Part shown: one piece after another, positions 1 through 64,000 of the stretch | Layout: each line of letters opens with the position of its first letter | Position numbering within the stretch: the stretch's first letter is position 1 | Virus record (IMG/VR): IMGVR_UViG_3300025838_000032 | Span: 1 to 64,000 of that record | Direction: 5' to 3' (one strand) | Length of the DNA stretch: 64,000 bases | From: a virus | Lineage: Duplodnaviria > Caudoviricetes | The notes under the pieces: model-generated | Seen by the model: only the letters and a program-made list of their open reading frames with translations | Database searches by the model: none | Told to the model about the DNA's origin: nothing | Program-made: the position numbers and the translations under genes

Positions 1-9
1 CTAAATCTG

Positions 10-77
10 TGCAAGATTCTGCATTATTGCGAAGTATGCAGGATTCTGCACTATACTGAGTAGTGCGAGATTCTGCA
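10..77. repeat. Three copies of TGC(A/G)(A/G)GATTCTGCA at an exact 27-bp period
   Basis: Copies at 10-23, 37-50 and 64-77; near-palindromic TGCA-N6-TGCA. May continue left of the window. Confidence 0.7.
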
Positions 78-285
78 CTCTTAGAGATCTTGGGAAGGGA
101 CCTGACGATGCTGATTAAGACCACACGCCAGGGTTGTTCTTCAATAATTCACGACGAGCATCAACTTCTTCCTTGCTTGCCTGCTCCCTCTTCCGAGCCG
201 GTGGTGTGGCTTGCTTCAAAATGCTTTCCATTTTGTTTTCTCCTTGTTTAGGTGGGCCCGTTGATGGTGGAGCCCATACCATTTA

Positions 286-855
286 TTACTTACAGCTGCC
301 CATGTCCAAACTCCATTCTGGATACAGGCTGTTGTTTCTGTGGTAATACCACAATGCCACAGTGCTTTGTTGGTCACCCGTGGCATGGTATGCCTTTGTA
401 GGTAGCCCAGGTATGTTTTCCCTAGCGTATCCCCATATGTATGAGGTGAACTGATACCAACCCCCGCCCTTTGTATCATCAGGCTCAGGTTCATTCATGT
501 GGTTACGACTCTCGTAATACCTAACACACGCAAAGATTTCTTGCACGTGCAAAGTTTGTTTCCACATAGGATCAGTCGCGTCGGGCCATGTGGCTGTTGA
601 GCCGTGTGATCTCGTATCCCATTGCTTCAGCACTGATGGCATTGATGCTGCCCGAATAACTCTGGGCTGTGCCTTACTATACCACTGCAAATTCTTGCTG
701 GTGATATCAGGAGTCATACCTGTCACATACTTAGCAGCAACCTGAGTGGCAGTGGCGGGCACTGGTGTATCAAGTGTATTGCCTGAAGTGTGTAGCATAA
801 CTACTGTGCTTGTGACAAAGGACGCTGAGATACACAACTTTCGCAGTGTACTCAT
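286..855 (-). CDS. Rpf-like / lysozyme-fold lytic transglycosylase with hydrophobic N-terminus
   Basis: SD AAGGAG. C-terminal FACVRYYES...GGGWYQFT..IW...A..ATGDQQ..VA....PEW...C matches the Rpf/transglycosylase pattern (CES..GG.YQF..TW..A..A..QI.VA..W..C), with the catalytic Glu in YES. Confidence 0.65.
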   Translation of the reverse strand: MSTLRKLCISASFVTSTVVMLHTSGNTLDTPVPATATQVAAKYVTGMTPDITSKNLQWYSKAQPRVIRAASMPSVLKQWDTRSHGSTATWPDATDPMWKQTLHVQEIFACVRYYESRNHMNEPEPDDTKGGGWYQFTSYIWGYARENIPGLPTKAYHATGDQQSTVALWYYHRNNSLYPEWSLDMGSCK

Positions 856-956
856 GTACCTTGCTCCTTCCTTTTGTACTGCATTGGGTACTGCTGGGAT
901 TATTCATCCCTTCGGGCCATGGAGTATATAATACTCTCCATGACCCTGAGCAATGA

Positions 957-1286
957 TCAATCACTTTCTTCAATACATTCATGTTCATTAAACCAATTTC
1001 TGGCTGTTCTGAATGTACCGCTTTTTTCTTTTTGACAAATCCCACAATGCACACTGAAATCATGCCATGGCAACCGACGACTATGCTTCCAATTGTATAT
1101 AATAAGTGGAAAATCTAAGTAATCATTATAAGGCAGCTTTAACGTCTTACAATGCTTACACCAAAGTGGCAGTGCCCACAACACTCGTGGGTTCAACCAA
1201 CCTGGCAAATCACGATGGATGTCAAATGTGGTATGACAATTAGGGCAACGATGAGGTTTGTCATTGTTAGCCTTCTTGATTTTCAT
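957..1286 (-). CDS. Hypothetical protein with CxxC pairs (zinc-binding)
   Basis: GGAGG SD before ATG at 1286; CPNC, CKHC and CGIC motifs. Confidence 0.7.
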   Translation of the reverse strand: MKIKKANNDKPHRCPNCHTTFDIHRDLPGWLNPRVLWALPLWCKHCKTLKLPYNDYLDFPLIIYNWKHSRRLPWHDFSVHCGICQKEKSGTFRTARNWFNEHECIEESD

Positions 1287-1443
1287 TTGCCTCCTTTGGT
1301 ATCGCATGACCAGGCACGTTGTGCACAACATGGTTGTGATTGCTCCAGTCTTTACGAGCTTCTTCGTGATCAAATCTCACAAAACCCTTAGCTGGAGGTT
1401 CATGCCATTCACAAATGAACTGATATTTAGTGCGCTTAGCCAC
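1267..1443 (-). CDS. Small hypothetical protein (58 aa, MAKRTKYQFICEWHEPP...)
   Basis: GTG start overlaps the upstream TAG; fills the gap between neighbours; below the ORF-track cutoff. Confidence 0.5.
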   Translation of the reverse strand: MAKRTKYQFICEWHEPPAKGFVRFDHEEARKDWSNHNHVVHNVPGHAIPKEANENQEG

Positions 1444-1526
1444 TAGCGTCTCTTCTTTGAGACATTCTCAACACATATGCAAATGAGCCAAATGATCACA
1501 ACGATGGCAAACCAATTAATCGTCAT
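1443..1526 (-). CDS. 27-aa hydrophobic peptide (MTINWFAIVVIIWLICICVENVSKKRR)
   Basis: Overlaps neighbours at both ends; one TM-like stretch followed by a basic tail. Confidence 0.45.
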   Translation of the reverse strand: MTINWFAIVVIIWLICICVENVSKKRR

Positions 1527-1851
1527 CAACTTGCTTGTTGAGATCAACCACAATAGACTCAATGCGCTCAATCTCATCGATTTGTTCTTGAGTCAATGCC
1601 ACCTTGTCCATCAGCCAACACACTTCACCAATGCTTGTATTCAAGTCATTGTCAACGTCCAAGAATACATAAATCTCTTCTGGAACAATTTCAACAACCT
1701 GATGATAAGGAGAACGAGCAAGACGATTGTCAGCCCATTCTTTCATGGTGAATGTACCATTGTATGAACGACCAAAACTGCTCACCGTCCCTTGATTGAT
1801 ACCAATCACGTACAAATAGTGAACAGGCTGATCGTTTTCAACTGTTGTCAT
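1516..1851 (-). CDS. Hypothetical protein
   Basis: 111-aa ORF with AAGGAG SD, in an operon-like arrangement. Confidence 0.7.
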   Translation of the reverse strand: MTTVENDQPVHYLYVIGINQGTVSSFGRSYNGTFTMKEWADNRLARSPYHQVVEIVPEEIYVFLDVDNDLNTSIGEVCWLMDKVALTQEQIDEIERIESIVVDLNKQVDDD

Positions 1852-1945
1852 TCTTTCTCCTTCTTTTTAGTGGGAAACAATCTCCCGATTGGTAGTCCCA
1901 TCGAGCCACCCAATAATAATCCATTGGGTGACTCTGTGGAAGCAT
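1838..1945 (-). CDS. Small hypothetical protein (35 aa, MLPQSHPMDYYWVARWDY...)
   Basis: ATG overlaps the upstream stop (TGATG); fills the gap. Confidence 0.4.
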   Translation of the reverse strand: MLPQSHPMDYYWVARWDYQSGDCFPLKRRRKNDNS

Positions 1946-2196
1946 CAATCGTACAGCTTGGCCCACACATTGAATGAACTGAGATCAGTCTTTGAATTGC
2001 GGTACTTCTTGATCTTTTCAATGATTTCATCGGCTCTTCCGAACGCTACTTCTAGCATCTCCGGAGTGAAGGGGATGTCTTCGATTTTCTTGATTTCTTC
2101 CCTCATCCTCTCCACAGAGAGCAAGAACGTGCCGGTGATGATTGACAACTCATCATCATCAAAACCAGCATCGATCAATCTCTGAGTGTTCAGCAT
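1945..2196 (-). CDS. Hypothetical protein
   Basis: 83-aa ORF, SD AAAGGA. Confidence 0.7.
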   Translation of the reverse strand: MLNTQRLIDAGFDDDELSIITGTFLLSVERMREEIKKIEDIPFTPEMLEVAFGRADEIIEKIKKYRNSKTDLSSFNVWAKLYD

Positions 2197-2299
2197 TTTA
2201 TTTCCTTTCTTGTTAGAGGCTAATCAATCTCACGATTGTTTAACCCATCGGCCCACCGGATCGCTATAACTCGGTGAGCCTGTGGATCAATCAATCATT
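2197..2299 (-). promoter_or_regulatory. Repeated intergenic cassette, copy A
   Basis: TGATTGATTGA, then a hairpin, then a 25-bp block identical to copy B (2221-2245 = 2707-2731), an A-rich linker and an SD. Confidence 0.75.
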
Positions 2300-2669
2300 G
2301 AATGTATCCATCGCGCGTGGGGCTATACAAATCCACGTGCTGATTGACTAACAGATGGAAGAACGACCAGTTGATCTTCATGGTATGGCAGCTGTTCATG
2401 TGCTTGACTTCCACGAGCTGATAGAACTGACGCTCTTCCTTCTTGATACTGCGGAAGAAATCGAATGCCTGATCCTGTGCGTCGTGTTCAGGTACCCACA
2501 ACTTATTCACAGGAATGGTAACGAGATGCCTCCATGTACCACCGCTGGGGGCAGCTTCAATCTCCACACCGGCGAGCACATCCCACAAGTCAAACATACC
2601 AACGTGGATATGCCGAACTGACCCTGCAGTCTCGTACTTGAAGCACGCACTCTCAATTGCAGTTAACAT
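2295..2669 (-). CDS. Hypothetical protein
   Basis: 124-aa ORF, SD AAGGAG. Confidence 0.7.
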   Translation of the reverse strand: MLTAIESACFKYETAGSVRHIHVGMFDLWDVLAGVEIEAAPSGGTWRHLVTIPVNKLWVPEHDAQDQAFDFFRSIKKEERQFYQLVEVKHMNSCHTMKINWSFFHLLVNQHVDLYSPTRDGYIQ

Positions 2670-2786
2670 ACTTACTCCTTCTTGTTTGGTTTACTTACTA
2701 ATGAGTTAATCAATCTCACGATTGTTTAACCTAGGGGTAGTACGAACTAGTGTTCGGCTCGTACTACCGAAGGTCAATCAATCATT
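2670..2786 (-). promoter_or_regulatory. Repeated intergenic cassette, copy B
   Basis: Same order as copy A; the 13-mer TCAATCAATCATT occurs at 2287-2299 and 2774-2786; hairpin GGTAGTACGA/TCGTACTACC. Confidence 0.75.
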
Positions 2787-3063
2787 TGTCCACACCATAT
2801 AGCCTACGTTGGACAACAATGAATGCCTCGAGCACTCTCAAGAGATTGAGTTCAGCATCGCCTATCGGTCCGAGAGCATCCCAGTCATCATTCATCCATA
2901 GCTTTGTTCTCTCCATCGCTTTCAACAATTGTTCATCGCTGAGAAGAGAAATCATTACGTATGGATGACACTCACTCCTGTACTCACACTCGGGGCATCC
3001 ATCGTGCCAGATCTGGCGAGGATCATACCCCTCCAAATCCTCATGGTATACATGACTACCCAT
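2782..3063 (-). CDS. Hypothetical protein
   Basis: 93-aa ORF, SD AGGAG, HDGCPEC motif. Confidence 0.7.
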   Translation of the reverse strand: MGSHVYHEDLEGYDPRQIWHDGCPECEYRSECHPYVMISLLSDEQLLKAMERTKLWMNDDWDALGPIGDAELNLLRVLEAFIVVQRRLYGVDK

Positions 3064-3097
3064 TTATTTCTCCTTTTCTGTTGCCAATCTCCAGGCT

Positions 3098-3301
3098 TCA
3101 TACTGATTCCACCGTCATCTTCCTGATCTCGTAGTTGTAGACAGGATTGTCCGGGTCTTCCTGGGTGATCTCCTCACAACGTGCTTCAACCCACCAAGCT
3201 ACGCAGTGAGTCTCGATGTAGAACAGCATCCATCCATCCTCGAGAACGTTGCTCGGGCAGGCATTGGCCAGGATCTTGTTCATCGCGTCAGCGGTGCCCA
3301 T
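3098..3301 (-). CDS. Hypothetical protein
   Basis: 67-aa ORF directly after the upstream TAG. Confidence 0.6.
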   Translation of the reverse strand: MGTADAMNKILANACPSNVLEDGWMLFYIETHCVAWWVEARCEEITQEDPDNPVYNYEIRKMTVESV

Positions 3302-3412
3302 CTACTTCACCTTCTTCCAAACGTGAGTCTCCTCGTCCCACACCTGCTTGGGGCGGGGGAAGTCTCGCTGCCCACTGTTCTTGAAGTTACGGTTGTGCTT
3401 CTTACTTGCCAC
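3302..3412 (-). CDS. Small basic protein (36 aa, MASKKHNRNFKNSGQRDFPRPKQVW...)
   Basis: GAGG SD, GTG start, biased codons (aag, aac, ttc, gag). Confidence 0.55.
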   Translation of the reverse strand: MASKKHNRNFKNSGQRDFPRPKQVWDEETHVWKKVK

Positions 3413-3495
3413 TTTTCCTCCTATGTTATCCTACATTTCATTGTAGGCCACGCACTATTGACCTAAGCCAATAGTGAATGGTATACCTTGAAACA

Positions 3496-3912
3496 TTACC
3501 ACGTGGGATCTACCGTGGTCAGAACCACAGTAAAAACTGCATTGTGGAGCTTCATCTCGTAATTCTTGTGTTCCTGAGCATCTTCCCGCTTGATGTAGTG
3601 CCGGTAGAGGGGTATACGACTGCTGTGAGCAAAGCAACTCCAAGCTCCGTAGAACCCCTCGGGGTCGGGGATAACCTCCTCCATCCATTGATCCTTCTCA
3701 CCACGTCTGACCAATTCCTCCTGTCCGGGAGAGAATATATAATTGAACTCATGGCACAGACGGAACGGGTAATCCTCCCACCTCAAGCCCTGATACATCA
3801 ATCGGCTGGAGACGTGAGCAATCACGGCGGGGAAACTGGAAAAGACACCCAAAAAACGGGAATCTATCCTTTCCCCATACTCCTCACCATCTAGGAATAG
3901 AGTGAATAACAT
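3496..3912 (-). CDS. Hypothetical protein
   Basis: ORF with GAAAGGA SD before ATG at 3912. Confidence 0.7.
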   Translation of the reverse strand: MLFTLFLDGEEYGERIDSRFLGVFSSFPAVIAHVSSRLMYQGLRWEDYPFRLCHEFNYIFSPGQEELVRRGEKDQWMEEVIPDPEGFYGAWSCFAHSSRIPLYRHYIKREDAQEHKNYEMKLHNAVFTVVLTTVDPTW

Positions 3913-3949
3913 ATTTTTGTTTCCTTTCTGAGTTATCATGTGTTAGACA

Positions 3950-4660
3950 TACTCAATAGACTCAATAGACTCAATAGAGAGTATAATGAATACTCAATAG
4001 ACTAAATAATGAATAGAGAATAATGAATAAAGAATAATGAATACAGAATAAAGAGTATACAGAGTATGCCCATAATGCTCCACTTTGTACCACTATGCTC
4101 CACAAATAGTAATAGGGTGACATACAGGTGTGAATAAGAGAGAAAATGGAGAACTGGGCTCTCTCTACACTTACATTATACCTGATCAGAATACATTTAT
4201 GAATAAGCTATTATTAGCCTACTTATATCACTTATGACTCATGAATAAGCTATTCTTGCATATTTATGCATTCTCATGAATAAAGCGGAGCAATACCCCC
4301 CTCTGAGGGGTGCCTTTTTGCATATTTATGCATTCTCATCATGAGCCTATGAAATAGCATGCTCAGTAAGCTAGTATTATGCTATAAGTAATCTACATTA
4401 TTGGCCTATAAAAGCGGGGAAAAGCATGAGATATAACTACTTACTCATCAGTAACTCTCAAATTAAGCTAGTATTATGCCTATATTATGCTAATAAATAG
4501 AGTATATAAATAGCTTATAATATATAGCTTAGAGACAGTGTAATACTACTCTTGAATTAAAGGATGAATAAAACTCTCTAATTTATTTTATGTCTAAGTA
4601 GTCTGCTACGCCTCCCCGGATTATATATACTTATTATTACTTATATATATACTCAAGGAG
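3950..4660. repeat. AT-rich non-coding region with several short direct-repeat families
   Basis: ACTCAATAG repeated; AATGAATA and ATGAATAAGCTA repeated; TTGCATATTTATGCATTCTCAT at 4256-4277 and 4318-4339; AAGCTAGTATTATGC twice; no ORF. Confidence 0.75.
4290..4319 (+). terminator. Possible intrinsic terminator
   Basis: Imperfect GC stem (GCA..CCCC/GGGGTGC) followed by TTTTT. Confidence 0.3.
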
Positions 4661-4674
4661 GAATAGCCTAGCAC

Positions 4675-4977
4675 TTAGCTAAGAGCTTCCCGCGTTATCT
4701 CATCTAATGATGACTTGGGAAAGAGGACGAAGGATACCTTCTTCACGCCGTGCTTCTTGTGTTGGAGAAGGGCGCTCCCGCCCCAGTAGAGCTTCCATCC
4801 CTCTTCGGGAAGGTCCATCCACTCTTCCAGACAGTTGAGAGCCTGAGAGAGAGACGTGAACGTCTGGGACATGATGCTCCCCTTGCGCCTGCGCAGGAAT
4901 TTCTTCTCATCCACGTAGACGTAGAAGATGTCATCTTCCCAGAGATCAATCTCCTCTTGAATGTCTTTAATGGTCAT
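4675..4977 (-). CDS. Hypothetical protein
   Basis: 100-aa ORF, SD AAAGGA. Confidence 0.7.
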   Translation of the reverse strand: MTIKDIQEEIDLWEDDIFYVYVDEKKFLRRRKGSIMSQTFTSLSQALNCLEEWMDLPEEGWKLYWGGSALLQHKKHGVKKVSFVLFPKSSLDEITREALS

Positions 4978-5124
4978 TGGTACATTCCTTTCTTTCTTTC
5001 TTATTGATTTGAACTAATGTCTCCCGACATAGTCCCACACATTCCATTCGATGGGACACACGTATAACCTGTGATGTGTGGGTGGGCATTTTAACGTCAT
5101 ACCCAGGACGTGTACTACGGGGTG
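4978..5124 (-). promoter_or_regulatory. Structured intergenic element ending in a GGGA-tetraloop hairpin
   Basis: Minus strand: CCCACACAT/ATGTGTGGG stem enclosing two small hairpins, then ATGTC-GGGA-GACAT (5017-5030), an A-rich linker and an SD. Confidence 0.55.
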
Positions 5125-5895
5125 CTACTCCTGCGACTCAGTCGCCGCCGCAGGGGACTCCGCCTTGATGGCCTTGAAGACGTTCAAGAACAGAGCCTGC
5201 TGGTCCTCGCAGATGGACTCGACGAACGCCTGGTCCATGTCGTTGAGGAGCTCAACGTAGCGGTCCACCACGCCAGTGGCGTAGATGCGGTTCTGCAGGT
5301 CGTCGTACACCGAAGTGACGCCGAGTGCGACCGGGACACGCTTCCCGTTCTTCAAGGTGTAGAACTGCTGAGCAGCCCTGTCCTTGACGAACAGCTTGAG
5401 CTTGCGCTGAGCACCATTCTTGCGCTCGAGCCCCGACCACGGGCTGAAGACACCAGCCGTGACGAAGTGGTAGCGACGCAGAACCTCGAAGTACTGACGA
5501 CCGTTGCCGTCCGTCAGGAGCTCCGAGTTGATCTGCAGCTGCTTCCGAGCCTTGGAGTAGCGCCCAGCGTACACCAACGCACGCGTCACGATTGACGAAG
5601 ACTTGATGATCTTCGTGACCTCGCTGACGTGCTGACCGTACTGCAGGTCGGTGGTCGTGAAGATGTCGAACGTACGACCGATGTCGTAGTTGTTCTCCTT
5701 CCGTGCCCTTCCCTGCGCCGACCCCAACACCTGCAACACGGAGATGCCTCCGAGTGCGAGGAGCTGCGTGGAGTCCACGAGCATGTCGTGTTCCGCGCTG
5801 GCCGTCTCTGAGTCGATTCCGAAGGCAGTGGACGCGATGGTCCGTGCCTCTTCCTCGCTCATGAGGTCGTCGGTGATGATGTTGAACTGTGACAT
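5125..5895 (-). CDS. Hypothetical protein, probably highly expressed
   Basis: About 256-aa ORF; SD GAAAGGTG before MSQF; strongly C/G-ending codons. Confidence 0.8.
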   Translation of the reverse strand: MSQFNIITDDLMSEEEARTIASTAFGIDSETASAEHDMLVDSTQLLALGGISVLQVLGSAQGRARKENNYDIGRTFDIFTTTDLQYGQHVSEVTKIIKSSSIVTRALVYAGRYSKARKQLQINSELLTDGNGRQYFEVLRRYHFVTAGVFSPWSGLERKNGAQRKLKLFVKDRAAQQFYTLKNGKRVPVALGVTSVYDDLQNRIYATGVVDRYVELLNDMDQAFVESICEDQQALFLNVFKAIKAESPAAATESQE

Positions 5896-5968
5896 AATGC
5901 CACCTTTCATTGTTTGTTTACATCAGTTCCGCTGATGTGCCGGAATGTACCACATATGTGATACATCG

Positions 5969-6023
5969 TGCTCCAGGGTAGACTCGAACCACCAACTACT
6001 CCACCAACTGCTGGATCTGGAGC
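5969..6023 (-). ncRNA. tRNA-like element lacking the anticodon arm
   Basis: Acceptor GCTCCAG/CTGGAGC plus A; D-like arm TCCA-GCAGTTGG-TGGA; T-arm GGTGG-TTCGAGT-CTACC; only a GTAGTT linker where the anticodon arm should be. Confidence 0.6.
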
Positions 6024-6037
6024 GACCCACTGCGGTA

Positions 6038-6238
6038 CTACTTGCTCATGATCTCGATGAGGTCCTTCTTCTCACGACCGAATCGTCCCACGAACGCGCG
6101 ACGGTACTGACGTGCCGTTGCCTTGTTGTACACGATGTGACCCTTGTCGTCCCTCGTGACCTTCGCAATCGTGGTCCTGAGGTACGGCTTGGCGGGAATG
6201 CCCGCCGAGATGACACCGTGCACCTGAACATCTGCCAT
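6038..6238 (-). CDS. Small basic hypothetical protein
   Basis: 66-aa ORF, SD AAGGAG, biased codons. Confidence 0.75.
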   Translation of the reverse strand: MADVQVHGVISAGIPAKPYLRTTIAKVTRDDKGHIVYNKATARQYRRAFVGRFGREKKDLIEIMSK

Positions 6239-6330
6239 AATAGGCTCCTTACTTGGTTGTTATTGTGCTAATGTCTCACGACATGGCACGCCCCACTCAC
6301 GGGGAGAGTATGAGTGAGGAATGCCCTGCA
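6239..6330 (-). promoter_or_regulatory. Structured intergenic element ending in a GTGA-tetraloop hairpin
   Basis: Long hairpin GCATTCCTCACTCA/TGAGTGGGGCGTGC, then ATGTC-GTGA-GACAT (6271-6284). The 17-mer 6268-6284 matches 5014-5030 at 16 of 17 positions. Confidence 0.55.
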
Positions 6331-7073
6331 TTGAGACTCTTACCGAGTCTTGCTGCTAGGTGATCTCGGCCTACGACGAGGGCTTGTCTTCCTCGATGAC
6401 GTTGACCGACTTGACGACGACATGGGCCATGCAGGGTTGGGGAATGTCCCCCTGTAGAGTGGCTTACTGTTGGTCGTCAGCTTGGGTAGGTTCATGATCT
6501 TTCACCTCCTTTCCTTACTAAAGTCGGACCATTCGATCACGGCTCCACGCACAATCACATTGGCATGATGTTCCATTGCGTAGTCACTGGGCCTTGTTGC
6601 GTCTATTGCAGCAACACGCTAACATGTGCATGGAGTGTTGTAACCAAAGATTCAATCAACAGTGCAACTATTATCGCATTCAGTCGCTCTGTGATTGTCT
6701 TGACTTACTGATTTGGTATGCGTTATCGTCAAGAAGTTCATAATCTTTCCCTTTTCTTGCTTTCAAACACGATCTAAGGCTTATCCTAGGATGTTACCTC
6801 AACATGAAATGCTAAGTGTATAATACAGATCCCCAGATACTAGTGAAATGTATATTTACTACTAATACAATAGACTAATATAATAGGGGTCCCATTATAT
6901 AGGGAGAAAGTGACTTTAAAAAATAGCGGGGCCCCCCCTTGGCCATTTTGAAATACTCTGTGCTATAATCAACATATAATGCGCCACTTCATCCTGGACT
7001 CAGATAGTGTAATAGCCCGTTGATTCTGAAGTAGGCAATAGAGAGTCAAGTGCGTATCTGCGGGAGAATAATC

Positions 7074-7298
7074 ATGAATTGGGACTACCGGTATTCTCAT
7101 CAAGAGATACAGTCTCCGGAGGAGGATGAAGCCACTCTGGGCCATCTCACCTCCGTTCAACATAACACGATGAATAAAGAGTTGTACCAACCCACCCGCA
7201 AAAATATCGTGGAATTGATGAAACTCCTGGGCCCCCAGGGATTGACGCGGGAGCATAGACTCCTGCATCTTCTCGCCCAGGATCATACTCACATCTAA
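7074..7298 (+). CDS. Hypothetical protein (MNWDYRYS...)
   Basis: GGAG SD before ATG at 7074. Confidence 0.6.
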   Translation: MNWDYRYSHQEIQSPEEDEATLGHLTSVQHNTMNKELYQPTRKNIVELMKLLGPQGLTREHRLLHLLAQDHTHI

Positions 7299-7338
7299 TT
7301 CTCTCTATTAATAAACTCTATTAATAAATAGGAATTAT

Positions 7339-7410
7339 AAATCTCTATCATGTATTATGTACTATGTATTGAGAATCAGAAATCTCTATCATGTATTGAG
7401 AATCAGAAAT
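7339..7410. repeat. Overlapping direct repeats in an AT-rich spacer
   Basis: AAATCTCTATCATGTATT at 7339 and 7380; ATGTATTGAGAATCAGAAAT at 7364 and 7391 (27 bp apart). Confidence 0.65.
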
Positions 7411-7470
7411 TCGGTAGTTAGAAGTAAATTAAACTAACAGTTGTACACAAACAAACATAAGGTTGTCCGC

Positions 7471-8760
7471 GTGAAATTCAATTCAGCCAAGAAGAAGACG
7501 GAGAATAGGGTCCCCGCCGCTCCGGGGATTGGGGTTAATTACCAGCCCGGTACTGGGTACGTCAGTCTTGACGTAGACCCCGAGAACCAGCTCGTTGGGA
7601 ACGCCGTAAAGAACGCTGCGGGCGTCTACCTGAAGAAGCACCGAGAGGCTCATGGCCCAGATGCTGAACCGAGCGAAGACGCTCAGAGGCTTTTTGGTAT
7701 TGTCAAGCACCCACAGACGGGTGAATGGCATCACGACCCGGCGTACGCCGCTATCCGGCACACGAATACTCTCGCTGACTATATGGAGCTGCCCCTGGTC
7801 TCTAAGACGTGGGGGAGGCATCCTAATGCCCCGAAGAATGTTGTTCTCGGTAATGGTATACGAACGCCCAGTATGCCAGTCGGTTATGACGAGAATGGCG
7901 AAGGCGTTATGGCCGGTAGCTATAAATGGTCGAATGGTAAGAAGGACCTGGCCAAACCCCTCGAACTGATTGGGACAGCGGACGCATTGCGTCGTCATGC
8001 TTACAGAGATCTTGTCAACAAAGGCGTTACTGACAAGGGAAAATACTGGGATCGTCTTAAGGGTCTAACCCACCTAGTGCACGGTCGTAAGGTGACCGAT
8101 AAGGATCCGCTCCCAGAGAATGAGACTGAGCGTGGCAGCTGGCACAGCCTGGGTGAGAATGGAGAACCCATGCATCTCCACCTCCACGTGCAACACGTTG
8201 TCCACAATATGGCCAATAATTACGACATCGATGAGCAGCGTCTCCCCAAGGGGCCAGATGGTTTAGACGATCAAGACGCTCTCGAGCATGCTAAGAACAT
8301 GTTAGATGACGCTAGGACATCCCGTTTTACCATGTGCAACTGCCCGCACTGTGCCATTAATCTTTCTACTGAGCCAGCGAGCAGTGTTTGGGATACCCAG
8401 CATCACGACGCTGCCGCTAGCAGCAAGGATCCGCTCGTAAGAGAAGCATATTTCCATGAAAATTCCTTCCCAATGGGTAAGGATGATCAAATCGGGAAAA
8501 TGTCTGACCTTGGAGAGGTCGGAAAGCGGTGCCACCACCGGATTTTCTGGTCGAATAACGACGGGTCCTACGTCAACGGGAATAAAGACAGAAGAGTATA
8601 TAACGAATCTCAGGAATTAATCAATCATATGGTTAAAATGCATCGGGAGGCGGGCGAACACCAGCAGAATACGCCGCCGACGATGCTCCATCCCTTCACG
8701 GGTCGGCCAATCGAGGACGAGCTGGGGCTCAGCGCCTTGGCCGAAGGTGTTCTTGACTGA
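7471..8760 (+). CDS. Hypothetical protein (MKFNSAKKK...)
   Basis: Long ORF; GTG at 7471 after AAGG is the likely start; His-rich, with CNCPHC. Confidence 0.75.
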   Translation: MKFNSAKKKTENRVPAAPGIGVNYQPGTGYVSLDVDPENQLVGNAVKNAAGVYLKKHREAHGPDAEPSEDAQRLFGIVKHPQTGEWHHDPAYAAIRHTNTLADYMELPLVSKTWGRHPNAPKNVVLGNGIRTPSMPVGYDENGEGVMAGSYKWSNGKKDLAKPLELIGTADALRRHAYRDLVNKGVTDKGKYWDRLKGLTHLVHGRKVTDKDPLPENETERGSWHSLGENGEPMHLHLHVQHVVHNMANNYDIDEQRLPKGPDGLDDQDALEHAKNMLDDARTSRFTMCNCPHCAINLSTEPASSVWDTQHHDAAASSKDPLVREAYFHENSFPMGKDDQIGKMSDLGEVGKRCHHRIFWSNNDGSYVNGNKDRRVYNESQELINHMVKMHREAGEHQQNTPPTMLHPFTGRPIEDELGLSALAEGVLD

Positions 8761-8801
8761 GGAATGTTACTAAATTGTAACAAAAATATCCTCTTTACCC
8801 C

Positions 8802-8830
8802 TTGACAAGAAAAAAATCGCTATATATATT
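8802..8830 (+). promoter_or_regulatory. Sigma70/SigA-type promoter
   Basis: TTGACA-17 bp-TATATT upstream of the ORF at 8849. Confidence 0.75.
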
Positions 8831-8848
8831 ATAAATATAAGGAAAATA

Positions 8849-9256
8849 ATGACTAAAGATTGTCATTGTAATCATTGTTTATCACTTAAAGATAACAATA
8901 ATCTTGATACTAATCAAGACAGGGCTTCTCAAGCCCGCATGCTTAAGGTGAATACTGACAAAATTCAAGTATTAACTGATATAGCTCTCTCTTCAGGTAA
9001 AATACCTAGTAAAAATAGTAGAAAATTTACCGTATCCCTCTCGGATACGAGTGATGATAACGATTTCTCCATGGAATTTAGCAGAGAAATCAATATTTCC
9101 CTGTTTCAGGAACTTCTCTCTGGCCTTTTTGGCTTCGGTGAACCCGAAAACGATGATTCAGAAGCCCCTTTTGGCCTCGAGGACGAGATCATTATCTTCC
9201 AGAACTTCGAAGAAGTAATAAATTTCCTCAAAAACAAGAATAACAAGGAGGAATAA
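8849..9256 (+). CDS. Hypothetical protein
   Basis: 135-aa ORF with AAGGA SD; N-terminal CHCNHC. Confidence 0.75.
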   Translation: MTKDCHCNHCLSLKDNNNLDTNQDRASQARMLKVNTDKIQVLTDIALSSGKIPSKNSRKFTVSLSDTSDDNDFSMEFSREINISLFQELLSGLFGFGEPENDDSEAPFGLEDEIIIFQNFEEVINFLKNKNNKEE

Positions 9257-9261
9257 CGCGT

Positions 9262-9747
9262 ATGGACACTCCCGCCCATGATCAACACGTTACTCATTCT
9301 TATTGGGTTGCTTTCCCTGACCATCCTGAGCGCACTTCCGATCCACATTACAAGGATTTTAACGCTTACCGTCGCAGAACAAAGGATTCTGCGCAGTGTG
9401 CTGTTGGTTTGCACCGTAATGATTTTTCTGAATGTTCTCTAGATAAGCCTCTGGAGCTCCATCATTCGCACATCGAGTTCGCCATGCAAAATGGAGTCGA
9501 TCTAAAATGGCTCGAAGTAGATTACCCCGGTGTTTCCAACCCGGATGAAGTCGGTGCATGGGTTGAGAGCGCAGAAAATCTCGTTTGGCTCTGTGAAGAG
9601 CACCATAGAGGGGCTATGGGAGCCCATAATGCCTCTGCAAGCGATTATGAGTCCATCAAGTACGTCAGAAGTCTTATAAGCCGAACTGAGCCAACACAGG
9701 GGGCAATGCAGGCATCCCCACCGAATCCTCCCAAGACGGTAATATGA
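9262..9747 (+). CDS. HNH endonuclease-like protein
   Basis: LELHHSH...NLVWLCEEHHRG..GAH fits the HNH / His-Me finger pattern. Confidence 0.65.
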   Translation: MDTPAHDQHVTHSYWVAFPDHPERTSDPHYKDFNAYRRRTKDSAQCAVGLHRNDFSECSLDKPLELHHSHIEFAMQNGVDLKWLEVDYPGVSNPDEVGAWVESAENLVWLCEEHHRGAMGAHNASASDYESIKYVRSLISRTEPTQGAMQASPPNPPKTVI

Positions 9748-10160
9748 ACTGGAATATTCGCTACGCCTCGGAAAAGAGGGATGTCGTCACCCAACTCGAG
9801 GAAGATTACCCGGAAGACTCGCTCGATTGGGTCAAAAACGACGCAAAATGGTCTGGGCCAGAGAAAATAAACCCCGATGATGTCGATTACAGCAACCAAA
9901 GTAGTTGGCTAGCCTCTCATGAAGAGCAAAAAGTCAAAAAGTTCATGAAAAAGATCAAAAAAGGCAAAGAAAAGCCGGTTGTTCTTGTAAAAACTCCTAA
10001 AAATAAGAAATTTATCGTAATTGACGGTCATCACCGCGCCCTTGCCTACAAAAATCTTGGGAAATCACTTGTTGCGTGGGTCGGAGAGGTAAAAAAAGAA
10101 AAAGGACCGTGGGATACCTTCCACGATGAGCAAAATAAGGTCGAAGCGGTGGATAAATGA
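9744..10160 (+). CDS. ParB/sulfiredoxin-like domain protein
   Basis: KPVVLV...FIVIDGHHRALA is the ParB/Srx signature. Confidence 0.8.
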   Translation: MNWNIRYASEKRDVVTQLEEDYPEDSLDWVKNDAKWSGPEKINPDDVDYSNQSSWLASHEEQKVKKFMKKIKKGKEKPVVLVKTPKNKKFIVIDGHHRALAYKNLGKSLVAWVGEVKKEKGPWDTFHDEQNKVEAVDK

Positions 10161-10483
10161 ACTGGAACGACCGTTACATCAAGCAGGCTGGCAAAGCCGC
10201 CAACGATTTTTACAAGTTTCACGAGGAATTCAAAGAATTTCCTCCAAGGACCGTCGATTTGTGCTCAAAAGGTTCTGAACTCGCCCGCGCCGCGTACCAT
10301 GAGACGAAGCAAGGCCACTTTCTCGGCCTAGCTAAACGTTACGAGAACCACGCTCAGTCGTTAAAGCCACAAGAGTCACAACAACCTCTTTTTGAAGAAG
10401 AACCCACCCGTAAGAACCCCCCAACCCCGTATAAAAACCCAATGTCACACCCCCATTACCTCGGTGATGGATGGATACCATAA
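10157..10483 (+). CDS. Hypothetical protein (MNWNDRY...)
   Basis: ATGA overlap with the upstream gene. Confidence 0.75.
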   Translation: MNWNDRYIKQAGKAANDFYKFHEEFKEFPPRTVDLCSKGSELARAAYHETKQGHFLGLAKRYENHAQSLKPQESQQPLFEEEPTRKNPPTPYKNPMSHPHYLGDGWIP

Positions 10484-10491
10484 GGAGAATC

Positions 10492-11220
10492 ATGTCAGAT
10501 CGTATTGTAGGTAAACTAGGCAAACTCGCTCCACGAAGGCCCGAGGGCTTGCACATGCTCGCCTACTATCAGGGCAACCCGTTGCCAGCCGCACCAGAAT
10601 CAGTCTCAGTGCCAACTCTGGATGATTGGGGCATGCTGGGGAATGACCAATACAGCGACTGTACTGTGGCGGGAGCTGCTCACGCAAAAATGGCTCATGC
10701 CACCGTTTTGGGGATCTCAGAGACCTTTCCAACAGAACAGGAAGTAATACAATCGTATCTGACGTATACCAACGGTGCTGACAATGGCGCGGTAGAGGCA
10801 GACCTGTTAAAATACTGGCAAACGAATGAGTTTCTCGGTAAGCAGCTCTATGCGTACGCTCCTACAGACCACGCAGACTTTGATGAGTTAAAAAGCGTCA
10901 TCGCTAGTTTTGGTCTTGCGTATATTGGCATTCAGGTACCAGCTCCAGCGCAAAGTCAATTTATGGCTAACGAACCATGGGATCTTACGGGGACTCCTGC
11001 CGATAATCAGATCGAAGGTGGCCACTGCATCATCCTCGTCGGGTACGATAAAGATTACGCATACTGTATTACGTGGGGGAAAGTGCAGAAGATTACGTGG
11101 AGGTGGCTGCAAAGCTACATGGAGGAGAGCTGGGCTCTCATTACTCCAGAGATCGTACAAAAGGGTCAATACGGGAATATGCGTCTTGATGAACTCACTG
11201 CTGACTTAGGAAAACTATAA
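10492..11220 (+). CDS. Papain-like (C1-type) cysteine peptidase
   Basis: WGMLGNDQYSDCTVAG (catalytic Cys) and GGHCIILVGYD (His)...ITWG; SD AAGGAG before 10492. Confidence 0.7.
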   Translation: MSDRIVGKLGKLAPRRPEGLHMLAYYQGNPLPAAPESVSVPTLDDWGMLGNDQYSDCTVAGAAHAKMAHATVLGISETFPTEQEVIQSYLTYTNGADNGAVEADLLKYWQTNEFLGKQLYAYAPTDHADFDELKSVIASFGLAYIGIQVPAPAQSQFMANEPWDLTGTPADNQIEGGHCIILVGYDKDYAYCITWGKVQKITWRWLQSYMEESWALITPEIVQKGQYGNMRLDELTADLGKL

Positions 11221-12290
11221 TGACAATTCCAAAGAGAACCGATGAAGTGCTTGAAGAACAAAGCAACAGAGTTCGCATTATTGCTAACACTGGCCCAATG
11301 CGTTATAAGACAGGTGGGGTTTTCGCTGGCCTTCTTGTAGAGGCAATGGTTGGAGATGACCGTGTTGGTTACCTTACAGCTGAGAAGCGTGGTAGCACAT
11401 ACGTTATGGATGGCGTTTACGTCGAGCCAGAGTACCGTCAGAATGGCATTGCAACCGATATGGTGCGTAAGGCTCACGAGACTGTTCCTATGACGCCATA
11501 CATCTTGACTGAGAACCAGGTATACCAGTCAGAGATCGGTAAGAAGATTGCTATCAACGAATACCGAATGGTGACTGCAAGCACGATTGTTACTGCTGGG
11601 CCACTTCTTGCAGTACCTGAGTTGCTTGGTGCTGGTGAAGCTATTGCTGGAGCCGGTGAAGCTGCTGCTGGAGCCGGTGAAGCTGCTGCTGGTGCAGAAG
11701 AAACCGGTGGCATGGGTAGCATGATGAAGAACATGCCTTCAATGGGCGGAGGTTCCAAGGGCGATCAACAACAGGGCGATCAACAACAGGGCGATGACCT
11801 CCAGGGCCAACAGACAGTATCCCCTGCCGTGCGAGGTCCTGCTAACCCAATCATTAGCAGTTTTAAAACGATTTCATTCCAACCGATGTTTCCTTCTACT
11901 ACCGTTCCAATGGAGTTGCCATCAATTAAGCCATGGACCATTAATTCTCCGGCAACAAAAGGTTTAGAAAAAGGTTATAGTGTCCAAGCCGAACCAGAAG
12001 TCTCCCGTGAGGAAGAGACAGTTCTTGAGGCTGAGACGAAAGGTTCTAATGGGGATAAGAGCCCTCAATCATCGATTACACCATCTTTGCCAGAACCTGA
12101 GCCTATGGGTACTAAACAAGATAAACAAAAAAGGCAATTTAACTTATCTATCAATTCTCCACAGCCAATTGTTAACGTCTATACACCTGCAAACCCCAGA
12201 TCATCGAGCGCTAATAAATTATTTGAATTAATTATTGAAGATCAAAACAATTTTATTGACAATAGCCCAAAAAGAACGACGTGGGAATAG
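11220..12290 (+). CDS. GNAT acetyltransferase domain fused to a long low-complexity tail
   Basis: VYVEPEYRQNGIATDMVRKA is the acetyl-CoA-binding motif A; AGAGEA and GDQQQ repeats follow. Confidence 0.7.
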   Translation: MTIPKRTDEVLEEQSNRVRIIANTGPMRYKTGGVFAGLLVEAMVGDDRVGYLTAEKRGSTYVMDGVYVEPEYRQNGIATDMVRKAHETVPMTPYILTENQVYQSEIGKKIAINEYRMVTASTIVTAGPLLAVPELLGAGEAIAGAGEAAAGAGEAAAGAEETGGMGSMMKNMPSMGGGSKGDQQQGDQQQGDDLQGQQTVSPAVRGPANPIISSFKTISFQPMFPSTTVPMELPSIKPWTINSPATKGLEKGYSVQAEPEVSREEETVLEAETKGSNGDKSPQSSITPSLPEPEPMGTKQDKQKRQFNLSINSPQPIVNVYTPANPRSSSANKLFELIIEDQNNFIDNSPKRTTWE

Positions 12291-12332
12291 AGCGCGTTGT
12301 CAATTAAAATATCTTCTAATACGCAGTAGTGA

Positions 12333-13238
12333 ATGATGAGATACGCAGACACTAGCTCGGGCAATTACGATAATGACGCCTCGTTATCGGGTATAGAAGC
12401 CCCAACTGAAGATGAAGAGAACGCTGGGTTCGGCATACCAGGCCAGTCTGCGGTAGGAACTGTAGGAAGATTTAGAATATCTAATATTGGCGTACAAGAT
12501 GAGAATGCGGTTGAGAATACCGCACCAACTGGTTTAGATACCATAGATGTCACTGGTGAGCCAAAGACGATAGAGAATGAGGGACTGAGCAGCGTAAGCC
12601 CAGGATCCTTATCAACGATTATTGGAGCGAAGAAAATGAGTTTAGATGCGCGAATCGCTTACGTCATGGAAAATGGCGAGCCATTCTGTAATCACTGCGA
12701 GAGTACCTTCTTGCCGAATAGTTTAGGGCCACGTATGGCTTGCACGAACTGTGGTTGCGGACAACCGAACAATGATCATGGCGCTCTTAATGCTGACTTT
12801 GACCATGTAGAGGGCCCAACCGCTGGGGATCTCACACGTGGGAGCGATATTGTTAAAGAGGAAGTGAAAACGGGTAGCGTCGAAGAGATCATGGGATTCT
12901 TCACCGCCAGCGGTGATGCGAGCAAACTCTATTACCAGGGTTATCAGGATGCTATGGATGGTAAGCCTCTGGATGAAGACCTAGCTCTTTTAAGCAAAGA
13001 CTATTACAACGGATACGAGCAATACAAGTTCTTCAACAAGTCGCCTCAACAAAGTGAAGGCCAAAGCCTTTATGACATTAAGCCTAACAGCAACTCTATC
13101 CCACGCCCTGGCCAGATCACTCCTGGAGAAGAAGACCGTGGGCCTCTTGAATTGACTGATGGTTTTAATAGTGCTACAGCTAGCAAAATTGCATCAATCT
13201 ACCCAATTGATGTAATAAAGAAATTCTTCGAGGTATAA
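12333..13238 (+). CDS. Hypothetical protein with zinc ribbon (MMRYADT...)
   Basis: CNHC...CTNCGC. Confidence 0.75.
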   Translation: MMRYADTSSGNYDNDASLSGIEAPTEDEENAGFGIPGQSAVGTVGRFRISNIGVQDENAVENTAPTGLDTIDVTGEPKTIENEGLSSVSPGSLSTIIGAKKMSLDARIAYVMENGEPFCNHCESTFLPNSLGPRMACTNCGCGQPNNDHGALNADFDHVEGPTAGDLTRGSDIVKEEVKTGSVEEIMGFFTASGDASKLYYQGYQDAMDGKPLDEDLALLSKDYYNGYEQYKFFNKSPQQSEGQSLYDIKPNSNSIPRPGQITPGEEDRGPLELTDGFNSATASKIASIYPIDVIKKFFEV

Positions 13239-13240
13239 TC

Positions 13241-13879
13241 ATGGAAAAATGTCCAGTATGTATTAAAGGGAACTTGCTTACAAAATTAAGTAGCTCTGGT
13301 AGCGAAACATTCTGTCTTAGCTGCCGTCGTATTATTAAGAGCGCCACTTTCAATTTTGAATTTAAAGTAGGTGCGAACGCTGATACCGCTCAAGATATTC
13401 AACCTTGCAAGACCTCTGACTCACGACCAGGTTGGAAGGGTCCAGGTAAGAAAGCTGTTTGCCACCCATATACCGGTGGTGATGAAGACAGCGAGACCAA
13501 GGCCAAGGCCAAAGCGGTAGAATCCGCGTATGCCTTCCAACACAAACGTTCTGCTTCTAAGATTGTCAATGCGCTCGCATATTTTGAAGGTGCCCCAAGC
13601 TCTTTGATGCCACCATCTGGTGCCACTGGGCAGCAGGCTATGCCGAACCCATCGCCAACAATGCCACAAGACTTTAGCGCGACTGATCAGAGTCCAATCG
13701 GACAGGCGACTGCACCCGGTGGAATGCAGCCCGGTAATCTAAATGGTCCTAACCCATTGAACAGTGGGACAACTGCGAGCAAAAGACTTGCTGAATTAAT
13801 TTCTGAAGAATTAGGACCAAGTTTTTGCACAGAACATATGTCCTATGATGGATGTAATCATAATCAAAACTCGCAATAG
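13241..13879 (+). CDS. Hypothetical protein with N-terminal zinc ribbon
   Basis: CPVC...CLSC; Pro/Gln-rich C-terminal half. Confidence 0.75.
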   Translation: MEKCPVCIKGNLLTKLSSSGSETFCLSCRRIIKSATFNFEFKVGANADTAQDIQPCKTSDSRPGWKGPGKKAVCHPYTGGDEDSETKAKAKAVESAYAFQHKRSASKIVNALAYFEGAPSSLMPPSGATGQQAMPNPSPTMPQDFSATDQSPIGQATAPGGMQPGNLNGPNPLNSGTTASKRLAELISEELGPSFCTEHMSYDGCNHNQNSQ

Positions 13880-13882
13880 TCA
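13853..13882 (+). promoter_or_regulatory. Candidate TGTAAW-N18-TAG promoter
   Basis: TGTAAT-18-TAGTCA upstream of the ORF at 13907. Confidence 0.4.
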
Positions 13883-13906
13883 CTAAGGAAACAGAAAGAT
13901 TCCATT

Positions 13907-14614
13907 ATGAACTACGATAACATTGCAAAAGAAGCCAAACTTGCAGCCGCCGACACTGGCTGGTTTAATGGTACATCTGAGAGCATCCTTACACGTCTTG
14001 ACAGACTTCAGGAGATTCTTGATGGCGCTAGGATGGCTGCTAGTGTGCCGACAGCATCGAACCACGAGCTCGAGAGATACGCTAGCATCATAACTGAACT
14101 TGGCGCGGAGAAAGAGCAGCTCGAAAAGCTGGCTTCAGAATATGTTGAGTTCGACACAGAGGATTATCTCAACAGCCTCCCAGGCGGCACTATTGCCAAA
14201 GAGTACCGCATCAGTTCTGCAGGGACGAGCGACCTAGGCGAAGACGATGGTAGCCTGCTTTATCGTACTGCTTCCTCCATCGAGGGAGAGTACGCCGACG
14301 CTGACTGGATCAACTTTGTAACGGCGGGCGCAGAGATCTGGGTAGAAGATCAGAGTACCCGGCTCCTGGACAGCCAGCTTGACACCCGTGAGGCCGCTGT
14401 CTATTACGTAGAGAAGAAGACTTTCCCGATTTTAGACACCGTAAAGCGTGCTTCTATAATTGATAACTTTGTTGACAACGTAGAGATTTGCCGCAGAGCT
14501 AAGAATGAGGGAACTCATTTCCAGAATGTGAAGAGCGCAAGCGCGAATAAATTGTCAGCCAGCTTTGCCCAAGAAGCCGTTGACTACGCATTTGGTGAGA
14601 ACAACTGGTTCTGA
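13907..14614 (+). CDS. Hypothetical protein
   Basis: 235-aa ORF. Confidence 0.75.
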   Translation: MNYDNIAKEAKLAAADTGWFNGTSESILTRLDRLQEILDGARMAASVPTASNHELERYASIITELGAEKEQLEKLASEYVEFDTEDYLNSLPGGTIAKEYRISSAGTSDLGEDDGSLLYRTASSIEGEYADADWINFVTAGAEIWVEDQSTRLLDSQLDTREAAVYYVEKKTFPILDTVKRASIIDNFVDNVEICRRAKNEGTHFQNVKSASANKLSASFAQEAVDYAFGENNWF

Positions 14615-14615
14615 T

Positions 14616-15113
14616 ATGACCGATCTGCTCGGCTTCCGAACCGTTGGTTCTGTAGAAGATGATACCAAAGAAGAATATAGTCTTATAACTTCTTTGAAGA
14701 AAATGCTTGCTGAAGCATATGTTCTTTATCACACCATCCATGGGTTCCACTGGAATATAAAAGGTAGTGATTTCTACGAATATCACAAATTCTTTGATGA
14801 GATCGTTAGCGATATTTACGATCATATTGATCCAATAGCTGAGAACATAATTAAGTTAGGTGGAGAAGCTCCCTTTGTAATGAGCGATCTCATAAAGTTA
14901 AGTGATATTGAAGAAGTTGGTCTTATTAGTAAGAAAAAGAAAGAGCTATCTGCTAAGTTCTATAGTATGAATGAAGAATATATACAGCACATTAAAGATG
15001 CGTTCAAGATCGCCAATAATAGTAATGAGCAAGGAGTTGCCAACTTTATTGCCGAGCGTATTGACGCCCATCAAAAATGGAACTGGTTCCTAAAAGCATC
15101 TATTGAGGGATAA
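14616..15113 (+). CDS. dps: Dps family ferritin-like DNA-protection protein
   Basis: HGFHWNIKGSDFYEYHKFFDE...DPIAENIIKLGG and C-terminal HQKWNWFL are Dps signatures. Confidence 0.9.
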   Translation: MTDLLGFRTVGSVEDDTKEEYSLITSLKKMLAEAYVLYHTIHGFHWNIKGSDFYEYHKFFDEIVSDIYDHIDPIAENIIKLGGEAPFVMSDLIKLSDIEEVGLISKKKKELSAKFYSMNEEYIQHIKDAFKIANNSNEQGVANFIAERIDAHQKWNWFLKASIEG

Positions 15114-15343
15114 TGAATTCTATTTCAGACAACATTCAAAATGTAGTTGCATTATTAACTGCTATTACCAGCGGGCAAGAAGAATTTGCCTATGAGATGG
15201 TTCTAGAGAGTGACCCGGTAGAGTTATTCAGTGCTCTTACTGGAGTGTTGTTGAGTGCTTTGAATAGACTAGCTGAGCTTGATGGTGTTACAGTAGAGAA
15301 TAAGCTAAAGACACTCGGAATGCTTGCTTTTAATCCAGAATGA
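15113..15343 (+). CDS. Hypothetical protein
   Basis: 76-aa ORF, TAATG-coupled. Confidence 0.65.
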   Translation: MNSISDNIQNVVALLTAITSGQEEFAYEMVLESDPVELFSALTGVLLSALNRLAELDGVTVENKLKTLGMLAFNPE

Positions 15344-15642
15344 GTGAAGAATTTATCTTGCCTGATGGTATAACATTTAATAATGCAGATTCTCAAGAAA
15401 TAAATTTAGATTTATCTTTTGAGAAGATTAACGATACAAAATGCAATAAATGTGATATAATGCTTGAGGCTGTACTTATAACAAATTTTGGTAGGCATGA
15501 AGGAATCATAAGAATACCAAGCAATGACAATACAGTTTGGAAAAACTCTCTACCAAAGGACCGTGTAAGATCAATTAAGATTCTTAACGAAAAACTTTCA
15601 GAGAAGCTTGACAAACACAAAGAAAGACACAAAAATGATTAG
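15340..15642 (+). CDS. Hypothetical protein
   Basis: 100-aa ORF, ATGA-coupled. Confidence 0.65.
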   Translation: MSEEFILPDGITFNNADSQEINLDLSFEKINDTKCNKCDIMLEAVLITNFGRHEGIIRIPSNDNTVWKNSLPKDRVRSIKILNEKLSEKLDKHKERHKND

Positions 15643-15805
15643 GTACAGCACACAACCAAGCCAAGACTCCAACGCATTAACGGACAGTCCTACCTCACCT
15701 ATTATGACGACAAGAGATAATCAGGGTCTTAATGATGGTGGGAAGCCAAGCCAGCAGGATAGAGACTTGCAGGACTTAGATGCCGAGGATGTCAACGACA
15801 ACTAA
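15635..15805 (+). CDS. Small hypothetical protein (MIRYSTQ...)
   Basis: Overlaps the upstream stop; fills the gap. Confidence 0.55.
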   Translation: MIRYSTQPSQDSNALTDSPTSPIMTTRDNQGLNDGGKPSQQDRDLQDLDAEDVNDN

Positions 15806-15807
15806 GG

Positions 15808-16680
15808 ATGACAGTGACCGAACAAGAAGCTGAAAAAGATCCAGCTACACATATTCTTATTCCAGACACACAAGCAAGAGAAGAAGTCCCGACAGATCAC
15901 CTATCTTGGATAGGTAATTATATAGTTGAAGAATTCCATGATCAAGATGTGAAGATTATTCACATCGGAGACCATGCTGATATGCCAGCTCTGTCTTCTT
16001 ATGATAAAGGGAAGAAGAGCATGGAAGGAAGACGCGTAAAGGCGGATATTGATTCTGCCAATGAAGCGTGGCGCATTCTTAACCAACCTCTATACGATTT
16101 TAATGACAACCGTCGTAAAACCAAACATAGCACCTGGAATCCTGAGAGATATATTACTCTAGGGAATCATGAAGACCGTATTACTCGTGCCACTGAGAAT
16201 GATGCCCAGATGGACGGGCTCTTTGGCCTGGATGATCTTGATTACGAGAGAAGCGGCTGGCAAGTATTACCATTTAAAGAGATTCTGTGGCTAGATGGCG
16301 TTGCCTATAGCCATTTTTTCTATAGTCCAATGAATGGTCAACCATACAGCGGGAACATAGAAACTCGTTTGAAGAATATCGGGCATTCTTTTTCGATGGG
16401 TCATCAACAGACGTTCTTGTATGGTATGCGCTACGTGAATGGTGACCGCAGTGGGAATTGCCCACACTCTCAGCATGGTCTAGTGGCAGGTTCTTGCTAC
16501 CTTCACGAGGAAAATTACAAGGGACCCCAAGGGAATGCCCACTTTAGAGGAATAGTAATCAAACACCAGGTATTTGATGGAAGTTACGATATCCAACAAA
16601 TGTCTCTTGATTCGTTGTGCAGAAGATATGAAGGTATGAGCCTTGAACGATTTAAGAAGCTTAAGTACCCGCACATGTAA
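15808..16680 (+). CDS. Calcineurin-like metallophosphoesterase
   Basis: IPDTQ, IHIGDHADM, TLGNHE, AYSH and MGHQQ metal-binding motifs. Confidence 0.85.
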   Translation: MTVTEQEAEKDPATHILIPDTQAREEVPTDHLSWIGNYIVEEFHDQDVKIIHIGDHADMPALSSYDKGKKSMEGRRVKADIDSANEAWRILNQPLYDFNDNRRKTKHSTWNPERYITLGNHEDRITRATENDAQMDGLFGLDDLDYERSGWQVLPFKEILWLDGVAYSHFFYSPMNGQPYSGNIETRLKNIGHSFSMGHQQTFLYGMRYVNGDRSGNCPHSQHGLVAGSCYLHEENYKGPQGNAHFRGIVIKHQVFDGSYDIQQMSLDSLCRRYEGMSLERFKKLKYPHM

Positions 16681-16683
16681 GTG

Positions 16684-17706
16684 ATGGATTCTCCAAAAAC
16701 CACACAACGCAAGAATTTTCGCTGCATCTTTAATAATTATGTCTCAGAATATAATAAGGATGCAGTAGTTCGTTCTGTCATCTCTCAATTTGAGGGATAC
16801 TTCGCAGAACCCGAAGTCACAGTGACTGAAGATGGATTTATCCTTTCTCTCATGTTAGGGAGCAACCTCCCAGCATCGGTTGTGAGAGACAAGATCCTCT
16901 GGAACCAGTTCATCGAGAGTGTGTCCGCCGCAGACGCGATCCGTAAGATCCAGATTCTTCGCTTACCTCAATCTAGTAAAGAGAATGAGGGGACCGTAGG
17001 AGCATGGGGCCCAAACGGAAGTGATAGTGGAGTTAATGAGAAATTAGATATTCCATTGGACTTCGTACCTAAGTATAAGATCGATGGTGTGCCAGACGAT
17101 CCGCTCGGATACCATGCGAGCGTCCATACCGCTGACCCAACCGGGCAAATGTTGCCAGAAATCTATGGACCAGGATCTGACACGGGTGAGCCAGTGGATG
17201 AAGACGTTTTGAGCGATGCCACTGACCTAGAATCAGCCGGTGGGCATAAAATACCAAGATTATTTAATGCTGGGTTCAGAAGAGTGGCAATCGATACGGA
17301 TGTTGGTTCTGCATTCACCCTGAATAAACCAAATGGTTTTCAAGACGTGAACACACCACCAGAAACAGCGTTCTTAGACCAGAGAGCTAACCCTGGGACT
17401 GGTATCGGTGGAGGTGCCCCCATCAGTGGTGCTAGCTTCTTCGTATATGACCCACTGAACGCTCAAGGTACTGAACCGGGTGCGGAGCGCAATAGAGGAG
17501 ATGCTTCGAGTGCTCCTCTAGGGAATATCTCTGCGAGTAAAGTTTCAGAAGAAGACGATGAACAAGGAATAAAAGGTCCATATGGTGCGGAGCTCGATGT
17601 CCTCGGGGTCGGTGACGAACCACTCGGTGGAGCTTCTTATGGATCATATTTTGGTATTAATGAATACTATGATTATGAAGGCGATATAGATGACTACGAC
17701 ATATAA
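16684..17706 (+). CDS. Hypothetical acidic protein
   Basis: About 340-aa ORF. Confidence 0.75.
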   Translation: MDSPKTTQRKNFRCIFNNYVSEYNKDAVVRSVISQFEGYFAEPEVTVTEDGFILSLMLGSNLPASVVRDKILWNQFIESVSAADAIRKIQILRLPQSSKENEGTVGAWGPNGSDSGVNEKLDIPLDFVPKYKIDGVPDDPLGYHASVHTADPTGQMLPEIYGPGSDTGEPVDEDVLSDATDLESAGGHKIPRLFNAGFRRVAIDTDVGSAFTLNKPNGFQDVNTPPETAFLDQRANPGTGIGGGAPISGASFFVYDPLNAQGTEPGAERNRGDASSAPLGNISASKVSEEDDEQGIKGPYGAELDVLGVGDEPLGGASYGSYFGINEYYDYEGDIDDYDI

Positions 17707-18226
17707 GGTATATGCCGCAGGAGAAGCACCAAGTAAATACGTCCCCGGAGATTTCATCCTAGTATCGACCAAGGGTGTACTCGCCAAATTAATTAGGTTT
17801 GGTCAATTTTTGCGCTACCACGGCAAGATGAAACCATACGCGCACTGGAACCACTCAGCCATGATCATAGATGAGGATGGATCCATAGTTGAGGCAATTG
17901 GCCGTGGGGTTGTAGTAGATAACATAAGTTCTTACAAAGATGTAGAATATTATTATGTAAGTACTAAATTAAACAAGCAAAGTCGTGACCAGGCGACAGC
18001 CGCATGCAAAAGCTTTATCAAAGACAAGTACGGATGGCTGACTATTCTCAGCATAACGTTGGAATTAACAACTGGTATAAAGTTCCAATTTAGTAGTAGT
18101 AATACCATGATATGTAGCGCAGTCGTTGCGCAAAGTCTTTGGGCTGCTGGTTATATCTTTGATAAAAACACATATCAAATGATGCCCGCAGATCTCGCCT
18201 CAGCCTTCAATATAATGCATAATTAA
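17690..18226 (+). CDS. Permuted papain-like amidase (YiiX/YaeF, C92-like)
   Basis: PGDFILV...WNHSAMII...IVEA (His before Cys)...ICSAVVAQSL. Confidence 0.75.
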   Translation: MTTTYKVYAAGEAPSKYVPGDFILVSTKGVLAKLIRFGQFLRYHGKMKPYAHWNHSAMIIDEDGSIVEAIGRGVVVDNISSYKDVEYYYVSTKLNKQSRDQATAACKSFIKDKYGWLTILSITLELTTGIKFQFSSSNTMICSAVVAQSLWAAGYIFDKNTYQMMPADLASAFNIMHN

Positions 18227-18242
18227 TAATTATGATAAAAGC

Positions 18243-18271
18243 TTGACTTTTGATAAAAAAAGCAATAATAT
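18243..18271 (+). promoter_or_regulatory. SigA-type promoter, probably giving a leaderless transcript
   Basis: TTGACT-17-TAATAT, with ATG 6 nt downstream at 18278. Confidence 0.55.
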
Positions 18272-18277
18272 TAATTT

Positions 18278-18448
18278 ATGAAAAAAGCAACAATAACAAT
18301 CAGTTATGATGCTAGAGACGCACAAAGCGATGAATTGGCAAGCCAGGAAATCAGCGAAACTATTGCTGGTCTTTTGAATAGTTTGCGGACTCAAGTCAAT
18401 GGCGTACAAGTATCTGTAAAAATCCAAAATAATAAGGAGAATAAATAA
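18278..18448 (+). CDS. Small hypothetical protein (56 aa, MKKATITISYDARD...)
   Basis: Open frame between the promoter and the next ATG. Confidence 0.55.
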   Translation: MKKATITISYDARDAQSDELASQEISETIAGLLNSLRTQVNGVQVSVKIQNNKENK

Positions 18449-18775
18449 ATGAGCGCAACACCTGTTGTATCGACAACTGTGCGGGTTACACTCCGTGCTT
18501 TTATCTCGGCAGCTGTGGGTTCTTTGATCGCCTGGGGCGTTGCTAAGTGGGGAAGTTTCCACGCTGGCACCTTTGCTTTCTTGGTTCCCGTAGCTTCTGG
18601 TTTGTATTACACCGTGATCAATTGGTTGGAGAAGAAGTACCCGTCCCTTGGATGGTTGCTTGGTACTCTCCCACAGCCTAAGGGCAACCCTGCTCCTCCC
18701 GCTGTAACGCCAACCCCGGCTCCTACACCTGCTCCGGCCCCAGCACCCGCTGCTGGTAAGAAGCCAACGAAGTAA
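18449..18775 (+). CDS. Holin-like membrane protein
   Basis: Two TM segments plus a Pro/Ala tail; SD AAGGAG. Confidence 0.5.
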   Translation: MSATPVVSTTVRVTLRAFISAAVGSLIAWGVAKWGSFHAGTFAFLVPVASGLYYTVINWLEKKYPSLGWLLGTLPQPKGNPAPPAVTPTPAPTPAPAPAPAAGKKPTK

Positions 18776-18784
18776 AGTAGTTTA

Positions 18785-18858
18785 GGCCCCATAGCTCAAC
18801 TGGTCAGAGCACCACCCTGTCACGGTGGGGGTTGGGGATTCGAGCTCCCCTGGGGTCG
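18785..18858 (+). tRNA. tRNA-Asp(GTC)
   Basis: Cloverleaf, anticodon loop CTGTCAC, discriminator G, no encoded CCA. Confidence 0.9.
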
Positions 18859-18862
18859 CTAT

Positions 18863-19447
18863 ATGCAAACATTGAAAGAAATATTAGAAGACAATATCGG
18901 ACTTACATGGTTTGCCGAGAACAATGTTGGTACCGACAAAGGTAGTGGTCATCACGGAGAACACAACTACATTGATGGGTTCTACGATAAAGAATTCGCT
19001 AGGTATCAAGACAAAGAAATCTCCCTATTAGAGATCGGTATCTTTGGCGGAGCATCACTAGCTCTCTGGAGTAAATACTTTACAAATGCCAACATTGTTG
19101 GTATAGATATTGCGGACAACGTCCCGGAGAAATACAAGTATCTTGATAGAGTTACTCATGTATTTAAGGACGCATACTCATATGATGTTGCCGAATCTCT
19201 AGGTAATTTTGATATCATCATTGATGACGGCCCCCACACTCTGGATTCAATGATTCAGTGCATCAGACTATATTTTGATAAGATTAATGATGGTGGTATT
19301 CTAGTTATAGAGGATTTACAGGATCCAGCGTGGTTCGATCTTCTTAGAGAGAATGTACCTAACGAATATCAAGACAATATTGAATACATCGATCTTAGAA
19401 AAAATGTCAATAGACATGATGATCTATTGTTCATAGTTCGTAAGTAG
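18863..19447 (+). CDS. Class I SAM-dependent (sugar O-) methyltransferase
   Basis: TDKG...LLEIGIFGGASL...IVGIDI...FDIIIDDGPH. Confidence 0.85.
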   Translation: MQTLKEILEDNIGLTWFAENNVGTDKGSGHHGEHNYIDGFYDKEFARYQDKEISLLEIGIFGGASLALWSKYFTNANIVGIDIADNVPEKYKYLDRVTHVFKDAYSYDVAESLGNFDIIIDDGPHTLDSMIQCIRLYFDKINDGGILVIEDLQDPAWFDLLRENVPNEYQDNIEYIDLRKNVNRHDDLLFIVRK

Positions 19448-19453
19448 TATCAT

Positions 19454-19529
19454 TCTACCCTAGCATAATTGGCAATGCACAAAACTGTTAATTTTGAAAA
19501 TCTCCGTTCGAGTCGGAGGGGTAGAGCCA
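19454..19529 (+). tRNA. tRNA-Asn(GTT)
   Basis: TCTACCC/GGGTAGA acceptor, loop CTGTTAA, CCA end. Confidence 0.88.
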
Positions 19530-19531
19530 GG

Positions 19532-19619
19532 GGAAGCATGGCTGAGAGGCTAAAGGCACCGGTTTGCTAAACCGGCAGCGGTTCGCCGCTCGTAGGTTCG
19601 AATCCTACTGCTTCCGCCA
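19532..19619 (+). tRNA. tRNA-Ser(GCT)
   Basis: Long variable arm, loop TTGCTAA, GCCA end. Confidence 0.92.
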
Positions 19620-19630
19620 TAAATAAAAGG

Positions 19631-20065
19631 ATGATTATGACCACTAGAGTCTATACTGGAGGGACATTCGATATGTTCCATCCTGGCCATGTTAATCTAT
19701 TAAGACGATGCAGAGAAATATCCGGTCCAGACGGTCACGTAACGGTTTCTCTTAACACAGATGAATTTATTGAACAATATAAGGGCAAAAGGCCGGTCTG
19801 TAATTTTACTGAGCGTAGAGATGTGCTTCTGAGCTGTAAATATGTCGATGAAGTCGTGGCGAACATCGGTGGTGTTAATTCTAAGATCTCCGTAGAGCTC
19901 TGTATGCCTGATTATATAGTTATTGGGTCAGACTGGGCCGAAAGGGACTACTACAAGCAAATGGGATTTGATCAGAAGTGGCTTAATGAGCATAATATTG
20001 GGCTCGTCTATGTTCCATATACACCCGGCGTTTCTTCCACTGATATTAAGAAGAGAATGTCTTGA
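19631..20065 (+). CDS. Cytidylyltransferase (TagD / glycerol-3-phosphate CTase-like)
   Basis: GGTFDMFHPGH (HxGH motif), ERRDVLLSCKYVDEV, GSDW, YTPGVSST. Confidence 0.85.
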   Translation: MIMTTRVYTGGTFDMFHPGHVNLLRRCREISGPDGHVTVSLNTDEFIEQYKGKRPVCNFTERRDVLLSCKYVDEVVANIGGVNSKISVELCMPDYIVIGSDWAERDYYKQMGFDQKWLNEHNIGLVYVPYTPGVSSTDIKKRMS

Positions 20066-20610
20066 AAGAACTGATTGTGGTTGCCACTTCTCCTGGCAGG
20101 GAAGAATGGGCTAAAGATTGTTCAGAATCTATAAAAAGACCGCATATGGTTCTAAGTATATACGGTTATGAACTTGGTAAGATCAAGTGGCTTTATGAAA
20201 ACACTAATTTAGATAGATTTGCCATTTTACAAGATAGTGTTGTTATAACAAACCCAGATATTTTTGATAAAATTTGGGATACTCCAGGCAGTATCTGTCT
20301 CCATCACGAAGCACGCCATATGAGCTGCTATCTCGGTGTATACGAAAGAAAAGTCTTAGACAAGATTGATATACCAGTTATAAATACAAAAGATGCATCA
20401 GTATTTAATGAGAGTGCCTGGATAACCAATTATCTACAGGCTGCTGATGAGACTGTTTGCTTTGACACTGACGGATCCTTTGGGGCCATAGAACCTCGTC
20501 ATGGCAGAGACAATCTTATATACTCCAATAGTTTTTTAATAAAATATAGGGGGAATTGGGGGCAGTTACCATTCGACGGGAGTGACCCACAAGACGCAAA
20601 GGAAAAATAA
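20062..20610 (+). CDS. Hypothetical protein, possibly glycosyltransferase-like
   Basis: FAILQDS, YLGVY; sits next to the CTase. Family not certain. Confidence 0.55.
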   Translation: MKELIVVATSPGREEWAKDCSESIKRPHMVLSIYGYELGKIKWLYENTNLDRFAILQDSVVITNPDIFDKIWDTPGSICLHHEARHMSCYLGVYERKVLDKIDIPVINTKDASVFNESAWITNYLQAADETVCFDTDGSFGAIEPRHGRDNLIYSNSFLIKYRGNWGQLPFDGSDPQDAKEK

Positions 20611-20762
20611 TGGACAAAAAAGAGATAAAATTCAATATTCCAATGAGATTATTTGCTAGAATAGAGAGGGTAGCAGATTCTTTAGGATATAATGATGTGG
20701 ATGAATTTATGAGCTATTACATGAGTCTTAATTTCCAAGTTTTTGATACTCCTGAAGAGTAG
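20610..20762 (+). CDS. Small protein, possibly a ribbon-helix-helix DNA binder
   Basis: 50 aa, IKFNIPMRLFARIERVADSLG pattern; TAATG coupling. Confidence 0.45.
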   Translation: MDKKEIKFNIPMRLFARIERVADSLGYNDVDEFMSYYMSLNFQVFDTPEE

Positions 20763-20771
20763 TAGCATAGA

Positions 20772-20842
20772 TCTGGGGTAGTGTAAAGGTAGCACGCAAC
20801 TCTTTGAAAGTTGTAGCCCTCGTTCGACCCGAGGCCCCAGAG
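20772..20842 (+). tRNA. tRNA-Gln(TTG)
   Basis: TCTGGGG/CCCCAGA acceptor, loop CTTTGAA, G73. Confidence 0.85.
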
Positions 20843-20882
20843 CACTGAGAATTGGGGTTCGGTTCCCTATTCCTCAGCAAAT

Positions 20883-20966
20883 CGATGGGTGGCGGAGTGG
20901 CCAAAGGAATCTGGCTGTAAACTAGCTCCTTCGGGTACGGGAGTTCGAATCTCTCTCCATCGACCA
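20883..20966 (+). tRNA. tRNA-Tyr(GTA), atypical
   Basis: Loop CTGTAAA, long variable arm, ACCA end; C1:G72 and an unpaired D-stem. Confidence 0.75.
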
Positions 20967-20967
20967 A

Positions 20968-21046
20968 CCGGGTAGGAGCGACGTTGGTAGTTGCTGGCAT
21001 TCTTATAAAGTGTTGATCCCTGGTTCGATTCCAGGTGCCCGGACCA
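20968..21046 (+). tRNA. tRNA-Ile(TAT), atypical
   Basis: CCGGGTA/TGCCCGG acceptor, loop CTTATAA, T-arm CCTGG-TTCGATT-CCAGG, ACCA end. Confidence 0.75.
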
Positions 21047-21132
21047 TTTAAAACCATATTCAGCGTGTATGAGTTAATAGGGAATACCACCCTTTGTCCA
21101 GCGCCTTTTTAGGCAGAATAAGGAGCAACACG

Positions 21133-21522
21133 ATGACCTCGATGTTCGACTACGACGATTCAGTAAACTTGGCATGGGATGCCAAAATCGCGGGTAAGAG
21201 TCTTATCGCCGCAAAGCATGATCTATTAACCAAGACCGGTGAGTTCCTTTTTCTTGCGCATAGCCCTAGGGAGCTTGCTCTGCGTATGCAGATGGTCGAA
21301 GAGGATATCGAGAAGATTGCGTACCGCAAACTTGCCAACATCAGTGATTCTAAGGCCAAGTTGGTCCGTGCTGTCTATGAAGAGTGGCAGATCCGCCACG
21401 CCCACTGCCCTTCGTGCTCTGGACAATCAGGCGATCTGGACGCCGGAAAGCGCGATTATAACAGCGACAGTTACGTCGATGCTCTCCACCACCCGGAGCA
21501 CCCAGACACGGTTAATAAGTAA
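21133..21522 (+). CDS. Hypothetical protein
   Basis: SD AAGGAG before ATG at 21133; HAHCPSC. Confidence 0.75.
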   Translation: MTSMFDYDDSVNLAWDAKIAGKSLIAAKHDLLTKTGEFLFLAHSPRELALRMQMVEEDIEKIAYRKLANISDSKAKLVRAVYEEWQIRHAHCPSCSGQSGDLDAGKRDYNSDSYVDALHHPEHPDTVNK

Positions 21523-21547
21523 TTAATCTAATTTAAGTTAGGTTAAT

Positions 21548-22990
21548 ATGAAATTTAATTCAAGCAGAGTAGAGAGATCAACCAACCCCGAGACCGGGGA
21601 GTCTGCCTACATCCCATTTTGGATGGGGAAGCCTGATGTAAAGTCTAGGGATATTACTCCAAGCCAAGAGTATGATAGAAATAGGGACATCCTATATCGT
21701 TTTAAGAAAAATACGATGGGTGAGCACAAAGACGCATGTTCTTTCTGCTTGGAAAAGGATTGTAAAGGGTATAACGGTCTAGGGTTCGGGATCCACTTCG
21801 TACCTGGGAAACTGCCAGAACGCCAGCAAAACCCTCCAGAAGAGAAGGTTCATGCGTCGCTGGAAGACGCTTATAAATCTCTCCTGCAAGAGATGGAATC
21901 TGATCCTGATAGATTCCCAATAAAGTTTACAAAAAAGGCCGGTATTGTTACCGTAACTCTTCGGAACAAGTCTTTTAATTCTAAAAGATCTTTTGTTGTA
22001 CGTTCTCACTATCTAGATGATGACTACGAGGAAGCCCAGGCTGCTGCTGCACAGCCGGATAACTATTCTTTAATATCTGGCAAAGAAGAAGCAACGCACT
22101 TTGATAAATACTTTAGCAAGGACGATCCCGAAGACGTTGGATCTTTACCGGACTACAGCGATTTGGATGATGATACTCCATACGAAAATGAGTTCAGTAG
22201 TTTTGATAGTGGCCCAGAAAGAATAGATAAAGAAGAAGATAACTTGGTTTGCCCCACTTGTACGGGGATGTCAAAACACAACACGGATGGTAACCATATT
22301 TTTACCGGTGATCCACATTGTTCCGGTTGTTCTGATGACAATTGTTCTGGAAGCAAAACAACCGTCGGTGTGCACTGCCCCAGTTGCAAGAACGAAGAGA
22401 ATTGTGATGGTAAAAAGCGTTATGAATGGGTAGGCGAAAACAAAGAAAAAGTTTGCCCTACCTGCAATAACTCCGGAGAAATCACTTTTGATCAAATGAG
22501 AGCTATTGAGCTCGCTAAACACGAGGGTAGAGACCCTTTAGAGTTATCTAATAGTTCTTCTTTCGTAGACAGAGATAAAGATGCCGAGGGCGTTCACGAA
22601 GAGCAATACGACAAGAAGGATCTAGAGAACCCTATCGTCCAGAGCACCTTACCAGAATCCTCAAACAAAACACGTGCTTCGACAGAGGTCTTTAACCCAC
22701 AGATTTCCAGTGCTATATTAAATAGAATACAGAAAAGAAAGCTTACAAAAGAGCCCGATGTCAATCTAGCTATAACTGGTACGCCCACTTCTTCTGCTGA
22801 AGTAAAGCACGGGAAAAGCTGTAAGTGTAATGGCACCGGTAGATTGGGCGAAAAAGAGATTGGTGATCTGATCAATACCGATGATTATAAGAAAGGTATC
22901 GCTAATATTGTGACGACCTTTTCTGGTGAAGAGAAAAAGCGTAAGTTGGCTGAATTCGTAAAACAACAATATGCGTGTAAAGGTGAATGA
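21548..22990 (+). CDS. Large protein with several CxxC / CxxCxGxG zinc-finger motifs (MKFNSS...)
   Basis: CSFC, CPTCTG, CSGC, CPSC, CPTCNNSG, CKCNGTG. Confidence 0.8.
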   Translation: MKFNSSRVERSTNPETGESAYIPFWMGKPDVKSRDITPSQEYDRNRDILYRFKKNTMGEHKDACSFCLEKDCKGYNGLGFGIHFVPGKLPERQQNPPEEKVHASLEDAYKSLLQEMESDPDRFPIKFTKKAGIVTVTLRNKSFNSKRSFVVRSHYLDDDYEEAQAAAAQPDNYSLISGKEEATHFDKYFSKDDPEDVGSLPDYSDLDDDTPYENEFSSFDSGPERIDKEEDNLVCPTCTGMSKHNTDGNHIFTGDPHCSGCSDDNCSGSKTTVGVHCPSCKNEENCDGKKRYEWVGENKEKVCPTCNNSGEITFDQMRAIELAKHEGRDPLELSNSSSFVDRDKDAEGVHEEQYDKKDLENPIVQSTLPESSNKTRASTEVFNPQISSAILNRIQKRKLTKEPDVNLAITGTPTSSAEVKHGKSCKCNGTGRLGEKEIGDLINTDDYKKGIANIVTTFSGEEKKRKLAEFVKQQYACKGE

Positions 22991-23634
22991 TGGCACACGC
23001 TTACGGTAATAAAAAAGCAGAATGCGTTATCCACGTAGCAAAAAAGAACCTTTCTAGCAAGTTGTTTGATGAACAGTTTGGCCATTTAGGGCCATGCGAT
23101 GACGTTGACCGTAGTTCTCCAGGGTTCCTTGAATCAGCGCTAGAGAACGCTGGCGAGGATGTTGTTGAACAACTCGCAAACAAAGCCGAGCGGCCAAAGG
23201 GCGAGATCCAGCTCACTCCTGGAGGCAATGCTCTTCACTACTATTGCAAAAATCATGCTCAAGAAGGTAGAAAAAGTATAGAGTTTACAGAAAGAGCTTT
23301 ACAGAACATTAGACCGATCTTGAATGACCGAGAACCGATCAATATAAAAAGAAGATTTATTGATCGTAAAAACGTTAAAAAAGAGAAGGCTATTTCTTAC
23401 TATAACCGTCTTTTGAGAGCTATGCATATCAACAAGACTATTACTAACAATGAACAAGATTCCCCAGAAGAAGCCATTTATGGAATTTCTTCTGACGCAC
23501 CAGAACACGATCTTGTTCCATCGCTATATAACAGCGGTAGCGACATCCCGAGACCGTCTGTACGCAAAGCTCCTCAAGCACAACCTAGTAATAATGAAGA
23601 AGAAATGCCTATCACAATGCCATGGGAAAATTAA
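22987..23634 (+). CDS. Hypothetical protein
   Basis: 215-aa ORF, ATGA-coupled. Confidence 0.75.
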   Translation: MMAHAYGNKKAECVIHVAKKNLSSKLFDEQFGHLGPCDDVDRSSPGFLESALENAGEDVVEQLANKAERPKGEIQLTPGGNALHYYCKNHAQEGRKSIEFTERALQNIRPILNDREPINIKRRFIDRKNVKKEKAISYYNRLLRAMHINKTITNNEQDSPEEAIYGISSDAPEHDLVPSLYNSGSDIPRPSVRKAPQAQPSNNEEEMPITMPWEN

Positions 23635-26018
23635 TGTTTAAATTTACTTTTGATGGGAACAACATAAAGACAGCAGCGGCGAAGCCGGGTCGCCGTGCGC
23701 CCGTAAACATTCAGCATTACATCAATGCCAAAGAGAGTAAGAAAAGCCTAAGAGCAGCCGCCCAGAGTCAAAGAGATGAAGAATCTCGCCTAGCTGAGAT
23801 GGATGCTCCATTTGCTTTACATAACGGTGATTCTTGGGAAATAATCCACTCATCTTTGCCTAAATATAGCGGGAAAAGTAAAAGAGGCACCCCTTACGCT
23901 CGTCAACTAAAGTCTTTGCTGAGAAAAAACAATAGTGGCTACGAAAGAGTCCTTTTATCTCCTTCTGACTTTACTCCTCTACTCAATGATAAGAAACTTA
24001 AGCCTTATAATGGTAAGTTAGAGGGTTTTAGGCCGTCCGGATCCAGCGTTAGCAGACAAACCACTAAATTCCTGCGCACGATAGACAACGCTCGGGCAGC
24101 TGACAATCAGGGTGCACCAGTCTCAGATAATACGAATGGGACTTTAGACCCGGACGATCCAATAAATCTTATTAGAACTCATCGGCGCGGTGCCTTACGA
24201 CGAATGTTAAATTCATACGCTCCGTTCAAATCTGGTAAAAATCTTTGTGTTTGTGGAGAAACCCAAGAGAATCACGTAAGCCCGAGCTCTGCGAGAGAAC
24301 ACCACGAGAAAACTGGTGAGCACCTAGAGATACATGATTATTTGCCACAGACAATAGGCTTCGGTGACGCTGGTCACGAAATCCGTGCGAAGCGTTCTCC
24401 GCATCTCTTTTCAATGAGACCGGACAGATCTGGTAACGTAAGGCTATTAAAAGCATTTGATAAAGAGGATGGTCCAAGAACTGAGCAGATGCCAGTCGTT
24501 CGTGTTGGTCTCGAGGCTGATGAATACACTCGTTATACGCGATCTGAATACGCCCAAGAAGGTAAAGGCCAACGCATACAAAGAGCCATCAGTTCTGTAA
24601 CGAACGCTTTAAAAAAGTGCCCAGCATGTAATGGAACAAAAAAGATAAATCCTGATCAAAATGAAAATGCTGTCGATTGCGGAGATTGTTCTGTAGATAA
24701 AATTGTCTATAAAGAAAAAGTTGGCGAGGATGGTAAGCCGACTCTTGAGCCATATACGCGTGGTTTGGGCAACGGGAAACAAGAGTACATTAACCCAGAT
24801 GATGCCCCAATTTGTAAAACATGCCGTGGAGAAAAGAAATTACAGGTTGCTGATCGTTCAAACAACACGACGATAGATTGCCCGGACTGTGATGTAACCG
24901 GTAGAGACACCTCGGCAATTACTTGTAACAATTGTCACTCAGAAAATGGTGCCATAAGGTTAACAACAGATAATACATGCAAATCATGTTCAGGAAAAGG
25001 ATTCTTTGAAACCACTGTTAAACCTTCATTCAAAAAGATAAAAACAAACACTGATAGTGCTGAGAGACGCTCGGGCAATGCTAGATACGCGCTTGAATAC
25101 AAAAGCGATACTTCTGCTGCAACAGGTGTGGACGCATGGAAGGCTCACGGGGATAAAGAATGCACGCGCTGCCATGGTGACGACGAGTCCCAGATGCCAT
25201 CAACAGGGCTTCCTTGCAACTGCAGAATCACTAGTCATGAAGATTCTGATTCTTTGCCAAGTGGATTACGGCTTATACACCCCAACCACATAATTATTCC
25301 AGAGAATCACTATCAAAGAGCTTTGGCTAGAGCTTATGGCGGCAATCTCTCTACTTCTCCACATGAGATTTCTCACGAGCCGAACTACATAGACCCCGAC
25401 ACTAATCAAACCCCTAGCCAGACCTACGGGATTGGTACGTCTCAAGAGTACAAGAATGGGACTAAAAAAATCCCTGATAGCGCCATTCTGGGTGTTTGGA
25501 GCCTTGGTAAGCAAATCCCACAGAAAGTTCTACAGAGACTCAATGATAAGAGCCGCAAGAATTGGAGCAGCAAGAACGCAAAATTTACTGCGTCTAGCGC
25601 AGATTTGACGGACATTAAAACAGAACTAGAACAGATGCATACGTGGCCGGATCTTATCCCTTCAGAAAAAGCGACTGAAGGTAGCGTCATAGAGCGCCAA
25701 CGTCAAAAAAGAATGCGCGTTAATCCGGAAGATTATCCATCGGACGTTAAACCACATGTTTCTAAGGTTGAAAGAACCATGGCAGGATTACCAGATTATG
25801 AGCAGGGACGGTATAACGCCGACTTGGATGAAATCTATGAGAATGCTTCGTCAGGAGCTTTTGATCGTCTAGGATCCAATGTAGATAGATTATTGTCTAA
25901 TGTAAAACGCTTTAGTGGGCCTGAGACACACGATAGACTATCAGAATCGATATCTGGTCTGAAAGAGCTCGCTGGAAGAAAAGAATCTCCAAAGACTGAG
26001 GAATCAGCGAATGTCTAA
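23634..26018 (+). CDS. Large protein with DnaJ-like CxxCxGxG zinc-finger repeats
   Basis: CPACNG, CGDC, CKTCRG, CPDCDVTG, CNNC, CKSCSGKG, CTRCHG. Confidence 0.8.
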   Translation: MFKFTFDGNNIKTAAAKPGRRAPVNIQHYINAKESKKSLRAAAQSQRDEESRLAEMDAPFALHNGDSWEIIHSSLPKYSGKSKRGTPYARQLKSLLRKNNSGYERVLLSPSDFTPLLNDKKLKPYNGKLEGFRPSGSSVSRQTTKFLRTIDNARAADNQGAPVSDNTNGTLDPDDPINLIRTHRRGALRRMLNSYAPFKSGKNLCVCGETQENHVSPSSAREHHEKTGEHLEIHDYLPQTIGFGDAGHEIRAKRSPHLFSMRPDRSGNVRLLKAFDKEDGPRTEQMPVVRVGLEADEYTRYTRSEYAQEGKGQRIQRAISSVTNALKKCPACNGTKKINPDQNENAVDCGDCSVDKIVYKEKVGEDGKPTLEPYTRGLGNGKQEYINPDDAPICKTCRGEKKLQVADRSNNTTIDCPDCDVTGRDTSAITCNNCHSENGAIRLTTDNTCKSCSGKGFFETTVKPSFKKIKTNTDSAERRSGNARYALEYKSDTSAATGVDAWKAHGDKECTRCHGDDESQMPSTGLPCNCRITSHEDSDSLPSGLRLIHPNHIIIPENHYQRALARAYGGNLSTSPHEISHEPNYIDPDTNQTPSQTYGIGTSQEYKNGTKKIPDSAILGVWSLGKQIPQKVLQRLNDKSRKNWSSKNAKFTASSADLTDIKTELEQMHTWPDLIPSEKATEGSVIERQRQKRMRVNPEDYPSDVKPHVSKVERTMAGLPDYEQGRYNADLDEIYENASSGAFDRLGSNVDRLLSNVKRFSGPETHDRLSESISGLKELAGRKESPKTEESANV

Positions 26019-28134
26019 TAAGTTTAACTCAAAATATGCTGCCGACGTAACGGAGACTTCGTTCTCTCCGAGCGACCCAGAGCTAGAGCAAGCTGGCATT
26101 TCTGCTACGCCAACTAATACTTATAATAGTAGAGAGCTTGAGGAACCAGAGGGCCGTCCAAAGTTCACTCAACTTGAAACAACAACGAGAGAAGAAGTCA
26201 GCAGACCTCCGCTTGTCTATTATGGTCCAGATAAGAACATGGACCCAGAGGATCGTATAGAGAGAATCAAAACGGATCCGGAGGCTTTTGCTGAAAAGGA
26301 GAAGGCGTTCCATCAGCGTTCTCAGAGGACTCCAGAGCAACGTTCTAGAATGTCTCGATTTCGTCAGAATATTAGCGATAGGCACACGATCAAAGCAGTT
26401 TTCGCGGCTATCGACAGATCAGCACGAGAGTTATATCCATGCCCAGAATGTGGCGGAGCCTTCAACGGAGGCAAACCAGTTTTGCCTACGGAAAGAAGAC
26501 ACGAGAGAGAATTTTGTCAAACGTGCGCCAACACCGGGCATACGATAATATCTCCAGAGACAGGTTTCTTTGATCTAGAAAGAAAAGCTGCTATACACAA
26601 TGCACACGTAAGTTTTCATAATAAATGGTGCAATCAAACAAAGTGCCACAAAAATTGTGGATTAAACAAAACTGGGTTAGTTGATCAATTACGTAGACAG
26701 CACATAGACTCTGAGGACAGCCGTTTCAATGAAGAAGCCGCTGTCTTGAAGAGAGAAAAGGGTAGAGATCTTAAGCCAGAAGAGGTTGCTCAAATCGCGC
26801 CGAGAGAACCATTGCAGCGTAAGCATACTCACGCCGAACCGGGCGCAGCTGAAAACGTGATCGAAACTGTTGGGCCAGTGGCTCTTATTGATCATTTTAA
26901 GCCAATGACCTCTGCTCATCTATTGGGCGGTCGTGAGCACAGTGATATTACTATGGACGACCACGTTCTAATCACAAATTATGATACTACTAACCCAAAT
27001 GCTTCTATAACATCCAATGAGAAAGAAAAGATGTTTGAGACGTATCGACCGTCCCAGTGGGGAGCTACTGATACGAGCAAAGAACAGGAAGAAAACGGTA
27101 AATCTCATAAAAATAGATTCTTTAAGATACCATTTACACGTAGACCAATAAGAGATGAATCAGTACGCGTCAAAGGGTTTACGGATCCTCAAACAACCGG
27201 TATTGTTACCGGTCTGTCGGCAGATGGAAGATCCGCAAAAGTTGTAGAGTTTGGTACCCCATCTGATGTAAGAATCGAAGAACGCAACACCAGAATGAAT
27301 GGTCGTCCTGATAAAGTAATCAGGAATAATACCATGGAAGCCATTAATGATACAAACGAGCCAGCGAAAAAACCAGAAGATACCGAAAAAAATGCAAAGA
27401 GAAGCAAATTCAAACAACAGGTAGCTTATTTGTATAGCAAGATCGCTCCGTTAAGAACAGAAAGATCACCCGTAGAAAAGCGCGAAGCAGCCGTCTCTTA
27501 CCACCCGGTAGAGAATCTCGCAAGAATGTCAGACATTACTTACCCGTTAGTAGCTACGGTTGGGCATACCCATGAAAAAGTTGCCCGAAAAGACTTAAAA
27601 ATCTCTACCAATAATCAGTTCTATTCTAAAAGCAAGATTGTAACTGCAAAGGTAATTCGTAGAAAAGGTTTGGGTCACAGCCCAGAAGAGATCCGAGATA
27701 CGATAAGTAATACTATTAATAATGAGGCCAGAAGAGAACTAAAAAGATGGGGTACACGAACTAATAAAGTTTTGGGCATAAGTAGAAACGATCCAGAAAG
27801 TCTTCTCCCACACGAAACGGGAGCAGAGATCTCTGAACAAAGTGGAGCTCCAAAGAGACGTAAGTTCTCCCCTCCTAAAAAGTCTGTATCACCAGGTGAT
27901 TTGTTCAGCATTGGTGAATCCGGAGCCTCTATCCCCATGGCTGAATTGCCGCCCGAGATAAACCCAGTTAATTCTGAAGAGGGTATAAACGAAGCGATAG
28001 ATGTTGTAAGAAAAGGCTTGGGCGGTAGAGAGCTAACACCTGAAGAGCACGCTACTGCTAGAAATAATATAAAACAGCGCGGTCACATAAACGGTGCTTT
28101 AGACGATGATTACGAGGAAGACGATGACGAATAA
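26011..28134 (+). CDS. Large charged protein with zinc-finger motifs (MSNKFNSKYAA...)
   Basis: CPECGG, CQTCANTG, CNQTKCHKNC. Confidence 0.8.
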   Translation: MSNKFNSKYAADVTETSFSPSDPELEQAGISATPTNTYNSRELEEPEGRPKFTQLETTTREEVSRPPLVYYGPDKNMDPEDRIERIKTDPEAFAEKEKAFHQRSQRTPEQRSRMSRFRQNISDRHTIKAVFAAIDRSARELYPCPECGGAFNGGKPVLPTERRHEREFCQTCANTGHTIISPETGFFDLERKAAIHNAHVSFHNKWCNQTKCHKNCGLNKTGLVDQLRRQHIDSEDSRFNEEAAVLKREKGRDLKPEEVAQIAPREPLQRKHTHAEPGAAENVIETVGPVALIDHFKPMTSAHLLGGREHSDITMDDHVLITNYDTTNPNASITSNEKEKMFETYRPSQWGATDTSKEQEENGKSHKNRFFKIPFTRRPIRDESVRVKGFTDPQTTGIVTGLSADGRSAKVVEFGTPSDVRIEERNTRMNGRPDKVIRNNTMEAINDTNEPAKKPEDTEKNAKRSKFKQQVAYLYSKIAPLRTERSPVEKREAAVSYHPVENLARMSDITYPLVATVGHTHEKVARKDLKISTNNQFYSKSKIVTAKVIRRKGLGHSPEEIRDTISNTINNEARRELKRWGTRTNKVLGISRNDPESLLPHETGAEISEQSGAPKRRKFSPPKKSVSPGDLFSIGESGASIPMAELPPEINPVNSEEGINEAIDVVRKGLGGRELTPEEHATARNNIKQRGHINGALDDDYEEDDDE

Positions 28135-28543
28135 GAAAAGCTATGTAGAGCCGAAAGACGCTCCTCCTGGGGTACCATGCCGTTTCTGTGATATGCCAGC
28201 GGGCACAGATGGCCTAGGGCCTGTCTATCAGGATGGAGTTGCAATAGACAAGAAAAGACCATTGTTCTCACACGCTTATTGCCTGATGAATTCTGGTGGT
28301 GTAAAACAGGATGATCAGGATTTTTCCCTACAGAACTTACTCCCAAACACATTAAAAAATGCCTCCGGCCCTGGATCAGACATCTGGGACTTTTCCTTTA
28401 AAAATAGGTTTATCGCTCACCCAGAACCTAATAATTTAACAAAGACCAAAAGACCGCCGGAAGTAGAACCAATTGTTCGCATGAATAAGTCCGAAGAATA
28501 CGAGGGCGACGACACCGGCGCACCGAATCCACCCAGTAAATAA
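28124..28543 (+). CDS. Hypothetical zinc-binding protein
   Basis: CRFC...HAYC. Confidence 0.7.
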   Translation: MTNKKSYVEPKDAPPGVPCRFCDMPAGTDGLGPVYQDGVAIDKKRPLFSHAYCLMNSGGVKQDDQDFSLQNLLPNTLKNASGPGSDIWDFSFKNRFIAHPEPNNLTKTKRPPEVEPIVRMNKSEEYEGDDTGAPNPPSK

Positions 28544-28547
28544 ATAA

Positions 28548-28577
28548 TGTAATTACCTAAAATATATACCCTAGTGT
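28548..28577 (+). promoter_or_regulatory. Candidate TGTAAW-N18-TAG promoter
   Basis: TGTAAT-18-TAGTGT, followed by AGGAG and ATG at 28604. Confidence 0.5.
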
Positions 28578-28603
28578 ATGTATCCATATGTACAGGAGAA
28601 ATA

Positions 28604-29176
28604 ATGGAACCCCGTTTGAACATAAAAGTAGCCGAGATTTTTGACAACGCCAACCCCGTAGATGCCGACTTCCAGGCCCCGGATGCCAATGGGCAGTTCC
28701 CTCAGTGGCTTGGTGACTTCATCGACCAGAACAGCAATCACGCCCAAAAGAACTGGGATGCTTATGCTGAGCAGCGCCAGGGTCTTGGTGACCAGATCCA
28801 ACGTTACGTTGATGAATCTCACATGCACGCCACCGATGAGAACCCCGCTCAGGATCCTACTCTCATGGCGATGAACCCCTCTCTGGTCAATAGCCCTGAC
28901 CTTAGTGACGTGCCAGCGCCCAAGGCGGCGAGCAAGTTCGCGTCTCAGGCTAATGGCTTCAGAAATAGTCAGGCGCACCCTGACTTTACTCTTGGGCTTG
29001 TTGCCAAGGCTAATACCGGGACCATTGTTAACTCTCGAGTTGTTGCCGAGACCCCGACCACGAAGATCGCCGGTACGGTAATTGCCGTTGGTGATGCTGA
29101 GTTCGCCGTTGTCTGGGATGACAGAACTGCCTCCGTTGAGCGTAAGCGCGACTACGAATTGGTGATTGCCCAATAG
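28604..29176 (+). CDS. Hypothetical protein, possibly virion-associated
   Basis: SD AGGAG; biased codons; SH3-like C-terminus (GTVIAVGDAEFAVVWDD). Confidence 0.75.
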   Translation: MEPRLNIKVAEIFDNANPVDADFQAPDANGQFPQWLGDFIDQNSNHAQKNWDAYAEQRQGLGDQIQRYVDESHMHATDENPAQDPTLMAMNPSLVNSPDLSDVPAPKAASKFASQANGFRNSQAHPDFTLGLVAKANTGTIVNSRVVAETPTTKIAGTVIAVGDAEFAVVWDDRTASVERKRDYELVIAQ

Positions 29177-29179
29177 ATC

Positions 29180-29809
29180 ATGTTCGTAACTAGAAAAACT
29201 AAGATCGTTTCTGCTCCTGCGGAAGAGGTCCTTGAAGTTGAAGATCCGTTTATTGAAGAGATCAAGAACGTTGTTATACCTCAACAGGTATCAAATATAG
29301 AATTCTTAACTGTTGAAGATGAAAAAGACGATATCTATCACGGAACCCTAACTGACTATGATGGGAATCTTTATCATTATTGGTGGGATAACAAACCCAA
29401 GAGAATAAAAACTCTACTTGGCAAAGAGGTTAACCCACTTACTTGGAATCTTTGCGACATTGTCCTGCAAAAGTATTTTGCTAAGCCTAAGAAAGAAAAG
29501 GCTAAAAAGACAGAGTCATTATCTGAACAAGTAGAAAAAGCTCTTAAGCCAGTCCATGAGATGATGAAAAGTGTTGATGGCAAGGTTGAAAAACTTCTAT
29601 CCAAGCCAGCGGTAGCGGTCCCGACAGTCTCGTATTCTGCCCCTGTACAGCAGACTACTCAGCGTCCCGCCCCAACGACCGTTACAGCCTCAACACAGGT
29701 AGATACACCAGCCATAAACGTTGCGGACGATGAAATAAGTATTAACGCACAAAGATTCTTACAGCAATCAAACACTGAAGATCTTGGTATAGATTATATG
29801 AGTCTCTAG
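29180..29809 (+). CDS. Hypothetical protein
   Basis: 209-aa ORF. Confidence 0.75.
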   Translation: MFVTRKTKIVSAPAEEVLEVEDPFIEEIKNVVIPQQVSNIEFLTVEDEKDDIYHGTLTDYDGNLYHYWWDNKPKRIKTLLGKEVNPLTWNLCDIVLQKYFAKPKKEKAKKTESLSEQVEKALKPVHEMMKSVDGKVEKLLSKPAVAVPTVSYSAPVQQTTQRPAPTTVTASTQVDTPAINVADDEISINAQRFLQQSNTEDLGIDYMSL

Positions 29810-29817
29810 GAGAGATT

Positions 29818-30546
29818 ATGAATTTCGCAGAGGGAAAAGGACCAAAGCAAGCAAAGAAGCCTTACGTCCTGGGACAATTTGTAACTATTTATGGCAATGA
29901 TGGGACGCCAGGTGCCGTAAACCCTGCCAACCCTCCTTATACACCTGTTGTGTCTGGCAGCACCTGGAATGGTGGAGTGGTCGGATCTTTGAACCCAGGT
30001 CTTAATGTCAGCCCATCTAACGTATACGATGTTAGTGTTATATGTGCCCCTGGGTCTAATGAAAGTTTACAAGACCTAGAATCAACTACAGCTGTCCTCA
30101 GTCCTGAAACCGGGTTCTCCGGAAGCTGCGTAGTCTCTTTACAAGCTACTTTAGATCGGTATACTCCAAACCCTTATACTACATCTCCATCTGGAGCATA
30201 CGGTAGCACCAACTGGATAACATTAGGAAGCGTCACCGTTACTGGTAATGGACCTAAGATTATTAATCTTGCCGTCTCCAGTGGTTACGCGTACCCAGCG
30301 TATAGGCTAATCGCAAGCGGTAATTCTGCTACGGGTGGTATTATCGACTGGGTTCTCCCGAATATGTTTATCGATCTAAGCGCTCAAGGAGTTGGACAAG
30401 AGGCCAACTGGATTAATGGTAGCATTGGTCAGCCAAATATCGCCTCTCCTGTGTCTATTACTATATCTGGTGGGCAAACAAACAATTACAGTAAATCTGC
30501 TGTGGCGTACGCCGCTACTGAAAACAACCACGACTATATAGGTTAA
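29818..30546 (+). CDS. Hypothetical beta-rich protein, possibly structural
   Basis: G/S/T/N-rich 242 aa; SD AGGAG. Confidence 0.7.
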   Translation: MNFAEGKGPKQAKKPYVLGQFVTIYGNDGTPGAVNPANPPYTPVVSGSTWNGGVVGSLNPGLNVSPSNVYDVSVICAPGSNESLQDLESTTAVLSPETGFSGSCVVSLQATLDRYTPNPYTTSPSGAYGSTNWITLGSVTVTGNGPKIINLAVSSGYAYPAYRLIASGNSATGGIIDWVLPNMFIDLSAQGVGQEANWINGSIGQPNIASPVSITISGGQTNNYSKSAVAYAATENNHDYIG

Positions 30547-30555
30547 GGTATTGAC

Positions 30556-30744
30556 ATGGAACGATCACAGAATATAAGATTAAGTAACATACGCCGTGTA
30601 GGTGCGAACTTCGATTTTAATGGTAATCCTATTATTCAGAATACCTCTGGGGGTATTGTTCGTTTTAGCGGCGATATTAATACTTATCCATGCGGCCACC
30701 AATCGATCCCCGGCGTAGATGCCTGTAGCTGCCAGACTTACTAG
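30556..30744 (+). CDS. Small hypothetical protein
   Basis: 62-aa ORF, YPCGH...CSC. Confidence 0.6.
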   Translation: MERSQNIRLSNIRRVGANFDFNGNPIIQNTSGGIVRFSGDINTYPCGHQSIPGVDACSCQTY

Positions 30745-30756
30745 AAAGCACCAATA

Positions 30757-33700
30757 ATGGCGTCAAAAGACTGGAGTGCCTCTTCGGAGCTTAACCGAAT
30801 GAGAGCATCTGGGATAACCCTTCCTAAAAACCCCATCGCTGGGCGTGTCGCCGCACGTGACATGCTGAACCGAGCTAAGACAAGTGGGTCGATGGCTAGC
30901 GAAGTAGGACCATTGGCTATGGCCATGAGCGGGCCTCCGGAAGGCCGTCAACGCCTCAACAAACTAGGTTCTGACTTCCTAGCAGAAAACGGTATGGCAC
31001 GGACTCAGAATCGTAAGCTTGGTGCCGCAACTGGTAGCGATGCACAATGGGCTTGGCCAAAACTTCATGACCCATTCGAGTACTGGCGTGAACGTTGCGT
31101 CTTGCCCGGAGAAGAAATCACTCTTCTTGATGGTCCAAAGAAGATCGAAGATGTAACGTATGGTGATCAAGCCCTAACACACATGGGCCGTTATCGTCGC
31201 GTCCTTGACCTCGGTAATCAAGAGTATGAGGGCAAGGTCTATGAGCTGAAGCCTCGTTATCGTACTTCTATCAAGGCGACTGCTGATCACCCAATTTGGA
31301 CACTCCGCGAAGATGGCGGACAATTCATTCACGTCCAGGATCTAAAGCCAAATGATAAGATTCTTTTCCCAGTAGATCGTAAGATCGAAGACAAAGACTT
31401 CATTGATCTTACAGAAATAATTGATCACTCTGACTTGGTCATTGAGAACGGCTATTTCACTCGTAAATTGAGTGAAAAAAGAAATGCATCACCAAAGCGT
31501 CCGACAGGCAAAATTGGTACGCCAATTAGTTCTTTACCAGTAGAGATTGAATTAACTGATGATTTCCTCTGGTTCCTTGGGCTATACATCGCTGAAGGCT
31601 CTACTGGTGGCACAGATAACAAAACGGTTCACATTTCTTTGTCCACAAAAGAAACAGATTTAATAAATAGAACAGTTAATATTCTTGAAAAGCTCACTGG
31701 CAAAGTAGCAGCTATTCGTGACCATACGAAGTATGGTGACAATTCTGTAATCATTGAACTCACAAATATTCCGTTGTCTCGTGCTCTGCCAGTCCTTTGT
31801 GGCAAAGGATCATATAATAAGCACTTTCCAGAATGGGCGCAATTCTTGCCAGAAGACAAGCAGAAGGCGTTGCTGCGTGGTTACTTTGATGGAGACGGTT
31901 GCTACCAGCCAGACATCTCTTCTTGTTTCACTTCATCTAACCATTTGCGTGATCAGATCCTCCAGATGATGGCAAGAAATGGATTCTTCCCATCTGTCTA
32001 TCACAGAACCACTAAGTCATTCTCAAAGAAGATCGACGGTAAGAATATTGTTCTTAGTCGGACAGAGAATAGCGCGTTCCTGAATTGGATGGATATCCAC
32101 ATTTTTGATGAGATTGATGATGATGTTATTGTCAAGCGCGGTCGTAAATACCCAATTGAACATGTAGAAGAAGGCGTCTGGGTCCCCGTAGAAGAAATAA
32201 TCGAATCAGATTACAAAGGTACTATTTATAGTCTTACGATTACGGAAGACCACTCGTATTGTGTTTCTGGTATTGCAACACGCAATACATGGTGGTTCAA
32301 TATGGAGGACCCCGATGAACAGACTCGTAAGATCCGAGACTGGGCTCGTCTTCTTTACACTACTCACCACTTGGTGCCTGGTCTTATCGACATTTATACT
32401 CGTTTCCCACTTCTAGATATTGAGTTAGTTCACCCGGATAAGCGGATCGCTGATTTTTATAATGACTTATTCTTTAATGGTCTTAACTACCAGGAATTTC
32501 TGTATGATTTAGGTAGAGAACATTGGGTGGTTGGCGAAGCTTTCGCTATGGGATCCTGGCACGATGGTATCGGTGCTTGGGAAGAGGATGAACTTATTAA
32601 TCCCAACGACGTTATCGTTGCTAAGAACCGCGCTTTAAGAACATACCAATACCACGTCAAAGTGCCTGAGGAAATCAAGCGTCTTATTGAGCGTCGTGAT
32701 CCTCCTCAGGAATACGCCATGCTCATGCAGCTTTACCCGGACGTAGTCGCCTGGGCTAGACAGGATAAAGAGATCCCTGTTTCTGATGTGATTATGAAGC
32801 AGGTTAAGTTCTCCGCCAATTCGTGGAGCGAGCATGGTACTCCTATTCTACTTCGTGCTTTTCGCATGCTTATGCTTGAGGAAAGTCTTAACGCCGCGCA
32901 AGACGCTATTGCTGACCGACTCTATTCTCCTCTTATTCTGGCTACCCTTGGTCTGCCTGACGTAGACCAGGATGGTCCGTGGATCCCTGATGCTCAAGAG
33001 CTCCAGAGTCTCCGTGACGACCTTGCGATGGCTATCAACTCGGACTTCCGTCTTATGACGTATCACCACGGGCTACAGATCCAAAACGCTTTTGGACGAG
33101 AGTCTATGCCCCGCTTAGACCAAGACTTTATGAGAGTCCAGACCAATGTCATGGGCGTCTTTGGTATCGGTGCTGACCTTATCCAAGGTGGTCAGGGTGG
33201 GACATACGCTTCTGGAGCTTTGAACCGTGAGCTTATTACGCAGATGCTCTCTACGTATCAGAATAAGATTAATAAGTTCTTCCGTAGCCGTATGGAACCC
33301 GTAGCAGAGAGGCAGGGCCACTATGAGATGCGTAACGTGGGCGGTCAGCATGTTCCTGTTATGGAAACTGTTCTTATGGTCGATGAAGAGACTGGCGCTG
33401 AGTACGTTGAGGAACGCCCCAAGCTAGCTATACCTGAGGTCAGATTCCGCTCTATGAACCTCCGTGATGAGACAGTAGAACGTGGGTTCTTGCAGCAATT
33501 AGCTGCCAGCGGGTTCCCGATCTCTCTTGGCACGCTTGCCGTCAATATCCCAATTGACTTCGATGATGAGCTCGAGGCCCGTAAGGAAGAGAAGATCAAG
33601 ACTGTTGTCGAAGAGCAGAAGTTCAAAGCAGAGCTCTTCAACCGCCTCTATACTCTACAACTTCCTATCCCGCCAGAATACGTTCAGGAGTACCAGGCGT

Positions 33701-34272
33701 ATCTGGCCATGCTCGAGGATCCGTCTCTTGGCGCCCAGCTAGCTCCGGGAGCGATGGCCGGTCTTGTTACTCCTCCTGCTGCTCCTAATATGACTGATGT
33801 TGGCGCTATGGGTAGTGATGCCGCCGCAGGTGCACAAGTTTATCCAAGTATAAACCAGGAGGCTCGCCAACGCCCAGAGATCTCCTATGAGCAACGTAAG
33901 TCTCAACCCAAGCCTTCCAAAAAGGGTCCAAAGAATGGACCGAAGAAGAAGACAGCCTCTGTAGTCGGATGGGATGAAGACGATGAGTTCCAGGGTCGGG
34001 TTGAGTACGGTGATCGTATGAAATTCGCCGTGCCTTTTGAATCGAAGAAACGCAAGCGTATGAAGCTCGCTTCTGGTATGAAGATTATTATTGATGATTC
34101 ATACGAGAAATTTGATGAAAATGAATTTATGAAGCATCTATCATCCATCATTGATGAGCCTATGATCCAAGAGCCTACTGACCTTATGGAGCATAGTTCT
34201 GGTGAAGGTGGTATGGATCAGCCCGCAAGAAAACAAATTGATCCAACAGAAGAAGATTCTTTCCCTGAATAG
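30757..34272 (+). CDS. Portal protein precursor containing an intein
   Basis: Lies just before the protease, scaffold and capsid genes. Extein segments (RDWARLLY, HGTPILLRAFR, RLYSPLIL.TLG) resemble large actinophage portals, from memory. Confidence 0.75.
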   Translation: MASKDWSASSELNRMRASGITLPKNPIAGRVAARDMLNRAKTSGSMASEVGPLAMAMSGPPEGRQRLNKLGSDFLAENGMARTQNRKLGAATGSDAQWAWPKLHDPFEYWRERCVLPGEEITLLDGPKKIEDVTYGDQALTHMGRYRRVLDLGNQEYEGKVYELKPRYRTSIKATADHPIWTLREDGGQFIHVQDLKPNDKILFPVDRKIEDKDFIDLTEIIDHSDLVIENGYFTRKLSEKRNASPKRPTGKIGTPISSLPVEIELTDDFLWFLGLYIAEGSTGGTDNKTVHISLSTKETDLINRTVNILEKLTGKVAAIRDHTKYGDNSVIIELTNIPLSRALPVLCGKGSYNKHFPEWAQFLPEDKQKALLRGYFDGDGCYQPDISSCFTSSNHLRDQILQMMARNGFFPSVYHRTTKSFSKKIDGKNIVLSRTENSAFLNWMDIHIFDEIDDDVIVKRGRKYPIEHVEEGVWVPVEEIIESDYKGTIYSLTITEDHSYCVSGIATRNTWWFNMEDPDEQTRKIRDWARLLYTTHHLVPGLIDIYTRFPLLDIELVHPDKRIADFYNDLFFNGLNYQEFLYDLGREHWVVGEAFAMGSWHDGIGAWEEDELINPNDVIVAKNRALRTYQYHVKVPEEIKRLIERRDPPQEYAMLMQLYPDVVAWARQDKEIPVSDVIMKQVKFSANSWSEHGTPILLRAFRMLMLEESLNAAQDAIADRLYSPLILATLGLPDVDQDGPWIPDAQELQSLRDDLAMAINSDFRLMTYHHGLQIQNAFGRESMPRLDQDFMRVQTNVMGVFGIGADLIQGGQGGTYASGALNRELITQMLSTYQNKINKFFRSRMEPVAERQGHYEMRNVGGQHVPVMETVLMVDEETGAEYVEERPKLAIPEVRFRSMNLRDETVERGFLQQLAASGFPISLGTLAVNIPIDFDDELEARKEEKIKTVVEEQKFKAELFNRLYTLQLPIPPEYVQEYQAYLAMLEDPSLGAQLAPGAMAGLVTPPAAPNMTDVGAMGSDAAAGAQVYPSINQEARQRPEISYEQRKSQPKPSKKGPKNGPKKKTASVVGWDEDDEFQGRVEYGDRMKFAVPFESKKRKRMKLASGMKIIIDDSYEKFDENEFMKHLSSIIDEPMIQEPTDLMEHSSGEGGMDQPARKQIDPTEEDSFPE
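31096..32286 (+). mobile_element. Intein with LAGLIDADG homing endonuclease (397 aa, residues 114-510)
   Basis: Starts CVLPG; block B ATADHP; LWFLGLYIAEGS and LLRGYFDGDG; block F YSLTITEDHSY; ends ATRN followed by Thr+1. Confidence 0.92.
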
Positions 34273-34336
34273 GGTTTATAAACGTATAAATAATGCACTA
34301 ATAATTAGACGAAGCATTATTTAATCAGGAGTTTTG

Positions 34337-34525
34337 ATGAGCACTCTCTTTAATAATGAACCACCTCGAATATTGCCCAAAAAAGCTTTTAATAAGAGGA
34401 GTTTTTTAGACATTGTTAGCCCATTGATTAAGCTAGACATAATCAAAGAAGGTGAAGGTCTTAAGTGCAGAAATGCTCAAAAGCTTGTTTTAACGAATAG
34501 TATTTACGAAAAAATCAGCGAGTAA
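34337..34525 (+). CDS. Small hypothetical protein
   Basis: SD AGGAG. Confidence 0.55.
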   Translation: MSTLFNNEPPRILPKKAFNKRSFLDIVSPLIKLDIIKEGEGLKCRNAQKLVLTNSIYEKISE

Positions 34526-34528
34526 ACC

Positions 34529-34975
34529 ATGCTCGCTTCCTTTATTATTTTTGCTACGTCTTCAGCCGCGTACGATGGTATTAATAACCTATATATTGTT
34601 CTTGGAATCATTGTTTCTGTAGGAACAATCCTTTTTGGTGTTAATAAATTCATCAAAGGTCTTAAAACTGATCTAGCTCAAGATATTACTTTAACAGTTG
34701 TAGAAAAAGCTAAGACTGATGTCGCAGTAGCTGTACAGCTTGCCGTGAGTCAAGAAGTAAAAGAAGCCATTAGTGCCTTAGATTATAAGATTACTCAGAA
34801 TGGTAAGAATAGTAATAACCTAGGTGACGTAGCCGCCCGCACCGAAGAGAACGTTCTCGCTGTGAAGGACTCTTTGAACGCATTAATACCACTCGTTCAA
34901 AAGAATAATGATGTGCTCATGAAACACATAGGAGCACACATTGGGCATGGCGATTCTTGGATACAAATAAATTAA
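34529..34975 (+). CDS. Membrane protein with a coiled-coil tail (possibly lysis-related)
   Basis: TM segment LYIVLGIIVSVGTILFGV followed by a heptad-like region. Confidence 0.6.
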   Translation: MLASFIIFATSSAAYDGINNLYIVLGIIVSVGTILFGVNKFIKGLKTDLAQDITLTVVEKAKTDVAVAVQLAVSQEVKEAISALDYKITQNGKNSNNLGDVAARTEENVLAVKDSLNALIPLVQKNNDVLMKHIGAHIGHGDSWIQIN

Positions 34976-34998
34976 CACAAAATTAATTATTACAATAG

Positions 34999-35028
34999 TG
35001 TAAAGACTACGCTAGCGCAAAATAGGCT
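34999..35028 (+). promoter_or_regulatory. Candidate TGTAAW-N18-TAG promoter (leaderless)
   Basis: TGTAAA-18-TAGGCT, with ATG 6 nt downstream at 35035. Confidence 0.5.
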
Positions 35029-35034
35029 ATGAAC

Positions 35035-35694
35035 ATGATAAAGTTTGGTGCTCCATCCATAACTCTACAAGGTAGAGAAACTCTCGCTGGTCACAACCAG
35101 CCAATCGAGCTACATAATATCACGTTTGACGACTTTGATTTTAAGCCTGAAAAGGGTTACGTCTACGCAGTATCCAGGGCTATCTCTTCCAGGGTAAACG
35201 CCAACTATGATGGTTGGCCGGTAGACCAGATCAAGAAAAGCTATAAGACTTTCGTTGGAAGACCAATCTACGTAGAGCACAATAATAGCGATCCTGAGAG
35301 ATCTCGTGGTGTTATTCTTGACGCTATTTATCGTGAGTCTAAATTGGCGAGCGGTATAACCGACGCGAGCGTTTATTGCTTGATGGAAGTCGATGCTCAG
35401 ACTTTCCCCAAGCTTGGCAGCGCAATTATGGATGGAAGACTGAACGCTGTCAGCATGGGTGCTGATGTTGAGGGAACGCAGTGCTCTGCTTGTGGTAAAT
35501 ACGCCAGCAAACCAGCTGAGTATTGCACGCACATTCCTCGTCTTAAAGGTAGAACTGTAACTGTTTACAAGCAAGGTAAAAGAATCGAAAGCCTTGTTTA
35601 TGAAAGTTGTATCAAGCCAAACTTCTTCGAGCTCAGCTTCGTTTTTGAGCCCGCAGACGAGAGTGCCCATCTTATGCATAGAAAAAGATTCTAA
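35035..35694 (+). CDS. Capsid maturation (prohead) protease
   Basis: FVGRPIYVEH, RGVILDA, VSMG (Ser), FFELSFV.EPAD are HK97-type protease motifs, with an inserted CxxC...CxH zinc finger. Confidence 0.75.
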   Translation: MIKFGAPSITLQGRETLAGHNQPIELHNITFDDFDFKPEKGYVYAVSRAISSRVNANYDGWPVDQIKKSYKTFVGRPIYVEHNNSDPERSRGVILDAIYRESKLASGITDASVYCLMEVDAQTFPKLGSAIMDGRLNAVSMGADVEGTQCSACGKYASKPAEYCTHIPRLKGRTVTVYKQGKRIESLVYESCIKPNFFELSFVFEPADESAHLMHRKRF

Positions 35695-35699
35695 TCTAA

Positions 35700-36395
35700 A
35701 TGCCATTTCTTAAGGTTTCGGACAATATAAAGAAATACGCCCTTGAGACTATCAGGGTTCCTATTTCTCCACTCGGGAATTGTCCACAATGCCAAAGCAA
35801 CGGTTATAGAGATGGTATCTGCCCAGATTGTAGCTATATCGATCCGCAGGTTCTTGAAGCAATTCAAGAGTGGCAGAACGCTATGGGGATTCAACAAGTA
35901 ATAAAGCAACAGCAATCAGAATTGTCTGAACAGAATCCTAACGCGAAAGCTGCTTATAGAAGCCTGTCTTTCGTAGATATTTTACCATCGATTAGCAACG
36001 CAAAGACTAAATGCCCAAATTGCGGGCAAATGACCTTCAATAATGATTCCTTAAAAAAGGGAGAATTATCCGGATCTTGTGAGAATCCTGCGTGCAGTCA
36101 TGAAATTGCTGGTGCCTTAGGGTTTAAAAGACCCAATTACTTGGGTATAGATCCTGAGATAATAAATTCTGTTAAGCGCAACTTTTTAAGTCCTGCGTCA
36201 ATAAAGATCGAAAAGAATAAAAAGAAGTTGAAGAAAAGCGCGAAAGAGTCTTACGACCCAGGCGCTTTACAAGACGATTCTATGAATGCCTCTATGGATG
36301 CTACCACTCGTATGTGGGACATGCTCAAAGACAATGCACAAATAGATTCACAGAATAAAAGCGAAGAAAACGCAAAAAACAGCGAGGAGCTATAA
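35700..36395 (+). CDS. Zinc-ribbon protein
   Basis: CPQC, CPDC, CPNC, CENPAC. Confidence 0.7.
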   Translation: MPFLKVSDNIKKYALETIRVPISPLGNCPQCQSNGYRDGICPDCSYIDPQVLEAIQEWQNAMGIQQVIKQQQSELSEQNPNAKAAYRSLSFVDILPSISNAKTKCPNCGQMTFNNDSLKKGELSGSCENPACSHEIAGALGFKRPNYLGIDPEIINSVKRNFLSPASIKIEKNKKKLKKSAKESYDPGALQDDSMNASMDATTRMWDMLKDNAQIDSQNKSEENAKNSEEL

Positions 36396-37717
36396 TGAGT
36401 CGTTTCGATGACGAGCTGGTTAAGACAGCCGAGAACGCTTACCAAGAGCGAGGTCTCTCTGGTCAGTTTACCACACCAAGACAACAGCCATACGACCAGG
36501 TCAATACGGTTGGAACCGACTCGGCTCCTGGTGTGACTCAGGCACCCGCCCCTGCAGAAGAGGCTGGAGACTGGATCGCCAACCAGCCCGCTGCGCACGT
36601 AGTTGATGTACGTGACCTTGATGCTGCTGATCAGGGCGAGATTATCGGTGGTCCCGGCTCGAGCGCCGTCTACGCCGAGGGTGGTCCCGTATACGCTAGC
36701 GTGAACCCGATTGATGAAAGTCTCTACAACGTTTACAAGGCTAGCCGAGACATTCGTACGGCTATCGATGAGCAAACTGACTTTGACTTCTCTAACTTAA
36801 TGACTGCTTCTACAGATGCGGCTACTGTACTTCGTTTCGCTAGCACAGACGACAATGCCAAGCAGGTCATTGGTACTGTGGCGAGCATCGTTCAGGACAT
36901 TGAGAACGACCTTGCCACAACTGGCGATTACAAACAGGCCGCTAAGGACCTTACAGAGCTCGAGAGCCTGTTGAAGGAAGTTAAGAAGGCTGCTACTGGC
37001 GATTCCGATGAAGAGTCTGACGATGACTCTGATGATTCTAAGACTGCCTCTAAGAAAGACGATGACTGCACCTGTGACGGAGAGGGCACTTGCAAGTCTT
37101 GCAAGAAAGCTAAGAAGACCAAGAAGAAGCAGAAGAAGGCTTCTAATGGTAACCAGGAAAGCCTCGCTGTTATCGATGTACGTGACCTTGACGATCAGGC
37201 TGGTCTGTTCGACCGCCAGCGCGTTATGACTCCTGACCACGTCACCAACCCTCTTGTTCCTGAAAAGGTGAATGGTGAGGACGCTGCTTATGTCCCATTC
37301 TACAACGATGGTGCTGAGTCGGGCGTAACTCCTCAGGTTGACCACGACCGCAATGCGTGGCCCTATGACGGCACTAACCCAGCCCTAGTTGGCTATGCGG
37401 GCACCGTTGCCGCCGTACAGGCTAGCCGTGAGAAGATTTTTGAGGCTCTGCAGGTCGTAGAGCGTCTTGAGAAGCTGGGCATGGTCAATCACGATGACCG
37501 CGCCAAGCATATCGCAAAGTTTGAACAAATGTCAGATGCCAGTCTTACCGGTTTCAAAACGGCACTGGATGCGTTCGAAGAGTCTGGGGCTCGTCAACCC
37601 CGGAGCCAGAAAGTGGCAAGTGGTAATAACCGCATGCCAGAAATGGGTCGGTTGACAACGGCCTCAACAGTTACTCGTCAGGATGTTCAGTCTGACGATT
37701 GGCTGATGACACTTTAA
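36395..37717 (+). CDS. Probable capsid scaffolding protein
   Basis: Acidic, helical, biased codons; between the protease and the decoration/capsid genes. Confidence 0.55.
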   Translation: MSRFDDELVKTAENAYQERGLSGQFTTPRQQPYDQVNTVGTDSAPGVTQAPAPAEEAGDWIANQPAAHVVDVRDLDAADQGEIIGGPGSSAVYAEGGPVYASVNPIDESLYNVYKASRDIRTAIDEQTDFDFSNLMTASTDAATVLRFASTDDNAKQVIGTVASIVQDIENDLATTGDYKQAAKDLTELESLLKEVKKAATGDSDEESDDDSDDSKTASKKDDDCTCDGEGTCKSCKKAKKTKKKQKKASNGNQESLAVIDVRDLDDQAGLFDRQRVMTPDHVTNPLVPEKVNGEDAAYVPFYNDGAESGVTPQVDHDRNAWPYDGTNPALVGYAGTVAAVQASREKIFEALQVVERLEKLGMVNHDDRAKHIAKFEQMSDASLTGFKTALDAFEESGARQPRSQKVASGNNRMPEMGRLTTASTVTRQDVQSDDWLMTL

Positions 37718-37745
37718 CCAAATCCCCTACTAAGGAGAAAGAAAA

Positions 37746-38267
37746 ATGCTGCAACTCAATAGCGTAGCCAACGTTGGGGTTCACCGTACGTGCACCCCAC
37801 TGTACGAAAAGTACGAGGCTACACCCTACAACACATTCCTTGACCCCGCCGATACGACTAACATCTACTCGGGTATGGTCTTGTACCGTACTGGTCCTGA
37901 CACCGTAGCCAATGCTAGCGCCGCGACTTCTGTCGTTGGTGCCAAGCCTTTCGGCCTCTCGGCTCTTGACCGTAACCCTAACATCGATGATGTTACTCAG
38001 GTTGGTGTTAACTCTTGGGCGGTTTGGCTCGGTGGTGCGAACGCGTTCTTCACCATTACGGCTCCCGCGTTTGACACGACTCAGTCGTACTCTATCACTA
38101 CCTCTGGTGTCCGTACTCTTCTGTACACCGCCTCTGGTACTGGTCAGCTTACTTCCGTTTCGGGTGCTGCCACAACTCTGGCTGCTGTTCCTGTCGCTGA
38201 GCTTATCGATGTTATTAGCCCAACACAAATTGTTGTCCGTCTCGTCCCATTCGGCGCAACAGCCTAA
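37746..38267 (+). CDS. Head decoration / capsid-stabilising protein
   Basis: 173 aa immediately before the MCP; IYSGMVL..TG, PFGLSA; highly biased codons. Confidence 0.65.
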   Translation: MLQLNSVANVGVHRTCTPLYEKYEATPYNTFLDPADTTNIYSGMVLYRTGPDTVANASAATSVVGAKPFGLSALDRNPNIDDVTQVGVNSWAVWLGGANAFFTITAPAFDTTQSYSITTSGVRTLLYTASGTGQLTSVSGAATTLAAVPVAELIDVISPTQIVVRLVPFGATA

Positions 38268-38290
38268 GGTATCTGAAAGGAAATATAAAC

Positions 38291-39304
38291 ATGAGTACTA
38301 TCCTTCCCAATGGCGCTGTTGCCGAGCATCTCGCTCCGCGCACGGCCAAAAAGTCGGACGATTATGTCGCCGGTATTGTAGAGGCTCAAGAGCGTCTCGC
38401 TGCGGCTACTGGTCGTAAGACTGCCACCCGTGAGGAGAAGCAGCGTCGTCTGGCCGGTGTTCTGGCTGACAAGGACAACTACATGGTCCGTTTGGGCCAG
38501 GGTATGATCGGTCCTATCCAGCTGAAGCTCCGCTATCAGGGTATGACCCGTAACGTCCTCCTTGAGGATCCGTTAACTCCCGGTGTCCCCGTCATGTATG
38601 ACGTATTGGACGAGTATGGTCAGGCTTACATTCTTTCCGGTAACGAGGGTGAGGTCCGTGTGACTCCCTTCGAAGGTAAGAAGGTTCCAGTCCGCTTGTT
38701 CCGTATTGCCACCTTCCCTCAGATCAAGAAGGAAGACCTGTGGTACCTGCGTGTAAACATCGTTGAGTACGCTCAGGACATGTCCAAGCAGGCCATCATG
38801 ATGCAGGAGGACGCCCGCCTTATCACCGTCCTCGAGGCTGCTATCAACAACTACGCTGTTGACCCCAACCACGTAGTTTCCCCCAACCACATCGTCAACG
38901 AGCTCTCGGGTTACATTACTCCTGACTCGATGTACGACCTCGTGGCCCTCATTGAGGTTCACCAGTTGGAGGCTAGCCGTCTTCTGTTCAACCCCATCGA
39001 CTACCGTGACCTCTACAAGTGGGACATCAACCAGACTGGTTGGGCCTTCAAGGACCGCGTTGTTGCCGGTGAGCGTATTGTTCAGTTCGGTGGCTTCCAG
39101 GTTCAGCGTAGCATTGAGGTCCCTCAGGGAACTGTTTACATGACTCCTAGCCCCGAGTTCCTCGGTGTCTTCCCTGTCATGTACTCGCTCGATGTTGAGG
39201 AGAACCACACCCCTGAGAAGTTCCACAAGGGCTGGGTCATGGACGAGCTCGTTTCCGAGATAGTCTTGAATCCACGTGGCCTTGGCAAGATCGTGAAGGC
39301 ATGA
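38291..39304 (+). CDS. Major capsid protein (HK97 fold, Bxz1-like)
   Basis: MIGPIQLKLRYQG, LLEDPLTPGVP, FRIATFPQIKKEDL, EFLGVFPVMYSLDVEE, KGWVMDEL, NPRG recalled from cluster C mycobacteriophage capsids; extreme codon bias. Confidence 0.9.
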   Translation: MSTILPNGAVAEHLAPRTAKKSDDYVAGIVEAQERLAAATGRKTATREEKQRRLAGVLADKDNYMVRLGQGMIGPIQLKLRYQGMTRNVLLEDPLTPGVPVMYDVLDEYGQAYILSGNEGEVRVTPFEGKKVPVRLFRIATFPQIKKEDLWYLRVNIVEYAQDMSKQAIMMQEDARLITVLEAAINNYAVDPNHVVSPNHIVNELSGYITPDSMYDLVALIEVHQLEASRLLFNPIDYRDLYKWDINQTGWAFKDRVVAGERIVQFGGFQVQRSIEVPQGTVYMTPSPEFLGVFPVMYSLDVEENHTPEKFHKGWVMDELVSEIVLNPRGLGKIVKA

Positions 39305-39339
39305 GTCTAGTTAAGTTTGTAAAGGCTTAATTAAATAAT

Positions 39340-40044
39340 ATGTCTAATGTTCGTAAACCAAAGTATGAGTTGAAATGCCAAAAGTGTGACAACTCATACT
39401 TTGGTTACAGAACAGATTCACGTTTTTGTTCTCAAAAATGTATGTTTAGCAATACACAACAAAAAGAACGAGATTGTTTAACTTGTAACAACACATATGT
39501 TGGTTATGCAAATAGCAAATATTGTTCTTCTGAATGCCGAAAAGCTGCAGGAAATTATAAAAAACCTGGGAAAACTAAATCTGCAATCTGTATAGGTTGT
39601 GGAGAAGAATTTACTAGACCATCGTCTTATGCCTCAGCGATGAAGTACTGCTCTAATAAGTGCAGCCACTCAGAGATAAAGCGCGTAAGAGATAGGTACG
39701 TAATGACACTCCACGAAGACACAATCGTTTTTCGTAGTACATGGGAGCTCAGATTTGTGGCCGCTTGCCTCAGATTTGGGCTCCCATGGAGACGATATGA
39801 CGGTGACTATATCGAGACTTCTGAAGGAAATTACCGCCCGGACTTTATCGCTGGCCTTGAAGAATACGTTGTAGAAATTAAGGGCTACATGAATTTTGAA
39901 TCAGCCGTAAAGATTGAGGCTGGAAGACAGGCATTCGGAGATAAGTATATCTTACTTCTGGAAGAGGATCTTATCAGATTCGAAGAAACTGGTGAGCTCG
40001 ATGTAAAGAATGTTTCTACTCGCTCTAGTGAGTGGATGAATTAA
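39340..40044 (+). CDS. Free-standing homing-endonuclease-like protein (Cys repeats + PD-(D/E)XK, TnsA-like)
   Basis: CxxC...YCSxxC repeats, then FRSTWE...YRPDF...VVEIKG; AT-rich compared with the MCP. Confidence 0.75.
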   Translation: MSNVRKPKYELKCQKCDNSYFGYRTDSRFCSQKCMFSNTQQKERDCLTCNNTYVGYANSKYCSSECRKAAGNYKKPGKTKSAICIGCGEEFTRPSSYASAMKYCSNKCSHSEIKRVRDRYVMTLHEDTIVFRSTWELRFVAACLRFGLPWRRYDGDYIETSEGNYRPDFIAGLEEYVVEIKGYMNFESAVKIEAGRQAFGDKYILLLEEDLIRFEETGELDVKNVSTRSSEWMN

Positions 40045-40133
40045 AGAAATACCCTTGAAGTTGAATTAACTAGGTATAGAAAATCTCTTTACCTACCTAG
40101 GGCGAAAGCCCCTTGAAGATAGGAAGCATTAAA

Positions 40134-40703
40134 ATGGCACCAAGAACCGTATCGAAATCAAGCGACGTTAGTAGCGAGAGCACTCCGGTCCCCGTTGTGG
40201 ACTTGGGCGGTCACTACGAAGAGCACAAGGCTGATCCAGCGGATCGAGCTGCGGCCCTTCAGAAGCGACCTCCTGCTGCGTTTAAAGATATGCAGGATAT
40301 ACAGGTAGCAGATTGGATTGAGAACCTGATGGAAGGTTCCACTGTTTTTACCAGTGATAAGGGTAGCTTTAAGCTAGCCGGAGCCGGTTACCACAACAGT
40401 ATTCAACCAATCGCTGAGGAAATTCGCAAAGATCCTTATTTGCTGAGAGCAGTGCAGCGCGGAAGAATTGCTTATATAACTGCTGATGATGCGATGGAAA
40501 AGATCGCTGGGCTTAAGGATGAAAGTAGTACAAGCGAGAGTCACATGGACCATCTCCGTGAGAGTCTCTCCGCAGGAGCTAGCGAGAACACGGGCATGTA
40601 CAAGATCCCGCTGCCAGACGAAGCAGAGCCTAAGGGTCCCGCTCAAACCTGGGAGCAGATCTGGTCCAACAGTACTAGCACTGCCAAGCCAAAGAACGTA
40701 TAA
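40134..40703 (+). CDS. Hypothetical protein
   Basis: ATG at 40134 after AGGAAG. Confidence 0.7.
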   Translation: MAPRTVSKSSDVSSESTPVPVVDLGGHYEEHKADPADRAAALQKRPPAAFKDMQDIQVADWIENLMEGSTVFTSDKGSFKLAGAGYHNSIQPIAEEIRKDPYLLRAVQRGRIAYITADDAMEKIAGLKDESSTSESHMDHLRESLSAGASENTGMYKIPLPDEAEPKGPAQTWEQIWSNSTSTAKPKNV

Positions 40704-40708
40704 CAACC

Positions 40709-40732
40709 GGTGGACTGAAAAGCTCCACCTTT
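40709..40732 (+). terminator. Possible weak terminator hairpin
   Basis: GGTGGA/TCCACC stem followed by TTT. Confidence 0.3.
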
Positions 40733-40745
40733 ATAAGGAGCTTAA

Positions 40746-41006
40746 ATGAGCGACGAGATCAAGAACACAGTGAAGGCTGAAGAGGCCGAACCACTTGGCG
40801 CAGTTCTTCCTCAGAACACAGTTTTGAGTGGTACGACCATTTACAATGAGCCATGGTTCAGCGTCTGGGTCCCTCAGACCTTTGCCGGTGCCGTTGCTAG
40901 CGGTTACGCTGCCCCTACTTTGAGCGGTAACGGGTGGGCTGGAACGAACAACACTGGGTTCGCTTTCCAGAACGACCAGTACAACACTACCGTAAGAGGC
41001 TTCTAA
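40746..41006 (+). CDS. Small putative structural protein
   Basis: SD AAGGAG. Confidence 0.7.
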   Translation: MSDEIKNTVKAEEAEPLGAVLPQNTVLSGTTIYNEPWFSVWVPQTFAGAVASGYAAPTLSGNGWAGTNNTGFAFQNDQYNTTVRGF

Positions 41007-41185
41007 TGGCAGTTAAAGTACCACCACACGCTGTAGTGACAACTCAGAGCAAGCCGGGAACTGTTATTGCTCAAGGGGTTTCCGTCCCAGACGTGAGCAA
41101 GCCTACTCCATCATACGTAACAGCAACAATGCACTCGAGCACTGCTCAGTCCGCACAACTCATCAACAGAATAGGTGATATATAA
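41006..41185 (+). CDS. Small hypothetical protein (59 aa, MAVKVPPH...)
   Basis: TAATG coupling at both ends. Confidence 0.6.
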   Translation: MAVKVPPHAVVTTQSKPGTVIAQGVSVPDVSKPTPSYVTATMHSSTAQSAQLINRIGDI

Positions 41186-42180
41186 TGGTTACTCCAAACA
41201 CCGCTACAGAAATGGCCAACAAGCTCGCGCTTCGTAGCGTTACGCGAGGTGGCGCGAACACATGGTTCGAAGCAATTGATCCCGCTATCATGGTAAACGC
41301 CGCCGCGACCACGAACGGTCTTGTCGGGCTCTCGGTCCCGACGAACAACACAACGTTCCAGGTAGGTATCACCAGCGCAATTGCTTCGGGTGTGTTCGCC
41401 GTTACCGCCATTACTGGTGCTGGTTCGGGTTCATTCCCTTACACGATCACCTTGACTGGTTCTTCGGCTAGCGCCTTCTCTACGGGTAGCACGTTTAACG
41501 TAGCTGGTGTAACCACTACCACTGGTTATAACCAAGCCTACGTCATCAGCTCGGTAACCTATAGTGGAGCCTCCTCGGGAGCCACGACGTTTACCGCTTC
41601 TGGTACCACGAGTAACGTGGTCACTGGTGCTGCGACACTGACGAACGCCTGGGTGAGTGGTACTGGTTACGGTACTCTTACGACAACCTTGACCGGAACA
41701 TCAACCGGGAACAATGTTGCCGCGCTTGTATCTGGTCTAGCTGCTGGGCCGCTGAGTGGTTATACATTCTACGCTAATGCCGGAAATGCTAACTACCTAT
41801 ACGACACGACTACCACGCTGGTCATCCCTAGTGGTGCTGCGCTCGGTGTTGTTAATGCCCTAGGTACTGCGCCGGTTCTTACCTCGCTTGCCCTGAGTGG
41901 TACTAATGCCGAGGCGACGACCTACCCCAACTACACAGGTACTCCGAACGCTGTGCCTACGTGGGTAGACGACGCTACGGTACACGCTACGCAGGTTGGT
42001 TTCAACGGTCTGGCTGTAGCCGCTACCACTCTGAGCGGTACTGGTCTTGTAACCCAGCAACAGGTACGTCAGATCCAGACCAATGTGTCTGAGACCCAGA
42101 CGTACGCCGGTTACCAGGCTACCTACAGCGGTAACCTGTACCAGACTGGCCAGAAGAGAACGTACCGTCAGCAAAGCTAA
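41185..42180 (+). CDS. Thr/Gly/Ala-rich virion protein
   Basis: 331 aa, beta-rich composition, biased codons. Confidence 0.7.
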   Translation: MVTPNTATEMANKLALRSVTRGGANTWFEAIDPAIMVNAAATTNGLVGLSVPTNNTTFQVGITSAIASGVFAVTAITGAGSGSFPYTITLTGSSASAFSTGSTFNVAGVTTTTGYNQAYVISSVTYSGASSGATTFTASGTTSNVVTGAATLTNAWVSGTGYGTLTTTLTGTSTGNNVAALVSGLAAGPLSGYTFYANAGNANYLYDTTTTLVIPSGAALGVVNALGTAPVLTSLALSGTNAEATTYPNYTGTPNAVPTWVDDATVHATQVGFNGLAVAATTLSGTGLVTQQQVRQIQTNVSETQTYAGYQATYSGNLYQTGQKRTYRQQS

Positions 42181-42320
42181 TGGAACACTTACCTTTTGTT
42201 ATAAAGGTTGATGCAGTAATTACTAGAGCCAATGGTGACCGTGAAGACCTCGGCACCATTGGTTCTACTGTATTGGAACTAGAACGTGATAACACTACTG
42301 ACATCGAAGACGAGAAGTAG
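42180..42320 (+). CDS. Small hypothetical protein (46 aa, MEHLPFVIKVDAVITRANGDREDLG...)
   Basis: TAATG-coupled. Confidence 0.5.
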   Translation: MEHLPFVIKVDAVITRANGDREDLGTIGSTVLELERDNTTDIEDEK

Positions 42321-42891
42321 TTTAGCCAATGCGATAGCAGGATCTGGTTACTCTCTGAGTGTGCCAAAATACCTGGCTTGGGGTATTGGTGCCGGAGATA
42401 CTCAATCATCTGATATAGGTCTTTTCTATCCTGTTGGATCACCTATATCTGGAACAGTAAGTGTTATAACTACTTCTTCTTCTGGAGATACCTTTTTATC
42501 TAGTACTTCTTTGACTTCTTCTGGTAGTTATAAGATTACTGAGGTTGGTCTTTTTGACACTAATTCTAGTCCAGCCGTGGGGTTCTTGTCAAGTCAAGTA
42601 AATCCTGGCGATAAAACCATTACCATCAGCGGTTATTCACGCTTCCCAAATACCTTCCCGTTCTTTGTACAGGTCTATGAAGAGGTCATGACGGTAATTT
42701 CTGGAAATGGTACCAATATCTTCAATGTAATTAGGGGCTCAAACGGCTCTAGTATGTTGATAACGATAATTCCTTCTCTCACTCCGGTGGTTGGACCAGC
42801 CGGGAATATGTTCATGAAGAGCAGCTTCCCAAGCATAAGTCTCGCTCCTGGTGATGGCGTTCAATTTAATATTAGTGTTCAATTTATTTAG
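42286..42891 (+). CDS. Tail/baseplate-associated protein
   Basis: YLAWGIG...D..L and ITEVGLFD are motifs typical of tail-fibre N-terminal/anchor domains. Confidence 0.6.
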   Translation: MITLLTSKTRSSLANAIAGSGYSLSVPKYLAWGIGAGDTQSSDIGLFYPVGSPISGTVSVITTSSSGDTFLSSTSLTSSGSYKITEVGLFDTNSSPAVGFLSSQVNPGDKTITISGYSRFPNTFPFFVQVYEEVMTVISGNGTNIFNVIRGSNGSSMLITIIPSLTPVVGPAGNMFMKSSFPSISLAPGDGVQFNISVQFI

Positions 42892-42899
42892 GAGCATAT

Positions 42900-43433
42900 A
42901 TGGCTAGTAGTTTCAACTCTACATTCTATTTCCCTCAGGAGGGTCTGAACTACCTTCTGAACCTATTCCCGCGAAACACCGCTACGATCTCTGGTACGAC
43001 ATACATAGGATTGATTGGTACCCCATGGGCTACAATCAGCGGTTATGTGGCCGCTACCGATGAGCCGATCACACTGAACTCTGGTACATACACCGTTGCT
43101 GAGGTTTCTGGTATGACCGGCTACTCGCGTCAGGCGATTACTTCTGCGACGTGGAACGCTCCGGCGTTCACCACGATTAGCATTAACACCAGTACCGGCA
43201 TCCCTGTCCAGTACACGACTACATCGAGTGGTTATACTTGGACAAATACAGGAACAACTTTCTCCGGTATTAACGGTATTTTCATCACTCTTGGATCTGG
43301 TGTCAACTACACCAGTGCGAGCGGTGCCGTTATTTGGTATGCGCCATTCTCCGACCTCTCAACTGTTACGCTGGCATCTGGTGACTCCTTGACCGTAACT
43401 CCTACCTGGCAGATGGCTTCTTACCCGTACTAA
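42900..43433 (+). CDS. Minor tail protein
   Basis: EGLNYLL...YIGL...EVSG..GYSRQA...F..L.SGDSLTVT, a common actinophage tail-protein pattern. Confidence 0.6.
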   Translation: MASSFNSTFYFPQEGLNYLLNLFPRNTATISGTTYIGLIGTPWATISGYVAATDEPITLNSGTYTVAEVSGMTGYSRQAITSATWNAPAFTTISINTSTGIPVQYTTTSSGYTWTNTGTTFSGINGIFITLGSGVNYTSASGAVIWYAPFSDLSTVTLASGDSLTVTPTWQMASYPY

Positions 43434-43452
43434 TGAGCTAGGGGCCTAGTCA

Positions 43453-46179
43453 ATGGCATTGAATATACCCAATATTGAATCATCGCCATCTTTTGACGCC
43501 CAATCTGTAACAGACTACACTGACGTATCCGCTTGGCTGGCTTTGAGCCAGGGTACTGGCGTCATTTCTGGTATGCAGGTAACGCCAAGTGCTGGTATGA
43601 CGGTGAGCGTTGCTCCCGGTGCATTCACTATCAACAACGTCCAGCACTCGTATGCTGGTGGCACAGTCACGATCAGCGGTGCAGCAGCGTTCGATAGAAA
43701 AGACATAATAGTTGCCTCGGGTACAACGATATTTGTTGTGTCGGGTACGAACAGCACAGTATCGGGATGGACAAGAAGCTCGTCTTCCCTGCCACCAGTC
43801 AAGCCGGTTATCCCATCTAGCTCTGCTCTAGTCGCAGAGATCTACGTTGGTGCTGCCACCACAACCGTAGCAGCCGGTAACATCATTGACAAAACTGCCC
43901 TGAACGGAATTAGTAATAACTTTTTGCCGACGAGTGGTGGTACCGTTAGTGGTAACCTGGTCGTAGTAAGTGGGTTCACCGTCAGCGGTACAGTAAACGT
44001 AGTTAGTGGGGTTATCAGTACAAACAGTATTCCATTAGTATACGGATCAGGAAACTCCGCGAATGTTCCCAGTGGTGTAGCAATCGGTTATAAAGCACTT
44101 GCCGTGAACACAACATCTGGTATTAATAATATTGCAATAGGTACTACTGCAATGCAGGCTAATACTAGTGGTAGCTATAACACTGTAGTAGGTAACCAGG
44201 CTAGCTATAGCGGTACAACAGGTGGATATATAACCGCAATTGGTTACCAAGCTGCATATAACAACGTAACAGGTGGATATATAACCGCAATTGGTTACCA
44301 AGCCGGTCAGTCACAGATAAACAGTTACGGTACATACGTAGGATATCGTGCGGGATCCAACGATACTGGTTCGTATAACATTATCATTGGTTATAACATC
44401 GGTGGTGGTGCAGGAAGCAACAACGTCGTTGTTGGTGCAGCCGCTACTGTTTCAACCTACAGTGGTTCCTCTGCCATTGGTTATGGTGTACAGCTCGGAG
44501 GGCACAACAGCACTACTATCGGCTCCAATTCGGTCGGCTCCTCAGGATCCGTAACATTAGGATATTCTTCGAGCACTATAGGCGCAACAAACACTGTTGC
44601 AATTGGAACAAACATACAAACTGCAGGTGCTTCTAGTGTTATTATGGGCATAAATGCCGGTGGTAACTATGGCACAAATGCAATGACGATTAATAGTGGT
44701 GTTGCAATCGGAGCTTATGCCGGTGGGTACGTCTCGGCGGGAACATCTGCATATGTTAATACCGGGTCGGTGGCAATAGGTGCTTATGCTGGTACAAGCA
44801 TACAGATAAACCCAATAACTGCCGTGGGGTTCCAAGCCGGGTACTCAGCATACGGGCAGTACAACACATATATCGGATATAACTCAGGTTATCCCAACGG
44901 AACAAACGCAAGTACTCTGGCGATTGGACAAACCCTAGTTGGTTACAACACAGGACAGGCCAACGCCACACAGTCGAACTATATAACGGCCCTCGGGTAC
45001 GGAGTAACCGTCGGTGCGTCGGGTGGTGTTGCGATAGGTGTAGACTACGCAGGTAACTCAGCGACCACATCTGTAGCGAATCAGTTCGTTCTCGGTACTG
45101 TCAACCACACGGTGGTTATACCTGGTACATTTGCCGCAAGCGGTGTAGCGACAGTAAGTGGTAGACAAATACTTACAATAGTTCCAGGCACCCAGGCGGG
45201 TAAGAACTATATCATTAATGGTGCAATGGAAATTGCCCAAAGAGGTACGAGCACATCAGGTTCAACAACAACCGCGTACGGTCTAGATAGATGGGCTAAC
45301 AAAGCTACGGTGGCGACTGGTGTTTATTACTCTCAAAGTACTAACCTATACCCGAGTGTCAACCAATATATACAGTACTTCCAGCAGGTTGCCGCTTCAG
45401 GAACAACGAGTACGACTTGGTATTTAGGACAATCGTTAGAAAACAACATGGCGTTCTCTTTGCAGGGCCAAAATGTGACTCTGTCGTTCTGGTATAAAAT
45501 CCCAGTTAACTTTACTAACTCTGTCAACGTAGCTCTGCAATATGCCACCGCCTCGGGTAACCAGAACATGGTTACTACATCTGGTACAACAATAGCCGCA
45601 AGTACCGGGACAAACATTAGTACATCTACTACTGCTATTACTGCCAACACAAACTGGACATTCGCCCAGGCAACATACGCGGTTCCTTCCGGGGCGCTAT
45701 CGCTCGGAGTTGTGTTTTCAAGCCTTACGAATACTGTATCTAGCGGTTTATTTCAAGTAACGGCTGTCCAATTAGAAATCGGTTCGTATGCATCACTTTT
45801 CTCAAGAGCAGGAGGAACATACCAAGGAGAGTTGGCGAACTGTCAAAGATATTTCTACCGTGTAGGCGGCAACAACACCTTCGAGCTCATGGGTACCGGT
45901 GTATGCACGACAACAGCCAACACGGCTTTCGTTGATATTAAGTTCCCAGTTACAATGAGATCTGCTCCATCTCTTACAGCTGCGGCAGCATCTGGGTTCG
46001 GCATCATTACCGGTGTAACAACGACCGTAACCGGTATAACTCTGAACAACGCTTCCGTAGACCAAGCCGCTGTACAGCTCGTAGTTTCGGGCACCGCGAC
46101 GGTAGCGGGGCAAGGATGTATCCTACAGGCCGGTAACAACACCACCGCAACCCTACAATTCTCGTCGGAGCTGCTATAA
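43453..46179 (+). CDS. Tail fibre / adhesin with YadA-head-like repeats
   Basis: Many (T/V)AIGYxA repeats; GKNYIINGAMEIAQRG...DRW and ELANCQRYF C-terminal module. Confidence 0.8.
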   Translation: MALNIPNIESSPSFDAQSVTDYTDVSAWLALSQGTGVISGMQVTPSAGMTVSVAPGAFTINNVQHSYAGGTVTISGAAAFDRKDIIVASGTTIFVVSGTNSTVSGWTRSSSSLPPVKPVIPSSSALVAEIYVGAATTTVAAGNIIDKTALNGISNNFLPTSGGTVSGNLVVVSGFTVSGTVNVVSGVISTNSIPLVYGSGNSANVPSGVAIGYKALAVNTTSGINNIAIGTTAMQANTSGSYNTVVGNQASYSGTTGGYITAIGYQAAYNNVTGGYITAIGYQAGQSQINSYGTYVGYRAGSNDTGSYNIIIGYNIGGGAGSNNVVVGAAATVSTYSGSSAIGYGVQLGGHNSTTIGSNSVGSSGSVTLGYSSSTIGATNTVAIGTNIQTAGASSVIMGINAGGNYGTNAMTINSGVAIGAYAGGYVSAGTSAYVNTGSVAIGAYAGTSIQINPITAVGFQAGYSAYGQYNTYIGYNSGYPNGTNASTLAIGQTLVGYNTGQANATQSNYITALGYGVTVGASGGVAIGVDYAGNSATTSVANQFVLGTVNHTVVIPGTFAASGVATVSGRQILTIVPGTQAGKNYIINGAMEIAQRGTSTSGSTTTAYGLDRWANKATVATGVYYSQSTNLYPSVNQYIQYFQQVAASGTTSTTWYLGQSLENNMAFSLQGQNVTLSFWYKIPVNFTNSVNVALQYATASGNQNMVTTSGTTIAASTGTNISTSTTAITANTNWTFAQATYAVPSGALSLGVVFSSLTNTVSSGLFQVTAVQLEIGSYASLFSRAGGTYQGELANCQRYFYRVGGNNTFELMGTGVCTTTANTAFVDIKFPVTMRSAPSLTAAAASGFGIITGVTTTVTGITLNNASVDQAAVQLVVSGTATVAGQGCILQAGNNTTATLQFSSELL

Positions 46180-46598
46180 TGTCATCCTACTTAATCCCAC
46201 TTGACATAAACAATGAGCCCAGCACGACAATAATTTATCTTATTGAAGATGATGGGTCTACGCTCTCTATACCGGTTGATCCTGACAATGCAGATTATCA
46301 GACATACCTGAACTCAGGTCTTACTGCTGCCGTGCAAGTCCTTTCCACTTCCCAGCAAGAAGCTATAGCAGCAGAAGCAGCCATTAAACAAGCGGTTGTA
46401 CAAGCAGTAGCTAACCTAACGGCACTGGACTCACAAATGGCCCCAATGGTGGCTCAGGCGCAAACAGATTTAGCAACTCTCGCGGCATCTACCGACCCAT
46501 TAGCACCAATAATAGCTCGAGATATTGAAGGTTCCTTGACAATCGCGCAGGCTGTATCAGACATCCTTACGGCGCTTCAGCTTATTTCGACAGAGTAA
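46179..46598 (+). CDS. Tail-fibre-associated (chaperone-like) protein
   Basis: IPVDPDNADYQTYL motif, directly after the fibre gene. Confidence 0.55.
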   Translation: MSSYLIPLDINNEPSTTIIYLIEDDGSTLSIPVDPDNADYQTYLNSGLTAAVQVLSTSQQEAIAAEAAIKQAVVQAVANLTALDSQMAPMVAQAQTDLATLAASTDPLAPIIARDIEGSLTIAQAVSDILTALQLISTE

Positions 46599-46610
46599 GA
46601 GAGCCATTAA

Positions 46611-49409
46611 ATGGCTATTAACTATGTACAAAGCTCTGCAGTAGTAACGAGTGGCGGACCAGCGTCGATCACCATCTCTGGCGTGACACCAGGCAACCAG
46701 CTCATCTTCAACATCAACGTTGAAGCTGCGTCACAACCATCTATAACAAGCGTTGCCGATAGTAAGACCAATACTTGGTCAAAAGTATACGGAACGTCTT
46801 CTGGTGGTTATTTCACTCAACAGAACGAGATATGGTTCTGTAACTCAGCAGCTAGTGGTAATACTACTATAACTGGTACATTCACACCGGTAGGAACGTA
46901 CGGAAACGGCGTTAGCCTGACGGTGTTTGAATTTAGTGGTATTGGTGGTGTCGATGGATCAGCAACATATAATACTGCGAGTGGAACACAGAACCCAAAT
47001 GTTACGATAACGCCTAATCAATTCGGGGATCTTCTTCTCGGATATTTCCCAGATGCCAACTGGGGACCAAGCGCTCTACCGGGAGTTCCATGGAATAGCT
47101 TTACCAATGGAGCATCTCAAGCGTTTGCTTGGCAAGTATACCCAAGTACTAGCCCAACGAACCCCACGTGGACGCTGGTAGGAAATACACTTACATGGGG
47201 TGTTATCGGGGCTGCGTTCTACCCTGCGATTAACCCATCGGGGTCTCTCGCTAATTATCCAGGGTTTATGGGAGATATTCTGCTAGGGGCAAGCCCATTG
47301 GGTACTGGCGGGACTATTGTCCATAATATTTATGTAAAATTAGCATTAATTGTTTCTACGAGCATTAGTACAACTAATAAATTTGCTCATAGAATAAAGA
47401 CTTCAAATGTTATTCAAACATCATTGTCGAATGTGTCTAGAGCTCTAGCAAGAGTAAGACAATCTGCTGTCGTTGCCACTAATTTAGTAACTAGTAGTAA
47501 ACTCTTTAAAAGAGTAAAAAACTCCGCTGTCGTTGCCACTAATTTAGTAACTAGTAGTAAACTCTTTAAAAGAGTAAAAAACTCCGCTGTAGTGCAGACA
47601 AGTATTGCTAATAGTGTAAAGACCATAAAACGGATAAAAACATCAGTCGTTGATGCTACGAATCTAATTAATACAGTTAGAATAAGATCAAAGAATAAAG
47701 CTATATCAGTAGTACAATCTGCCCTGATAACTTCTACACGCTTGCGTTCAAAAGTTAGATCGATAACATTAGTTCAATCTTCTTTATCGATAGCTAAAAA
47801 AACACTTGCTCGAGTAAGAACTACTAAAGTAACATCTACACAATTAGTGCAGATTATAAGATCTATAAAAAGAATAAGAGTAACAACTGTAATACAAACT
47901 AATCTTGCAATAGCTATTAAAACAATTAAACGTGTTAAAGCAACTACTGTTATCCAGATACCATTATCGATAGCTAAGAAGACAATATCAAGAGTCAAAT
48001 TATCTTCCGCTAATCTAGCAAACCTAGTCAAATCTGTGAAGATTTTCTCTAGGGTCAAAAAATCTATCGCAGTAGGTACTAATCTAATCCGTTCCAATAA
48101 GGCTTTGAATAAATCGTCTAAAGTGATACAAACGTTACTTGCCACTTCTTCAAAAGCAGCAAAGCACTTAAGAACAGTTCTTGCGAATGCTATAAACTAT
48201 GTTCTACCTAAGAGAGTAGACCAGATATTCCGCTATAGCACTGTTAGAGCAATAAACCTAATAATATCTACAAAGAAGTTCGCTCGTGTTCGTATTGTTA
48301 AACCAATACAGGTATCTACCGCTATTGCTGTAAAAACAGCTAAGTATCTTAGAAAAACGACCGTAACTTCCACGAATCTTGTTAAGAGCTTGCGCGGGAA
48401 AGCAAAATCCGCGCTGGTGACAGCAACCTCACTGGTCACGTCATCGAAGCTTTTCAAGAGAATAAGAATCTCCGTTGTTGTTCAAACTCCGATAGTTTAT
48501 TCGGTAAAATTGCTAAAGAGAATTAGAAAAGCTTTGGCAACAGGGACGGATGCGGCTCTAAACAACAGGACAATAATCCGCATAAAGACGAGCAAGGCGA
48601 TCCAAACTTCGCTGACTATAGCAAAGAGAATATCAGGGAAAACTAGAACTGCTGTGGCCACCGCCATCTCTTCCGTGAAGATAGCCAGGAAATTTAATAG
48701 AGTCAAAAATACAATCGTTACTGCGGTGGATCTTATAACCAGCACTAAAACAGCCAAACGCATAAAGACGAGTAAAGTCGTACAGATCCCTCTTTCGTTC
48801 GGCCTCAGAGGCGGATACCACATAAAAACCGCCGTAGCGAACCTAGTTACTCTTGTCAGAGTACAGAGAACTAGAAGCAAGACCGTAAGAGTTATTGGTA
48901 TTTCTCTGGTTAAAGTTGGTAGAGGGCTGGGCCGTCTGGCGGGAGCAATAGCCGTACCGCTTGTGTACTTAACTAAGAGATTCAGCAGAAAACGTCAGGC
49001 TGTTGCCCTACAAGTGGTTTCCGCAACAATAACCAGGAACGTGAAAGTAACCCGCCGAGGGACCGTAACAGTCAGCTACCACATCGGGACGAGTAAAGGC
49101 AGAACGAAGTTTAAGCAGGCAATCGCCGGTCTTATCGGGTTAGCTAAAGTAACCAGAGCTTACATAATTAACATTAAATCGAAGGAAGATTCCAATGTAC
49201 AACCAATTAGTAAAATTAATAATTATGTAATAACTAATAGTTCGCTGGATAACGTGGGCAATTTCTCGCAGGGCGTAGATTCCCCGGCCTCTACGTACCA
49301 AGAGCCGTTCGTTGACAACCCTGGTAATTATAATGAACCAACGGATAATCCACCGAATGATCATTCTGAGCCGGAGAACGCCTCTGGCGAGGATATTGTC
49401 CCGTTCTGA
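46611..49409 (+). CDS. Tail-module protein: N-terminal beta-sandwich, about 600-aa polybasic 20-residue repeat region, acidic C-terminus
   Basis: 932-aa ORF; repeat unit similar to AVVATNLVTSSKLFKRVKNS. Confidence 0.8.
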   Translation: MAINYVQSSAVVTSGGPASITISGVTPGNQLIFNINVEAASQPSITSVADSKTNTWSKVYGTSSGGYFTQQNEIWFCNSAASGNTTITGTFTPVGTYGNGVSLTVFEFSGIGGVDGSATYNTASGTQNPNVTITPNQFGDLLLGYFPDANWGPSALPGVPWNSFTNGASQAFAWQVYPSTSPTNPTWTLVGNTLTWGVIGAAFYPAINPSGSLANYPGFMGDILLGASPLGTGGTIVHNIYVKLALIVSTSISTTNKFAHRIKTSNVIQTSLSNVSRALARVRQSAVVATNLVTSSKLFKRVKNSAVVATNLVTSSKLFKRVKNSAVVQTSIANSVKTIKRIKTSVVDATNLINTVRIRSKNKAISVVQSALITSTRLRSKVRSITLVQSSLSIAKKTLARVRTTKVTSTQLVQIIRSIKRIRVTTVIQTNLAIAIKTIKRVKATTVIQIPLSIAKKTISRVKLSSANLANLVKSVKIFSRVKKSIAVGTNLIRSNKALNKSSKVIQTLLATSSKAAKHLRTVLANAINYVLPKRVDQIFRYSTVRAINLIISTKKFARVRIVKPIQVSTAIAVKTAKYLRKTTVTSTNLVKSLRGKAKSALVTATSLVTSSKLFKRIRISVVVQTPIVYSVKLLKRIRKALATGTDAALNNRTIIRIKTSKAIQTSLTIAKRISGKTRTAVATAISSVKIARKFNRVKNTIVTAVDLITSTKTAKRIKTSKVVQIPLSFGLRGGYHIKTAVANLVTLVRVQRTRSKTVRVIGISLVKVGRGLGRLAGAIAVPLVYLTKRFSRKRQAVALQVVSATITRNVKVTRRGTVTVSYHIGTSKGRTKFKQAIAGLIGLAKVTRAYIINIKSKEDSNVQPISKINNYVITNSSLDNVGNFSQGVDSPASTYQEPFVDNPGNYNEPTDNPPNDHSEPENASGEDIVPF
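47466..47590 (+). repeat. Exact 60-bp tandem duplication within the polybasic repeat gene
   Basis: The sequence starting at 47466 is repeated at 47526. Confidence 0.95.
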
Positions 49410-49410
49410 A

Positions 49411-49440
49411 TGTAAAACAACTCAGTATTTACCATAGTTT
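49411..49440 (+). promoter_or_regulatory. Candidate TGTAAW-N18-TAG promoter
   Basis: TGTAAA-18-TAGTTT, followed by GAGGAG and ATG at 49461. Confidence 0.5.
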
Positions 49441-49460
49441 ATAGATCTAGAGGAGAAAAA

Positions 49461-49958
49461 ATGACCGTCAAAGATACTCGTCTTACAATCGTTTCGTGGG
49501 CTTCCAAGTGGGGCGTCGGGAATAAGCGCTATTTCCAGTACTCCAAGGGGCCTGAGCGCATGGATTTTTTGAAGCACCAAAGAGGGTACGTCCCTCTTTC
49601 CCTAGATTGCTCCGCTGCGGTTACTCTGTGGTATTGGGCTGCGGGAGCTCAAGACCCCAATGGGCTTCACTACGATGGTGAAGGATACACCGGGACACTC
49701 CTGAGCAATGGCGTAAAAATTGGCCTGAAGCAACTTCAGCCAGCTGACGTTATTGTTTACGGCCCTGGCACAGGAGTGCACGCCGTGCTTGTCGTAGACG
49801 CTACGAACAAAGCCAACCCGCTCTGTGTTTCGATGGGAGAAGACGGGGATCCAAGTTTCGTTCGTCACTCCGTGCTCCTTGGGCTGGGTGAGCCAACATT
49901 TCTCCGCTACCACACTGGGACCACAGGGCCCGTTTACAATCCACCAGCAGTTAAGTAG
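49461..49958 (+). CDS. NlpC/P60 cell-wall peptidase (endolysin-like)
   Basis: LDCSAAV (Cys), GYTGTL, LQPADVIVYG...HAVL (His). Confidence 0.85.
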   Translation: MTVKDTRLTIVSWASKWGVGNKRYFQYSKGPERMDFLKHQRGYVPLSLDCSAAVTLWYWAAGAQDPNGLHYDGEGYTGTLLSNGVKIGLKQLQPADVIVYGPGTGVHAVLVVDATNKANPLCVSMGEDGDPSFVRHSVLLGLGEPTFLRYHTGTTGPVYNPPAVK

Positions 49959-49966
49959 GACTATAA

Positions 49967-50911
49967 ATGTCACGTTATCGCGTTAATTTTGCCCAGGGAG
50001 TTGCTTACAACGTATCTGGTACTGGTGCACAGCTAACAATATCAGGTATTAACTTCCCTCAGGTGTCGGGGACGTACATGCCTATTGTTCTGAATCCAGG
50101 GTACTTTGGCGCGACAAACACTAGCGGTCCAGAGATCGTATACGTTACGTCAGTGAACTCATCGGGGACAGTCGCCACGTTAAGTGCTCGGGCCCAAGAA
50201 GGCTCTTCTCTCGCCAGTGGAGCAGTAGTCCCGTGGGTAGCTGGCCCTGTTGTGGCCGACTTCGACGTATCGAACCTGACTTCTACGGGCACTCTCTCGC
50301 TGAATAATGGCATCTCCGCATCTGGATCCACTACATTCAATAGTGGAGCAACTGTAACTAGCGGTATAACCGTCAACGGGAACTCAACATTCAACAACAA
50401 CCTCACGGTTATTGGCAACGAGACCATCAGCGGGACCGTCACGGCGGGGGGAGGTACCTTCGGGGGGACATCTATTCCTGCGGGAACGTCTCTTCTAACT
50501 CTCAATGGTAATGCCGGTACTCCTTCAGCAATTAATCTTGCTAATGGTACTAACTTACCCGCTGCAAGTATAGTTGGTACAGTAGCTAACGCCACTAATG
50601 CCACTACAGCTTCTAGTTTACTTGATCATGGGGGTGTAGGAACTGGACTCATTATACAATATGGTGTTGTTAATGATACTACTAACTCATATGGTAATAT
50701 ATCTTTTAATTTTCCAAGTTCATTCCCCAATGCATGTCTTTCAATTTTTATGGAAAACCAAAACAATGGTAGTGGGGGTATGTATGTTAACTCTATAGTA
50801 AGCGCTAGTAAAACTGGTGCAGTTATGTCACAATGGGTTGGTAATACAAGTTCATTTATACCCAGAAATGCAGTTTTAATTTCAGTCCAATATATAGCTA
50901 TTGGATACTAA
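49967..50911 (+). CDS. Short tail fibre / minor tail protein
   Basis: G/S/T-rich; C-terminal GLIIQYG...FPSSFPNACL module common in fibres. Confidence 0.65.
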   Translation: MSRYRVNFAQGVAYNVSGTGAQLTISGINFPQVSGTYMPIVLNPGYFGATNTSGPEIVYVTSVNSSGTVATLSARAQEGSSLASGAVVPWVAGPVVADFDVSNLTSTGTLSLNNGISASGSTTFNSGATVTSGITVNGNSTFNNNLTVIGNETISGTVTAGGGTFGGTSIPAGTSLLTLNGNAGTPSAINLANGTNLPAASIVGTVANATNATTASSLLDHGGVGTGLIIQYGVVNDTTNSYGNISFNFPSSFPNACLSIFMENQNNGSGGMYVNSIVSASKTGAVMSQWVGNTSSFIPRNAVLISVQYIAIGY

Positions 50912-51778
50912 ATGAGACCAAGACCAATACCAATGTATAGCGTGGAGCCCATCGGCATCATGACGTATTCGCTGGGTGCTCTGACAGATCCTGACAACAA
51001 ACTGGTTTATGTCGAAGTGGTGAATACTGATAATAATCTGGTGGTTGTGCCAAGCGGGACACAAACAACTTGGGAAGGCACCGGAACCTATCAGTACACA
51101 TTTAACTCTAGTCAAACTGCCGAGCAAGGCAATTATGCCGCAACGTATACATACACGATTAGCGGCTCTCCGCGAACATATGTAGATTATCTCGTCATCA
51201 CCGATCAGATGCCCTACTGGAGCAATCTAGACACCAATACGCGGGAAATAGCGACAGGTATCGTTCACAGACTGGATAAGAGCTTCGACAGCACGGCGGG
51301 AGGACCTTATCTCCAAGAACTACAACAAAGCGGGTTCATTATCTACGAAGAAGTAGCTATGGTCATGCAAGACGAAACCATGGACTATATCAACTTTGAA
51401 TTCCAGCCGATATTCAATCCCCCATACGATATTGGGCTCAACGCGCAAGTTCCATTCCCCACCACATACTACGGGGTGCTGGCTAACCAAACATACGCTC
51501 ATTTCCTAAAGCACATTGCCCGTAACTACATTGAACAACCGTCGCCGGAAGGCATGAACGCCGCCTGGATGAACCGTAGAGATTACTATAACAGATGGTG
51601 GCAACTCTATCTATTTGAGAAAGAGATAGCTGATAAGCAACTCCGACAGATGAAGCGTCAATTCATGGTTGGATCCAAGCGTAGTCTGCTTGTAGCGGGT
51701 GGATTGATTCCACGAATGTTTGTTAATCCAGCAAGACCACATTTTGCTTATGCCGCAGTCAATATGTCGGGCGTTTAG
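50912..51778 (+). CDS. Probable head-to-tail adaptor (neck) protein
   Basis: Position before the other neck and tail genes; N-terminal Ig-like segment. Confidence 0.5.
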   Translation: MRPRPIPMYSVEPIGIMTYSLGALTDPDNKLVYVEVVNTDNNLVVVPSGTQTTWEGTGTYQYTFNSSQTAEQGNYAATYTYTISGSPRTYVDYLVITDQMPYWSNLDTNTREIATGIVHRLDKSFDSTAGGPYLQELQQSGFIIYEEVAMVMQDETMDYINFEFQPIFNPPYDIGLNAQVPFPTTYYGVLANQTYAHFLKHIARNYIEQPSPEGMNAAWMNRRDYYNRWWQLYLFEKEIADKQLRQMKRQFMVGSKRSLLVAGGLIPRMFVNPARPHFAYAAVNMSGV

Positions 51779-51831
51779 CAGGAATAAATATTGGTGGGAT
51801 GTAATTCATTCAACTTGTTATGCTAGCAGGT

Positions 51832-52692
51832 ATGAGTACTTATACCTGTGTCGTTTGTAATGAAGAAAATGATGGTGGCGTAACTAGAAAAATCTGCGCT
51901 GATTGTAAAGATATACCCCGATATTGCAAATGTGGTTGTAATACCAAGCTTTCATCATCTGTTTATGCAGGAGCAAAATTTGCTCCAGGACATAACGTTT
52001 ATTTACAGAGCAAAGAAGAAATTGTTAACAGAGGGAAGAAAGGGCATAAGAAAAGTATGGATCACTTCCCAATTATTAAAAAATATACATGTCGTGTTTG
52101 CAACGAAGAAAAAGAAGAGACTTTGACACGCCCCGGTCCTAGTCGTAAAACGTGTGAAGCATGCCAGGATAGAGAGATTATCTGCGCGTGCGGTTGTGGA
52201 ACAGTGATTAAATCTGATAAACATCATCAACCAAAATATGCTGTTGGGCATAATACTAGAGCTTTAACTTTTGAAGAACAAAAAAGACGCAATGCTAAAA
52301 GATTATCTCATCATAAATATGATGATGAATTTCGTAAAAAAATGTCCGAAAAGATTGTACGTCTTCATAAAGAAGGTAAATTCCTCAATCTCTATGGCTC
52401 AAACAATAAATCTTCTAAGGTTGAGTTGTCGCTCAAACCCGTGCTTGAACCTCTTGGATACGTAAGTACACAGGATAAGAAATACCACATTGGTAATTCA
52501 AAGATAGGTGTCCACATACCAGATTATGTCAATCGCTCTGAACGAAAGATCGTAGAAGTATGGGGAACATACTGGCATCGTGGCGAGAATCCCCAAGATT
52601 TAATTGATTGGTACGCAGAACAGGGATGGACCGCTCAGGTGGTATGGGAAAATGAAGTCCCCGCGTTTGCAGTCAATATGGGAGGAGTATAG
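51832..52692 (+). CDS. Free-standing homing-endonuclease-like protein (Cys repeats + Vsr/DUF559-like nuclease)
   Basis: CxxC / CKCGC repeats, FRKKMSE (NUMOD-like), PDYV...IVEVWGTYWH. Confidence 0.75.
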   Translation: MSTYTCVVCNEENDGGVTRKICADCKDIPRYCKCGCNTKLSSSVYAGAKFAPGHNVYLQSKEEIVNRGKKGHKKSMDHFPIIKKYTCRVCNEEKEETLTRPGPSRKTCEACQDREIICACGCGTVIKSDKHHQPKYAVGHNTRALTFEEQKRRNAKRLSHHKYDDEFRKKMSEKIVRLHKEGKFLNLYGSNNKSSKVELSLKPVLEPLGYVSTQDKKYHIGNSKIGVHIPDYVNRSERKIVEVWGTYWHRGENPQDLIDWYAEQGWTAQVVWENEVPAFAVNMGGV

Positions 52693-52693
52693 T

Positions 52694-53383
52694 GTGTCCG
52701 GGATTGATCCTCAACCGGGTCCGGTAGTATCTGGTACGGGAACCGGTTTATTCACGCAATTAGAGAGCCCGCTTTTAGTTGTAAAACAACGTGAGATATG
52801 GGCTGAAATAGATCAGCAACGTTTCCATGATGAGTCTCTTCAATGGTTTGGAGAGGAAACAATCGTTCGTCAACTATGGCGTGCTGAGGATGCTGCTCTT
52901 GGTTTGGTTGGGTATTGCCAGCAGTGCCAAGATTCCCCGAATCCGCTGTACCCGGATGCCACGATACAATCACGGGTTAGTACTGTATACAGACAAACGG
53001 GGAATAGCTACTGCCCGACCTGTTTCGGTACTACCTTCAGCGGTGGATTCAAACCTATTTGCTATCATCTGTATATGTTGGCGGCAGATACTCCGCAGGT
53101 GCGTTCTAACTTATCAACGGGACAATTCTGGAGAGACAACCCCCAGGTACAGTTCAGTTGGTTCCCCGAGATTAGAACTGGTGATTTAGTTGTCCGCGTT
53201 AATTCCTGGAGCAATGGCACACCGACTGCCCTAGGTCTTAGATTCCAGGTGAGCGCGGTCAATGTGCAGACCGTGAGAACTGGCCCCGGTATCAGTTACG
53301 ATACCACCAAGATTGTTAGTCAGTCTTGCACGTTAGAGAATGTATTCCCGAGCCACCCATATTATAACGTCCCAGTCATATGA
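52694..53383 (+). CDS. Probable head-closure / neck protein
   Basis: GTG start after GGAGGAG; CQQC...CPTCFGTTFSGGF pattern typical of myovirus neck proteins. Confidence 0.55.
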   Translation: MSGIDPQPGPVVSGTGTGLFTQLESPLLVVKQREIWAEIDQQRFHDESLQWFGEETIVRQLWRAEDAALGLVGYCQQCQDSPNPLYPDATIQSRVSTVYRQTGNSYCPTCFGTTFSGGFKPICYHLYMLAADTPQVRSNLSTGQFWRDNPQVQFSWFPEIRTGDLVVRVNSWSNGTPTALGLRFQVSAVNVQTVRTGPGISYDTTKIVSQSCTLENVFPSHPYYNVPVI

Positions 53384-53901
53384 TTAATGGAGTTCTTTTA
53401 CCAGAGTTATTAACGCAGAGATTATCTCGCCGCGCAGTTGAGATCGCTCAGCTAATAGGACCGCGTAAAACAGGGCGTGGACTGAATAGCCTCTTGCCGC
53501 TGTATCAACCAGGGATAATAGGTATAGAAGTACCTGATAACACTGCCTATATGTACGACCTTGAGAAGGGCGTCCGGGCACATGCCATGGTGGATCTCGC
53601 TGGGAAGGTAATCCCGATTAGAGAAACTAACGGGAATATCTCTTTTAGAAGAGCTAGCGCGAACAAGATTGGCACTATACCAATTATTACAAGATCAGCT
53701 AAAGACGGAAGAATACAGACGGATAAGAGAGAGTGGTATTACCCGGAGAAACAGGGGCTCTCATTCCTGGATAAATCACTTCGTATGAGTGTAGAGGAAT
53801 GGAAGAGAACAACCAATACACAAGAAGTTATAAGTATTCTTATGCAAACTAGCATGAAGAATGATATAAGCGAGATCTTATATGGCAGACCCACACCTTA
53901 A
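53380..53901 (+). CDS. Hypothetical virion morphogenesis protein
   Basis: ATGA-coupled; WYYP motif. Confidence 0.6.
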   Translation: MINGVLLPELLTQRLSRRAVEIAQLIGPRKTGRGLNSLLPLYQPGIIGIEVPDNTAYMYDLEKGVRAHAMVDLAGKVIPIRETNGNISFRRASANKIGTIPIITRSAKDGRIQTDKREWYYPEKQGLSFLDKSLRMSVEEWKRTTNTQEVISILMQTSMKNDISEILYGRPTP

Positions 53902-53913
53902 TAAGGATTAATT

Positions 53914-54561
53914 TTGTTTCAGACAGCCGTAAAAACGTGCATCATAGAGGCTCTTGAAGCTGGATTTTCTACCCTCGCGTCCTCCCCAAGTGATTATAGC
54001 CTTGAGTTGACGCCAAATAGTATCACGATTGAGTACCCTCTCGAGCTTGTCCAATGGCCAGCGATATTTGTGCAATTTAGGCCCAACAAGATCCAGTGGT
54101 CTGGGCTCAACCCCGATATATTCAGCACATCAGTGTCGGGAATCACCATAAGTGGTATAAATTATCCAGGGTCTAACGCCACCAGAACCGGGTATTTTGA
54201 GGGCAGTATTGACCTACAAATCATGGCTATGCACAGCGAGGAACGAGACCGTCTTTACGATAGTGTTACGAACCTGATCTTATTAGACAGTATTAGCCCT
54301 GCCAGTACGGCTTTTGTCCAGAGTATCTATAACAATAATCTAGTCGGGATGACGCTGCTTTTGGACACATTCACCCCTCTCGGGGACAGCATCAGTGTGG
54401 GAACCCCGTGGAGCCCCGAAGAACTTACCTATGAATCCAGCATCCGAGTCAGTTGCATAGGTGACTTCTACGAGACAAAGTACCAGCCACTTTACCCACA
54501 GATCACTGCCGCAACTTTCTCGGGGACCATGGTGCCTCAAATCATTACGTTTTCTGGCTAA
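53914..54561 (+). CDS. Probable tail terminator / completion protein
   Basis: ITIEYP...WPAIFV, ERDRLYD; immediately before the sheath. Confidence 0.55.
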   Translation: MFQTAVKTCIIEALEAGFSTLASSPSDYSLELTPNSITIEYPLELVQWPAIFVQFRPNKIQWSGLNPDIFSTSVSGITISGINYPGSNATRTGYFEGSIDLQIMAMHSEERDRLYDSVTNLILLDSISPASTAFVQSIYNNNLVGMTLLLDTFTPLGDSISVGTPWSPEELTYESSIRVSCIGDFYETKYQPLYPQITAATFSGTMVPQIITFSG

Positions 54562-54636
54562 TTATTCAGAATAAAAGTATTAAAAGAAACACTGTAAAAC
54601 AATAAACCATTCGCATAAGGCATTGAAGGAGAATGT

Positions 54637-56199
54637 ATGCCTATTCCCAATTATCAGATTCCTGGGGTTTATGTCACACAGTCTGGTTCCTCACTGACCG
54701 CTGTGAACCCAACAAATCTTAATATCGCTATTATTGCCGACGATGTCGTGCAGGGCTACAACATGGATACGTTCAATAACGTTGTATCTGTGAGTGGTGT
54801 CACAATCGGTCAGCTCTCTGTACCAATGGTTAATAATACATATAGCGGAACATATTCGACGTATTCCGGATACACAGTAACATGGACCAGCAACAGCGGA
54901 ACGACAATTACCGGTGCTTATGGAACCAACTTTAACATAACAAATGCTAGCGGTAGTGCGTTCTCTTACCTCACGACAAGCGGAATTTCTTCGAGCACCG
55001 TCCCAAGCGGGACCGTACAGATAACGTATGGTCACAACTGGGGTGCCTATGGGAATTTCACAGAGTATACACAGGCTGCTCAGGCCATAGGGTCGTCCAT
55101 CAGCGGAACAACGATTGTTCACCCAGCATTGCTCGCTACGCAGCTCGCTTTCCAGAATGGTGCGAACACTGTATCGATTCTTCCTGTGGCCAGAACATCC
55201 AGTGGCACTACAGCATCTACTCAGGATTGGGCGAACGTGTTCTCCACTGGTAGTGGGTTTACCGGGAACAACCCGATCTACGCTGCCGCCCTTAATAACA
55301 TTGATGTAATTGTCCCCCTTTACGGATTCATCAGCATGAGCGGAGCTACATACGGTCAGATAACTCCGTACGGTAGCAACAACGTAGCTGCCGCGATTAC
55401 CAGCTATCTTCTTGCTCAGAGCAGTAATGGCGTTTACCAAAGAGCCTTCCTTGGTGTAGACGGCACCTTTAACCAGGTAACGACCACCGCTATGCAAGCC
55501 CTGGCAAGTGGCTTCGGTATCGGTGGAGCGGGAACAAGAGTGAGCCTTCTTTTCCCTTCTACAATCAACTATAACCCTGGTCTGAGCACTTCGACTGGTC
55601 TTACGAACGTCAGCTTTAACATCCCAGGGTACTACTTAGCTGCCGCCGTAGCCGGTACATTTGTAGGACAAACCAACGTTGCTACACCAATTACTAATAA
55701 GATTGTTAATGGTTTCAACTATGTGCCAAACCAGATTAGCCTGATTGATGCCCAAACCAACTATCTTCCATATGGATTGACGACGGTATATCAGAAGCGA
55801 GACGGTAAACTCTGGATCCTTCAGGGGTTAACAACAAATATTACAAACTGGTTAACACAAGAGATATCTATTAACGCGATTGGCGATGTTCTTGCGAATC
55901 AGATTAGAAATGGTCTACAGGCTACTAGCCTCATTGGTGGTCCATTGACGCAAATTACAGCTGCTGCTGCCCTCGGTGAGGTGCAAGGACAGCTAACGGA
56001 TGCTGTTGCTAACGGTTTAATTCAAAATTATCAGAACTTGGCGTATACAGTTAATCCTGCCACACCAACAACTATCAATATAACTTTCCAATACTCTCCG
56101 ACCTACCCAATTAACTACATCCAAGTTGTACTGAGTCTGAACACTCAGACCGGTGTAGTCCTGGCTAGTAGCGCTCAGAGCAACCTCGTAGTTTACTAG
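54637..56199 (+). CDS. Tail sheath protein
   Basis: 520 aa; YQIPGVYVTQ N-terminus, YLAAAVAG, EISI..IGD and PINYIQV sheath motifs. Confidence 0.85.
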   Translation: MPIPNYQIPGVYVTQSGSSLTAVNPTNLNIAIIADDVVQGYNMDTFNNVVSVSGVTIGQLSVPMVNNTYSGTYSTYSGYTVTWTSNSGTTITGAYGTNFNITNASGSAFSYLTTSGISSSTVPSGTVQITYGHNWGAYGNFTEYTQAAQAIGSSISGTTIVHPALLATQLAFQNGANTVSILPVARTSSGTTASTQDWANVFSTGSGFTGNNPIYAAALNNIDVIVPLYGFISMSGATYGQITPYGSNNVAAAITSYLLAQSSNGVYQRAFLGVDGTFNQVTTTAMQALASGFGIGGAGTRVSLLFPSTINYNPGLSTSTGLTNVSFNIPGYYLAAAVAGTFVGQTNVATPITNKIVNGFNYVPNQISLIDAQTNYLPYGLTTVYQKRDGKLWILQGLTTNITNWLTQEISINAIGDVLANQIRNGLQATSLIGGPLTQITAAAALGEVQGQLTDAVANGLIQNYQNLAYTVNPATPTTINITFQYSPTYPINYIQVVLSLNTQTGVVLASSAQSNLVVY

Positions 56200-56208
56200 G
56201 AGTAACTT

Positions 56209-56682
56209 ATGGCAAAATCAACATTCCGCGTAGGTGGTGGTCAATATACAGCATTTACCTATAAGGGAGCTCCTCTAATCTATGCTCAGATGATCAACGA
56301 GCGCGGTCCTCAGCCCGTTGCTCAGCCCCAGCCAATACAACCATTAGATTCTCCTTACCCCATTGAAATTGCGCTACCCTCCGCTCTTCAGGCTGGAACG
56401 CTAGAAATAACGTTCCTCGAGCAATGGAACGCAGAAGTCTGGGCGCAACTTGGTGGAGACTTTACAACTGCCTCTGACTTGCTCGATGTGTTTAATGCTC
56501 AGCTGGCACAGGGCGAAGTTCAGTGTCAAAAGATCATCAAAAAGCCAGACGGTACAACACGCAGAATTACTTATCAGGGCTGCGTCGTTGTCAATGCACA
56601 AATTGATGAGTTGATCCAAATTGGAACAATGACGATCCCCAAGACAATAACAATTATGTATCGTTCTAGAAAAGAATCCTGA
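56209..56682 (+). CDS. Tail tube protein
   Basis: 157 aa after the sheath; GTLEITFLEQWN, ITYQGCVV. Confidence 0.75.
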   Translation: MAKSTFRVGGGQYTAFTYKGAPLIYAQMINERGPQPVAQPQPIQPLDSPYPIEIALPSALQAGTLEITFLEQWNAEVWAQLGGDFTTASDLLDVFNAQLAQGEVQCQKIIKKPDGTTRRITYQGCVVVNAQIDELIQIGTMTIPKTITIMYRSRKES

Positions 56683-56702
56683 CAGAAAGGTAACGAAGTA
56701 AA

Positions 56703-57692
56703 ATGACCGTACGTTCATATTTAATCCAGCTGCAGCCAGGAGTTGGTCAAGCCATTCTCCCTGACCACCGTAAGATGGTACAAGGTGTGCAGTATGTAGT
56801 CGATGCCGACACATTCTCCAAGATTAGCCTCGGTGCTCGCCAGAATGTTGTTAGCGTTGTATCAGTCTACACTGACAACACTACTTCCAGTGGTGGCTAC
56901 GTCCCCGCTCAGGTCTCTACGGGTGTAAACCGTCAGATCGGTGCGAGTGGCCAGAGCTTCCTCAACATCCTCTCGCAGACGAGTTCTACTCTGACAGCGT
57001 TCAGCATTGCTGGCTTCGCTGCTCAGGGTGCCTCTCCCGGTGGTTCTCAGGGCGCTGGCGCCGGTATCGGCACCGCTCAGTCTACGCTTAGCGGTTCTGC
57101 GAGTAACTACTCGCTAACCGGACCAGATGGTGCCCGTTATACCCTCGTATATAACGGAACATCTTCTACCATTTCTGGCGGTTGGTCTACAGTATGGCAA
57201 GACTTTAATAACCGGTACGTATCGACCGCCTCTGGTATCACATTCCAGGTACGTCAGGATGGTCTCGGCACATCTTACCTAATCAGCGCGAACACCACGC
57301 TGACTGGTACTGCCGGAGCCGTAACGACAGTCGGTACAAAGCAGGGTGAGTTCGCCGGTATCACATTGGTTAACATCCCTGCCGGTAACTTCGGGTTCGT
57401 ACAGATTGAGGGTATCCACCCTAACGCAGCAGTATACAGCGGAACCGCCGTTGGTGCCGTGGTCGCGGTCAGTGGTACAAGCTCTACTGGTGTGCTTGCT
57501 CCTCCTGCTACGACTGTAACGTCTGTCAGCACCGCTGGTGTCGTGACCGGATCGGCCCTTGCGAATAACGTTGTTGGTACAGTTCTGACGACTCCCGCCA
57601 GTGGTACTGGTACTGGTCAGTACTTTGCCCAGGTTGAGCTTCGTAGCCGTCGTGTCAAGAAACCGTACAACCGTTTTCTGAATAAGAACTAG
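56703..57692 (+). CDS. Gly/Ser/Thr-rich virion protein
   Basis: 329 aa, biased codons. Confidence 0.65.
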   Translation: MTVRSYLIQLQPGVGQAILPDHRKMVQGVQYVVDADTFSKISLGARQNVVSVVSVYTDNTTSSGGYVPAQVSTGVNRQIGASGQSFLNILSQTSSTLTAFSIAGFAAQGASPGGSQGAGAGIGTAQSTLSGSASNYSLTGPDGARYTLVYNGTSSTISGGWSTVWQDFNNRYVSTASGITFQVRQDGLGTSYLISANTTLTGTAGAVTTVGTKQGEFAGITLVNIPAGNFGFVQIEGIHPNAAVYSGTAVGAVVAVSGTSSTGVLAPPATTVTSVSTAGVVTGSALANNVVGTVLTTPASGTGTGQYFAQVELRSRRVKKPYNRFLNKN

Positions 57693-57748
57693 AAAATTGC
57701 ATAATTTACTGGTAGGCTACAAGGTAAGCCCTAGACCCAGAGGATAAT

Positions 57749-58270
57749 ATGACAATTGCAGACAATAGAGGTTGGGAGACAGAAGACCCCTCCCAACCAA
57801 TGAATGAAGTTATATCTTTCCCCGATGAGTGGAAGGAAGAGTTTGAAGGTCTCTTATTCCTCGGCTATTTACAGCATGAGGTAAAGAGAATACCTTTCCA
57901 CAGTTTTGTAATTAAGACTCTCAATATCAATGAGAAGTTAGAGGTAAGTCTTATCGCCAAGCCCTACCTGGAGAGTGTTGGTTATAATCGTGCTTGGAAG
58001 GCGGCGGTCGTTGCTGCTGCCCTAGTCAGCATTGATGGACGACCTCTCATACCTAGTAATAAAACAACAAATGTTGTTAAGCAAAAGTATGATTACGTAG
58101 TCAATAATTGGTATGACACAACAATTGATCTTCTTTACGAAGAGCTCGATATGTTGGAGAATAAAGTCATTATGGTTCTTCAAGAGCTTAATATCATTGA
58201 GCCGATCATGCCAGTAAATATTTTTGATGATGACAACAAGGAAACGGATAACCCAAAAGATGGCAACTAG
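57749..58270 (+). CDS. Tail assembly chaperone (G-like)
   Basis: Between tube and tape measure; ends just past a slippery heptamer. Confidence 0.75.
   Translation: MTIADNRGWETEDPSQPMNEVISFPDEWKEEFEGLLFLGYLQHEVKRIPFHSFVIKTLNINEKLEVSLIAKPYLESVGYNRAWKAAVVAAALVSIDGRPLIPSNKTTNVVKQKYDYVVNNWYDTTIDLLYEELDMLENKVIMVLQELNIIEPIMPVNIFDDDNKETDNPKDGN
58252..58258 (+). other. -1 programmed ribosomal frameshift site C CCA AAA
   Basis: X XXY YYZ heptamer in the correct phase; the -1 frame is open from here to 58677. Confidence 0.8.
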
Positions 58271-58677
58271 ACCCGTACGTTGTTGAAAAAAGTGAGATAG
58301 CGTACTTAACCGGTGTCTTCAATAAGTCTGATCTTAATTTTCTTCAGGAAAAGCTATTAATAGCTGTCACATTGCGTAAGCGTAAGCAAGAAGCCGAGTT
58401 AGAAGAAGCGCATTTTGAACAGAACATGTTCTTGATTAACCCAGAGATGTATCGACAGTACATGAAGAACAAAGAAGATAACTCTGAGAACGAAGGCATT
58501 GCCTGGGGCGCTCCTGAAAGTATTGAAGAGCAACAGGAACTCCAACGTATCTTTGAAGAAATCAATCAGCAGCTTGATAGTGATGAAGATAAAAAAGCCA
58601 ATGAAGAGTTTGTTAATCAACTGGGCATAATGAATATATTCAACGGCATTGATATAGATAAAATTGGGGGTGACTAA
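58258..58677 (+). CDS. T segment of the frameshifted G-T tail chaperone
   Basis: Open -1 frame RWQLDPYVVEKSEIAYLTG...; no good independent start. Confidence 0.7.
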   Translation, partial: RWQLDPYVVEKSEIAYLTGVFNKSDLNFLQEKLLIAVTLRKRKQEAELEEAHFEQNMFLINPEMYRQYMKNKEDNSENEGIAWGAPESIEEQQELQRIFEEINQQLDSDEDKKANEEFVNQLGIMNIFNGIDIDKIGGD

Positions 58678-61133
58678 TGGCACAAAATGATGGTGTTGAA
58701 CTAAATTTTGATATGAATGCCAACACCGGGCCCATGCTCGAAGGCATGCAAAGAGTCGCCGCAGTAACAAAACAGATCCGTGCAGATATTGAGGCCATGA
58801 GCGATGGATTGGATGGTACTATTGATAGAGCAAATAAACTCAGAACCTCTTTTGAAGGTAGCTTAAATCTTGTCGATCAGATAAAAGCTGGAATGGATGT
58901 TGTAGGAACATTCGCGCAGACTTTTCAAACTGCTCAAAATAACAATACCAATGCCTTATTGGAAATGATGAGAAGCACCCGCGCCCTTGGCGGGAATATG
59001 AACCAGTTTATGAATATCGCATCGTCTGCTGGGTTTGGTAGGGGGACCCCAGGCTACGGCGGTGTATACACGGGCGGTATAACTCAGAGCCAAGATTTCA
59101 GTAGTTATGCACAAGACCAAGAATCAAACATATCTTCTTCTCCATACGATAGGATTATCAAACGCCGAGCTAAACCAGCGTCTGGCGGCGGTGCAGGCGG
59201 AGGAATCCCGCCAATCTTCACCAGTGGCGGAGAAGTACCCTACGAAGAAGTACCTTACAATGGTCAAGGCCCGAATACAGATGCGATAAATGGCATCTAT
59301 GGCACCAGGGGGATCAATCTTGGCGGTAACCGACAAGTTCCTATAAAGCCAGCTCAATTGATGATCCAAGATCAATTAAAGCAGTACTACCCTAATTTAT
59401 ATGATGACATAGTGGGTAATGGCAAAGAAGGAACCGCTGCTGAGTTCGCGTATAGAAATATGATGTACCAGGCGGGAAGCCTGATCGGGAGAATCCCTGG
59501 CGGCGGAAGAATAATGGGACGCCTTCAGGAGGGTCTCAATAATTATGGCATAAATCTCGATGCTATTAAAGCTTCGCAAAGAAGCAACACAATCCCCACT
59601 GGTAATGTTGATGAGTATGGGAACCCAACATATACCAGGCCGTTCGGCATACCGAATGCTGGTGCAAGCGGTGGCATTGCAGACGCTGGTGCAGAAGCAG
59701 TGACGCTAAGAATAGCCAACCAAGTATCAAAGATATTTGATTCTAGTGTTGCACAGAATTTTGCGAAATACGCTGGGTTCGCCGGAGCTGCTGGATCTGT
59801 TTACGGGACGCTTTCAGACGTAGCGGGACAAGCCAGACAACTTACGGGATTCGCTCAAGCCCAAGGTAATGCTCTGGGTATGGTTAATTATGGGCAAAGC
59901 GCCGGTCTGTTCGGGCAGGCTTTCCTCAATTCATGGGGTGGTCTGAACCCATTCTTTAGCACGCAACAATCCATGCAAGCACAGATGAATGGTGCCGCCC
60001 TCGGTCTACGTGGAGCAAACTTATCAAATTATGCTAACCAAGCGATGACCGCTCAGACTAAATTTGGAATGGGCGGACAGCAGTTCCAGAGTATTATGGG
60101 AGCTGGTCTTGGTGTCGGAGTCAACGTTAACCAAAACATGCAGGGCCTCGGTCAAATCCGTCAGTTAGAGGCGAATACACAAACCAGCACCGCTTATGGG
60201 AACCAGGCGTATGTTGCGGGGATGCAGTCTAATGCTGGGATGGGTGTTAGCCCAACAGTAGCAGTACAAATGGGTATACAGGCCGCTAAATTCGGATCCG
60301 GCAATCTTATCGCCCAGTCCTATGGTATGACTGGCCAGGAGGGCCAGGGCACGACGCTTAACAATGCCCTTATGGCCCAGCAGTTGGGCACATCGTATAC
60401 TGGTTTGTACGCAGCTGAGCAAAAAGTCGGTGCTGCTGGTCAGGCTAAAGCCCAGAACTCTACCGACGAAGAGATCCTCTCGTGGTCAGGTATTGACATT
60501 ACTGCTACGTACAAAGATGAAAATGACTTCAAGGCTAAAAACGGCGACAAAATAATGACTCTTCAGGCGATGCTTCAATCTGGACAAGTTGGTCAAAAAC
60601 TTGCTAATGTCGCAAGCACCCCGCAGTCTACAGAAACATGGGCGTGGAGTGTCGTCAGGCAGCATCAGAAACTGAATCAAAAGACTAAGAACAGCCCACC
60701 AGGATCGGGTTTGGCAAGAATATTTGGGGACGTATCTCACGCTGTTGAACATGCTGTTGGCGGTACATTGAAGACTGCTGGGAATGCGTTAGAGGCAGCG
60801 CAGCATGTAGCAACGGACGTGGGGCTATCTCCAGAATGGCTAGTATCACAATCAGGTTATTCCCATGACACGAACTCAATAAATAGAAACTTTGACTCTA
60901 GCGTAACTGCAACGGGCGATCTTATTAAAGGAGCAGCATCAAGCGCTATTAAAATAGCAGGATCAAGCGCTTTGGACCTTTCACAACCGAAAAACATAGC
61001 GCATTCAGTAGAAGTAACTTTTAAAGGAGCTGCCGAAAGGCTCTTTAATTCGACAATAAAGCAAGCGACCGCTGGCAACAACAACGGGTCTCTTCCGCCG
61101 AATAAGCAACCAACTCAAAGCCTACCATTTTAA
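58677..61133 (+). CDS. Tape measure protein
   Basis: 818 aa, A/G/Q-rich, after the chaperones. Confidence 0.75.
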   Translation: MAQNDGVELNFDMNANTGPMLEGMQRVAAVTKQIRADIEAMSDGLDGTIDRANKLRTSFEGSLNLVDQIKAGMDVVGTFAQTFQTAQNNNTNALLEMMRSTRALGGNMNQFMNIASSAGFGRGTPGYGGVYTGGITQSQDFSSYAQDQESNISSSPYDRIIKRRAKPASGGGAGGGIPPIFTSGGEVPYEEVPYNGQGPNTDAINGIYGTRGINLGGNRQVPIKPAQLMIQDQLKQYYPNLYDDIVGNGKEGTAAEFAYRNMMYQAGSLIGRIPGGGRIMGRLQEGLNNYGINLDAIKASQRSNTIPTGNVDEYGNPTYTRPFGIPNAGASGGIADAGAEAVTLRIANQVSKIFDSSVAQNFAKYAGFAGAAGSVYGTLSDVAGQARQLTGFAQAQGNALGMVNYGQSAGLFGQAFLNSWGGLNPFFSTQQSMQAQMNGAALGLRGANLSNYANQAMTAQTKFGMGGQQFQSIMGAGLGVGVNVNQNMQGLGQIRQLEANTQTSTAYGNQAYVAGMQSNAGMGVSPTVAVQMGIQAAKFGSGNLIAQSYGMTGQEGQGTTLNNALMAQQLGTSYTGLYAAEQKVGAAGQAKAQNSTDEEILSWSGIDITATYKDENDFKAKNGDKIMTLQAMLQSGQVGQKLANVASTPQSTETWAWSVVRQHQKLNQKTKNSPPGSGLARIFGDVSHAVEHAVGGTLKTAGNALEAAQHVATDVGLSPEWLVSQSGYSHDTNSINRNFDSSVTATGDLIKGAASSAIKIAGSSALDLSQPKNIAHSVEVTFKGAAERLFNSTIKQATAGNNNGSLPPNKQPTQSLPF

Positions 61134-61136
61134 TAT

Positions 61137-61748
61137 ATGGCAACCCCAACTAATTCACCGTTTATTGATAGTAAAGAAGTCGCCTTCTTTCAAGACAAAG
61201 TTACTAATAAAGTATATAATTTCCCATTTAATATAAATACTTTGAATTGGAACTACCAACTAAACACTCAAAGCTATAGCACAATCGGCGGTCGTGTAAC
61301 ACAGATCTTATCTGTACAAATAACAACCATGGTTATTCAGGGAGATGCGGGAAGTCGTAAGAATATTCTTGAAATGTATAGTAATTATAGAGCCATACAA
61401 GACAGCCAAACTCAATATAAAATCCCCGCCAACTTTTCAGTGCCAAGCCGAGGTCTGTCTTTCGACGTGTGGTTGGAGAACTTCCAAATAGGGTACGGAG
61501 TGACTACGGTCGCATATCCATACACCATCGCTATGGAAGTCCATCAAGATATTAGTAATATAGCTGCGAATGCGACCATTACTGATGCATTAGCTAGAGT
61601 GGTAAATAATAACGGCGGAGAAATAGGCTTCAGTGCCGCGTGGACCGGGCTCTCAAGCAACGAAATAAATATTCAGTTCCAAGACGTTGTGAACGCTTTG
61701 ACGGGTGGGATCTTAAGTTCTAATTCTACATCAACGCTAGGAGGTTAA
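61137..61748 (+). CDS. Probable baseplate / tail-initiator protein
   Basis: FPFNINTLNWNY...TIGGRVTQILS pattern, after the TMP. Confidence 0.55.
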   Translation: MATPTNSPFIDSKEVAFFQDKVTNKVYNFPFNINTLNWNYQLNTQSYSTIGGRVTQILSVQITTMVIQGDAGSRKNILEMYSNYRAIQDSQTQYKIPANFSVPSRGLSFDVWLENFQIGYGVTTVAYPYTIAMEVHQDISNIAANATITDALARVVNNNGGEIGFSAAWTGLSSNEINIQFQDVVNALTGGILSSNSTSTLGG

Positions 61749-61749
61749 A

Positions 61750-61932
61750 ATGAGTGACAACAATAACAACAATAGCTACGCTAATTGTAGGATCTCTAAA
61801 CCAATCCTATACCCAGACCAGCAGGCGATCAGTTTCAACGGGTTTGCCTGGAGCAACACCATGGGTATGATCCATGAAGTTGTTCCCATTAACAATGAAA
61901 GTTGGAAGCAATGGCTGGGAACGCCGCAATAA
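61750..61932 (+). CDS. Small hypothetical protein
   Basis: GGAGG SD. Confidence 0.55.
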   Translation: MSDNNNNNSYANCRISKPILYPDQQAISFNGFAWSNTMGMIHEVVPINNESWKQWLGTPQ

Positions 61933-62570
61933 CCCTCCTGTATAACGGCAAATCTACTGTCTTTGAAGTATGGTTGACGATGATAAACACCAGCTCGAAC
62001 ACAGAGTTCTACGCTCAGCAAATACGTGACGGTATGAGCTGGATTCCGATCCGTCGCGCCGAGAGATTCTTCAACTTCCAGGCGGTATGGCCGTTAATCA
62101 GTACACAAAGTACTAGTAAAAAACCAGATTTGGGGTTCGAAGATATAGACCCTTCAGACGGTTTTGCTAAAATGAATAAGTTCCAAGACGCCATTAGATC
62201 ACACCAAATATCAATAGTAAATGGTTCTACAACAAGACCAATGTATGTAGACTATTACAATAACTCTGACCCGACACTCCCGATTTATAACACGATGATT
62301 AGTCAAAAACCGTTGCCACCGCTTAAATTTACTGGCTGGATAAAGGTCGTGGAAAAACAATACGTACGTTTTCAGAACTTATTCGTGACGAATTATACTA
62401 TGAATATTCTAACGCCAAATATAGCTGGAACGCCGCCAACTGCAATGGATCAATCTGCTAACATAACATATGCACCGACTGCAGCAGAACAAGCAAGATA
62501 CGGTGACAGTTGGATCAATACTAGATTAGCCGCAGCTAGGGCCAATAATCTGCAAGGATTACCTAACTAA
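61911..62570 (+). CDS. Hypothetical baseplate-region protein
   Basis: ATG at 61911 after GGAAG. Confidence 0.65.
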   Translation: MAGNAAITLLYNGKSTVFEVWLTMINTSSNTEFYAQQIRDGMSWIPIRRAERFFNFQAVWPLISTQSTSKKPDLGFEDIDPSDGFAKMNKFQDAIRSHQISIVNGSTTRPMYVDYYNNSDPTLPIYNTMISQKPLPPLKFTGWIKVVEKQYVRFQNLFVTNYTMNILTPNIAGTPPTAMDQSANITYAPTAAEQARYGDSWINTRLAAARANNLQGLPN

Positions 62571-64000
62571 TGAGTTTTAATAATTCAGGAACATTCGTCT
62601 ATACTCCAGATATTAATGTTGCAATCTATACGATTGACAACAAAGTTCTTGACGTATCTGCTGATATTATAGACTTCTCAATGGATCGTGAAATAAATGC
62701 TGTCAGTACGTTCTCATGCACGCTGGACAACCCAAGTAGGAAATACAATCGTAGAATAAACACGATGGATAGAATAACCGTTTTCTTAAAGAGAACGAAT
62801 TTTGTCCAGTGCTTTACCGGCCTTGTTACGTATGCTCCGGTTGAGACACTCGTTCCTACACCAGTCACCATCCAAGCAACGTGTACCCTGAGAATTCTTC
62901 AAGTTACTTATTGGGATGATACGCTCATTGCGTATCAGCAGCTGTTGCTTAACTCCATGGATACAGCCGCCTGGAGCTCGAACGGAACTCTTTACGATGG
63001 TGGTGTCGCTCAAGCTCTTGTAAACGTCCTTTATAAAGTATGTGGATGGAACCCGAATAGCATTCACATCCAAGGAATACCAACAAACTTTATTAACTTC
63101 GCCGCTCAGGCGTATACTAACCTAGTCTCATCTAATGAGATAGATCAAAACGTTGTTAAAGAACTGAGTCAGGCGCTGAGCATCAATAGCATTACGAGTG
63201 GGAAGAGTGTGCAGGCCGGTGGTTACGCCTACGGATCCACGGAGACTTTGGGCAATAATTATGCACCACATGGTGGAGCGGGAGTAACGGTAACCGCTTC
63301 AAAGGCTAAAGCATTTATGACTAAAGCGATAGCGGGCGGGCAAGACAACTCTCCCGGTAAGAACCCGCTGAACCCAGTATCAGATATCAATGTTATAAAT
63401 GAAGACATATATTGGTGTTCGGCCCCGTGGTCATATTTGCAGTACCAGATTCAACCATATATGAGTTCTTCTAAGATCAAAGAATATGAATCTATTATAA
63501 ACGACTCTAAATCATGGTTATCAGGGGTCAATATAGATAATAAGAATAATAGTCATGATGGTAGACTGTTGTTTCTTGCTAACCTCAAATGGAACCGAGC
63601 GGTTGCTGTAAGAGCCACCAGCATCCCACAGAAACCCAATGTCACACAAAATGGGTACGCAGTATACGACGATAAAGAAACAGCTTTCCAATGCGACCCC
63701 GGAGTCATCGCTTACCTAAATGGTAAGACTGGTGACCCAGGTAGCTGGAAGGCCACGGATGATCCGGGTACGTCTGACATAACATTTCAATGGGCAGACA
63801 CTTCTAAAATACAAAAAGCCGGTAAGCTGCCGGATCTTAGTACTACAGCAGCTAACGCTTACCTAGGAGCTGGTCTCGCCAACCAATCAGATCCACTTGT
63901 TGTTACTCAAGCTCTGAATAAACTGGTATACAATCTTATTGGCCAGTTAGGAGATGCATATTCAGAGCTCCCAGGAACAAGAAAAAATCCTGGAGCGTAT
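62570..64000 (+). CDS. Baseplate hub-like protein (partial, runs off the window)
   Basis: TAATG-coupled; DVSADIIDFSMDREINAVSTFSCTLDNP...MDRITVFLKR...FTGLV hub pattern; no stop seen before the window end. Confidence 0.7.
   Translation, partial: MSFNNSGTFVYTPDINVAIYTIDNKVLDVSADIIDFSMDREINAVSTFSCTLDNPSRKYNRRINTMDRITVFLKRTNFVQCFTGLVTYAPVETLVPTPVTIQATCTLRILQVTYWDDTLIAYQQLLLNSMDTAAWSSNGTLYDGGVAQALVNVLYKVCGWNPNSIHIQGIPTNFINFAAQAYTNLVSSNEIDQNVVKELSQALSINSITSGKSVQAGGYAYGSTETLGNNYAPHGGAGVTVTASKAKAFMTKAIAGGQDNSPGKNPLNPVSDINVINEDIYWCSAPWSYLQYQIQPYMSSSKIKEYESIINDSKSWLSGVNIDNKNNSHDGRLLFLANLKWNRAVAVRATSIPQKPNVTQNGYAVYDDKETAFQCDPGVIAYLNGKTGDPGSWKATDDPGTSDITFQWADTSKIQKAGKLPDLSTTAANAYLGAGLANQSDPLVVTQALNKLVYNLIGQLGDAYSELPGTRKNPGAY

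Follow-up and report, generated by a model that had tools for sequence, protein, structure and literature searches.

In a tailed phage, a 55-nt element with the shape of a tRNA that has no anticodon arm lies between two protein genes of the early region. On balance, judging from its fold and from its counterparts in related phages, it probably serves as a cis-acting tRNA-like signal at which RNase P and RNase Z would process a multi-gene early message. Comparison with these relatives also suggests that the element belongs to a set of 'punctuation' modules that can replace one another across the clade; the set would comprise mini tRNA-likes, anticodon-less cloverleaves, whole tRNAs and hammerheads.

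Anatomy and setting of the element

The window, as the analysed stretch of DNA is called here, has a GC content of 45.6% and comprises the first 64 kb of an IMG/VR contig of 83.8 kb, whose source is an uncultivated freshwater tailed phage. A weak tail-sheath match suggests that the tail is contractile. The tRNA-like element was located by sequence inspection on the minus strand at 6023..5969, in a 142-nt spacer between two co-oriented ORFs; it starts 14 nt past the stop codon of a 66-aa ORF and ends 73 nt before position 5895, the start of a 256-aa gene. The ATG at 5895-5893 is likely to be the true start of the latter, in preference to the ATG at 5910, because the homologues begin M-S-x-F. 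The features of the region are as follows, from upstream to downstream on the minus strand.

6820..6847, minus strand: candidate sigma-70-like promoter, TTCACT-16-TATTAT, found by consensus scan only
6038..6238, minus strand: 66-aa upstream gene, preceded by AAGGAG as a strong ribosome-binding site, identical in the assemblies L018-L020
6023-6017, minus strand: 5' strand of the acceptor stem, GCTCCAG
6016, minus strand: single linker A after the acceptor 5' strand
6015-6000, minus strand: D-like arm, made of stem TCCA (6015-6012), loop GCAGTTGG (6011-6004) and stem TGGA (6003-6000)
5999-5994, minus strand: linker GTAGTT, 6 unpaired nt in place of the anticodon and variable arms
5993-5977, minus strand: T arm, made of stem GGTGG (5993-5989), loop TTCGAGT (5988-5982) and stem CTACC (5981-5977)
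5976-5970, minus strand: 3' strand of the acceptor stem, CTGGAGC, forming 7/7 bp with GCTCCAG
5969, minus strand: discriminator A
5968-5966, minus strand: 3' trailer CGA
5944..5967, minus strand: hairpin H2, 10 pairs with loop ATAT, predicted with RNAfold
5920..5938, minus strand: hairpin H3, ACATCAG-CGGAA-CTGATGT, adjoining the ribosome-binding site
5893..5919, minus strand: A/C-rich linker, Shine-Dalgarno GGTGG (5904-5900) and ATG (5895-5893)
5125..5895, minus strand: downstream gene, 256 aa, with homologues in relatives

Each anatomical detail given by an earlier, sequence-only reading of this DNA (a 7-bp acceptor stem, discriminator A, a T arm with TTCGAGT, a D-like arm with GG and a 6-nt gap) is confirmed by the sequence. 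The same is true of the 9-nt sequence that it reported as occurring twice: AGTTGGTGG is present at 6009-6001 and again at 5997-5989, forming a direct repeat where the arm is missing. The D-like arm has a 4-bp stem and an 8-nt loop with GG at its end, and the T stem has 5 bp, including one G-T pair, with G53-C61 as the closing pair. Measured against a canonical tRNA, the element has the 7-bp acceptor with its discriminator as well as a T arm with the U54-U55-C56-R57-A58 loop, and it lacks the 5-bp/7-nt anticodon arm, for which there are only the 6 nt of GTAGTT. It also departs from a tRNA in that a single linker base stands in for U8-N9 and the T stem contains a G-U pair.

The three-way cloverleaf is both the MFE and the centroid structure of the element (-22.9 kcal/mol); its fold has z = -2.2, with 8 of 200 shuffles equally good. 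The features that concern RNase P and RNase Z are present, namely a 12-bp coaxial stack of acceptor and T stem, a canonical T-loop and a discriminator, and the GG of the D-like loop could form an elbow with the T-loop.

The candidate promoter could drive a four-gene unit that contains the element, and a consensus scan of the minus strand from 5896 to 6037 found no promoter-like or terminator-like site. The four genes around the element form a GC-rich island (50-61%, against 45.6% for the window) with AT-rich repeats on its flanks. The window holds only one such element, and its remaining early spacers contain plain hairpins. The real tRNA cluster is on the opposite strand, as had been noted, at 18785-21046 of the plus strand, and a seventh tRNA of the phage, tRNA-Lys(UUU), is found at genome position 83623-83695.

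As for the downstream gene, its 256-aa product belongs to no Pfam family and no PHROG family. Its AF2 model (pLDDT 78.6) gave no fold match, with a best E of 0.03 for Foldseek against the PDB and a best Z of 4.5 in the wide VIA-align search, and in a language-model atlas the protein falls into unnamed viral clusters only. The description of this gene as highly expressed, which came from the sequence-only reading, is unsupported. The idea that the product is an autoregulatory tRNA-binding protein, with the tRNA-like fold as its operator, found no support in the family and fold searches. A tRNA-processing or RNA-repair enzyme was likewise sought with Pfam, and none was found among 30 large or neighbouring ORFs and 10 early-region ORFs.

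The element is neither a chance match nor an assembly artefact. In a strict scan (acceptor 7/7, insert of 0-75 nt, 5/5 T stem directly next to the 3' strand of the acceptor, T[TG]C[AG]ANN as the loop), the 64-kb window yielded the six tRNAs called by ARAGORN, the element and nothing else, whereas 100 first-order Markov sequences with the dinucleotide frequencies of the window gave a mean of 0.23 matches per 64 kb. In 475 kb of unrelated viral contigs there was no arm-less match, only one real tRNA and one spurious match with a long insert. A relaxed scan of the window (one mismatch, looser loop) returned 44 matches against 40 expected, which is noise, so no further copy in the window can be claimed. 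A pattern built on the leader hairpin found 50 loci in viral contigs, nearly all of them by chance, and these were used as a negative control. Since the spacer with the element is identical in three independent ENA assemblies (L018-L020), a collapse of the assembly at the 9-nt repeat, a possibility raised in the sequence-only reading, is excluded.

ARAGORN called no tRNA at the element, and the Rfam tRNA model RF00005 (gathering score 29 bits) had no minus-strand match there at E up to 10; the silence of both is expected because the fold is without an anticodon arm. The mascRNA-menRNA model RF01684 did not match the window element at E up to 10 either, and an Rfam search of positions 1-9000 of the window gave no hammerhead and no tRNA-like match. 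The sole Rfam signal at the element is an antisense match of 21 bits to Plastid-ycf2; this model likewise picked up all the real tRNAs in the loci of the relatives, each from the opposite strand. A tRNA-like structure of the kind found at the 3' end of plant virus genomes (e.g., Tymo_tRNA-like), where the acceptor arm is pseudoknotted, was rejected, as there was no Rfam match, and the element has an ordinary acceptor helix made of both its ends and is internal to an operon of a DNA phage. Searching GenBank phages with positions 5000-7000 by BLAST, in near and distant modes, gave no match. The exact 25-nt 3' half of the element is absent from viral contigs and from the genomes of 185,579 prokaryote species, and what a degenerate T-loop/acceptor pattern retrieved from prokaryote genomes was limited to ordinary tRNAs, which belonged to several isotypes and did not point to a host.

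Counterparts in related phages

Homologues of the downstream protein, with 34-59% identity, occur in freshwater metagenomes and IMG/VR contigs; they came from alignment-based searches, and a single-protein locus search of viral contigs gave nothing. The contigs with the most distant homologues, L101, L102 and L109 (protein 34-35% identical), carry the arm-less form, so that homologues of the kind that the sequence-only reading had proposed to look for do keep it. Their element reads GTCCCAG-CCAGTCGGTGGTGAAGTAT-GGTGG-TTCGAYT-CCAYC-TTGGGAC-G, in which CCAGTCGGTGGTGAAGTAT is 19 nt long and contains CCA-GTCGG-TGG; like the window element, the three have the acceptor, a short D-like hairpin with GG, the linker and the T arm, and the anticodon arm is absent. 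When a covariance model, R2, was built from these three copies only, its best match in 165 kb, both strands included, was the window element (36.9 bits, aligned over the full length at model positions 1-51, E ~6e-7, a rough value, as E-values of short-calibrated covariance models are), while the real tRNAs of the window scored 18 bits or less. Between the copy in L101 and the window element, two pairs differ at both bases and three by wobble changes, and none is broken. Another model, R1, made from mini forms with a 10-nt insert, was too narrow to reach the window element.

The slot upstream of the homologous gene is filled in several ways. In L013, before a homologous 250-aa gene, there is a fold of the same shape in which all stem sequences differ from those of the window. 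Its acceptor is 8 bp long and contains one mismatch; the other parts are TGTC-GAAGTCAGG-GACA, a linker of 3 nt, ACGG-TTCAACT-CCGT and, last, A-CGATG. In L002, the closest relative (59% protein identity), the fold is degenerate, with the T-loop UGCAAAA and an A-A mismatch in the T stem, and keeps the outer stem despite the loss of the canonical T-loop. Because the T-loop and T stem have decayed in L002, strict tRNA likeness is not indispensable at the slot. In another five or six relatives, its place is taken by a four-way junction that is not of the tRNA type. Finally, a nearly whole cloverleaf with a 5-nt anticodon loop stands upstream of the homologous gene in L037 (875-944) and L010 (1044-1113), further upstream in the leader than the slot of the window. 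A full tRNA at this place in relatives, which the sequence-only reading had taken as grounds for doubt, is thus seen only in the form of these two near-whole cloverleaves, and there are other relatives that keep arm-less forms.

The hairpins that follow the fold recur in relatives as well. H2 begins 1 nt past the predicted RNase Z site, and a hairpin stands at its position in L002 and L013 with compensating changes (ATGTATC/GGTACAT vs ATGCATC/GATGCAT); H3 recurs in the leaders of relatives as YCAG-CGGNN-CUGR. A discriminator followed directly by CGATG is found after the tRNA-like folds of L013, L037 (875-944) and L045 (1321-1387). It had been remarked that the trailer CGA is one base from CCA, which is true and probably not meaningful: given the recurrence of CGATG, the trailer is most naturally taken for the first bases of the CGATG with which H2 opens, and not for a degenerate CCA. 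CCA is encoded by only four or five of the approximately 16 members of the family.

That the element comes from a tRNA gene through loss of the anticodon arm is likely. In its acceptor stem, discriminator and T-loop it is similar to the seventh tRNA of the phage, tRNA-Lys(UUU), and to various bacterial tRNAs, among them a Dojkabacteria tRNA-Ile(UAU) that matches 24 of 25 bases of the 3' half. It is a different matter whether the element is now a decaying tRNA pseudogene, its anticodon arm deleted between the two AGTTGGTGG repeats and with no present function. In favour of this, the direct repeat lies where the arm is missing, almost whole cloverleaves stand upstream of the homologous gene in L037 and L010, and there are bacterial tRNAs with an identical acceptor stem and a near-identical 3' half. 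Nevertheless, we consider this very unlikely: the arm-less form is common to phages whose homologous proteins are only 34-35% identical, 12/12 core pairs are intact with compensating changes, and the folds are always on the coding strand between genes. A relic would not be expected to hold a perfect stack and T-loop over such divergence.

Alternatively, the conserved feature could be one of the DNA, for example a small mobile repeat, a hotspot of recombination or what is left of an integration site within a tRNA gene. Attachment sites of phages often copy the 3' halves of tRNAs, and the element lies in the GC-rich four-gene island with AT-rich repeats on its flanks. We regard this as highly improbable, since both halves of the acceptor are present, something that a copied attachment site does not require, the 25-nt 3' half occurs in none of the 185,579 bacterial species' genomes, base pairing is conserved and not sequence, and the strand bias follows transcription.

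Beyond the slot of the homologous gene, the early regions of the relatives contain at least 16 distinct mini tRNA-likes, with essentially none in shuffles or in the 475 kb of control contigs. All of them are on the coding strand in short gaps, starting 8-40 nt past a stop codon. The mini forms are 42-46 nt long, with an insert of 10-14 nt that always contains GG; in addition, the relatives have a pure 32-nt minihelix followed by G-CCA, and four-way forms with a 7-bp/4-nt hairpin in the position of the anticodon arm. One copy of 45 nt, L015:791-835, scores 28.2 bits on the tRNA model and 24.5 bits on RF01684 (gathering score 42.5), and is the only copy that reaches such a score on the latter.

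Structural alignments were made with covariance models and a script, because MAFFT misaligns the 5' acceptor strands when insert lengths differ. Across 11 members, 99.4% of cells are paired, and double-sided changes are seen in 14 of 15 pairs. Covariation scores 0.71, compared with 0.22 in shuffles (0/500) and 0.08-0.17 in slid controls, figures that lean towards structure because the alignment is model-fitted and only perfect stems pass the scan. This bias does not extend to the enrichment, the strand rule or the R2 result. In the position-matched copies L098:7866 and L099:14599, 7 of the 12 pairs differ on both sides.

The tRNA-like folds are part of a recurring cassette, which consists of a stop codon, a few bases, the fold, N73, a hairpin, an A/C-rich linker, a Shine-Dalgarno sequence and a start codon. 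The hairpin starts 1-3 nt after N73 and often has the form AYGTC-GNRA-GACRT. The window element obeys the same rule, lying on the coding strand, close behind a stop codon in a short gap, with a hairpin, linker and Shine-Dalgarno sequence after it, and in L010 the cassette follows a whole tRNA-Gly. In L022, L037, L007, L043 and L098 the slot of the tRNA-like fold is taken by hammerhead type II ribozymes, which score 27-35 bits (gathering score 37) and have complete CUGANGA/GAAA/GUC cores and covarying stems. The leader in L043, for instance, runs hammerhead, hairpin, H3-like hairpin and Shine-Dalgarno sequence, where that of the window runs tRNA-like fold, H2, H3 and Shine-Dalgarno sequence. 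To our knowledge, the only activity of hammerheads is the cutting of their own RNA; the shared slot therefore suggests that cleavage is what the modules have in common.

These observations also bear on whether the element is an RNA structure that is never cut, acting as a block to 3' exonucleases on behalf of the upstream cistron, an insulator of translation between adjacent cistrons or a binding site for a phage or host regulator, with its tRNA likeness a legacy of origin. Such a role would agree with the plain hairpins and non-tRNA junctions in equivalent places, both in the other early spacers of the window and in many relatives, and with L002, which keeps the outer stem without a canonical T-loop. 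It is, in our view, unlikely, as the slot is shared with self-cleaving ribozymes, and G53-C61 and the TTCRANY loop are kept in all 16 tabulated members while the stems vary freely. An invariant T-loop between variable stems means that the constraint is specific to the T-loop fold and does not apply to a generic hairpin. The role of processing signal, one of those envisaged in the sequence-only reading, gains strong comparative support from the arm-less homologues, the fixed cassette and the hammerheads and tRNAs that occupy the same slot.

Proposed processing of the early message

Bacterial RNase P reads the 12-bp stack of acceptor and T stem together with the elbow, and RNase Z cuts CCA-less precursors after the discriminator. 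Both enzymes, like the CCA-adding enzyme, accept minihelices consisting of an acceptor and a T arm. At the element, RNase P would cut at 6024/6023 and so end the message of the 66-aa gene, and RNase Z, or an equivalent 3' pathway, would cut after A5969, as it is permitted to do because the trailer is CGA and not CCA. The two cuts would release a mini-tRNA of approximately 55 nt, which may receive CCA. The message of the 256-aa gene would then start 1 nt before the 10-bp hairpin H2, which we propose to be the protector of its 5' end, and the 66-aa message would be left without a strong 3' structure. A hairpin a few bases from the 5' end shields bacterial messages from 5'-end-dependent decay. 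The proposed outcome of two cuts and H2 is therefore that the stability and expression of the neighbouring cistrons are uncoupled.

The released RNA may instead be what matters, cleavage being only its biogenesis. It would then act in trans, either as a decoy or sponge for a host protein that binds the elbow or the acceptor, or as a minihelix that can be charged. The targets suggested for such an RNA are a defence nuclease, RNase P, the CCA-adding enzyme and EF-Tu, and a role in trans could coexist with processing. The parts of the elbow are kept (the T-loop and a GG, which sits either in the D-like loop or in a short insert), CCA is encoded by some family members (four or five), and the acceptor stem, discriminator and T-loop resemble those of the phage's own tRNA-Lys(UUU). 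We nonetheless find this distinctly unlikely. Decoying of enzymes that read the anticodon loop is impossible, since the element has no anticodon arm, and the decoy, also put forward in the sequence-only reading, has no specific support in general. The acceptor stem shows neither G3:U70 nor any other known identity mark of a minihelix; acceptor sequences vary from copy to copy, which speaks against a single identity read by a protein; and Pfam found no phage tRNA enzyme among the neighbouring ORFs. Moreover, the hammerheads at the same slot share cleavage with the tRNA-like folds and not tRNA mimicry. We attach a similarly low probability to a combined form, in which operons are punctuated by the modules and the mini-tRNAs, after addition of CCA, accumulate and act in trans, for example by titrating RNase P or the CCA-adding enzyme, or by sequestering a defence protein that binds the elbow or acceptor.

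If the element is a cis-acting processing signal and the tRNA-maturation enzymes of the host cut here, the early genes of the clade follow the logic of mitochondria and of plant t-elements. The messages would be divided by signals in the shape of a tRNA, for which self-cleaving ribozymes can substitute, and these signals would set the stability of each piece. This would constitute a layer of phage gene control that is invisible to genome annotation, since such folds escape tRNA finders and Rfam. In addition, it would reveal a route from phage tRNA genes to pure RNA-processing signals, and offer compact natural parts for the engineering of operons.

Comparison with known systems

The t-elements of plant mitochondria were reportedly described by Hanic-Joyce and co-workers in 1990. 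They lie within longer transcripts, and they resemble the phage element in having a non-canonical tRNA-like fold, with an acceptor stem and a T arm of the GGTTCRANYCC type, that adjoins protein genes. In the element, GGTTCGAGTCT matches 10 of the 11 positions of this motif, and acceptor and T stem are directly adjacent. The two are not homologous in sequence; t-elements are organellar and have mapped RNA ends, and the phage element keeps a D-like arm. In plant mitochondria, the borders of t-elements define the ends of mRNAs via RNase P and RNase Z, and their T-arm motif is GGTTCRANYCC (Forner et al. 2007, PMC1920247).

The literature that could be searched, which does not extend to subscription journals, yielded no description of tRNA-like punctuation in phage operons. 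Phage RNAs whose maturation depends on an acceptor-like helix and the RNase P of the host do exist, namely the M3 RNA of phi80 and the C4 antisense precursor of P1 and P7; RNase P cuts these as well as operon mRNAs (PMC11143913). However, M3 and C4 are single regulatory or stable RNAs; they do not punctuate the space between genes by means of a canonical T arm, and they have no family relation to the element.

In animal mitochondrial DNA and in bacterial operons that contain tRNAs, the genes of one transcript have tRNA-shaped units between them, which tRNA-processing enzymes excise; excision of this kind is predicted for the phage element. Those units are working tRNAs, while the phage element cannot decode because it has no anticodon arm. 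The mascRNA/MEN-beta RNAs (RF01684) are likewise small tRNA-like folds that RNase P and RNase Z cut from a long transcript and that are given CCA; they differ in being products of eukaryotic nuclear lncRNAs with a (poor) anticodon arm, which is lacking in the phage element. The working principle is thus already known from organelles, in the form of t-elements and tRNA punctuation, and from mascRNA.

Structured RNAs in the leaders of related phages

In several related phages, the slot that is held in the window by the tRNA-like fold is occupied by a four-way junction, which lies in the leader of the homologue of the window's 256-aa gene (a 250-aa gene in these relatives). The loci are as follows.

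L015:1300-1450, four-way junction
L024, L026, L029, L033 and L028, four-way junction
L045:375-450, four-way junction

The junction is conserved: its outer stem (CCCNA/TNGGG) has 5 bp, arm 1 carries the invariant loop CTATCCA, arm 2 is variable, and arm 3 (7 bp) is capped by the loop GTCARA. Arm 3 and the outer stem together provide 12 bp, the stems covary, and no Rfam match was obtained for the junction of these leaders.

Candidate hammerhead ribozymes (type II) were also detected in relatives, all of them near-threshold, scoring 27-35 bits against the Rfam gathering score of 37.

L022:661-735, candidate hammerhead
L037:36-98, candidate hammerhead
L007:4149-4211, candidate hammerhead
L043:1028-1104, candidate hammerhead
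L098:12876-12938, candidate hammerhead
L101:18709-18633, candidate hammerhead

All six retain complete CUGANGA/GAAA/GUC cores and have covarying stems. Each sits, on the coding strand, in a gap between early genes, immediately 5' of an A/C-rich linker and Shine-Dalgarno (SD) sequence. The early region of the window itself yielded no hammerhead. A further motif, GTAACAGGCGG...CCGCACCTG, recurs in long structured leaders of L004, L007, L010, L022, L037 and L043; it is often followed by TCCCTCTCAAGGGAGAAAG, is sometimes located immediately 3' of a hammerhead, and has no Rfam match.

GNRA hairpins and base composition around the element

Two GNRA hairpins were identified in the window.

6266-6280 (-), ATGTC-GTGA-GACAT, in front of the 66-aa gene, just 5' of its A/C-rich linker and SD
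5016-5030 (-), ATGTC-GGGA-GACAT, in front of the 100-aa gene, just 5' of its A/C-rich linker and SD

In relatives, the same hairpin is found 3' of the mini tRNA-likes (short acceptor/T-arm folds between early genes) and of one real tRNA. The four-gene unit containing the element (approximately 4800-6400) is a GC-rich island, with 50-61% GC versus 45.6% for the window, and is flanked by AT-rich stretches (4000-4700 and 6700-7450) with short direct repeats; for example, TTCTGATTCTCAATACAT is present twice near 7350-7410, and runs of ATTCATTA/CTATTGAGT occur near 3950-4070.

Phage tRNAs and near-whole cloverleaves

Of the six phage tRNAs clustered at 18785-21046 (+) of the window, four have an encoded CCA, which those for Asp and Gln lack, and protein genes are interspersed among the tRNAs.

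18863-19447 (+), methyltransferase gene
19631-20065 (+), gene for a cytidylyltransferase-like protein

Elsewhere on this strand, the rightward early or middle block encodes a GNAT acetyltransferase-domain protein (11220-12290) and a ferritin-like domain protein (14565-15113; Pfam E 1e-19), and a 1171-aa ORF (30757-34272) carries intein splicing and LAGLIDADG homing-endonuclease domains (Pfam E 1e-11 to 1e-12).

Near-whole tRNA cloverleaves were found in two relatives, and a seventh phage tRNA lies beyond the window.

L037:875-944, near-whole cloverleaf (Rfam tRNA, 55 bits)
L010:1044-1113, near-whole cloverleaf (Rfam tRNA, 55 bits)
83623-83695 (+) of the whole contig (G000; L103:19623-19695 in the part beyond the window), tRNA-Lys(UUU), at the far right contig end

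Both cloverleaves have an anticodon loop of only 5 nt, and ARAGORN reports them as 'tRNA-???, anticodon ta'. Early genes flank both of them, and CGATG or CGGTG comes after the fold, as with the window element. The tRNA-Lys(UUU) has GCTCCTG/CAGGAGC as its acceptor stem, A as discriminator and TTCGAGT as T-loop, all close to the corresponding parts of the element.

Follow-up and report, generated by a model that had tools for sequence, protein, structure and literature searches.

An eight-residue N-terminal tag on unrelated accessory proteins of uncultivated freshwater phages and its possible role in capsid targeting

Results and Discussion

Dozens of unrelated accessory proteins in a lineage of uncultivated freshwater phages begin with the same eight-residue tag, MNW-N/S-x-RYA. 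Our preferred reading, to which we give about even odds, is that this tag is a capsid-targeting leader in the manner of T4, ending in a site for the head protease but found in a non-T4 lineage and built on a different motif. We infer that tagged proteins may be bound, clipped, packaged, and injected by the phage. M-N-W-(N/S)-x-R-Y-A would act like the T4 capsid-targeting sequence (CTS), as a flexible leader on unrelated accessory proteins that recruits them to the prohead during its assembly, probably through an interaction with the scaffold core or the protease. The end of the tag, R-Y-A followed by S or A, would make up one copy of the putative prohead-protease site [KR]-x-A-[AS]. The protease is predicted to cut this site in its own chain and in the scaffold, at either end of the portal, and in two other proteins, and the clipped cargo would then be delivered together with the DNA. 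If this is true, capsid-targeting leaders are not a peculiarity of T4 but a recurrent way to deliver anti-host proteins with the DNA, and the tag would provide a simple sequence rule for finding injected cargo among the unannotated genes of uncultivated phages, as well as a proposed function for about 40 gene families so far without one.

Tagged genes in the analyzed contig

We analyzed a window of 64,000 nt (the whole stretch of DNA presented here) from a contig of 83.8 kb. A short N-terminal peptide tag is present on otherwise unrelated proteins of this phage, and the set of genes that carry it is narrower than had been listed in an earlier, sequence-only reading. Across all six frames of the contig, NW[ND]xRY occurs three times, in each case directly after the start methionine (7074, 9744, and 10157), while KFNS also occurs three times, in each case at an N-terminus (7471, 21548, and 26011). 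N-termini had 11 4-mers in common compared with 2.8 in internal control windows, and only 0.08% of 5000 controls reached 11. The overall excess in a pairwise BLOSUM comparison of N-termini was modest, with the signal sitting in cliques. As a HMMER profile of the 10-residue tag gave only fragmentary local matches, we turned instead to an ungapped matrix for scoring, built from relatives only, and with this matrix four N-termini scored above background (those of the genes at 9744, 10157, 26011, and 7074; Table 1). The peptides at 13907, 21133, 23634, and 36395 and the peptide in the major capsid protein (MCP) did not exceed background as copies of the tag in this scoring. Every peptide quoted in the earlier reading was located, at its stated position or close to it, and the leader that it described on unrelated ORFs does exist, but about 5 of its 13 listed N-termini are without the tag. 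One of the quoted peptides, LAWDAKIAG, lies at residues 13-21 of the ORF that begins at 21133.

The same reading had proposed a large cohort of the genes between 7 and 37 kb as packaged cargo, which is not borne out, as the window contains four genes with a full tag, two with a truncated tag, and two with KFNS only. The truncated M(M/I)RY(A/S) starts of 12333 and 15635 are retained in orthologs and are without the N-W half (MRYA, MIRYS), an absence that would be unexpected in a targeting signal. The ORF at 7471 has KFNS alone in common with the tag and obtained no score with the tag matrix. The orthologs of the zinc-finger protein at 26011 begin with MLRKKFNAKYAND, MTDKKQFNSKYAID, and MNRPIFNSKTASF. 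A family search with the 74-aa ORF at 7074 returned no match. The tagged genes are located 15-25 kb away from the head module, and the early region adjoins them, which speaks against a role in the capsid. The tagged cluster begins behind a promoter-like motif, TGTAAW-N18-TAG, that is common to the protease and other virion genes and has 9 matches in the window compared with 1.1 expected. Apart from the copy upstream of the first tagged gene, more copies precede 13907 (at 13853), 28604 (at 28548), the protease (34999), 40134, 49461, and 51820.

Table 1. Features of the tagged cluster and head module (coordinates refer to the 64,000-nt window; bits are scores with the tag matrix)
Feature	Position	Strand	Details
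Promoter-like motif TGTAAW-N18-TAG	7008..7034	+	40 nt 5' of first tagged gene
74-aa ORF, full tag MNWDYRYS	7074..7298	+	7.9 bits; GGAG Shine-Dalgarno upstream
429-aa ORF, GTG start, (M)KFNSAK	7471..8760	+	Weak F-type variant
138-aa ParB-like (DGHHR) protein, canonical tag MNWNIRYASE	9744..10160	+	30 bits
108-aa ORF, tag MNWNDRYIKQ	10157..10483	+	15.7 bits; ATGA start overlaps stop of 9744
301-aa Cys-rich ORF, truncated tag M(M)RYAD	12333..13238	+	Orthologs begin MRYATQ, MRYATE
235-aa protein, eight [KR]-x-A-[AS] sites	13907..14614	+	Sites include ERYAS; N-terminal EAKLAA
56-aa ORF, truncated tag MIRYST	15635..15805	+	Orthologs begin MIRYSQ, MIRYSN
480-aa ORF, MKFNSSR start	21548..22990	+	Weak F-type variant
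707-aa zinc-finger protein, F-type tag MSNKFNSKYAAD	26011..28134	+	9.5 bits
190-aa protein, three conserved [KR]-x-A-[AS] sites	28604..29176	+	
Portal protein, intein-interrupted	30757..34272	+	Motif sites near both ends (residues 30, 1065, 1103)
Prohead maturation protease	35029/35035..35694	+	phrog_18299, 1e-23
231-aa scaffold-associated protein	35700..36395	+	Fused to scaffold in some relatives
Scaffold protein, six [KR]-x-A-[AS] sites	36395..37717	+	0 reversed sites
Major capsid protein	38291..39304	+	First ~15 residues variable, then conserved P-R-(T/V)-A-(K/R)-K

Distribution, selection, and modularity of the tag

Related IMG/VR contigs yielded 79 different tagged N-termini, with the consensus M-N-W-(N/S)-x-R-Y-A-(S/A/K/T)-(E/D). 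The proteins that carry them belong to at least 40 unrelated families (41 body clusters, between which no similarity was detectable). The tryptophan is residue 3 in 75 of 87 tags, S or A follows R-Y-A in 42%, and position 10 is E or D in 58%. Starts matching MNW..RY numbered 26 in the relatives, all on the strand of the MCP, while a control pattern had 0 matches in 1.8 Mb; in a six-frame search, 35 of 40 matches to W[NS].RY[AS] were N-terminal. A search of all of IMG/VR with the tag pattern gave 54 matches on 30 stretches, all within one freshwater clade, and the 88 matches in 596 Gb of cellular genomes were single hits in unrelated taxa, which we estimate to be at about chance level. Among cultured phages, neither the tagged ParB-like protein nor the protein encoded at 13907 had a match, and most tagged proteins, like the protease and the MCP, match no Pfam model. 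One complete relative, G017, has zero tagged genes, which speaks against the capsid-targeting reading; as the only complete relative that is tag-free, it is too small a sample for any conclusion on the co-occurrence of tag and scaffold type.

The codons of the tag vary synonymously (AAT/AAC, TAT/TAC, CGN/AGR, and TCN/AGY) and the DNA upstream of tagged starts is not conserved, showing that selection acts on the peptide rather than on the RNA. In one ortholog pair (MSFNERFAKE and MNWNLRYAKD) both W and Y are replaced by F. The tag is an appendage outside the fold: distant homologs do not have it and align only from residue 14 onward, and in the AF2 model of the 9744 protein residues 1-8 have a pLDDT below 50 and the fold begins at residue 11. 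One protein family carries the tag in some phages and lacks it here. The region of tagged genes turns over rapidly among relatives, and its families include a ParB-like nuclease, an amidase of 473 aa, an HNH/HTH protein, and a cupin; as cargo, the amidase and the HNH/HTH protein would be unusual passengers.

In other phages, some of these domains are connected with virion proteins. Elsewhere, homologs of the 9744 ParB-like protein either lack the tag or are joined to the C-terminus of a portal protein, and in three portal families this domain makes up the C-terminal domain. A second tagged domain is found repeatedly in long multidomain proteins of phages, beside portal and S78_2 protease domains. 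The tagged proteins in the window are themselves single-domain, solo genes, and the domain fusions occur in other phages. Fusions of DdrB-type ParB domains and portals have been interpreted as virion cargo (PMC5512222).

A candidate cleavage motif and the head module

The earlier reading had also pointed to recurrent internal copies of (K/R)-x-A, including in the portal and scaffold. In that bare form the motif is too loose and only weakly enriched (z ~3), but sharpened to [KR]-x-A-[AS] it stands, and the copies in the portal and scaffold are present in this form. Compared with shuffled sequences, we counted 15 matches versus 3.8+-2.1 (z 5.3) in head-module proteins and 22 versus 8.5+-2.7 (z 4.9) in proteins of the 7-30 kb region, while tail proteins had 9 versus 9.6 and thus no excess. 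Ratios of forward to reversed motifs were 15:4, 22:11, and 9:8, respectively. Scaffold, protease, portal ends, and two further proteins, those at 13907 and 28604, show both an excess of the motif and conservation of its positions. Over orthologs, forward and reversed counts were 199:43 for the scaffold (45 orthologs), 55:6 for the 13907 family, 41:1 for the protease family, and 11:1 for the 28604 family, although such counts are non-independent and the proteins with the strongest enrichment were chosen post hoc. Across 19 aligned orthologs the scaffold sites stay in place as residue x changes (RFAS/RVAS/RKAS/KSAS), and the sites of the 13907 protein (8 forward and 1 reversed, z 10.7) are likewise positionally conserved, making this protein a candidate protease substrate or head-core protein on sequence grounds. 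This enrichment is what suggests that [KR]-x-A-[AS] may be the cleavage site of the head protease, with the cut probably falling after Ala, and the tag end R-Y-A-(S/A) fits the motif. We also considered whether E/D at position 10 could mark an x-x-E site of the T4 or phiKZ type and rejected this, as it is limited to the fraction of tags given above and none of the scaffold sites has it. Signal peptides, Tat signals, type VII signals, and clamp-binding motifs, which we considered as identities for the tag, do not fit its sequence.

A sequence search of the PDB with the protease found nothing, so a fold search was needed. As modeled, the protease has the fold of T4 gp21 and herpesvirus assemblin, matching the VZV protease (Z 10.2, rmsd 2.5, 114 residues), T4 gp21 (5JBL; Z 10.0, rmsd 2.5, 125 residues), and the HCMV protease (Z 7.6), with unrelated rows at 6 or below. 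H84 and S142 are invariant and are presumably catalytic. The nearest counterparts of the MCP, the cement protein, and the protease are found in actinobacteriophages such as Myrna and E3, and at the place equivalent to the conserved spot of the MCP, Rhodococcus phage E3 has G-R-F-A-K-A. The Myrna capsid paper contains no cleavage data.

Alternative explanations for the tag

It is rather unlikely, in our view, that the tag is instead a docking peptide for another shared partner, such as a host or phage hub (a chaperone, the replisome, or RNA polymerase) or the large zinc-finger proteins of the phage, so that the tagged proteins would be cytoplasmic and never packaged and the [KR]-x-A-[AS] of head proteins would be unconnected with the tag. 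Like many short linear motifs, the tag is terminal and disordered and has its W and Y spaced by four residues; its genes adjoin the early region outside the head module, its enzymes are plausible in the cytoplasm, and 58% of tags have neither S nor A after RYA. However, its R-Y-A-S core is the kind of site that the scaffold and the 13907 protein (ERYAS) conserve, homologs of tagged proteins are fused to portals, the tagged cluster and virion genes have a promoter-like motif in common, and no candidate partner was found. We regard as quite improbable an N-terminal degron for timed removal by a host AAA+ protease, or by the phage protease acting outside the capsid. Such a degron would be hard pressed to explain why at least 40 families should be destroyed, why homologs are fused to portals, and why an F-type tag is found on large conserved proteins beside the head module, and the tag matches no known bacterial degron, even though its exact N-terminal position is conserved (W at residue 3), it looks like a protease site, and N-terminal recognition signals for ClpXP-type proteases exist in bacteria.

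The rapid turnover of the region might also suggest an expression cassette, that is, a well-translated start that is kept when genes are captured and has no role in the finished protein. ATGA stop-start overlaps favor a second codon beginning with A, and a relative carries a 13-codon remnant ORF, MNWSERYVRGLIK*, as would suit this idea. We nevertheless judge it very improbable, because synonymous sites are free to vary, with switches between CGN and AGR and between TCN and AGY, the upstream DNA is unconserved, and the change of W and Y to F in orthologs conserves chemistry and not codons. Chance similarity, or common descent of paralogous genes, is scarcely credible given that the pattern is N-terminal in three of three occurrences in the contig and 35 of 40 in the six-frame search, that the control pattern had no matches, that the 41 body clusters lack detectable similarity, and that untagged homologs exist. 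What speaks for it is that some of the N-termini listed earlier are no better than background and that the three large KFNS proteins are possibly paralogs.

Comparison with known systems

The capsid-targeting reading draws on T4, in which the internal proteins (IPI-III and Alt) are diverse and have in common only the CTS, which is removed by gp21 (PMC3012670, PMC7411985). As in T4, a leader of about 10 residues is found on unrelated, fast-evolving accessory proteins, and a prohead protease of the gp21 fold and a scaffold are encoded. Like the CTS, the leader may end in a motif at which the head protease would also act on the scaffold. The leaders themselves, MNW(N/S)xRYA and MKTYQEFIAE, have no sequence similarity, the predicted site [KR]-x-A-[AS] differs from the T4 site (L/I)-x-E, of which the tag has no copy, the phage is not T4-like, and the tagged families are far more numerous. 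As leader and site are without homology to those of T4, the tag system would be an analogue of the T4 system rather than a member of it by descent.

Herpesvirus assemblin cuts scaffold precursors between Ala and Ser at (V/L/I)-x-Ala-Ser, and no cargo leader system is known in herpesviruses. The C-terminus of the PrV assemblin is Ala225 (PMC4498786). The phage protease resembles assemblin in its modeled fold, in a putative site centered on Ala-Ser, and in having the scaffold as its probable main substrate, and it differs in the K/R two residues ahead of Ala. If correct, the predicted specificity, cleavage between A and S in [KR]-x-A-S, would connect phage and herpesvirus proteases. In the Prp/ribosomal protein L27-type system of staphylococcal phage 80alpha, the leader is located on the capsid and scaffold proteins themselves. 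Unlike these, the MCP (MSTILPNG) and scaffold (MSRFDDEL) of our phage begin without the tag.

A broader interpretation, which we find plausible but slightly doubtful, is that an actinophage-like, non-T4 freshwater lineage has independently evolved a "load and clip" system, with an eight-residue tag for any protein to enter an HK97-type capsid, a herpesvirus-like Ala-Ser head protease, and a cargo of portal-fusion or polyvalent modules unbundled into separately tagged genes. So short a tag for loading foreign proteins into capsids could be of use in engineering. The tagged proteins resemble polyvalent and portal- or MuF-fused effectors, including the DdrB-type ParB of P1, in their domains (Iyer et al. 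2017, PMC5512222), the kinds in common being ParB-like nucleases, HNH domains, and acetyltransferase-type neighbors, and two of the tagged proteins have homologs in portal fusions and long multidomain proteins. Whereas polyvalent or portal-fused cargo is carried in a long chain or a fusion, the proteins described here are encoded by separate small genes, each with its own leader.

Conservation and distribution of the N-terminal tag

The sequence-only reading had proposed that many unrelated genes share a leader marking head-packaged cargo, and every peptide it quoted is found in the sequence. The 83.8-kb linear phage contig, whose first 64 kb form the window, has a G+C content of ~45%. Six-frame searches of the whole contig gave three matches to NW[ND].RY, all immediately behind a start Met (7074, 9744, and 10157), and three to KFNS, all N-terminal (7471, 21548, and 26011). 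The N-termini have 11 4-mers in common, compared with 2.8 in internal control windows. When a scoring matrix derived from relatives only was run on this contig's N-termini, those at 9744, 10157, 26011, and 7074 rose above background, while those at 13907, 21133, and 23634, the scaffold, and the capsid peptide did not, and therefore about half of the N-termini originally listed stand. The tag is conserved at the peptide level; its codons alternate (AAT/AAC, TAT/TAC, and CGG/CGC/CGT/AGA/AGG), and the DNA upstream of tagged genes differs.

Near relatives are numerous among IMG/VR contigs; the capsid gene's nearest matches are Mycobacterium phage Myrna and Rhodococcus phage E3 (76-78% over ~260 nt). 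Gene starts of the form ATG-AAY-TGG-...-MGN-TAY number 5 and 8 in related contigs, with none on the opposite strand and none for a control pattern. Ten of 20 further relatives carry such starts, 26 in all and every one on the capsid-gene strand, against 0 control matches. Both TCN and AGT encode the tag Ser in relatives, for which selection on the peptide is the only explanation. W[NS].RY[AS] opens an ORF of at least 40 residues in 35 of its 40 six-frame matches in relatives, and 79 distinct tagged N-termini give the consensus M-N(85%)-W-N/S(89%)-x-R(97%)-Y-A(81%)-S/K/A/T-E/D(58%), with W as residue 3 in 75 of 87 tags. Without the tag, the proteins form 41 clusters with no detectable similarity between them, including a ParB-like nuclease, a 473-residue amidase (PF01425), an HNH/HTH protein, and a cupin. 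Across the whole of IMG/VR the tag pattern matched 54 times, on 30 stretches and almost always in this clade, and 596 Gb of cellular genomes returned 88 single matches in unrelated taxa, which we estimate to be about chance level. The tag is therefore a property of one phage clade and not a cellular signal.

There are variants. The N-terminus of the large 26011 protein, like those of its orthologs, reads x(2-5)-F-N-(S/A)-K-(Y/T)-A, and MNWNLRYAKD and MSFNERFAKE alternate in one family, so F can stand in for W and Y. In two families the tag is reduced to M-(x)-R-Y-(A/S). One relative has a 13-codon ORF with a perfect tag (L002:9777, MNWSERYVRGLIK-stop), which is probably what is left of a tagged gene that has decayed, and in another a minus-strand tagged protein (L114, start 7691) begins MNWSIRYASERYAIA, with the RYA core in tandem repeat.

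The tag is an appendage to the protein. Alignments of the ParB-like protein with its homologs in more distant phages do not begin before residue 14, and AlphaFold2 folds its residues 11-133 confidently while residues 1-8, exactly MNWNIRYA, are disordered. The gene at 10492 is untagged in this phage, and its family is tagged in one relative.

The head protease and its candidate recognition site

Short minus-strand genes occupy 0-6 kb of the window and are followed, from 7 kb on, by a long block of plus-strand genes. The head-module protease matched no Pfam model and had no match in a PDB sequence search. Its structure model (25 homologs, pLDDT 86) aligned with varicella-zoster virus protease (Z 10.2, rmsd 2.5, 114 residues) and T4 gp21 (Z 10.0, rmsd 2.5, 125 residues); unrelated folds scored Z 6 or less. 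His84 and Ser142 are invariant. C152, C155, C166, H168, and C194 are also invariant, suggesting a zinc-binding insert, and a motif copy, GKYAS, lies within this candidate insert. Herpesvirus assemblins cleave between Ala and Ser, and because the fold is the same, an Ala-Ser-centred site is plausible here; this predicted specificity is the likeness to assemblins. The released pseudorabies enzyme, an assemblin, has Ala225 as its C-terminus (PMC4498786).

Features of the window and of other IMG/VR phages, with forward:reversed counts of [KR]-x-A-[AS]
Feature	Position	Strand	Forward:reversed	Remarks
13907 protein	13907 (start)		8:1	z 10.7
28604 protein	28604 (start)		3:1	
Portal, intein-interrupted	30757-34272	+	5:1	head module; three sites close to its ends
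Protease	35029-35694	+	2:0	head module; PHROG of head maturation proteases, 1e-23
Scaffold-associated protein, 231 residues	35700-36395	+		head module, between protease and scaffold
Scaffold	36395-37717	+	6:0	head module
Cement protein	37746-38267	+		head module; PF23968
Major capsid protein	38291-39304	+		head module
TGTAAW-N18-TAG	7008, 13853, 28548, 34999, 40002, 42726, 49411, 51800	+		
TGTAAW-N18-TAG	19058	-		
Portals with C-terminal ParB-like (DGHHR) domain	L005:7514-10792, L007:7673-11152, L011:7967-10384, L008:5145-7301, L012:408-2375			other IMG/VR phages

The cleavage motif first suggested, (K/R)-x-A, is weak as written; extended by one residue to [KR].A[AS], it exceeds per-protein shuffles in head-module proteins (15 vs 3.8+-2.1) and in the 7-30 kb proteins (22 vs 8.5+-2.7). 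The tail proteins have no excess (9 vs 9.6). The reversed motif, a control for composition and clustering, gave forward:reversed counts of 15:4 in the head module (one-sided binomial ~0.01 by our arithmetic), 22:11 in the 7-30 kb proteins, and 9:8 in the tail. The excess is concentrated in a few proteins, namely the 13907 protein, scaffold, 28604 protein, portal, and protease. Across 19 aligned scaffold orthologs the site columns are kept while the second residue varies (RFAS, RVAS, RKAS, KSAS, RTAS; KQAA/RQAS; KVAS/KLAS/RVAS), and pooled they hold 84 forward and 12 reversed motifs. The 13907 family has 55:6 at conserved positions, one site being ERYAS, the core of the tag. The capsid protein has 15 variable residues followed by a conserved P-R-(T/V)-A-(K/R)-K (PRTAKK in this phage), where phage E3 has G-R-F-A-K-A. 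Such a pattern is the footprint that would be expected of a protease recognition site. As ortholog counts are non-independent and the richest proteins were chosen after data inspection, the argument rests on the a-priori comparison of head with tail and on positional conservation, and from these sequence patterns we consider [KR]-x-A-[AS] to be probably, though not securely, the site of the protease.

The portal has 1171 residues and contains an intein that carries a homing-endonuclease domain of the LAGLIDADG type (PF14890, residues 149-507; PF14528, 368-421), the portal match resuming at residue 514. The scaffold-associated protein is fused onto the scaffold N-terminus in some relatives (L056, L058, L061, L076-L085), including the tag-free type of the complete relative G017, whose scaffold lacks the N-terminal half present in the window scaffold. 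In phage E3 (L163, 5084-7771), gp77 is an 895-residue protease-scaffold fusion whose scaffold part contains RTAA, KSAA, REAS, RSAA, and RIAA.

Possible function of the tag

In T4, diverse internal proteins have only a short N-terminal leader in common, which binds the prohead core and is cleaved off by gp21 (PMC3012670, PMC7411985). The tag may act like this capsid-targeting sequence, a reading to which we give about even weight: the N-W-(N/S) half would have a binding function, and the R-Y-A-(S/A) half would be the protease site. By function the T4 leader would be the nearest known system; by descent the tag does not belong to it, because leader and site are both different and this is not a T4-like phage. 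Several observations count against a targeting role, however: S or A follows the tag Ala in just 42% of tags, truncated tags lack the N-W half, part of the putative cargo is bulky or odd, tagged genes are distant from the head module, and G017 has no tagged genes.

The tag could instead dock its proteins to another partner, which we regard as unlikely though the strongest of the alternatives, and that it is a degron seems less probable again. An expression cassette, to be read beside the alternating codons and differing upstream DNA, is more doubtful still, and chance or paralogy, beside the 41 dissimilar clusters and empty controls, is very improbable.

Returning to the targeting role, there are links to the virion. 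Portal C-termini are oriented to the capsid interior, and in 8 of 10 more distant phages, across three portal families, the portal C-terminal domain is a homolog of the tagged ParB-like protein. In the IMG/VR fusions an Ala/Pro-rich linker precedes this domain, and one portal also has a NUDIX domain. A different tagged protein has a core domain that is also part of long, multidomain polypeptides of phages, where it is combined with Phage_portal, Peptidase_S78_2, Zeta toxin, ParBc, HNH, and Dps domains. Iyer et al. interpreted such polyvalent proteins, as well as portal fusions and the DdrB-type ParB domain of P1, as effectors that are packaged in the virion and injected (PMC5512222); the putative cargo here resembles polyvalent proteins, but is split into separate tagged genes.

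Upstream of the head module, 21548-28134 encodes three large proteins (480, 794, and 707 residues) with DnaJ-type CxxCxGxG fingers, no family matches beyond these fingers, and no counterpart in G017. Nine copies of the promoter-like motif TGTAAW-N18-TAG are present in the window, with 1.1 expected. One lies 40 nt upstream of the first tagged gene and others precede the protease, 13907, 28604, and several tail genes, an arrangement repeated in some relatives.
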